Origin: Chiloscyllium plagiosum
Taxonomy: Eukaryota
Assembly (NCBI RefSeq): GCF_004010195.1
Contig: NC_057718.1
Location: 81,478,864-81,505,073 of the forward strand
Direction of reading: 5' to 3'
Length of the DNA stretch: 26,210 nt
In this document: piece by piece, positions 1 through 26,210 of the stretch
How positions within the stretch are numbered: position 1 is the stretch's first letter
Layout of the letters: each line of letters opens with the position of its first letter
Made by a program: the position numbers and the translations under genes
The notes under the pieces: model-generated
The model's input: the letters and a program-made list of their open reading frames with translations, nothing else
What the model was told of the DNA's origin: nothing
Database searches by the model: none

Positions 1-697
1 GAAGGCGTTTTGCATGCTTTCCTTTATTGGTCAGAACATTGAATATAGTAGTTGGGAGGTCATGTTGTGGCTGTATAGGACATTGATTAGGCCACCTTTG
101 GAATATTGCGTGCAATTCTGGTCTCCATTCTTTTGGAAGGATGTTGTGAAACTTAAAAGGGTTCAGAAAAGATTTACAAGCATGTTGCCAGGGTTGGAGG
201 ATTTGAGTTATTGGGAGAGGCTGAACAGGCTGAGGCTATTTTCCCTGTAGTGTCGGAGACTGAGGGGTCATCTTATAGAGGTTTACAAAATTATGAGGGG
301 CAGGGATAGGGTAAATAGGCAAAGTCTTTTCCCTGGGGTCGGGGAGTCCAGAACTAGAGGGCATAGTTTAGGGTGAGAGAGGAAAGATATAAAAGAGACC
401 TAAGGGGCAACTTTTTCGGGTACAGGTATGGAATGAGCTGCCAGAGGAAGTGGTAGAGGCTGGTATAATTGCAACATTTAAGAGGCATTTGGATGGGGAT
501 ATGAATAAGAAGGGTTTGGAGGCTGGTATAATTGCAACATTTAAGAGGCATTTGGATGGGTATATGAATAGGAAGAGTTTGGAAGGATATGGGTCTGGTG
601 CTGGCAGGTGGGACTAGATTGGGTTGGGATATCTGGTCGGCATGGACGGGTTGGACCGAAGGGTCTGTTTCCATGTTGTACATCTCTGTGGCTGTAT
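1..697 (+). mobile_element. CR1-clade LINE 3' end (RT C-terminus and 3' tail), truncated by window start
   Basis: ORF 14..250 reads LYRTLIRPPLEYCVQFWSP...KLKRVQKRFTSMLPGL, the CR1 RT C-terminal motif. Tail ends gggttggaccgaagggtctgtttccatgttgtacatctctgtggctgtatga. Confidence 0.9.
456..581 (+). repeat. 63-bp tandem duplication inside CR1 3' region
   Basis: gaggctggtataattgcaacatttaagaggcatttggatggg... starts at 456 and again at 519. Confidence 0.9.
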
Positions 698-1584
698 GAT
701 GTTTTAAAGCTACATTTTCTTCCAAGATTGTTTTGTTCTGTCTTTTAGGATCATCTATATTTTTTTTTATTCTATAAATTTGATCAACAACCTCTCAAGT
801 TTGCATTCCTTAAAGAGAGTGAGAGAGGTAGAGTCTTAACTGTCCATCACTGCAGGTTTAGCAGCCTTTAACCTTGTTTGTAGCTCTTTACTCTTGGTTG
901 TAGTAACTTTAACTCTCAAATCAAACAGACTTATCGATGATTGTTTGGAAAAATAATTTTGACAGCTCTCCCACAGTGCTGTCACCTTTTTAGCTTTTAG
1001 CATCCACTTACTGTCACTATGAGCTTTTAGTTCCCACTTCAAAAGAGTCATGGGACGTGGTGAGTGCATGACCATCACGAAGGAGAAGCTGCTACAGAGG
1101 CTAAAATGTCTGAAAGTGGATAAACTACCCAGACTGGATAAACTACACCCCATGGTTCTGAAGGAGAGAGCCGAAGCAATTGTGGAGGCATTGGTGGTGA
1201 TCTTTAAGAATAACTGGAGTCAGGGAGGGTCCCAAAAGAATAAAAATTGGCTGATGTTTGTGAAGGGAGGGAGGCAGAAGATTATAGGCTGGTTAGCCTA
1301 ATCTTTGTTGGTAAGCATTTAGAGTCCATTATTAAGGATGACATTACAGAGTGCTTGAATTTGTATGGTAAAATGCAGCTGAGTCAGCATGGCTTCACTA
1401 AGGAGAGGTCCCGCCTGTTAAAATTCTTTGAGGAGGTAATGAGCAAGTTAGACAAAGGAGAGCCAGTAGACATGACCTATTTGAATTTCCAGAAGACCTT
1501 TGACAAGGTGCTGTACAGGTGACAGCTAAAATGAGATAAGAGCCCATGGTGTAAATGGCAAGGTATTGGCATGGATAGAGGATT

Positions 1585-1814
1585 AAGAGAAAGTGAGGAC
1601 TGCAGATGCTGGAGATCAGAATTGAAAGTGTGGTGCTGGAAAAGCACAGCAGGTCAGACAGCATCTGAGGATCAGGAGAATCAATGTTTCAGGCATAAGC
1701 CCTTCATCATCAATCAGGAAGCCCATTCCTGATGAAGGGCTTATGCCTGAAATGTCGATTCTCCTGTTTCTTGGATGCTGCCTGACCTGCTGTGCTTTTC
1801 CAGCACCACACTGT
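1585..1814. mobile_element. Fold-back PLE-terminus mini-element (family A) with two hammerhead motifs
   Basis: Arms ~1627-1709 and ~1730-1812 are reverse complements. Same sequence family as 24879-25929. Splits CR1 RT. No clear TSD. Confidence 0.85.
1725..1760 (+). ncRNA. Minimal type-I hammerhead motif (family A), CpG-decayed
   Basis: attc CTGATGA a gggc ttat gcct GAA atgt c gatt. The opposite-strand partner at 1679-1710 has its core disrupted by a small insertion. Confidence 0.65.
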
Positions 1815-3574
1815 GACTTGGCAGAAGACCAGAAAGTGGGGATAAAGGGGTCTTTTTCACAATGGCAGCTGGTGTCTAGTGCAATGCAGAGGTCCATAGT
1901 GGGACCACTACTGTTCACATTATATGTTAATGATGTAGGTAAAGAAACTGAGGGTATTAATCAATTTGCAGATGGTAGGTGGTGTGACAGATCGTGTTGT
2001 GCGAGCGGGTAAGCTGCAGAAGGACTTCCACAGGCTGGGAGAGTAAGCAAAGAAATGGCAGATGGAATGCAGTTTGGGAAGTTGAGGTTCTGCACATTTT
2101 TCGAAAGGTTGGAGGCATAGACTAGCTTCTAAATGGGGAAAGGCTTTGGAAATCTGAAGCACAAAGGGACTTAGGAATCCTAGTTCAGGGTTCTCATGAG
2201 GTTAACTTGAAGGTTCAGTTGGCAGTCAGGAAGGCAAATGCCATGTTGGCTTTAATTTCACAAGGGCTGGAATACAAAAGCAGGGATGTACTGATGACGC
2301 TGTTTCAGGCTCTGCACAGACCACATTTGGAATATTGTGAGCAGGGTTGGGCCCCATATCTCAGGACAATATGCTGGTTTTCGAGGGGATCAAGAGGATG
2401 TTTACAAGAATGATCCTAGGGATGAAGAGCTTGACATATGAGGAGTGGTTGAGGACTCTGGGTCGGTGGTCAATGGAGTTTAGAAGGGTGAGGGGGAATC
2501 TGATTGAAACTTACAGAATACTGAGAGGTCTGCATGGAGTGGATGTGGAGGAGATGTTTCCACTAGTCAAAGAGACAAGGACCCAAGGGCACAGCCTCAG
2601 AGTGAAGGGGTGACCCTTTAGAACTGAGATGAGGATTTTTTTCAGTCAGAGGATGGTGAATCTGTGGAGCTCATTGCTGCAGAGGGCTGTGGGTACTAAG
2701 TCATTGAGTGTCTTTAAGACTGAGATAGATAGGTCCTTGATTAGGAAGGTGATCCAGGAGAAGGCAGGAGAACAGGGTTGATAAACATATCAGCCATATT
2801 TGAATGGTAGAGCAGATTCAATGGGCCAAATGGCCTAATTCTGCTCCTCTATCTTTTAGTTTAATGGCCCACTTGTTGCCATTGTGATGCTGTTGTGGTT
2901 TACTGTATGTTAGCCCATGTAACATCGACCACATAGAATTGGCTTCTTATGACACGTCGAAATTGATTTACAACACTTAACTATTTACAAGGCAATGATA
3001 TCATAGACTTAAATGCACAGTCTGCATTGTGTGCCGACTGATTTTATTGTCTATCACTCAATTAGCTGACAGAGTGCACTGACTCCCTTATACAAAGGCA
3101 ATAACAGAAGGAGAGGCAGATATCTTTATATTGCCATGATATCTAACTTCCAGGAAGGTACAGACCTGTCCTGTAATTTATGCTATAATATTACAGAAAT
3201 ACTCACCTTATCACAATTTAAATTCAAAATCCTTCTCTCAAACTGGCAGAATGATGTTCCTGATACATAGGAAGCACATGGCCTGTCCAGATGATGTTTA
3301 AATATAGCACCTGGACCTTTGACCACCACCCAAGAACAGTGGAGTCAGGGACATTCTTCTCATCTCGTCATACAATTGGCCATCACCCTCAACTGTACCT
3401 AGCCAACTGGCTGTTTTGTGATTTGTGAGTGTTCAGCTGCCCACCTCTGACCAAATGTCCCACTCGCTTCTGATCCTGCTCTTCAGCTGCACACTGCTGT
3501 CATGAGATTCTGTCCTATGTTTCAAGATCAGTACAGCATCAAGTTTGTGAGCAGTCCAGTTCAGCTACAGATCG

Positions 3575-3960
3575 TGGTTAGGGAGAGGGCTGGTGCTGTC
3601 AGCAAGGTAACATAATTTATAATTAAATTAACAGCAATTCAGATTCAGACAATGTCTTCAGTCTTCCAAATGTTTAGGTGGGGATAATTGCTGCTCAAGA
3701 GCTGTATCTCAGACAAGCAAGACAACCTATCAGAAAGGGTCAAGAGACCTGATGATGTGGAATTGTGTGTCAGCAGCATAAGTTTGAAACTTGATTTGAT
3801 TTTGGATGATGTCACTAAAGATCAGAATGTAAATGAGAAATAACAGCTGAAGGATGAATCCTTGGAATACTCGAAATGTGAAACATCATGATCAGGAAGG
3901 GAAGCTACAACTTTCATACCCAGCTCGACAATGGAGGGAAGGCAATGGATGAGAACTGTG
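3575..3960 (-). mobile_element. Old L2-clade LINE RT fragment
   Basis: Minus strand gagtattccaaggattcatcc...ttatttctcatttac...gacatcatcc...tatgctgctgacacacaattc resembles GVPQGSILGPLLFLIY...DII...YADDTQL. Confidence 0.6.
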
Positions 3961-4039
3961 CTGTCAACCAAATTGTCACTGTCAAATGGGATGCCAGTTA
4001 TGAACATAAAAGACTGCAAGCTTCATATCAAATATTTAA

Positions 4040-4250
4040 ATGCAACTTGCATTGATCTAACACCTTGAAGGTAAGGTTTCGCAAGGTGATTCACAGGAGC
4101 AACATGAACAAACTAGCAAATCTCACAAGATAATTTAGCAGATAATCAAAGATTATTAAAGGAGGAAAGAGTAGCAGAGAGTTTTAGGAAGGGAATTAAG
4201 GTTACTGAAATGGAGCAGGGTAAAATCAGAATGATTTGAGAACAAATTTG
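4040..4250 (-). mobile_element. Probable L2-type 3' tail fragment
   Basis: caacttgcattgatctaacacctt... resembles the reverse of the L2/DeuSINE-type 3' tail also seen at ~21858. Very degenerate. Confidence 0.35.
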
Positions 4251-4264
4251 CATTAACAGGCCCC

Positions 4265-4360
4265 AGCCCTGGAGAAGGGTTACACCTGAAAAGTCGACTT
4301 TTGCGCCTCCTGATGCTGCCTGGTTCGCTGTGTTCTTCCAGCTTCTTGTCAATCTATCTC
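4265..4360 (+). mobile_element. PLE terminus fragment (family D) with degenerate hammerhead at 4265-4299
   Basis: agcc CTGGAGA a gggt tac acct GAA aagt c gact, followed by gatgctgcctgg...gctgtgttcttccagc as in the other families. Confidence 0.65.
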
Positions 4361-4921
4361 TTTTAAATAAGTCCTCTTATGGTTACAACCTTGGGAGAGA
4401 CTGGTGACCAGTTTAGTTTTGCTATATTGATTAATTAGAATAGTTCTATTTGCATTAGTAAAATAATCTAAAATTGTTAAAAACATTTTTGTTTAAATTT
4501 TAGTGTTCTGTAATAAATCAGTAAAATATTTGCTACAGTTTTACACAGCATTCGCCATTGTATTTTATGCAGTTGATTAATCTTCTAGATTCACACGGCT
4601 CATGTCAGTTTCCTAGGCCCTGGTTGGATTGTTTTCTGCCATTTGGGATCTTGACCTTGAACTGACTTCAAATGCCAACATTGAATCCTCAGAGCAGCTG
4701 TTCCTGAACTAGAGCTGTAATCCACCATTTACAATATTAAAGAAGTCAGTCACTGCATGGAGAAATGTTTATTATCAGTTTCCATCAGATGCACAATTGC
4801 ATGACTTGAAAGAGGAAAGATTTTTCAGTAATTGGACACTATGTGGTAATTTTGTAGTATGAAGGCACTCAGTTATATCTTGTTAAGACATTTTAATTTC
4901 TGAACTTTATCTTTAATTATT

Positions 4922-5560
4922 GGGCTGGATTTTCATTCTATGAGATGCTGAGTTCAGAATTGGGTGTGTAAGTACCTTGGCATCTTTCTGCTCGAGGCCT
5001 TTTTCACTGAGGGTGCCCTGGACGTGAAGGTAGCAGTATTCAGGCCAGTTGAGGTGATTTATCACCAGTCTCATGGAGTTTTCCAGATGGCAGTTGGATG
5101 GAGATGGTGACCTGCCATCAGGCTAGGAGCAAGCAGTGCCTCCTTTGGCTTCATCCCAGACCTGTAAGTGTACAGTAGCCACAGTGGTGGCTGCAGGCTA
5201 ACCTGGCTCCAGCATGGGTGTGTATCAGGAAGCAATAGACACAGGTTATCTTGCCTCTACTGTGGGTAGATGTTGGGGAGCTGCAGGAAATTCTGATAGC
5301 TACACTGTATTTTAGAACCTTCTAAATTCTTCAGAATTCACCCTTACCTGAGGCAACCTCTTGCTTTTATACCCACATTAGTGAAACTGTCATGGTCTCC
5401 GATTGACCCTCCTTGCTGCAGAAACCACCGTAATTGGATGGAGATGCTGGAGTTGGCTGCATAATTGGTGATGTCCTGTCCTCCAGGGTCCTGTCCCAGC
5501 CACTTCCAGGTTCCAGAATCAGAAATTGAGTGCATGTTTACAAAAATAAAAATTCAGTCT
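4922..5560. mobile_element. Possible non-autonomous DNA transposon (GGGCTG-type termini)
   Basis: gggctggatttt (4922) vs aaaattcagtct (5549-5560): 9/12 inverted match around a GC-richer interior. Confidence 0.3.
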
Positions 5561-6139
5561 CTCGAAAATTGGTCTTAGTCAACCTGTTGTAATCCTGACT
5601 CATACACATCATCAACATTTGATCTGCTATTTCAGAGGATGCACATACAGACAAAATTGTTACCGGGTGTATTAAAATAATTGAAAGGAAAGTGATGTGG
5701 AAAAGCTAAGTTCTAGGTTTTTGCAGTTATTGATCTATGTTCAAGTGACAGTGGATATATCTTTCCTTACTAGTCAAAATACCAATTACCATGGGACTAT
5801 GGGGATTGTTCTTTTTAGAGCTACTTAAGTGATTCCTATTTGCTTCAGCAAGGCTCACTCAGAAGCTTTGGTCGTGGGTTTGAAATGCCATCTCACATAG
5901 ATAATGGCTCCCATTACAAACTTAATGCTGAGACTGTCATTTCTAACATGACACTGATCCAACTTCCACATGATTTTTTGTGCTATATATTTTGTTATCA
6001 ATAATGTGTCTGCATAAGCATCGTGACAAAATGTCCCATTGAGTGGAAGAGTCAAAGGACAGCATTACATTTGCATCTCCCACCTAAGCTCCAGTTATTT
6101 TTATCTTGAGAAAATTATACTCCCAACAGCTTGCATTGT

Positions 6140-6520
6140 TATAACATCTTCAGTATAGATTGGGAAAGGGGGAGGCGTAACAAGACCTGGGAGACCTTGT
6201 ACACCAGTTGTTGAATGTAAGCATGCAGGTGTAGCAGGTGGTGAGGAAAGCAAATAGTATGTTAGCCTCTATAGTGAGAGGAGTCGAGTATAGAAGCAAG
6301 GATATCTTACTGCAATTGTGAAGGGCATTGCTGAGACCACACCTGGAGTATTGTGTTCAGTTTCACTCTCCTTATGTCAGGAGAGGGAGTGCAACAAACG
6401 TTTACTAGACTAATTCCTGGGATGACCGGACTGACATATGAAGAGAGAGACAAGTTCAAGCCTATATTCATTAGAATTTGGAAGAATGAGGGATATCTCA
6501 CAGAAGCCTATAAAACTCTT
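6140..6520 (+). mobile_element. CR1 LINE RT C-terminal fragment
   Basis: gagaccacacctggagtattgtgttcagttt (RPHLEYCVQF) and FTRLIPGMTGLTYEER. Confidence 0.8.
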
Positions 6521-6539
6521 AACTATTTCAAAGTTCTAT

Positions 6540-6790
6540 CTGCCCTACTATCTTTGACCTGCAATTCGTTTCAAGTTATCCAAAATTTAGCAGCCTATTC
6601 CTAAAACCTCAACAAGTTCCATTGTACTGATCGACATTGGTTCCTAGTCCTCCTAAATCCTCAAATTTTGAATTCATTATCTCTTGTTTAAATTTATTTA
6701 TGGCTTATTGTGGCCATAACTTCATCTATCTAGTATTCGTTTCCCAAATTTCTTCACATTTCAGACCATTGTTTAAATTCAACTCTTTGA
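6540..6790 (+). mobile_element. Possible L2 C-terminal fragment
   Basis: cattggttcctagt...aaattttgaattc resembles LHWLPV...FKIL. Highly degenerate. Confidence 0.3.
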
Positions 6791-6809
6791 CCAAGTGATT
6801 ACTCCCCTC

Positions 6810-7332
6810 TCATAAGATTCATAAAGATGCACTGCATGGAAAAGGACCCTTCAGTCCAATTTGACCATGTAGATTAAATATTCTAAATTAATCTAGTCCC
6901 ATTTGCCAGCATTTGGACCATATCCCTCTAAACCCTTCCTGTTCATATACCTATCCAGATAACTTTTAAATGTTGTAATTGTACCAGCCTCCTCCACCAC
7001 CTCTGACAGCTTATTCCATATACACTGTGTATGTGTGAAAATGTTGCCCCTCGAGTCCCTTTTAAATCTTCCCCCCCTCCCCCGACCTTAAACCTATGCC
7101 CCCTAGTTTTGGACTCCCCTCCCCTGGGGAAAAGACCGTGTCTATTTATCTTATCCATGCCCCTCCTGATTTTATAAACTTCTATAAGGTCATCCCTCAG
7201 CCTCTGACACTCCAGGGAAAATAACCCTAACCTATTCAGCCTCTCCCTATAGCTCAAACCATCCAATCCTGGCAACGTCCTTATAAATCTTTTCTGAGCC
7301 CCATCAAGTTTCACAAGGATGTTGCCAGGATT
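6810..7332 (-). mobile_element. 5'-truncated CR1 LINE 3' end with a short inverted 5' segment
   Basis: ORF 6943..7335 reads QKRFIRTLPGLDGLSYRERLNRLGLFSLECQRLRDDLIEVYKI. Same family as 1-697. Confidence 0.9.
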
Positions 7333-7489
7333 CAAAAGCGCTGAAGCAGCCCTAAATAAAGGAGCATTATCTTACCCTGTTCTTTCAACCTCTGTACTTT
7401 TTCATACATCAACCACATTATTGACCTTTAATTCCAGTCATGTGTTGGCAAGTCAGTAGAATGGTTTTCACTTTGATCTAATCATTAAA

Positions 7490-7780
7490 GCCAGTGTATT
7501 TCCAGAACTGACTACCTATCTTTTTCATTTACTTTTACTTCTGGAGTTCCTCCACAGATCTACTGTTAAACCTGTGCTGTTGATCTGCATACTTCCCTTT
7601 GAAAACATTGTTTGCTGACATGAGTTAGTTTCGACGTGTAAGTTGATATCTATTTCTCCTCTGACTCTTTTGGAATGTTTTTCCAATACCTGGTCTAGGA
7701 TGAACAGTCACTTCCTTTTGTGAACCATTGGGGAGGTGGAAATCATTATTTTTGGCCCCCATCACACACTTTGTACTAGA
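7490..7780 (+). mobile_element. Old L2-like RT fragment
   Basis: tctggagttcct...gatctactgtt...atacttccctttgaaaacattg...gttagtttcgacgtgtaagttgat resembles SGVPQGS...ILPLGNI...VSFHVYAD. Confidence 0.4.
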
Positions 7781-8944
7781 GCTGCAAGACCTTGTTGTAA
7801 TGCAAACAGAAAATATTAGAAAGTAGTCAGCAGGTCTGGAGACTCAACTGTAGAGAAGAAGAAACTGAAATCAGGAAAGGGAGATCTGAGGACATGGAAG
7901 GAAAACTGAGGCAATAAGGATGGGGAATCTGAGGACAAGTTGTAATTCACAGCAGGAAATTAGAATCCATTAATGGTAACTCACTGCAGGAAAACTGTAT
8001 ACCGGTAATATTCAGATTCTTTCCATAAACCCAGAATACATTTTATGTATCTCCTTTCAAGAAAAAACCCTCATTCCTTTGTGAAGGGTAATCTGCCTTT
8101 ATGGCTATGTGCCACAGCTCAACGGAGGCGTCCAGATTTTTAGAACTCCTTTTAAATCAGACCTGATTGTTTAATTCTGTTTTTATCTTCGATGTGCCTT
8201 TGTTCTGTATTCCTGTGTTGGTTGCAGGATAGGGGAAGTGGATAGTTTCTCTATCTACCCAATATCGTTAGCCCAATTAAGATTGCCAAATTATGTGACA
8301 ATCTGGTTCGAGACCAGTAACATTTTTTTTTAAATATGTGAAGCTTGAAATCCCCAGCATTTATTGGGAGAATAGAGCCACAGGATTCCACAGCTTTAAA
8401 TAAATAAACTAAATGTTACTGTGCAAGATTAGAAAATTAGATCAATCCACCTACTTTTCTCATGTTAAATGTGGATGCTAAAGAGATTATGAATTAGACA
8501 ACTGTGGATGAAAACACCACTAAGTGCATCAAATAGCAAATGTAGTCAAGGCAAATCCCATAGATCACAGAATGGCCCTTACCCCACCCCACCCCATTCT
8601 CCTTCCCAGGTGTTAATTACACTGTGGGTCACAAAATGTCGTTAAAACATTATGTACTTTACAAAGGATTCCAATTTTTAACTTTTGCAGATCTAGCTTC
8701 CAAATATCCTTGGAATTATTTTATTATGGACTTCCTCAATAACCGCTCACATCCTGGTACTTAAAGCTCTTCTTCTGAGACTGTGTTACACTGGATTTCT
8801 GAGGTTCTACTCCCGTACCCACTCATGGGGACACTGTCAGCTCTTTCACTACCATCTGGTTTAATTAAGTTGGCATACCCTCTGGGTTTCTCTGAGTTCC
8901 AATATTTCTTAGTTACTACATCTGCTTTGGGGTTTTCTTTAAAG

Positions 8945-9870
8945 AAACTAGGAGCAGGCCATTTGGCCCACCACATCTTCTCAGTCAATCATTATGACCA
9001 TAGCTGATCCTCTATCTCAATGCCATTTCCCATTTTCTACTTAGTCCTTGAGGCCTTTAAAATCTATAACTTTTTCAGTATCTTTCCTGAATATGTTCAG
9101 TGCCTTGGCCTTCATAGTCCTTTGTAGTGGACAGTTCCCCAGGTTCATTATCCTCTGAGTGAGGTTTGTTTTCCTCACCTCATTCCTAAATGATCTGTCC
9201 CATATCCTGAGACTATGTTCCCTGGCTCCTGACTCCCCTGTTAGAATTGTATATGTTTCAGACAGATCCCCTCTTATCCTAGTGAATATAGGTACAGTCA
9301 AACCAATCTTTCCACATAGGATGTAACCCAGATATCAGCTTGGTGAACATCTGTGCTACTCCACCTATAGCTAGGAGATGCTTTCTAAGGTAGGGAGACC
9401 AAAGTTGTGCACAATTCTGCAGGTTTGGTCTCACCAAGGCAATCTCACTGCATCACTACTGTATCACTACAGTAAGACATCCCTGCTTATGGACTCAAGT
9501 CATAGTGCAATAAAGGTCAATAAAGCATTTACTTTCTAATTACTTGCTGCACCTATTTTCATTGACTGGTATCCAAGGATACCAAGATCTTGTTCAACTC
9601 CAAATTACCTTGAAGCCTCCTTGTATCCCCCTCATTCCTGCCCAGTTTTGTGTTACTAGCAATCTTGTAAATATTATATTTGGTTCCAAGTCATTTATAT
9701 ATAACTCATGAATAGCTGGCGCTCAGGTACTGATGTCTGTGGTATCTTATTAGTGACTGTCTGTCATTTGGAAAAAGATCCAATTCTTCCTGAACTCTGT
9801 TTCCTGTCTATGAATCTAACCAAGTCTTGACCCATGCCAATATATTATCCCCTGTCCCGCGTGCTTTAAT
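8945..9870 (-). mobile_element. Decayed CR1 LINE RT and 3' end
   Basis: ORF 9041..9301 reads RIRGDLSETYTIL...REHSLRI...FRNEVR. The reverse of ccttggtgagaccaaacctgcagaattgtgcacaactttggtctcc (LVRP.L..CAQLWSP) is present. Confidence 0.8.
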
Positions 9871-10570
9871 TCATCCCCACTCTCAGCTGCAGAAGAGCCA
9901 GCAGTAGTTCCCAGGGCTGCTTCTGAGCCCTAGTATTGTCCAAGGCGGTGTCAGAAACCTTCTATCTCCACCTCAGCTTCCTTGAGTCATAACTGCGCTG
10001 AGCTATCCAACTGCTTCTGAAATGTCTTCCAAAGCCTCAACTACATAGCTAGTGACTTTCAACCACCTCCTTAACCACACTGCAAACAGCAACGCTTTTC
10101 CTGCTCCCATCCAATTGATTAACTCATCACCCCCATTTGTGGCCATCCGAGGTCCCACAACTGGATTTTCTCACCACTATTTTGAGGATAACTGAGGCTT
10201 GTCCAACATCTGTCACTGAGAAGAATCCAGAATGGTGGATGATGCATGTGTGGTCTGACCCATTTGTGCAGGCACTGGAACTCCCAGGGCATGCTGTTAA
10301 TTGAGGTTCTTGGCTTCCACCCTTAAAAAAGGTCAGTTAAGATTTCATTTGCCATTTTTCAACTGTACCCTTCCAGAATCAAGAACACTTTGGAAAATTT
10401 ACAACCAATACATTGATTATCTCTGCAACCATTACTTTTAAGCCTCTGGGATGTTGTCCATCAGACTCTTGAGACTCGTCAGTCTTTGTTCTAATAGTTT
10501 TCTTAGTTTTCTTTAACCTGGTTAAAAATCACACAACATCAGGTTATAGTCCAACAGGTATATGTGGAAA

Positions 10571-10605
10571 CACTAACTTTCAGAGCGTTGTTCCTTCATC
10601 AGCTG
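10571..10605 (-). ncRNA. Degenerate hammerhead motif (family B)
   Basis: Reverse complement: cag CTGATGA a ggaac aac gctct GAA agtt a gtg. Confidence 0.55.
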
Positions 10606-11202
10606 GTTGTGAAGAGTAAGATCATAAAATACAGAATTTATAGCCAAATGAGCACTCTGTCGTGGAGATGTGATGATACATTAGACAATTTTAGATCAAA
10701 TCTTTCATCTTTTAGAATAGGATGTGTTGGTTTCTGTTCTTTGATGTGTAAATCCCAGAACTTCTTTTAAATTACATTCTCAAGATAGCTAGCTTTTCGA
10801 ATAATAGTTGCCATCTCAGCTCAGACAATGCATTAAAGTGTGAGGTCTGTTTGTGTCGCAATGTTGAGTTAGACTGGTTCTACTTCTAAAGTGGGATTTA
10901 CAGCTTTTTACATGGATTCATGCAGTTTTTGAGCAAAATAATATGTAATTCTGCAAAACCAAATTCACCCTATAAACTTATATGTGTGCGCGTGTAGGAG
11001 AGACAGAATGAATGCATTCATGAGAGTGTGAGTGCATATCATAGTGTGTGCTTGGTTGTGTGTGTGTGAGAGAGAGAGAGATGGAGTATACGCCTTTGAA
11101 AGCGGCGCCATGGGTGAGAGTGCAGGGAGTGTATGTGTACATATGAGAGACAGCTTGTGTATGAGAGAGGGTGTGTGTGAGAGAGTGTATAGTGCAGTGG
11201 GG

Positions 11203-11507
11203 TCACCTGTAGTGTGACGTGAACCCAAAGTCCTGGTTGAGGTCATTCTCATGGGTACTGAACTTTGATATCAGCTTCTGCTCGGCCACTCTGCATTGTT
11301 GCTTGTCCCGAGGTCCACCTTGGAGGATGGTCACCCAAAGGTCTGAGGTCGAATGGCCTGGACAACTGAAGTGTTCCCTGACTGGGAGGGAACACTCTTG
11401 CCTGGTGATTGTTGTGTGGTGTCCATTCATCATTGTCTGAGTGTCTGCTTGGTCTTGCCAATGTACCATGCCTCAGGGCATCCTTGCCTGCAGCATATGA
11501 GATAGAC
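11203..11507 (-). pseudogene. PLE GIY-YIG endonuclease remnant
   Basis: Minus strand VYLICCRQGCPEAWYIG, then (frameshift) MNGHHTTI...LPVREHFS.PGH...AEQKLISKFSTHENDLNQDFGF. Confidence 0.85.
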
Positions 11508-11824
11508 GTGAGAATCCATGTAAAACACTGTAAATCCCACTTTAGAAATAGAACCGGTCGAATTCAACATTGGGACAGACAGACCTCACAACTTAATGCA
11601 TTGTCTGAGCTGAAATGTCACCTATTGTTAGAAAAGCTAGACCTATCTTGAGAATGTAATTTAAAAGAAGTTCTGGGATTTACATATCAAAGAACAGAAG
11701 CCAACACCTCATATTCTAAAAGATAAAAGACTTGATCTAAAATTGTCTAACGTATCATCACATCTCCATGACACTGTATTCATTTGGCTATAAATTCTGT
11801 ATGTTATGATCTTATACTCCACAA

Positions 11825-11859
11825 ACACTGATGAAGGAACAGCCCTCTGAAATCCAGTG
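11825..11859 (+). ncRNA. Degenerate hammerhead motif (family B)
   Basis: aca CTGATGA a ggaac agc cctct GAA atcc a gtg. Stems are eroded. Confidence 0.45.
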
Positions 11860-11983
11860 CTTCCAAATAAACCTGTTGGACTATAATCTGGTGATGTGTG
11901 ATTTTTAACTTTGTCCACCCCAGTCCAACACCGACATCTCCAAGTCATTCTTTAACCTGGTAATTGACATTGTTTTAAAGTTG

Positions 11984-12190
11984 AAAATGTGTTGCTGGAA
12001 AAGCGCAGCAGGTCAGGCAGCATCCAGGGAACAGGAGAATCGACGTTTCGGGCATAAGCCCTTCTTCAGGAAGAAGGGCTTATGCCCGAAACGTCGATTC
12101 TCCTGTTCCCTGGATGCTGCCTGGCTTGCGCTTTTCCAGCAACACATTTTCAGCTCTGATCTCCAGCATCTGCAGACCTCACTTTGTCCT
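11984..12190. mobile_element. Near-perfect palindromic PLE mini-element (family A)
   Basis: Arms ~11981-12067 and 12070-12152 around a 2-nt centre. Perfect 16-bp TSD cattgttttaaagttg at 11968-11983 and 12191-12206. Confidence 0.9.
12038..12073 (-). ncRNA. Minimal type-I hammerhead ribozyme, intact core (family A)
   Basis: Reverse complement: cttc CTGAAGA a gggc ttat gccc GAA acgt c gatt. Stem I is weak. The + strand mirror copy (12070-12100) lacks the CU of the core. Confidence 0.75.
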
Positions 12191-12794
12191 CATTGTTTTA
12201 AAGTTGTTTCCTCCCTTTCACCTGAATTTATAAGATTTCAGGGATTCTATTTATGCCTTCTACAATGAAGTCAGAGGCAAAAAGCAGAATTTTGGCATGA
12301 GCAGAGGTGAGAATGTTGAGAAAATACAGCAAGACTGGGAAAATAAATCAGAATCTTAACATAGAGACAATATTTTCTGATTCTCCCCTTAAGCTTAAAA
12401 TGGTGGGTTCAGAATCAGACTATTCAGAGGCAATGACCCTATCTCCATGTATTTACATCTTATTATTGGTCAATCTTGCTTTAGTTCTATGCAACTATCA
12501 AATGTCCCCTCCTTCCTTGAGAAGTTAGATGATACAAATGCCTGACTTGCAAGGCAGAGCAGGTGGCTGTAGCTCACAGAAACTTGTCCCTGCCATCAGC
12601 CAACAGTGTCTTCAACATAATGTCCCTAAGTGCTCCATGGAAACCATCTCTCTCGACCCTTCATCCACACATATTGACAGCAGCAAACTGCCAGACTCAC
12701 CACATCATTGTGCCTGTTCTTGGACTAACTCTGACACCACTTCAGTACTTCAACACTTCTATGTTTTTACTTGCATGTTTCTCCAAGGTGAAGG

Positions 12795-13738
12795 CACTGT
12801 ATCTGAATATATGGAGCATTTGTAACAAAAAGTATGAATTGTTCTACAGATTGAGGTAAATATACATTACAGAGATGTGGTTAGAGGGTTATTAGGGCTC
12901 AGACCTAAATGTTAATAACTAACAAAAAGCTAGGAAAAGTTGACATAAGTTCACTATTGAACTTAACTTGAAAGATCAAGATGTAAAACCAGTTTTGGCA
13001 GACGTATATAATATTAAGGGTAAGAGATTACTACTTATGCCTCCTATAATGTTCTGCTGTAGGAACATACAGGAAGGAATTAATGTAAGAAATGTACTGC
13101 AATATCGTGGATGACTCTAACCTATATATAATTTGGTAGATTTAAATTGGCAATGGTAGCTGTGGAGTTAATATGCATCTTTGGGACAGTTGCTTAAGCA
13201 GTATGTTTTTTTTGCCAAACAAGGACTAGGCTATCTTCATAATTTGCAATGAAACTGGATTAATCAATAGCCTATGGTAAAGTGTCTCCAGGTAACAGTG
13301 ATCATAAGGTACTCGAATTTCATGTTCAGTTTGAAAGAAAAAAGTGTGCAACAATGACAAGTGCTTTAAACTTTGAGAAAAGTAACTCCAACGGCGTGAA
13401 AGGTGAACTGGGAACAAATTAAAAAGGTAGGTCAATGAGGTTGAAGTGGCAGACCTTTATGGAGATGTTTAATAACTCTCAAAATGATCTATCTCAGTGA
13501 GAAAGAATGGCGCTTTGAGATGGATGCATCCTGAGTGGCTCCCTGTTATAAGAAATTTAAAGATAGCATTATATTTATACTGATTATTAAAATGCACAAA
13601 TATACAAGGAATAGTGGTAAATCAGACTTTAATACCAATGCAGAATGACTAGAAAGATAATAAAGAGGCAGAAAGCAGAGTATGAGGGAAAACAAATTAT
13701 AATATAAGAACAGATGGTAAATATTTCTGCAAGAATTT
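12795..13738 (+). mobile_element. Old CR1 ORF2 5' part (APE endonuclease region)
   Basis: ctgtatctgaat...agcatttgtaacaaa (LYLN..SI.NK), attacagagatgtggtta (ITE.WL), ggtaacagtgatcat (GNSDH). Continues at 16627. Confidence 0.65.
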
Positions 13739-15050
13739 TGTTATGATTACTTTATATTTGTGGACTTGCATTTAAAGGACTGTGGATACCTGGATATTTC
13801 TTTTAAAGAACTCAGTGAAAGGACACGGGAACATTTTTCTTTAAACAAGATGTTTCTTGGTAGTCGTGTATCTTGTGATAACTGCTTATTTACTGATGAT
13901 CCCCTGCCTGAGTTATAGTGGTCAGATTGAAGTTTAGGTTTTGAGTTTTCAATATGGGAAATGTGCTGAAAGAAAGAAGCTGCTCAGTTCATGTTTCCTA
14001 TTTCTGAAACATCATTGTGATGCAGTTGGAGTAAAACCTGATCATTCTCTTGGAGGGCAATGGAAGACATCTTGTTAGTGTATTTCCTGAGCAGGTTGGA
14101 TCTGCCAAGATCCCAGAGACAATGGCCTATGTTTAATGACACCTTTCTACACATACCAAAATAACAGCATCTGAACATTCCACACTTATCCTTTTTTATC
14201 CTTCAAACACTAAGGACAGAAACTTATATGGAACTGAATGACATGGCCTATGATAAATCTGGGAGAAATGCATTAAAAAGTCCAGTGAGGTTACTGTCAA
14301 CGTTAGGAGCAACTGGTCACATTTCCAGCAGTGTTCCAGACATGGAAATGGGTTTTTCACTAGGGAGTGGCGAAATGCCTATCAATGGGCTTATTGTTCA
14401 TTATCACCCTTATTGGCGCTGCATCTCACTACACTACTGTGCAGCTTCTTATTTACCACAGAACAGATAACCTAGATGCTGCAGATTCCTGACATTAATG
14501 TGAGAGTGGATACTTGGCAACGCCAGCTCGCTGCTTTCTCCTCTGGAATGTCATCTTGGAAGCCAATCACCAACAGCTCAGGGCACCAGTCACATGCACA
14601 TTATGCCACATACACTGGCATCTGATGTGTACCAGACTCTTCAATCAAGCATGACACATCTCTGATCCACTTACAGTACACTTCAATGCCGCACTTTGGA
14701 GTACATTGATGCATCTCATTCCAATGCTGCTCCAGGGATGCTTTGTACATAAGGATACCCAGAAGCTGATTGAACCAGTCTACAGTTCACTGCTCACTCA
14801 TTCTCCTCACTTGTGCCTACTTGGATACTCCCGATATCTCTGCCTTGCCGTGCCCTGCCCTGCATTTTATCACAGACACAGAGACAGGCAGTAATTGTTG
14901 GCAGTTACCATTCAAAGGGGTTGATGTTTTGCTGAATGTTACATCTGGTATATGACATCAGTGTTACACCTGCACATGTGTCAGCAGCAGACACACTGTA
15001 CGTGCTTCAAGCAAGTGGCCATGACATTGGATGGTCACAGTGTTCAAGGT

Positions 15051-15233
15051 GGTAAAAACAATGACTGCAGATGCTGGAAACCAGATTCTGGATCAGTGGT
15101 GCTGGAAGAGCACAGCAATTCAGGCAGCATCCGACGAGCAGCAAATTTATTCCTGATGAAGGGCTTTTGCCCGAAACGTCGATTTTGCCACTCGTCGGAT
15201 GCTGCCTGAATTGCTGTGCTCTTCCAGCACCAC
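15051..15233. mobile_element. Fold-back PLE mini-element (family A variant) with a hammerhead in the loop
   Basis: Arms 15094-15145 and 15184-15235. TSD tggtcac(a/g)gtgttca at 15032-15046 and 15234-15248. Confidence 0.9.
15149..15184 (+). ncRNA. Minimal type-I hammerhead ribozyme, intact core (family A)
   Basis: attc CTGATGA a gggc tttt gccc GAA acgt c gatt. Predicted cleavage after C15180 (GUC). Confidence 0.8.
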
Positions 15234-15691
15234 TGGTCACGGTGTTCAGTCATGTCAAGGGAAGCACCCTTCAGGGGCTCACAGCACTACCTCCAGATAC
15301 CAGTCCAAGGACTTGGTGTGGACAGGGTCAGGACCCACTCCTTGTTGGAGTAAAAAACCAAACATTAGGCACCCCACCATCTGTCTTGGCTCTTTCTGCC
15401 CTATTTTTGGCCTTGTTCTCTTGTGCTGAGAGACAGGGAAAGGTTTGAATGAGATGAATTTGGGTATCACAGTACTACTGCTGATGCAGGTGGGGGAAAA
15501 GGTGATTGGGTGTCCCAGGTGAGTGTGCGGGAGATGCAGTAGTCTGTAGGGTTAGTAGTCTGGGCAAATTGTATGGTTGAGAAAAAAAGAACATATCACA
15601 TGCAATAATGAGATTGGCAGAGCATGACTCTTAGTGGGAGGTGGTTACAACAGTACAGAATGCATCAGAGGTAGCAGGTGGTGGCACTTAC

Positions 15692-15906
15692 CTGGCAGAA
15701 CACAGAAGGTCACTGACATCCTTACAGCTCTATTGGTCATTCCTCCAAAAGGTTGAGATTGCATTGACCTGGGTAGCATCCTTGGACCAGGCTGCCATGG
15801 TCTAGTGTCGTAGGCTCTGCTACTTGTCCTGAGGATGGTGGACATCCACCCTCTGAACTACCCTGTCTACCAGGATCTCATCTGCAAAGCAGGTGTCCAA
15901 TTTCCC
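15692..15906 (-). pseudogene. Degenerate Myb/SANT-like (trihelix) exon, probably from a PIF/Harbinger transposon
   Basis: Single frame GKLDTCFADEILVDRVVQRVDVHHPQDK*QSLRH*TMAAWSKDATQVNAISTFWRNDQ*SCKDVSDLLCSAR, followed by donor ag|gtaagt. TIR-like ggtaaaactcagccc at 16221-16235. Confidence 0.5.
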
Positions 15907-17096
15907 ATTACCTGACAAATCCAGGATAAATGTCACAAACTGTGCAGGGACTGTTAGCACATGTCCGGGTGGGAATGGGCCTTTTCAGGATTGTGCTGGC
16001 ACCAGGGATGATCGATTGATTGTGAGATATTTGGAAAGTGGTTAATTTTTCTGGCTACAGTGATTGGGAGAATTGGGCTACATCGGATGGGAAGGACTCT
16101 ATAGGGATGGGCTGGAAGATTAATGAGGCAAGCCGAGGACAATAGGATGAGAAAATTCACTCTGCCTCACCAAGAGAAATCCTTCATGAGACTCAACAAA
16201 AATAGCACTTCATCAAAGTAGGTAAAACTCAGCCCAAAGACTGATTGTCCATAAGTGTTTTTTTCTCCCCTCGAGTGAATGTCTGTTGAGAGAAATCATT
16301 TTTTTTCCTCTTTACTGTGTGTGTGTGTGTGTTTCAGATCACTTAGGGGTTAATATTTATATTTTCATATTACAAATTGTGTTAACTAGTCTTGCACCTT
16401 TATTTAATATATTTTGTTTTATAATAAATTAATCATTTTGTGTTTTTTAAAGGAAACTTGGTTGATGGATCTTTTGTTCTATTTATGGACTCCCTCAAGT
16501 CTAATCCAGAGGAATTGTAAGTTCGGCCATGTTGGGAACTGTGTAAAACAATTGAATTGATGTTGTGACTCATAGAGATGTGGAACTAGAGAGAGACAGT
16601 GCACTGCTCCCATCTGGGTAATAACAAAATGAACAAATCTAATTGAAGTTCGTGTTAATCCTTGGAGTGAGAGTATGGAGAATTGATCATGGAACTCATA
16701 GAATTGGCAGAGGCTGCAAATGGATATTCAGTGTCTGTCATTGCTGTAGAAATGGCACAAGAATCAATGCTGGGGTCTAAATTATTTATAATCCATAACA
16801 ATGTTATGAATAAGGGCATTGAGATAGGTAGAAAAATAAATTGTCAACAGGCAGTAGTAGACCTGCAGAGGGATGTAGACAGGTGAAATGAATGGACAAA
16901 ATCTTGGCAGATCAAGTATAATGTGGGTGAGTATGAACTTATCCATTTTGATAGAAAGAATATTAATGCAGTGAACTATTTAAATGGAGAGAGATTAGCG
17001 GACTCAGTGGTACAGTGAGCCAGGTGTACACGAATCACAAAAACCTAGTTTGCAGCTGTATAGCAAGTGATCAGGGAGGCATGTTGTTCTTTATTG

Positions 17097-17279
17097 TCGA
17101 GTATGGTGCTGGAAACGCACAGCAGCTCAGGCAGCATCCGAGGAGCAGGAGATTCAACATTTCGGGCAAAAGCCCTTCATCAGGAATGACTCATTCTGGA
17201 TGCTGCTTGACCTGCTGTGCCTTTCCAGCACCACAGACTCGATGCTAATCTCCAGCATCTGCAGTCCTCACTTTCGCCT
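17097..17279. mobile_element. Fold-back PLE mini-element (family A)
   Basis: Inverted arms ~17097-17139 and ~17198-17242. TSD atg(t/c)tgttctttattg at 17081-17096 and 17280-17295, inside CR1. Confidence 0.9.
17152..17187 (-). ncRNA. Minimal hammerhead motif (family A), core intact, palindrome CpG-decayed
   Basis: Reverse complement: attc CTGATGA a gggc tttt gccc GAA atgt t gaat. Confidence 0.7.
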
Positions 17280-18169
17280 ATGCTGTTCTTTATTGCAAAG
17301 AGAATGGAATCTACAAGTTTTACTGCAGGTGTACAGGGCATTGATGAAACCAGATTTGGAGAAATGTACAGATTTAAAAAAATATATAATTGCTTTCAAA
17401 ACAGTTCAGAGAACGTTGACTTATTCATGGCATGAAGAGCTTATCTTTGAGGAAAAGTTGAACAGGTTAGGCCAATATCCATTGGAATTTAGAAGAATGA
17501 GAGGTGGTTTTATTGAAATATATAAGGTCTTGAGAGGAGTGGGTAGGGGGATACCTGGAGGATATTTCCTCTTGTGGGGAAATTAAGGTTATGGAATAAA
17601 ATTTAAATATAAGAGGCTCCTTGTAATGGTTGAGTTGAGGAGAGACTTTTCTTTCAGAGTGTCTTTAAGAATTCTGGGGATGGGCTGGCCACAGATATCC
17701 ACCATAAACCCACTGACTCTCACAGTTACCTTGACAATACGTCCTCATCATACATCCATTCTCCCAATTTCTCTGACTCTGTTGCATCTGTTCCGATGAT
17801 GCCAACCTCCACAAGGGGACCACCGAAATGTCCACCTTCTTCCTCAACCGAGGATTCCCCACCACTGTGGTTGACAGGGCTCTCAGCCAGATCTGACTCA
17901 TCTCCCGCACTTCAGCCCCCATCCACTGTCTTCCCTCCCAGCTTCAGGTTGCCTGCCTATTTAACACGCTGCCTTGTTCCCTGGTCAAAACCTCTGTCCA
18001 GTGAAGCCCAGTGTAAGCTGGAAGAACAACATTTCAATTTCCGCTTGGGAACCCTGCAACCTTCTGGACTCAATATCGAGTTCAATAATTTTAAGGCTTG
18101 AGCACCACCTCCTATGTTCTGACCCCAACCCCTCACACCCAGGCCTCACATAGTCTGCCACCACTTACA

Positions 18170-18304
18170 GGCAGAAGTAGGTACTGAGATCAGAGTCAAG
18201 ATTAGAGTGGAATTCCTGATGAAGGGCTTTTGCCTGAAACTTTGATTTTTCTGCTTCTCGGATGCTGCCTGACCTGCTGTGCTTTTCCAGCACCACTCTA
18301 ATCT
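18170..18304 (+). mobile_element. 135-bp PLE mini-element (family A) with hammerhead at 18212-18247
   Basis: attc CTGATGA a gggc tttt gcct GAA actt t gatt. Inverted repeat caagattagagtgg/ccactctaatcttg. TSD tgcca(c/t)cacttaca at 18156-18169 and 18305-18318. Confidence 0.85.
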
Positions 18305-18491
18305 TGCCATCACTTACAACCCATTGTCAATTGCGAGCAATCCCCATTTCCAGCAATTCGCTCTCCCAGGCTAACCTTTACACATTCCTTTGTTTGCCCA
18401 ACTGTTCTTTTGTCTGGGCTCAATCTCCATCTATGGATTACTTCTTACGCCTCCCACCCCATCCCTTCTCTAGCATACATATCAACCTTTT

Positions 18492-18878
18492 TTTCATATT
18501 TTCAATATTTACATATTTTTTATATTTCACCAGTTTCCTCATTTCCCTTCACCCACCTTACCTCAGTTCCAACCTTCCAGCTCAGCACCACCCCCATGAC
18601 CCATCCCATCTGTGCACCTTCCTTCCCATCTATACACTCCACTCTCCGACCTATCACCTTTAGCCCCACTTCCATCCACTATTGCACTCTCAGCTACCCC
18701 CCCAGCCCCACCCCCTCCCATTTATCTCTCCACCACTGAGGCTCCTAGCTTCATTCCTGATGATGGGCTTTTGCCCAAAACGTCGATTTTACTGCTCCTC
18801 AGATGCTGCCTGACCTGTGCTTTTCCAGCACCACTCTCTTGACGCTAAACTCCAACATCTGCAGTACTCACTTCCACC
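18492..18878 (+). mobile_element. 5'-truncated PLE 3' end (family A) with hammerhead at 18753-18788 (G12>A)
   Basis: C-rich UTR similar to 25620-25830, then attc CTGATGA t gggc tttt gccc AAA acgt c gatt. TSD tacatat(c/t)aacctttt at 18476-18491 and 18879-18894. Confidence 0.8.
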
Positions 18879-18905
18879 TACATATTAACCTTTTCCTAGC
18901 TACTA

Positions 18906-18947
18906 AGAGTTCTGAAGAAGGATCACTGGACCGAGAACATTAACTCT
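18906..18947 (+). ncRNA. Degenerate hammerhead motif (family C)
   Basis: agagtt CTGAAGA a ggatc act ggacc GAGA acat t aactct. 6-bp stem I agagtt/aactct. Confidence 0.6.
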
Positions 18948-19934
18948 GTTTTCTCTCCACAGATGCTGCCTGATCTGAGTTTTTCCAACAATTTCTGTCT
19001 TCATTCAACAACTTCTTTAAAAAAATTTTATGCCCACAGGATAAGACTATTGCTTCGGGTGTTTGAAATCAGAACTCCTGATTTCAGGGCTCCCAGATTT
19101 GGGAGTCACATCTGCCTTTGCTGCCTATTATCTAATGACAATCAGATCTGTTGGAAATGGGAGGACATCCTCTTGGTTCAGCTCTTGCTTGTCATTTTGG
19201 AAGGTCGTTATAGTTACCAGAATCTTCAAAAATTCAGGACCAAGTCTAGATCATGTTTTGCATCACACGGTCAAAAAGGAAGAATACCAAGAGCTTGTTG
19301 ACATGATAGCACCAAGCTTGAACTATCCTTACTGTCAAGAATCTGAAGGCTCAGGGCCACTGTATCTGTTGATTCAAGGTTTTAGAATGATTGCTTACCA
19401 GAGTCTGTGTTCAGAATATTTGCAATTTACAGCATATGAAATTGCTGACAGTTATGTGAATATCTAAACCAATACAGGACGTGTATTCACTGTCTTCCTG
19501 GAGAATAATTGTTTGATTGGAAACACAGCTCTCATTAATGACAAATGGTCTGTTCAGAGTTAATGTGTACCAATAAATGAGCCTAAAGATTTGACCTCAC
19601 GTCTCCTGCTAATCCTCATTCATGCCTCCAAATCTAATAATCCTTTAAAAGGAGCAGGGTCTAATGTTGGAAGCAATTTGCAGAAATAATTATATAAATG
19701 TAAAAACAAAAATTAAAGCAAAGTAAACATAGAGATTTAGCACGCTTCGTCATTTTGGAGCTTTCTGCCATGTAAAGGTGTAGGTGTCTTTGTTTAAGGT
19801 AAAGGAAAGCAGTAATTGATGCAGAGCTATCTGTATAATTTTCATGATTTGGAGATGCCGGTGTTGGACTGGGGTGTGCAAAGTTAAAAATCTTACAACA
19901 CCAGGTTATAGTCCAACAGGTTTAATTGGAAGCA

Positions 19935-19969
19935 CACTAGCTTTCGGAGCGACGCTCCTTCATCAGGTG
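19935..19969 (-). ncRNA. Minimal type-I hammerhead ribozyme, intact (family B)
   Basis: Reverse complement: cac CTGATGA a ggagc gtc gctcc GAA agct a gtg. Confidence 0.85.
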
Positions 19970-20524
19970 ATAGTGGAGAGCTCAATCCTAACACACAAAA
20001 TTTATAGCAAAAATTTACAGTGTGATGTAACTGAAATTAAACATTGAAAAATTGATTGTAAAGCCTTTCATCTGTTAGAATACAGTGATAGTTTCACTTC
20101 TTTCATGTGTAAATCACAAAACCTTTTTTTAAAAAAGTTGCATTCTCGGGTTAGCTGTTAACAATGGTGATAGCTGGACAATATGTTGAAGGTGTTAGCC
20201 CCCTGTGTTCTCTGTCTATGCCATGATGTTTAGATTGATTCTAATCTAAAAAGTGAGATAACGAAGTTTTACATGAATTCATGCGTACAAATTCACCCCA
20301 CAAAATATGTGTTCATGTGGGTCATTGTCTGTCTGGGTTGGGGGTTGTGAGTGTGAGAAAGTGTGTGTGTGTGTAGTGAGTGCAGAGTGTCTTAAGTCTG
20401 TGAGAGGGTGTGTGTCTGTAAGGGTGTGTGTGGGTGTCTGTGTGTATGTGTGTCCATGTGTATAGGAGTGTGTGTGTGTGTGTGTGTAGGAGTATCTGTG
20501 TGTGGGTGTATAGTGCAATGGTGG

Positions 20525-21109
20525 TCACCTGTAATGTGACATGAACCCAAGGTCCCGGTTGAGGCCCTCCCTATGGGTACCGAACTTAGCTATCAGCTTC
20601 TGCTCGGCCACTTTTCTCTGGTGCCTGTCCCGAAGTCTGCCTTGGAGGATGGTCACCCGAAGGTCCGAAGCTGAATGTCCTGGACCACTGAAGTGTTACC
20701 CAACTTGGAGGGAACCCTCCTGTCTGTTGATTGTTGTGCGGTGCCCATTCATCCGTTGTTGTAGCCTTTGCTTGGTTCCCCAATGTACCATGCCTCCGGG
20801 CATCCTTGCCTGCAACATATAAGATAGACAACGTTGGCTGAGTCACATGAGTACCTGCCATGTACAAGGTGGGAGGTGTCCCCACCTGTAATGGTGGTAT
20901 CTATGTCCACACTCTGACTCGTCTTTCAGCGTCTACCATGACAGGGTTGTATGGAGTTGTCCTCAGAGCCGGATAGCTTGCTACGAACAACGATCTGTTT
21001 GAGGTTTGGCGGTTGTTTAAAGGCAAGTAGTGGAGGTGTGGGGAAGGTCTTGGTGAGGTGCTCATCCTCATTGATAATGTGTTGCAAGTCACGAAGAACA
21101 TGGCATAAT
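20525..21109 (-). pseudogene. PLE linker and GIY-YIG endonuclease, disrupted
   Basis: LRDLQHII...FPTPPLLAFKQPPNLKQIVVRSKL...PCHGRR*...YSCDSANVVYLICCRQGCPEAWYIGE/(frameshift)...RMNGHR...AEQKLIAKFGTHREGLNRDLGF. Confidence 0.9.
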
Positions 21110-21489
21110 GGATTACATTGTACTTTGCTCAAAAACTGCATGCATTCATGTAGAACTCTGAGCTCAAAAACTGCATGAATTTATGTAAACTTCCGTTATC
21201 TCACTTTTTAGATTAGAATCAATCTAAACATCAGGTCATAGACAGAGAACACAGGGGGCTAACACCTTCAACATCTTGTCTAGCTATCACCATTGTTAAC
21301 AGCTAACCCGAGAATGCAACTCTTTTTTAAAAAAGTTTTGTGATTTACACATGAAAGAAGTGAAACTATCACTGTATTCTAACAGATAAAAGGCTTAACA
21401 GGCAATCAATTTTTCAATGTATAATTTCAGTTACATCACACTGTAAATTTTTGCTATAAGTTCTGTGTTAGGATTGAGCCCTCCACTAT

Positions 21490-21524
21490 CACCTGATGAA
21501 GGAGCGTCGCTCCGAAAGCTAGTG
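21490..21524 (+). ncRNA. Minimal type-I hammerhead ribozyme, intact (family B)
   Basis: cac CTGATGA a ggagc gtc gctcc GAA agct a gtg. Predicted cleavage after A21521 (CUA). Confidence 0.85.
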
Positions 21525-21857
21525 TGCTTCCAATTAAACCTATTGGACTATAACCTGGTGTTGTGTGATTTTTAACTTTGTATAATTTTCCTGTTCTTGT
21601 TTTATAAAGTATTTCCTTTCCTCTGTTTTCCATGCTAGTTTATTGAATCATGTTCAATAGGATCTAAGGACTTCTATAGAAAAACAAAATACTCCATTAA
21701 AGGTCTTCTTGGAAGTCAAGACTTCTGAAGAGAGAAATAGCGGTGATATTAACAAAGCCACAAGCTCGAGGTCAGACTATGGGCTACACTGTATGAAGAC
21801 ATCATCTCCTCTGTATCATGACCCATTATGTGTCTTCCAATAAAAACTGTAATAAAA

Positions 21858-22320
21858 GAATTGCATTAATATGTCAACTTTCGCAACTTTAAAACATCTC
21901 AAAGCACTTCACAAGCCAATGAAGTGTAATCTCCTAGGTAATATAGGAAATGTAGCAGCAAGCTCCTATAAACAGCAATGAGATAGTGACCAGATCCTTT
22001 ACGTATGTATATTTGTTTACGTTTCTGATTGGGGTGTAACTGCTCCGCAGGATATGAGGGGTGTTGGGACAGGCAGAATCCTGCACGTGTACCTGATTTA
22101 ACATTTGTTTTAGGCAAGATGACAATGCAGCTCTCCCCCTGACAATGGCAGTGCTGACAATGCAGCTCTCTCCCTGACAATGGCAGTGCTGACAATGCAG
22201 CTTTCGCCCCGTGCTACAGTCATGCATCAGCCTAGGTTTTGCACTCAAGTCAAAGGATTGGATTTGAACTGATGAACTTTTCTTTCAAAGACCAGATTGT
22301 TGCTGACCAACCACAACTGA
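21858..22320 (-). mobile_element. tRNA-headed Deu-domain SINE (SacSINE1-like)
   Basis: Minus-strand Pol III B box gttcaaatcc (22260-22269) and eroded A box near 22300-22320. Body (aaagcacttcacaagccaatgaagt, aaacagcaatgagatagtgaccagat, gacaatgcagc..ctccc) matches recalled shark DeuSINE sequence. Confidence 0.65.
22120..22210. repeat. 35-bp minisatellite, ~2.6 copies
   Basis: tgacaatgcagctctc(c/t)ccctgacaatggcagtgc starting at 22120, 22155 and 22190. Confidence 0.9.
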
Positions 22321-22619
22321 TTCAACTGCTCGTGGGTATGGCCGTAAAATGCCCAGACTCTACAATGTATGCGCTCAGAGCTTGCTGCTATAAAAAAAAA
22401 TGATTTGTAATGCTTTTTCCTGAGAGAGGAAATAAAAGTCACACAGCCATCAACTGTGAACTGTTTCTGTTCTGCTTGTGACTTCACAAGACCAAGAAGG
22501 CTGAGTTATGGTTTTTCCTTTTGTAAACCATTTTTTCAAAACAAAATTAAACAATATATAATGGTTTCAAATCATTCAAAAATGTAGCCAGATCACAGGT
22601 TGACTAGATCACGGCCCTG

Positions 22620-23230
22620 GAATTACAATGTGTCTCGCCAATGCAATTTGTGTGAAGAGATGCATTTTGGGAAGTACAGTGAGGTAAGGCAGCATAAATA
22701 AAATGGTACAGTTTCAGAGGGCGACCTTCAGTAAAGAGAGCTACAAGTTGAAATGCCCAAATCTTTGAAGGTTGCTGAACAAGTTGGTGAAGATGTTTAA
22801 AGATTAAATGGGATCTCCTTTACAAATAGAAACAAAGCATTTATACTAAATCTTTATAAATCTCTGGTTAGGCAACATCTAAAGTATTCTGTTCAATTTT
22901 GGATACCACATTTTAAGGAGGATATTAAAGTCATGTCGTGGGTTCAGAGGAATGCATCATTTACCATAATGATTAACAAGAATGAGGGGACAATGAAGTG
23001 AGAAGCCTAAAGAAGCTGGGTTAGTTCTCATTAGGGTAAGGTAACTAGAATTTTAGAAGAAATATTTGACATTAAGAAACATTTTGATTGAGTAAATAGG
23101 GATGAACCTATTTGGAGGAAGGTCAATGACCAGAGAGTACACATCTTGGGTTAAATGGTAAAGGAACCAAAGACAAGATGAGTATTTTTATAAAACACAA
23201 GTTTGTCAAGCTGAATGATGGTGTGCAATG
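22620..23230 (+). mobile_element. Old CR1 3' fragment
   Basis: ctttataaatctctggttaggcaacatctaaagtattctgttcaattttgg (LYKSLVRQHLKYSVQFW). Confidence 0.7.
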
Positions 23231-23279
23231 GATTTCCACAAAGGTCAGTGCAAGAACCACTGACCAACTCTGAGACTGT

Positions 23280-24298
23280 AATAGCGAAATGTTTCAGAAT
23301 TTGCCAATGATGCCAAAATTGGAGGAGTCATATGTAGTAAGGATGCTACTATTCAATTTCACCAGCAAAACGGGCAGACAAGTGGTAGATTGAGTTAGTA
23401 TAGAAAAGTGTGAAGTGATATATTTTGACAGGAGGAGTAGGGAGAGGCAATATAGACATAATAGTACAATGCTAAAGGGATGAAGGGGCTGAATTTCTTG
23501 TGCACAGATCTTTGAAGGTGCAAGAGCATGGTTAGCATAAAAGGAGTTTGGGCTTTATAAACAGATGTATTGAGTACAAAAGCAGGCAAATTGTAAATTT
23601 GAAATTTTAAAAACTCTGGTTAGGCTACATGAGTATTGTCTTTAGTTCTGATCTCCATCCTTCAGGCATGATGTGAAGACTCTCATGATGAGGGAATTTA
23701 ACAACAAGGTTATCTTGGAGTTAATTTCCATGGAGCAAAGGTGGTTTTAGGAGATGTGATGAAAATTGTACAAGGTTATAGTGCATCTAGATAAGGTAAT
23801 AAAATCAAAGCTATTCTCCTTACCTAATGTACAAGGGCTAATTGTCACCTATTTAAAGTCTTTAGCAAGAGATGGGCAGCAGAGCTTTCATACACTGCTA
23901 ATGACATCAGACTGTCTGCTATGAGAGAGAAGTAGAGGTAGGGATATTTGGAGGGATTTGTTTGGCCACTTATGGGAAATAAGCTTGTAGGGCTATGGGG
24001 ACAGAGCAGGGACTGGAGCTAAAAAAAACTAAAAGAACTGCGGATGCTGTAAATTTGAAATAAAAACAGAAGTTGCTGGAAAAGCTCAGCAGGTCTGGTA
24101 GCATCTGTGAAGACAAATGAAAGTTAACATTTTGGGTCCGATGACCCTCCTCAGATCAGTTCTGAGGAAGATCACTGAACCCAAAACATTAACTTTGATT
24201 TCTCTTCACAAGGGATTGGAACTGACTGAACTGCTTTGCAGAGAACGAGCATGAATTTGATTGGTTAAGTGGCCTCCTTCTGTGTCACAATGAGTCAT
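23280..24298 (+). mobile_element. Old CR1 RT C-terminus and tail, interrupted at 24021-24210
   Basis: tttgccaatgatgccaaaattggagga (FA.D.KIGG), aagtgtgaagtgatatatttt (KCEVIYF), ctctggttaggc. Tail tggcctccttctgtg. Confidence 0.75.
24021..24210. mobile_element. Fold-back PLE mini-element (family C) with two back-to-back degenerate hammerheads (24122-24156 -, 24158-24194 +)
   Basis: agtt CTGAGGA a g atcactgaaccc AAA acat t aact and its mirror copy. TSD aggga(c/t)tgga(g/a)ct at 24008-24020 and 24211-24223. Confidence 0.8.
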
Positions 24299-24409
24299 GG
24301 AGGTCTGCACCTTTGAAAAAGGCCCTTCAGCCCATTGAATCTGTGCCAGTCAAAGGCATACATCTAACTATTTTATGGCTATAGTTCTATGTTATGGTGA
24401 TCTGAACTC

Positions 24410-24610
24410 ATTTCCTGAAAGGATAGTGGCAACAGATTCAATAGGAATTTTCAAAAGGGAATTGCTTTTATAAATGAAGGGAGGAATTTTCAAAGCTATG
24501 GCAAAACAGCAGGTGAGGTAAGTGCAGCTATTCGAAAAGCTCTTTCAAAGGCTCAACACAGGCACAATCAATCAAATTGCCGCCACCTTTGCTGAATGAT
24601 TCTAGGATTC
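24410..24610 (+). mobile_element. CR1 3' tail fragment
   Basis: cctgaaaggatagtggcaacagattcaata...ttcaaaagggaattg...gctatgg...gattctaggattc. Confidence 0.55.
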
Positions 24611-24972
24611 AGCAGTGTATAACAATTAACGATCATTTAACTTCATCTCTTTCCTTTGCTAAGGGAATGGACTGCTATCATTTCCTTTCATTACAATGAT
24701 AACATTCATGTGTCACTGGTCCTACATTTCATAACTGAGGATGTTCAATAATTCATAACATCCCATATCTTTTCCAGCAGGTGGTCTTTAACTCACAGTA
24801 TTCAAACTACAGGGTGAAGATCTAAAATGTTACAGGCTACTTTTCTACATCTTGGCAAAAAAGGGTTATATTTTAACTAGGAGAAAGTGAGGTCTGCAGA
24901 TGCTGGAGATCAAAGTTGAAACTTTATTGCTGGAACAGCACAGCAGGTCAGGCAGCATCCAGGGAACAGGAG

Positions 24973-25008
24973 ATTCGACGTTTCGGGCACAGGCCCTTCT
25001 TCAGGAAT
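24973..25008 (-). ncRNA. Minimal type-I hammerhead ribozyme, intact (family A)
   Basis: Reverse complement: attc CTGAAGA a gggc ctgt gccc GAA acgt c gaat. Confidence 0.87.
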
Positions 25009-25202
25009 GAGCAGAGAGTGTTCAGCAGGAGAAGATAAAAGGTAGGGAGGAGGGACTTGGAGGAGGGGAGTTGGAAATGTGATAGGTGGAAAGAGGTCAA
25101 GGTGAGGGTGATAGGTCGGAGTAGGACGGAGGCGGAGAGGTCAAGAAGAAGACAGCAGGTCAGGAAGGCGGTGCCGGGCGGGAAGGATCCGGCTGAGACA
25201 AG

Positions 25203-25697
25203 GTGGGCACCTTCCCTTGCAACCGCAGGAGGTGCAACACTTGCGCCCACACCTCCCCCCTCACTTCCCTCCAAGGCCCCAAAGGAAACTTCCATATCCG
25301 CCACAGATTCACCTGCACCTCCACCCACATCATCTACTGCATCCGCTGCAGCCGGTGTGACCTCCTCTATATTGGGGAGACAGGCCGCCTACTTGCGGAG
25401 CGATTCAGAGAGCACCTCTGGGCCACCCGGACGAACCAACCCAACCAACATGTAGCACAGCATTTCAACTCCCCCTCCCACTCCACCGAGGATATGCAGG
25501 TCATTGGACTCATCCACCGCCAAACCACAACAACCCGACGGTCGGAGGAGGAGCGTCTTATCTTCCGACTGGGAACCCTCCAACCACAGGGGATGAACTT
25601 GGACTTCACCAGTTTCTTCATCCCCCCTCCCCCCACCTGGCTCAGCCGAATCCCTCCAGCCCGGCACCACCTTCCTGACCTGCAGTCTTCTTCTTGA
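25203..25697 (+). CDS. PLE Cys-rich linker and GIY-YIG endonuclease domain (open frame, 5'-truncated, no RT, no ATG start)
   Basis: CNRRRCNTC, HIIYCIRCSRCDLLYIGETGRLLAERFREH, HFNSPSH, EERLIFRLGTLQPQGMN. Confidence 0.85.
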   Translation: MGTFPCNRRRCNTCAHTSPLTSLQGPKGNFHIRHRFTCTSTHIIYCIRCSRCDLLYIGETGRLLAERFREHLWATRTNQPNQHVAQHFNSPSHSTEDMQVIGLIHRQTTTTRRSEEERLIFRLGTLQPQGMNLDFTSFFIPPPPTWLSRIPPARHHLPDLQSSS

Positions 25698-25829
25698 CCT
25701 CTCCGCCTCCACCCTACTCCGACCTATCACCCTCACCTTGACCTCTTTCCACCTATCACATTTCCAACGCCCCTCCTCCAACTCCCTCCTCCCTACCTTT
25801 TATCTTCTCCTGCTGAACACTCTCTGCTC

Positions 25830-25865
25830 ATTCCTGAAGAAGGGCATGTGCCCGAAACGTCGAAT
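25830..25865 (+). ncRNA. Minimal type-I hammerhead ribozyme, intact (family A)
   Basis: attc CTGAAGA a gggc atgt gccc GAA acgt c gaat. Predicted cleavage after C25861 (GUC). Confidence 0.88.
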
Positions 25866-25944
25866 CTTCTGTTCCCTAGATGCTGCCTGACCTGCTGTGC
25901 AGTTCCAGCAATAAAGTTTCAACTTTGATATGCAGCAAGACCTA

Positions 25945-26210
25945 ACTTGGAGATGTTGGTAGTGGACTGTGGTGGACAAAGATAAAAATCACACAACACC
26001 AGGTTATAGTCCAACAGGTTTATTTGGAAACACTAGCTTTCAAGGCACTGCTTCTTCATTAGGTGGTTGTGGAGAATAAGGTCATAAAACAGCATTTATA
26101 TCCAAATGAGTACAGTGTCATGGAGATGTGATGATACATTAAACAATTTAAGATAAATTTAGGATGGGATGTGTTGGTTTCTGTTCTTTGGTATGTAAAT
26201 CCCAGAACTT
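25945..26210 (-). mobile_element. Family B PLE pseudo-LTR running off the window, with mutated hammerhead at 26031-26065
   Basis: Homologous to 10523-10770. Reverse complement cac CTAATGA a gaagc agt gcctt GAA agct a gtg (G5>A). Confidence 0.85.

Follow-up and report, generated by a model that had tools for sequence, protein, structure and literature searches.

Minimal type I hammerhead ribozymes are known from the pseudo-LTRs (pLTRs) of metazoan Penelope-like elements (PLEs). The motifs of Chiloscyllium plagiosum described here agree with the available text of PMC4209133 (Cervera and de la Pena 2014) in their type I fold, the extra nucleotide after A9, the G10.1-C11.1 pair, the palindromic minimal helix III, the short helix I, the U3-A8 variant and the predominance of solo or opposite-strand copies, but differ in helix II, which is 4-5 bp long in families A and B, and in number, with at least 69,784 exact matches compared with about 4,000 copies in coelacanth and 9,000 in Xenopus. 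The same text makes no mention of capped 5' ends or a poly(A) signal, of which the former are proposed and the latter was seen here. The pairing of PLEs and hammerheads is thus already known, and the headline of the original prediction, nineteen minimal hammerheads carried by PLEs in 26 kb, is ordinary apart from its scale. A second close system is the anole Poseidon element PAc (Frangieh et al. 2024), where, according to the accessible part of PMC11167929, two internal reverse transcription start sites give an optional tail, uncleaved RNA is the main substrate of the PLE protein, and no RNA ends are found at the cut site, all of which resembles our observations. The PAc ORF starts inside the ribozyme, whereas in family B the ORF start likely lies at the end of the tail, with a short uORF inside the ribozyme; 5' ends of genomic copies are not mapped in that text and are mapped here. 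Our insertions also share 5' truncation, an inverted adjacent copy, target site duplications (TSDs), a one-sided 30-40-bp tail and TATA and Inr-like pLTR motifs with the PLEs of PMC3846280 (Arkhipova et al. 2013) and PMC8557442 (Craig et al. 2021), whose available texts ascribe short solo pLTRs to recombination or deletion, whereas here most stop at a single defined point preceded by an extra G. A single added G where transcription starts is likewise a feature of full-length L1 and SVA insertions, where the portion of PMC3287187 available attributes this untemplated G to the cap, although enzyme class and priming are different.

The window, i.e. the whole stretch of DNA analysed, comprises 26,210 nt (GCF_004010195.1, NC_057718.1 positions 81,478,864-81,505,073, forward strand). 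Reading it site by site, we found a hammerhead motif or its remains at all 19 sites claimed, with C3 at 1729, 4269, 11828, 12068 (truncated), 15153, 18216, 18757, 18912, 21493, 24162 and 25834 on the plus strand and at 1710, 10602, 12069, 17183, 19966, 24154, 25004 and 26062 on the minus strand; the minus-strand sites had been listed by their low coordinate, near the cut site. The core is intact at 10 of the 19 sites, carries one change at seven and two changes at two. At six sites the core is intact, helix II has four pairs and helix III is a perfect palindrome, and these are exactly the copies that had been called canonical; they are minimal, however, and not canonical as published. A canonical type I hammerhead, with its 6-bp helix I and loop 1-loop 2 contacts, was rejected, given that helix I is 2-4 bp long at the window sites (just 2 bp at 12038, where its 5' strand has gone into an inversion joint, and with a U.U mismatch at 15149) and that an Rfam scan of the window found no hammerhead family at E<=10, its output consisting of sub-threshold miRNA matches on the palindromes. 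The cut sites predicted after C25861 and A21521 were correctly placed. Chance matching could be rejected, since a strict family-independent descriptor gave 5 matches in the window, whereas 200 dinucleotide shuffles averaged 0.055 (maximum 2), and back-to-front control patterns had no match genome-wide. The 19 motifs are not independent events either; their TSDs group them into 13 insertion units.

The attribution to PLE pLTRs is borne out by a GIY-YIG domain (PF01541) at 25197-25694, upstream of the motif at 25830, in an arrangement like that in the available text of PMC4209133. This match (E 4.4e-5, above the cut-off) was found in one of the six frames scanned, and the frame starting at 25197 opens with a Cys-rich CX4CX2C linker. 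Such a linker between reverse transcriptase (RT) and endonuclease is common to the Neptune and Nematis clades in the accessible part of PMC8557442, and the families here are probably of the Neptune clade. The motifs belong to at least three endonuclease-bearing families. As to the RT itself, reading by eye showed decayed RT-end fragments only in the window, and no full-length element emerged when we looked for sequence common to the copies beyond the tail. Six of the 13 insertions are head-to-head inverted pairs; TSDs enclose both arms of such pairs, and the inverted 5'-truncated partner, the one-sided tail and the TSD are all present. The available text on non-LTR retrozymes (bioRxiv 10.64898/2026.07.22.740005) likewise describes PLE-derived type I hammerhead repeats from vertebrates, one cartilaginous fish among them, but as head-to-tail tandem arrays, whereas the window copies are solo or head-to-head. 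A retrozyme array was rejected on these grounds, neighbouring motifs within 1.5 kb being head-to-head in 37 cases, tail-to-tail in 3 and on the same strand in 7 of 47.

Family A accounts for a head-to-head inverted pair at 1584..1812 (C3 1710 minus, 1729 plus; no clear TSD), which lies inside a LINE fragment, presumably CR1-like, and for a palindrome centred on the ribozyme core at 11980..12190 (C3 12069 minus, truncated 12068 plus; 16-bp TSD) that folds into a single hairpin of -127.9 kcal/mol. A further pair at 15052..15236 has a plus arm from near the predicted transcription start (C3 15153), a minus arm devoid of ribozyme and a TSD, and in the pair at 17100..17282 the minus arm runs from the predicted start (C3 17183) and the plus arm is tail only (12-bp TSD). 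The short insertion at 18178..18305, with a TSD, has a plus arm from +1 (C3 18216) and an inverted tail piece upstream, and an older 5'-truncated plus-strand copy at 18526..18882 retains the ORF end and pLTR (C3 18757) and has lost G12. A related family is represented by an old solo plus-strand copy at 4263..4350 with an 11-nt helix II/loop and one core change. Family C is found as an old short plus-strand copy at 18905..19003 (C3 18912, core broken) and an old inverted pair at 24030..24210 (C3 24154 minus, 24162 plus) with G12 lost in both motifs and a probable TSD by eye. Family B includes an older inverted pair at 10521..11945 (C3 10602 minus, 11828 plus; 14-bp TSD) with a decayed GIY-YIG-region ORF on its minus arm, and a young inverted pair at 19844..21580 with intact motifs (C3 19966 minus, 21493 plus), a 12-bp TSD and broken RT-end/linker/GIY-YIG coding sequence on the minus arm. 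On the plus strand of the latter, a TATA box variant (21455..21460) stands 30 nt upstream of the predicted +1, an A at 21485, 8 nt before C3, and is followed by the intact hammerhead (21490..21524) and an ATTAAA poly(A) signal (21533..21538) with a GU/U-rich element, the homologous site being used according to the reads below. The young family A (A3) inverted pair at 24878..25930 holds intact motifs with C3 at 25004 (minus) and 25834 (plus), the ORF 3' end with the linker and endonuclease (25197..25697, plus), a TTATCT element conserved in family A (25800..25805, plus) 30 nt upstream of the predicted +1 at A25830, and the intact plus-strand hammerhead (25830..25865). An older minus-strand family B copy with a broken core (25947..26210, C3 26062) follows, with AATAAA at 26024-26019 and the family poly(A) sites at 26007 and 26004. 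The last 1.3 kb of the window (24878-26210), which takes in the A3 pair, may be a collapsed-assembly copy, and the A3-to-B junction was rejected as proof of an active source locus, an assembly artefact being more likely.

The CUGANGA / GAAA / UH core, the extra nucleotide after A9 and the G10.1-C11.1 pair are all present; as our relaxed descriptor demanded the last two, this speaks to presence and not frequency. Of 184 intact-core motifs, 151 have ACGT or AGCT as helix III, which was not a search requirement; this helix is palindromic at 9 of the 19 window sites, and the U3-A8 swap was seen in 3 sampled copies. Across 12 types, 29 of 36 helix I pairs are retained against a shuffled mean of 20.1, a level reached by 2 of 10,000 shuffles, although the types are related and this is no strict probability; pairs were counted independently of the MAFFT alignment, in which family B is one column off. 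The palindromic helix III and this family-level covariation argue for selection on a predicted dimer-competent ribozyme. Better conservation of the core than of its flanks, proposed as a refutation test, holds at the family level but not at the copy level: family A mutations numbered 17/490 in core versus 74/1078 in tail columns (p 0.007, the tail being confounded by subfamily columns), family B showed no difference between core and tail, and individual copies decay about neutrally. Monomer folds are weak (-7.9 and -9.9 kcal/mol, z about -1), paired motifs lie on opposite strands and fold into long hairpins rather than cis-dimers, and the lowest-energy form on cofolding two monomers is a helix-II duplex rather than a hammerhead dimer, a result that favours neither side.

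Genome-wide, three family patterns gave 56,816, 12,389 and 579 exact matches, which sets the copy number at a minimum of their sum, and intact-looking copies number roughly 150,000-300,000. The window is nonetheless not typical of the genome in density, which was the condition set in the original prediction, but three- to fourfold richer than a 772-kb sample (strict descriptor, 5 per 26.2 kb versus 35 per 771.8 kb; relaxed descriptor, 11 versus 90). In about one third to one half of sampled copies the core is broken, and G12 is missing from 9 of 49 and 5 of 18 copies. The very large reservoir of the original prediction holds as regards the number of motifs, but it is one of motif relics whose activity is a prediction.

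The 5' ends of the copies pile up just upstream of the ribozyme and not at the cut site. Among 99 family A copies, chosen by distal tail only and leaving out 8 N-adjacent copies and matches with scores <25 or with a start beyond model position 3, 17 have their end at -5..-3 relative to C3 (10 of them at exactly -4), none of the 27 at risk at -15..-34, one at the cut site and about 40 inside the ribozyme (-2..+26), while 27 extend upstream of +1; some 3-4 of the ends at +30..+38 belong to family C copies that had matched A references. Family B was tested by pattern, because some of its ends at -1..-4 represent subfamilies lacking a reference. For one loop variant of A1, 3,846 copies genome-wide begin at +1 with a foreign flank, and in 100 matches listed in coordinate order and counted by hand the preceding base is G in 66, A in 20 and T in 14 (about 26% G expected, p about 2e-16), G standing one base further up in 19 of these 100. 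In family B, 788 copies begin at +1 (offset -8 from C3), with a preceding G in 88 among 100 matches listed in coordinate order and in 26 of the 37 listed rows with a non-element flank. A third test, on TTTT-loop A copies, gave a weak excess (G 28, A 20, C 52 among the matches listed), and a control at a non-start joint (+33) gave G 20 and A 80 among those listed. TATAAA precedes +1 by 30 or 32 nt in 24 of 25 family B copies, as does TTATCT in 41 of 44 family A copies.

Among the RNA reads of run X20, loose poly(T) ends occur at 26004 in 314 reads and at 26007 in 194, at a distance of 12-15 nt beyond the poly(A) hexamer, which places the family B poly(A) site 27-30 nt downstream of the cut site; these poly(A) reads may derive from host transcripts ending in a solo copy. 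First-mate depth on either side of the family B cut site is 732 versus 690, there is no depth drop at either cut site, and the X20 reads show uncleaved RNA only, although cut 3' products would be too short for detection. No position with a pile-up of molecule starts or ends, +1 included, was seen in X20, a poly(A) single-cell library ill-suited to this, and no reads of run X21 mapped.

We consider it probable that the short copies are run-off cDNAs reaching the capped, uncleaved end of the RNA, and that selection for the ribozyme acts in master elements. The pLTR would be laid out like a retroviral LTR, with a TATA or TATA-like box, a putative Pol II start and, immediately after the cap, a hammerhead whose cut site falls at about +32 in family A and +37 in family B, then a poly(A) signal in family B and two start points of the kind known for reverse transcription, which give the tail. 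The PLE protein would nick DNA and begin copying at the tail; on a transcript begun in the same pLTR, it would get to the RNA 5' end after about 95-135 nt, often adding a G through copying of the cap, and the resulting short cDNA would be sealed in, often with a second, inverted arm made in the same event. Run-off to such a nearby RNA 5' end would explain hundreds of thousands of ribozyme-headed stubs in the genome, and since the ends lie at the predicted transcription start, often with a cap-like G, most short copies would come from uncut RNA. The ribozyme is most likely a slow cutter needing a dimer partner or the PLE protein, templates being mostly uncleaved; selection would keep it solely in the master elements, leaving the dispersed copies mostly as passive relics. 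The family A ends inside the ribozyme call for trimming or stalling as an extra step, and the 27 copies that reach past +1 for another template.

The latter copies are accounted for by the circle model of Cervera and de la Pena, where tandem hammerheads are cut as dimers and ligated circles, with the cut site re-joined, are the main RT template, and the selection for a predicted dimer-competent ribozyme also fits. A circle lacks a 5' end, whereas the majority of copies terminate at +1 or slightly inside it and carry an extra G, and the cut site shows no clear accumulation of ends (339 joints versus 217 at a control joint under the same filter, two recurring microhomology joints making up 39 of 100 cut-site rows listed), which makes this model unlikely. 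We give about the same small weight to the idea that the extra G stems from non-templated C addition at an uncapped end or from partner-arm microhomology, and the pile-up from RT stalling or foldback at the ribozyme. Retroviral RTs do add C at run-off, many family B rows among the matches listed have partner-arm flanks ending in G, and many ends fall within the ribozyme structure; yet the G holds at non-element flanks and is not enriched at another joint, and the sharp drop in ends is located past the distal (5') edge of the structure, 30-32 nt below a TATA box, in two families with different offsets. An active reservoir of dispersed ribozymes cutting host transcripts is very improbable, for although the intact-looking motifs are so many, could meet in trans and are found within poly(A) RNA, monomer folds are weak, inverted partners sequester the motif, cores decay (G12 included), depth does not drop at either cut site, and related motifs have low activity in vitro, the available texts reporting weak or no cleavage in the absence of a partner or protein (PMC4209133, PMC11167929) and cleavage of 1 of 9 retrozyme dimers (bioRxiv 10.64898/2026.07.22.740005).

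Run-off to the cap also recalls LTR elements, whose minus-strand strong-stop DNA is a short cDNA extending between an internal start and the cap; strand transfer in PLEs is hypothetical. As a more speculative extension, which we regard as possible but rather doubtful, PLE replication itself could be LTR-like, the pLTR corresponding to U3-R-U5, with an R of 64-67 nt in family B (from the start to the poly(A) site) occupied by the hammerhead, and the stubs being integrated strong-stop DNA. RT would have to start in the 5' repeat, because a polyadenylated mRNA does not extend as far as the RT start sites in its 3' repeat; from there it would proceed to the cap and switch to the 3' R in order to copy the body. 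The role of the ribozyme would be to gate this strand transfer or to take off the cap, and not to produce circles.

We found no published report of PLE copies ending at one start with an extra G, in a search that was thin on subscription papers and supplements (copy ends are shown in those of PMC11167929, which could be relevant here). The record of genomic copy ends bears on how PLEs make their odd insertions and on what the hammerhead is for. It gives a base-exact predicted transcription start for two families and indicates that most integrated templates were uncut, and the extra G at +1 is a simple test usable on any PLE-rich genome.

All nineteen hammerhead motifs claimed for the window by the original prediction are present (19/19), the minus-strand sites having been listed by their low end, and the observation is real: a strict descriptor gives 5 matches in the window vs. 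0.055 in shuffled sequence. An Rfam scan of the window returned no matching hammerhead family. The core is intact at ten sites, carries one change at seven and two changes at two. Eleven sites are of the family A type (1679, 1725, 4265, 12038, 12070, 15149, 17152, 18212, 18753, 24973 and 25830, with 4265 an A-related copy), five belong to family B (10571, 11825, 19935, 21490 and 26031) and three to family C (18906, 24122 and 24158). In the six copies described as canonical the core, helix II and the helix III palindrome are indeed intact, but since their helix I is just 2-4 bp they are minimal hammerheads and not of canonical form. Absent from the window is a fourth family, D, found in other sampled stretches of the genome (L090:9762(-), L133:5381 and others); its helix II is long and its extra nucleotide is U.

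A coding region made up of a Cys-rich linker and a GIY-YIG domain ends just upstream of the 25830 motif, and broken equivalents of it precede the 19935 and 10571 motifs, which points to Neptune-type Penelope-like elements (PLEs) as the carriers. In most inverted pairs both arms lie within one target-site duplication (TSD) of 12-16 bp, so the 19 motifs represent 13 insertions, six of which are two-motif head-to-head pairs. RNA transcribed across such a pair folds computationally as one long hairpin (-127.9 kcal/mol for 12000-12136), in which the motif would be hidden. One family B insertion has a family A palindrome (11977-12190) inserted ~20 bp away from its TSD, and the PLEs are clustered side by side, nested, or within CR1-like LINEs. 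A decayed PLE ORF remnant at 17680-18120, devoid of its own ribozyme, has the reverse transcriptase (RT) end motif fused to the endonuclease C-terminus by an internal deletion. In the family B tail (19844-19850, minus strand) a terminal ATG is followed by a graded continuation, and this ATG, at the distal RT start site, is likely the ORF start. Decayed high-copy LINE fragments, which we take to be CR1-like, occupy 1-708, 1038-2855, 6183-6492, 6805-7316 and 17402-17579, one of them with a 63-bp tandem duplication (456-581); a short tandem repeat of three copies of about 32 bp was noted by eye at 22123-22206.

The A3-to-B junction at 25921-25953 is present at 42 places in the genome, and the unit containing it (24878-26210) is possibly a young composite element or subfamily. 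However, the five copies compared, the window's among them, share long stretches at 98-100% identity, including inversion joints, each of which should be unique, and three of the five, again with the window's, stop at a run of N or directly beside one. In our judgement the likelier explanation is a collapsed contig that was placed into many of the gaps. Downstream of the window there are at least 2.5 kb of N.

The 3.556-Gb assembly, whose repeats seem to resemble those of a cartilaginous fish, yielded 56,816 (A), 12,389 (B) and 579 (C) exact matches to the family patterns, and none to reversed control patterns, which bears out the very large motif number expected. The density of the window is nevertheless not typical of the genome, being 3-4 times that of 80 stretches of 10 kb from contigs C1-C38, chosen at round positions (771,760 called bases; 35 strict matches, 63 relaxed ones with a perfect core and 211 tail copies). 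Scaled from this sample, the intact-looking motifs of the genome would number about 150,000-300,000, out of nearly a million remnants in all; a 2014 paper puts the count at about 4,000 for coelacanth and 9,000 for Xenopus (PMC4209133).

The expected conservation of the core over its flanks is seen between families and not consistently within them, where copies are decaying. A comparison of the families shows an unchanging core, covariation in helix I (29/36 pairs vs. 20.1 after shuffling) and a palindromic helix III in 151/184 motifs; two different PLE families also have copies with a U3-A8 core swap (L130:3129, L114:1590(-), L047:999(-)). Within families, all 11 core positions are kept in 32/49 family A and 9/18 family B copies; the core has fewer mismatches than the tail in family A (17/490 vs. 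74/1078), where subfamily columns confound the comparison, but no fewer in family B (14/180 vs. 19/396). Since core and helices are kept between families while copies decay within them, selection acts on master elements, with no consistent sign of it on dispersed copies.

The predicted start of family A, the A of ATTC, lies 30-32 nt below TTATCT in 41/44 copies, and that of family B, an A eight bases before the core C3, 30-32 nt below TATAAA in 24/25; both stand in initiator-like contexts. Genome-wide, the A of ATTC is the first base of 3,846 copies belonging to one loop variant. The base preceding the start, counted by hand in the first truncated copies among the matches listed, is G in 66/100 (type A1) and 88/100 (B), the template having C, vs. 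20/100 at a control joint, also among the matches listed. A third test, in family A, showed a weaker excess (G 28, A 20, C 52), and the family B excess is partly explained by partner-arm sequence, with G still in 26/37 rows with foreign flanks. For full-length L1/SVA insertions, PMC3287187 attributes an untemplated 5' G to cap copying; no report of this cap-like G, promoter spacing or poly(A) site came up in our literature searches. For 99 family A copies selected by distal tail alone, the probability of ending, per base, is 0.116 between -5 and -3 from C3, 0 between -15 and -34 and 0.004 at the cut site, with 40 copies ending within the ribozyme and 27 extending further upstream. Joints at the cut site are barely in excess genome-wide (339 vs. 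217 at the control site), and 39/100 among the matches listed are two recurring microhomology joints; a small part may be cleavage-derived. Of the 100 listed, 17 are precise deletions between two GA dinucleotides, with helices II and III gone, which suggests that RT skipped over the folded hairpin.

Raw poly(A) single-cell reads (run X20, with the species label of the best-matching DNA run), assignable to family B though not necessarily to the window locus, include 508 whose loose ends at positions 26004 and 26007 are poly(T) (strand opposite family B), marking poly(A) sites 12-15 nt beyond a poly(A) hexamer and ahead of a GU-rich run. Read depth in this run does not fall at the family B cut site, and 557 loose ends run on as younger ribozyme sequence. 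The reads show use of the family B poly(A) signal and the presence of uncut RNA, poly(A) reads being unable to reveal cut RNA; start-site pile-up is absent from this library, whose poly(A) single-cell design suits it poorly to 5' ends.

Copies have 3' ends anchored in the tail at two points, as in PMC11167929, a 5' limit that is fixed and carries an extra G, and an inverted partner inside one TSD, and family B is polyadenylated beyond the cut site. We propose that Pol II would start in a repeat just ahead of its ribozyme and that RT would begin at this repeat's tail and run off at the cap; copies ending inside the ribozyme would be trimmed products, and long copies could derive from circles, from strand transfer or from read-through RNA. 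Cutting by the ribozyme of these elements is most likely slow and dependent on a partner or the PLE protein, as published for relatives (PMC4209133, PMC11167929 and bioRxiv 10.64898/2026.07.22.740005).

Follow-up and report, generated by a model that had tools for sequence, protein, structure and literature searches.

A 207-bp insert (11984-12190) lies between two exact 16-bp repeats in the window, by which is meant the whole 26,210-nucleotide stretch of Chiloscyllium plagiosum DNA that was analysed. The repeats form a target-site duplication (TSD) of 75% A+T, and both the size of ~207 bp and the perfect 16-bp TSD given in the initial annotation are borne out. The 16-mer occurs exactly twice in the window and is extendable on neither side; base composition gives a probability of ~8e-10 that an exact 16-mer falls at a particular place, and of 3000 random pairs of 40-nt windows placed 223 nt apart, the three that reached 16 nt all overlapped this same TSD. 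Between the repeats, two copies of the 3′ end of a Penelope-like element (PLE) family, here termed family A, meet head to head, and a 40-nt tail is present on one arm only (Table 1). Each arm shares 90-92% identity with an end of the family-A copy at 24876-25948, which encloses a GIY-YIG endonuclease fragment, in agreement with the earlier reading of the insert as PLE terminus. In family coordinates, the tail-less arm begins 3 nt ahead of the hammerhead core and stops 40 nt before the terminus, and the sense arm differs from both the left arm and the family by one local change, a 3-nt loss and a mismatch.

The middle of the insert is a perfect palindrome with 54-bp arms and the loop AG (12014-12067/12070-12123), and 12014-12123 is the sole perfect palindrome in the window with arms of at least 12 bp and a loop of at most 12 nt. 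It extends to arms of 84 nt (11984-12067) and 81 nt (12070-12150) with one mismatch and a 3-nt indel, close to the ~85 bp annotated, except that the palindrome is not the whole insert, as 12151-12190 (40 nt) is without a pairing partner. Similarly, the annotated 2-nt centre is the AG loop of the perfect palindrome, and with the arms mapped on the family it is replaced by a 3-nt overlap (GAA); the two mapped arms do meet in the hammerhead core, where the annotation had placed the centre. The capacity to form a hairpin, also proposed there, is supported by the computed RNA fold of the insert (-172 kcal/mol, z = -21), with 0 of 200 shuffles as stable. The CpGs were described as intact, which holds relative to the window (8 in 207 nt; observed/expected 0.57 versus 0.22 window-wide) and applies to two sister copies as well (0.59 and 0.47). 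The description as ORF-less fails mechanically, with stop-to-stop frames of 82 and 119 aa crossing the insert, and stands in the sense that neither frame has a Pfam match.

Table 1. Coordinates of the insert, its parts and the related insertions in the window
Feature	Position	Strand	Basis or remarks
Left TSD copy, 16 bp	11968..11983	.	last 2 nt equal the element's next bases (5 matches in the final 7 nt)
Inverted tail-less arm, PLE family-A 3′ end	11984..12072	-	92% identity to copy 24876-25207
Intact minimal-hammerhead core	12042..12069	-	descriptor scan, constrained folding, motif type per PMC4209133
Junction, 3-nt overlap GAA common to both arms	12070..12072	.	arms mapped on the family
Sense arm, PLE family-A 3′ end from the third core base	12070..12150	+	plus-strand core broken
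One-sided PLE tail, 40 nt, ending at the family terminus	12151..12190	+	definition from PMC8557442, PMC3846280, PMC11167929
Right TSD copy	12191..12206	.	organism B contig matches from exactly 12191, none into the element
Longest family-A copy, inverted arms around a GIY-YIG fragment	24876..25948	+	300/317 aligned positions identical
GIY-YIG endonuclease fragment	25197-25697		PF01541, E 4.4e-05, 24.1 bits against a cut-off of 22.6
Sister short family-A palindrome	15047..15233	.	187 bp, TSD 15 bp (1 mismatch), tail 49 nt, different centre
Sister short family-A palindrome	17097..17279	.	183 bp, TSD 16 bp (1 mismatch), tail 37 nt, different centre
Older sister family-A palindrome	1587..1812	.	core in both arms; no TSD found
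Family-B insertion, same anatomy	10523..11947	.	exact 14-bp TSD (10509-10522 and 11948-11961), tail 40 nt
Second family-B insertion	19844..21578	.	exact 12-bp TSD, tail 37 nt, GIY-YIG remnant on the minus strand

Penelope-like families and sister insertions in the window

The sequence of the insert matches many places in the window, and the GIY-YIG fragment within the longest copy ties family A to the PLEs. By eye, two cysteines (CxxC) lie between the IY and YIG motifs, and a CX2-5CxxC linker with the sequence CNRRRCNTC lies upstream of GIY-YIG, both of which are features described in PMC8557442; on sequence grounds, the CX4CxxC spacing of this linker points to Neptune or Nematis rather than Poseidon. 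Pfam detects reverse transcriptase in none of the 87 window frames of at least 70 aa, and all window copies are 5′-truncated. A host protein domain is likewise absent from these 87 frames, in which short exons would escape detection. The other two of the three Pfam matches, FANCL_d1 and Lantibiotic_a, fall below their cut-offs and are regarded as noise. The family motifs gave no match in metagenome contigs and none in genome contigs.

Eight candidate PLE insertions were recognised, of which the five with a clear TSD (three of family A and two of a second family, B) were counted for tails and TSDs; 1587-1812, 18186-18880 and 24876-25948, for which no TSD was found, were left out. All five TSD-bounded insertions, ranging from 183 to 1735 bp, are complete at one end and fall 37-49 nt short at the other, inverted end. 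For the insert and the copies at 15047, 17097, 10523 and 19844, respectively, the tails measure 40, 49, 37, 40 and 37 nt and the TSDs 16, 15, 16, 14 and 12 bp, with an A+T content of 53-83%. The sisters have these ends in common and not their centres, as the four short family-A palindromes (the insert and those at 15047, 17097 and 1587) have four different centres. The furthest 5′ reach upstream of the hammerhead core is 3 nt in the insert, 8 nt at 1587, 4 nt at 15047, 6 nt at 17097 and 4 nt at 18212, and because it stops 3-8 nt upstream of the core in all five short copies, centres in the hammerhead area are to be expected without a separate family.

These sister copies bear directly on the possibility that the insert is a non-autonomous palindrome of MITE-like or retrozyme-like type, moving independently as one unit with the help of PLE proteins. 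The perfect TSD, the compact size and the occurrence of several hammerhead-centred palindromes of ~180-230 bp within one 26-kb window would suit such an element, but four centres in four short copies would not, nor would inverted repeats that are not terminal, nor the presence of the same ends on coding remnants of 1.4-1.7 kb. A common centre with private variants at loci with different TSDs was not seen within the window. MITEs are short, non-coding elements with a long terminal inverted repeat, a fixed short TSD, uniform copies and a DNA-transposon parent. The insert is similarly short and non-coding and has a long inverted repeat and a TSD, whereas its inverted repeat is not terminal (a 40-nt unpaired tail occupies one end), its parent is a retroelement, the TSD is 15-16 bp in family A and 12-14 bp in family B, and the centre changes from one short copy to the next. 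Non-LTR retrozymes, which in animals are thought to be PLE-dependent, are also small, non-coding, hammerhead-bearing and highly self-paired, with TSDs of more than 4 bp (PMC7229834). However, they are direct head-to-tail tandems of 150-450-bp monomers with canonical self-cleaving hammerheads and with monomer RNAs in linear and circular form (PMC7229834), whereas the insert is one head-to-head pair whose minimal core is buried and whose sequence is directly homologous to a coding PLE; neither a head-to-tail 150-450-bp tandem nor, by computation only, a canonical type-I hammerhead is found in the insert (PMC7229834, PMC6765202). The four centres and the head-to-tail build of retrozymes argue against the non-autonomous retrozyme-like element offered as the second option of the initial annotation, and a palindromic element that is mobile in its own right appears improbable.

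The insert lies next to the family-B insertion at 10523-11947, whose right TSD ends 6 nt before the left TSD of the insert. A BLAST alignment joining 11668-12072 to 25831-26210 raised the possibility that the left arm continues into a longer element, which was rejected as family B has its own exact 14-bp TSD; the two are adjacent but separate insertions. Families A and B lie side by side twice, at 11948-11983 and at 25930-25950, where the long family-A copy adjoins a family-B end on its right, and this adjacency suggests common AT-rich targets or insertion beside earlier PLEs.

Several further repeats were observed in the window. A complex family-A insertion at 18186-18880, with no TSD found, consists of a ~25-nt inverted piece of the tail region followed by two direct units in partial tandem (18212-18312 and about 18520-18880). 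At 18892-18990 and 24029-24150, diverged ends resemble family A and carry a different hammerhead-like stretch, possibly representing a third PLE family. In family B, the short arms (10919/11512; 20284/21173) end at about one family position, ~400 nt from the 3′ end, which may be the 5′ boundary of the pLTR of this family, and a 12-bp palindrome lies near the short-arm end at about 20272-20283. GT/GA-rich simple repeats (11025-11200 and 20320-20517) occur just downstream of the endonuclease remnant inside both family-B elements and are thus part of the 3′ region of the family. Other repeats without a Pfam match include 144-690 with 6820-7316, 2291-2445, 6307-6445 and 17320-17580. The translations of all these repeats resemble the 3′ end of a CR1/L2-type LINE, and the palindrome at 1587-1812 apparently lies inside one copy of such a repeat.

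The hammerhead motif and its folding

The minus-strand core of the insert comprises CUGAAGA, a stem II of GGGC/GCCC, GAAA, the palindromic ACGU and the cleavage site UC, while the plus-strand core is broken. A hammerhead descriptor yields 11 matches in the window, one on the minus strand at 12069, and all but one or two of the matches are in register within families A and B. The family hammerheads fit the minimal PLE type in which a palindromic stretch replaces stem III (PMC4209133). As in the minimal hammerheads of metazoan PLEs, which are mostly found on truncated PLE pieces, the core in the insert is of type I with one unpaired base before stem II and a palindromic stretch in place of stem III (PMC4209133). 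Pairs of minimal hammerheads on opposite strands, ~100-700 bp apart, are described in Schistosoma (PMC4209133); the insert differs in that two copies are fused through the core, with one intact core, a stem I of two pairs and a hairpin that buries the motif. Rfam returned no hammerhead match in the window. Its seven microRNA-precursor matches, at 28-41 bits against gathering thresholds of 82-104, were set aside as generic hairpin matches.

In constrained folding, holding the minus-strand core open costs ~28 kcal/mol (-171.8 versus -143.5), and stem I of this core consists of two pairs only. For minimal hammerheads, monomers are reported to lack activity and dimers to be weak (PMC4209133). From the modelled fold, self-cleavage of the insert's hammerhead is unlikely, a transcript through the insert would be a long double-stranded hairpin, and the hammerhead is best understood as a passenger that the hairpin would disable. 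The term ribozyme in the initial annotation is therefore an overstatement for a core that is broken on one strand and, on the other, buried and limited to two stem I pairs, and this state of the core further counts against an element spreading on its own. As a separate observation, the tailed arm of the sister copy at 15047-15147 aligns from family position +30, and the predicted hammerhead cut falls after +28; in this one case, the arm may be cDNA that ran to the end of a ribozyme-cleaved RNA.

Age of the insert and recurring centres in public runs

Thirteen of 24 public runs, from organisms A and B, hold at least half of the window's words, and four of the 24 (X1, X2, X7 and X13) were aligned; no RNA run was among those containing the stretch, an outcome with no bearing on expression. 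X1 and X2 are two organism-A samples of one study, X1 possibly being the source of the assembly, and summed contig depths were not taken as copy numbers. The right-flank contig in both X1 and X2 includes 12165-12190 (26 nt of the tail), which places the insert in the organism-A samples. In X13, from organism B, a contig of 2969 nt aligns to 12191-13200, differing at 30 letters and by 6 gaps; the match begins at the first base of the TSD (12191), and 58 further letters are unaligned to the element. With the reservation that it is one contig at depth 2.8, it looks as an empty site would, in line with the proposal that a relative be examined for one. The exact empty-site joint is absent among the 15 joints listed of 857, and the X7 flank contig begins at 12214 and is uninformative on the presence of the insert. 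Judged by its exact TSD, its near-identical arms and its apparent absence in a ~3% diverged relative, the insert looks young, which upholds the annotated view of a recent retrotransposition product.

The apparent youth of the insert weighs against its being the stump of a longer inverted PLE copy whose middle was deleted after insertion, through a cruciform or by microhomology. Deletion usually removes palindrome centres and does not create perfect ones, which counts further against such an origin. It would also leave unexplained why the longest 5′ reach ends 3-8 nt upstream of the core in five short copies. On the other side, the window contains longer inverted-arm copies with these ends (24876-25948), the two arms overlap by 3 nt at the centre, and microhomology-mediated deletions in PLE copies have been reported (PMC3846280). 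A deletion after insertion is an improbable source of the palindrome.

The same flank data bear on whether the palindrome is an artefact of assembly or library preparation, i.e., a fold-back chimera. Some library types are known to generate perfect palindromes artefactually, and no listed contig bridges the exact centre with 31 letters on each side and zero differences. The exact TSD, the one-sided tail, the difference between the arms, the same anatomy in decayed sisters and the tail joined to the right flank in two samples, however, make an artefact very improbable.

The annotation had proposed a search for copies with the identical central junction as a check on an independently mobile family. 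In the window, the four centres differ. Among the 15 listed joints (857 in all), 13 run from the left arm to the right arm or tail at different places, which is consistent with many different centres; their sides are at most 28 nt at 88% likeness, some may be misplaced, and the clustering at 12072 is in part forced by where the reference arm ends. A centre like that of the insert but shorter by 3 nt does recur, in 44, 37, 17 and 22 contigs of the four runs and in both organisms, and these contigs do not link centres to flanks. Pairing of the same GAA end with the next TTC would yield this shorter centre, and the recurrence of a near-identical centre fits a hot spot and also fits a palindromic subfamily. 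The recurrence in 17-44 contigs per run from two organisms is thus a point in favour of a mobile palindromic unit, as is one 92-nt contig that bridges the centre with 4 gap letters at ~4x the flank depth. The proposed test is weaker than it appears, because the 5′ ends cluster upstream of the core and the core is self-complementary, so that identical centres can arise independently. That some hammerhead-centred palindromes of the family, possibly including the insert, spread as non-autonomous hairpin-RNA units, built from two PLE ends and mobilised in trans by PLE proteins, is improbable.

Origin of the head-to-head arms

The insert closely follows the complex insertions described for endonuclease-bearing (EN+) PLEs. 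The published anatomy includes an inverted, 5′-truncated copy at the 5′ end and a 30-40-bp tail that is often one-ended (PMC8557442), with a TSD around the whole unit, e.g., a 31-bp tail with a 9-bp TSD (PMC3846280). The head-to-head inverted copy, the one-ended tail of 30-40 nt, the TSD, the AT-rich target and the overlap at the inverted junction are common to these insertions and the insert (PMC3846280, PMC8557442). The insert differs in that both copies are cut to about 90-120 nt, with no ORF or full pLTR left, in that its TSD measures 16 bp against 8-10 bp in the rotifer examples, and in that the junction falls inside the hammerhead core. A GIY-YIG-linked family, an inverted 5′-truncated copy, a one-ended tail, an AT-rich variable TSD and a minimal hammerhead are all found here. 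The insert is very probably a one-off minimal insertion of an endonuclease-bearing PLE that is now a dead stump, and the first option of the initial annotation, a truncation-inversion product, is favoured by this published pattern and by sisters that share ends and not centres.

Within such a one-off insertion, the palindrome probably originated from two separately primed cDNAs. The GIY-YIG nuclease of the element would make a 16-nt staggered cut, and each 3′ end of the target would prime reverse transcription on the element RNA, one cDNA being primed at the end of the tail and the other at an internal start ~40 nt upstream, possibly helped by pairing of 2 nt. Both cDNAs, some 90-120 nt long, would end where the hammerhead begins, the place at which the 5′ ends of the family pile up, and their 3′ ends would anneal via GAA/TTC and then be filled in, such that the palindrome would be a by-product of integration. 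Several of these steps have counterparts in the Poseidon element of Anolis carolinensis (PAc). Its protein, a predicted dimer, cleaves AT-rich targets on both strands, extends both, and uses two reverse-transcription starts that bracket the tail, as proposed here for the insert; in vitro, hammerhead cleavage is not needed (PMC11167929). PAc also has a similar core with the GAAACGUC motif (PMC11167929) and differs from the family of the insert in the CX4CxxC linker that, by eye, precedes GIY-YIG in the latter. At the tail-less end, the end of the TSD matches the element's next bases over 2 nt in four of five copies, in contrast to the priming without homology to the target reported for PAc (PMC11167929).

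An alternative for the same one-off insertion is that the second arm was produced by self-priming of one strand and the tail-less end by endonuclease resolution. Self-priming, on an antisense template, has been proposed from palindromes at inverted junctions (PMC3846280), and endonuclease resolution has been proposed for the tail (PMC8557442). Fold-back of a tail-primed cDNA calls for a tailed arm extending at least as far 5′ as its partner. In four of the five TSD-bounded insertions, a small sample, it is the tail-less arm that extends further 5′, with an excess of 5 nt in the insert (marginal, resting on 2 nt outside the overlap), ~33 nt at 15047, ~48 nt at 17097 and several hundred nt at 10523, where the tail-less arm carries an endonuclease remnant. 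Since a single tail-primed cDNA cannot supply a longer tail-less arm by folding back and so cannot template both arms, and an internally primed cDNA could not template the tail, these four copies favour two primed cDNAs over simple fold-back. Only the copy at 19844 has the longer tailed arm that self-priming predicts. The near-identical arms are also in keeping with self-priming, the GAA/TTC overlap could close a small hairpin, and the centre of the copy at 17097 (17183-17197) contains a 6-bp mini-palindrome with a 1-nt loop, after which the right arm resumes at +43. This last centre resembles a brief fold-back followed by a jump. Overall, self-priming of one strand is a weaker though serious candidate, and two primed cDNAs are about twice as likely within a one-off PLE insertion.

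The origin of the inverted copies and one-sided tails of PLEs is described as undefined in PMC8557442, and the formation of inverted junctions is not discussed in the accessible portion of PMC11167929. A search of mostly open-access literature found only PMC3846280 on head-to-head PLE priming, and double priming could still be published; no paper on these elements in sharks was found in a search largely without subscription literature.

Taken together, the insert represents the described PLE insertion pattern rather than a novel ribozyme element able to spread by itself. On its own it is of minor importance, being a clean, young example of that pattern, and its MITE-like look and weak matches to microRNA-hairpin models make it an annotation trap. 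In such stumps, a single sequencing read covers the junction together with both priming ends, and the reach of the arms, the tail-less breakpoints and the junction overlaps over many genome copies could separate double priming from self-priming by fold-back. A palindromic subfamily moving as a unit, if true, would be a new type of PLE parasite, in which case the near-identical centre seen repeatedly in two organisms would be the signature of that subfamily and not of a hot spot. The chances are about even that the stumps more generally record double priming, with two cDNAs, one from each start site, united where the hammerhead is self-complementary, and this, if true, would explain the head-to-head structure that the PLE papers leave open.

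What the first reader, a model, noticed from the sequence alone, without database searches (positions are those of the whole stretch)
18906..25865. Structural covariation across four hammerhead families
Seen: the core is constant while the helices change compensatorily. Family A: stem I ATTC/GAAT, stem II GGGC/GCCC with variable loops (ttat, tttt, ctgt, atgt), ACGT-C. Family B: CAC/GTG, GGAGC/GCTCC, AGCT-A. Family C: AGAGTT/AACTCT, GGGTC/GACCC, AC(G)T-T. Family D (4265): GGGT/ACC(T). Inference: selection acted on RNA fold and catalysis in independent PLE lineages, with three different cleavage triplets (GUC, CUA, GUU).
Basis: partly seen in the sequence, partly recalled or inferred. Interest (0 to 1): 0.75.

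Follow-up and report, generated by a model that had tools for sequence, protein, structure and literature searches.

The report
Penelope retrotransposon hammerheads, real covariation
These are copies of a small RNA motif predicted to cut itself, carried on the end repeats of Penelope-like jumping genes; its paired changes between families are real, but the pairing of motif and element is already published, most copies here are mutated, and three of the four families are relatives rather than independent lineages.

Summary
The motifs are minimal type I hammerheads in the end repeats (pLTRs) of Penelope-like elements (PLEs), the kind described with covariation in 2014 (PMC4209133). The window has 19 copies (A 10, B 5, C 3, D 1); 6 of 19 keep core, stem II and palindrome, and all C and D copies are broken. 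Covariation holds between subfamily consensuses. In the A/C/D clade, 8 of 9 derived pair states stay paired and 6 change on both sides; 0 of 20,000 neutral simulations match this. A sister of C outside the window swaps the core pair C3-G8 to U3-A8 (96 of 100 listed), also already published. Corrections: 7 of 10 A copies have a U·U mismatch in stem I; C's stem I is 4 bp, not 6; A, C and D share one pLTR tail, so the window holds two lineages, not four. Copies start at the motif's 5' edge (129 of 360), rarely at the cut site (16 of 360), so uncut RNA is likely the template. Catalysis is untested. The scan noted this before (44 findings, at least 11 genomes).

The parts
25830..25865 (+). Family A1 minimal hammerhead, intact; stem I ATTC/GAAT, triplet GUC; predicted cut after 25861
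24973..25008 (-). Family A1 minimal hammerhead, intact; inverted arm of the same insertion
24878..25937 (.). Two-armed (inverted pLTR) A1 PLE insertion; arms 307 nt, 94% complementary; 24879-26210 is 100% identical at 5 other loci (possible assembly artefact)
25197..25697 (+). 5'-truncated PLE ORF end: CxxxxCxxC linker plus GIY-YIG endonuclease (Pfam PF01541, 24.1 bits, cut-off 22.6)
21490..21524 (+). Family B minimal hammerhead, intact; stem I CAC/GTG, triplet CUA
19935..19969 (-). Family B minimal hammerhead, intact; inverted arm of the same insertion
19844..21581 (.). Two-armed B-family PLE insertion with a broken endonuclease fragment on the minus strand (about 20586-21180)
18908..18945 (+). 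Family C copy, core broken (GAAA box disrupted, triplet reads AUU)
24122..24158 (-). Family C copy, G12 mutated, extra A missing; left arm of a short palindromic insert
24158..24194 (+). Family C copy, core and stem II broken; right arm of the palindromic insert
4265..4299 (+). Family D copy, core broken (A6 and 15.2 mutated)
1680..1760 (.). Two family A copies back to back (C3 at 1711 minus, 1729 plus), decayed, U·U stem I
12038..12099 (.). Palindromic pair of family A copies (C3 at 12069 minus, core intact; 12068 plus, 5'-clipped)
15149..15184 (+). Family A copy, core intact, U·U stem I
17152..17187 (-). Family A copy, CpG-decayed palindrome and triplet
18212..18247 (+). Family A copy, decayed
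18753..18788 (+). Family A copy, G12 mutated
10571..10605 (-). Family B copy, decayed; arm of a two-armed insert (about 10516-11945)
11825..11859 (+). Family B copy, decayed; other arm
26031..26065 (-). Family B copy, core broken

Best explanation
The motifs are minimal type I hammerhead folds at the start of the end repeats (pLTRs) of Penelope-like retroelements, their helices change in pairs between subfamilies, and they are likely kept by selection on parent elements whose RNA is predicted to cut itself only as a pair of motifs or with help from the element's protein. Shown: the motif, its position 110-250 nt behind RT-plus-GIY-YIG frames in family A and behind endonuclease fragments in B, C and D, the paired changes, the palindrome at 15.1-16.1, the decay of genomic copies and the positions of their ends. 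Inferred: a transcript running pLTR-ORF-pLTR carries two same-strand motifs that swap their 4-nt palindromes to build helix III and cut after H17, processing the element RNA. New insertions are mostly copied from uncut RNA: reverse transcription starts at two sites in the tail and often runs off at the motif's first bases. The window's copies are single, or face each other on opposite strands, and most are mutated, so they are likely inert.
For: A stem-blind scan of 1.124 Mb of random genome gave 148 core hits, 57 with stem II, stem I and palindrome together, against 0-1 in each of 5 shuffles (copies are not independent). A/C/D consensuses: 8 of 9 derived pair states paired, 6 double changes; control tail column pairs 27.5% and 10.5%; 0 of 20,000 neutral simulations at each of three rates give at least 6 doubles with at most 1 break. 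Ten real copies, 7 pairs: 91.4% of cells paired against 67.3% shuffled (0 of 500), 17-52% when slid. The palindrome flips ACGT to AGCT in B. U3-A8 in 96 of 100 listed hits of subfamily C3, 311 hits in all. ORF linkage. 5' ends at -10..-1 of C3 in 129 of 360 copies, within 3 nt of the cut in 16 of 360. RNA reads of a run with the same species label as the best DNA holder have 104 loose ends at 25830 and no pile of molecule ends. 3' ends are bimodal. Literature: PMC4209133 (dimers, low activity); PMC11167929 (protein-assisted cleavage, uncut RNA is the main template, two RT starts).
Against: No cleavage was measured. Stem I is only 3-4 bp, and subfamilies A2-A4, which outnumber A1 in the random sample (179 against 13 copies), spread with a U·U mismatch in it. 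RNAfold puts A2, A3 and C1 in an alternative fold without stem I. Over all 11 consensuses, 6 of 25 derived states are unpaired. The core decays slightly more slowly than invariant tail positions even among copies (6.0% against 8.0%, p=0.03), which pure post-insertion neutrality does not predict; alignment anchoring may explain it. I recovered no complete pLTR-ORF-pLTR parent. HHR mutants did not impair insertion in vitro (PMC11167929), and Naiad PLEs spread without canonical HHRs (PMC8557442), so what selection protects is open. The RNA library is fragmented and single-cell, a weak test of ends.
Confidence: 0.7

Rival explanations
1. The fold is selected as a structure, for example a protein-binding site or a stop for reverse transcription at the RNA's 5' end, and cleavage is rare or irrelevant in vivo.
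For: Copies span the cut site and start upstream of it. Short, mismatched stem I in abundant subfamilies. HHR mutants insert normally in vitro, and no RNA-seq reads end at the cut site in Anolis (PMC11167929).
Against: All catalytic residues are invariant across the well-sampled consensuses while position 7 and loop II vary. The 3-8 pair, needed for cleavage (C3G/G8C rescue in PMC11167929), changes as a pair. H17 is never G in 11 of 11 consensuses.
Confidence: 0.17
2. The conserved letters are mainly a DNA-level internal promoter (an initiator at the 5' strand of stem I plus downstream elements), and the hammerhead look is secondary.
For: The bases at -6..-1 read TCATTC (A, 38 of 41), TCAGTT (commonest in C, 9 of 30) and CCAGTC (D, 17 of 31), like the initiator consensus TCAKTY (recalled), and copies start there. 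Drosophila Penelope has an internal promoter with Inr and DPE (PMC2377424 passages).
Against: A promoter does not explain double changes on both strands of stems I and II, the palindrome flip or U3-A8. B and C3 do not fit the initiator consensus. Spacing to the GAAA box differs between families. In family E the motif lies at least 70 nt inside the repeat.
Confidence: 0.08
3. The covariation is an artefact of picking sequences by a hammerhead pattern, of few related tips and of CpG decay.
For: Only 4 families in the finding, 3 of them related. G-to-A plus C-to-T double transitions appear in single decayed copies. Shuffle controls ignore relatedness.
Against: Families were collected stem-blind or by the tail only. 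The tree-based simulation keeps relatedness. Several double changes are transversions (I.3 G-C to U-A, II.4 C-G to G-C, palindrome flip).
Confidence: 0.05

Closest known systems
Minimal hammerheads (min-HHR) in pLTRs of metazoan Penelope-like elements (Cervera and De la Pena 2014, PMC4209133; parts 1-2 of 4 read)
   Same: [quoted passage not shown]
   Different: The text I read names no cartilaginous fish (supplements not seen). Stem II here is 4-5 bp in A-D against 7-8 bp in Schistosoma. Stem I is 3-4 bp with a fixed U·U mismatch in A2-A4. Copies start at stem I.
Poseidon element of Anolis carolinensis, PAc (Frangieh et al. 2024, PMC11167929; parts 1-2 of 4 read)
   Same: HHR in the pLTR, two RT start sites giving an optional tail (bimodal 3' ends here), uncut RNA as the main template.
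   Different: PAc is Poseidon-type with the ORF starting inside the HHR. A-D carry the CxxxxCxxC linker described for Neptune (PMC8557442 passage). A sharp pile-up of 5' ends at stem I was not in the parts I read.
Animal non-LTR retrozymes (bioRxiv 10.64898/2026.07.22.740005; part 1 of 5 and passages)
   Same: Type I HHRs related to PLE pLTRs; found in one chondrichthyan genome.
   Different: Retrozymes are head-to-tail tandem arrays. The window has no tandem array of these units; copies are single or inverted and are linked to ORFs.

Membership tests
min-HHR of PLEs | Core CUGANGA ... GAAA ... UH in type I order | tested here: met
   Met in all four family consensuses; intact with stem II in 6 of 19 window copies
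min-HHR of PLEs | No helix III; palindromic 15.1-16.1 | tested here: met
   ACGT in A, C, D and AGCT in B
min-HHR of PLEs | Extra nucleotide between A9 and 10.1; G10.1-C11.1 pair | tested here: met
   11 of 11 consensuses have the extra base; G-C in 9, G-U in 2 thinly sampled ones
min-HHR of PLEs | Helices I and II supported by covariation | tested here: met
   one fixed U·U mismatch; R-scape not available
min-HHR of PLEs | Located in the terminal repeat of an RT plus GIY-YIG element | tested here: met
   A: 684-aa frame ending 158 nt before the motif (both Pfam scores just under cut-off, window fragment above it). B, C, D: fragments upstream
min-HHR of PLEs | Self-cleavage as a dimer or with protein help | not testable with these tools
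   No assay; no pile of read ends at the cut site in a weak RNA test
Neptune clade of PLEs | CX2-5CxxC linker between RT and EN | tested here: met
   Seen in translations beside A, B, C/C3 and, degraded, D; motif from a PMC8557442 passage
Neptune clade of PLEs | RT phylogeny with reference Neptune elements | not tested
   No reference PLE proteins were held
Non-LTR retrozyme | Tandem array with an HHR in consecutive units, no ORF | tested here: not met
   No such tandem in the window; families linked to ORFs

The most novel reading that the evidence does not exclude
In these Neptune-type elements the ribozyme begins at the transcript's first base: the 5' strand of stem I is also the RNA polymerase II initiator. 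Cleavage would then remove a capped leader of about 32 nt and switch the RNA between an uncut, copied form and a cut form. The promoter constraint would explain why stem I stops at 4 bp and tolerates a U·U mismatch. Natural subfamilies (perfect or mismatched stem I, C3-G8 or U3-A8, GUC/GUU/CUA) would then form a graded series for testing whether PLEs need cleavage.
Probability: 0.25. Interest if true: 0.55.

Novelty: new member of a known kind. Interest (0 to 1): 0.22.

Why it matters
It adds a tree-controlled case that PLE hammerheads are held by selection on fold and probably on catalysis, in a genome where the repeat ends are very dense (387 tail hits in 1.124 Mb). That PLEs carry covarying minimal hammerheads is known since 2014. 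The open question is what the cut is for, since uncut RNA seems to be what gets copied. These subfamilies are convenient natural variants for that test, but the finding does not answer it.

Tried and rejected
Rfam: no hammerhead model hit; the miRNA hits are palindromic pLTR pairs and were rejected. My first genome pattern for family A was one base short and caught deletion variants and family D, so its 929 hits are not a count of A. Within-family covariation among copies: the 27 double Watson-Crick changes are misassigned subfamilies or paired transitions, not evidence of selection on copies. MAFFT misaligned stem II beyond its first pair, so one search counts only 7 pairs; stem II pairs 2-4 were counted by parsing. 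Cap signature (extra G before the start): not found, counts small. Expression: no RNA holder listed; 18 of 24 runs hold part of the stretch, none on record as RNA. Run X21 laid 0 reads; X20 reads lay on both strands, as read-through of dispersed copies would. A junction test for the 33-copy two-armed unit in three DNA runs listed no bridging piece; inconclusive, because these are contigs of an organism not shown to be the same species. Lunse et al. (PLE hammerhead dimers) is not held and is known only through a review passage. A paper search for hammerhead ribozyme + Penelope + shark gave one paper, where 'shark' is the etymology. Supplements of PMC4209133 were not opened and may list shark motifs. 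Rows dropped: loci L091-L103 and L121 were left out of subfamily clustering as duplicates of the window; 23 of 387 tail hits (near locus edges or N) and 4 low-scoring ones were left out of the end counts. C2, B3 and F rest on 10, 5 and 1 copies. The host was not identified; 'shark-like' is recalled from repeat content and earlier AI notes.
Full report
Setting. The window is G000:C9:81478864-81505073 of a 3.56-Gb genome. It is repeat-rich, and the only coding signal I tested positive is a PLE endonuclease fragment (Pfam GIY-YIG at 25197-25694; 1 of 7 frames scanned had a hit). The host was not identified.

The observation. A structure scan finds 6 motifs in the window against 0.47 in shuffles. 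Homology search gives 19 copies with a hammerhead part: A 10, B 5, C 3, D 1. Only 6 of 19 copies keep core, stem II and palindrome. All three C copies and the D copy are broken, so their triplets and stems are consensus readings; they are borne out by 221 and 46 exact intact hits elsewhere. Seven of ten A copies have GATT, not GAAT, on the 3' side of stem I, and this U·U mismatch is fixed in subfamilies A2-A4. C's stem I is 4 bp.

What carries them. Near-full frames of family A (for example 684 aa, RVT_1 and GIY-YIG just under cut-off) end 158 nt before the motif. B, C and D have endonuclease or RT fragments upstream on the same strand. A CxxxxCxxC linker points to the Neptune type (PMC8557442 passage); no phylogeny with references was run. 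A, C and D fall in one BLAST cluster and share a tail 57-63% identical. Endonuclease fragments are 41-53% (C) and 29-57% (D) identical to A1, and RT fragments beside C3 are 47-66% identical. B has a different tail and an RT 29% identical over 365 aa. The window therefore shows two lineages, not four. Common descent does not weaken the covariation argument; it is what makes it testable.

Is the covariation real? I sampled 116 random 10-kb loci (1.124 Mb without N). A stem-blind core scan gave 148 hits, 57 with both stems and the palindrome, against 0-1 in five shuffles. Among 7 subfamily consensuses of the A/C/D clade, over 10 pairs, 9 derived states occur: 8 paired, 6 changed on both sides, 1 broken. 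Control column pairs in the tail stay paired in 27.5% and change doubly in 10.5% (binomial p 2e-4 and 9e-5; controls not independent). On a tree from the tail, 0 of 20,000 neutral simulations at each of three rates give at least 6 doubles with at most 1 break, though 6 doubles alone are common at higher rates (14% and 71%). Over all 11 consensuses the tally is 19 paired, 17 double, 6 broken of 25. On 10 real copies, 7 alignable pairs are 91.4% paired against 67.3% shuffled, and 6 of 7 have a double change. The strongest sign of selection on the active fold lies outside the window: subfamily C3 reads U3-A8 in 96 of the first 100 of 311 hits (2 C3-A8, 2 U3-C8, no G8) and also changes pair I.2 on both sides. 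R-scape was not available.

Where selection acts. Genomic copies decay: the core is intact in 90 of 183 spanning copies, G12 (a CpG) is hit in 25% and other core positions in 5.8%. The core is slightly better kept than invariant tail positions (6.0% against 8.0%, p=0.03). This may be anchoring bias, but I cannot exclude weak retention. Of 63 intact-core copies, those on 9 locus strands have a same-strand neighbour within 10 kb, 4 of them within the same subfamily. The pattern fits selection on transposing parents followed by decay of the copies (inference).

Mechanism. Without helix III the motif should need a partner; PLE min-HHRs cut weakly as dimers (PMC4209133) or with the element's protein (PMC11167929). 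Of 360 tail-seeded copies, 129 begin at -10..-1 of C3, 52 in the 129 nt further upstream and 16 within 3 nt of the cut (the C model's upstream part rests on 4 copies). All 23 C3 contexts differ upstream, apart from inverted arms and RT fragments. RNA reads show 104 loose ends at 25830, the A of stem I, and no pile of molecule ends. 3' ends cluster at about +55 to +70 and at the models' ends, +80 or beyond, like the two RT starts of the Anolis element. So uncut RNA that begins at the motif is the likely template, and cleavage, if it occurs, acts on another share of the RNA. The start resembles an initiator in A, C and D, but not in B or C3. Family E, absent from the window (4,524 exact hits), has its motif well inside the repeat. 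The earlier AI notes gave me the lead on 5' ends; I tested it here.

Comparison and verdict. Every structural feature, the within-genome covariation and the U3-A8 variant are in PMC4209133. My searches found no paper on shark PLE hammerheads, but a 2026 preprint includes a chondrichthyan genome with HHR retrozymes, and this scan has noted the same thing 44 times and the U3-A8 family in this genome twice. A correct catch with some errors of detail, a new member of a known kind; interest 0.22.

Noticed in passing
window:24879-26210; L198-L202; L091-L103: 1332 bp (two-armed A1 insert plus a decayed B piece) is 100% identical at 5 other loci on different contigs; 4 of the 6 end at an N gap at the same base. 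The inversion junction occurs 33 times in the assembly. Either gap-filling with a collapsed repeat or a very young unit-amplified two-armed element.
   Followed up: partly
window:25879-25930 and tails of A, C, D, B, E: Downstream of the hammerhead most families can form a 7-9 bp long-range stem (GAUGCUG/CAGCAUC in A, C, D; other letters in B and E) whose 3' strand lies in the optional tail; RNAfold found it in 7 of 8 tails. It is invariant within A/C/D, so there is no covariation support; a possible RT-binding or start structure.
   Followed up: partly
L283:1148-1510, L294, L298: In 3 of 20 C3 loci an RT-coding fragment abuts the motif's first bases on the same strand, as a template jump at the RNA's 5' end would leave.
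   Followed up: no
L263-L282, L048, L250: Further hammerhead families E and F (extra U, longer stem II, endonuclease fragments unlike those of A and B), not in the window; the E/F pattern has 4,524 exact hits.
   Followed up: partly
window:12018-12119, 15111-15218, 24066-24234: Short palindromic inserts of two pLTR ends back to back; the first two give spurious Rfam miRNA hits.
   Followed up: partly
window:1-700, 1000-2800, 6820-7380, 9040-9330: Decayed fragments that look like CR1-type LINE 3' ends (recalled, not tested; two frames gave no Pfam hit); one has an A-family inverted pair inserted at about 1584-1812.
   Followed up: no
window:26211 onward (L088): The window ends at an assembly gap of at least 2 kb of N.
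   Followed up: yes
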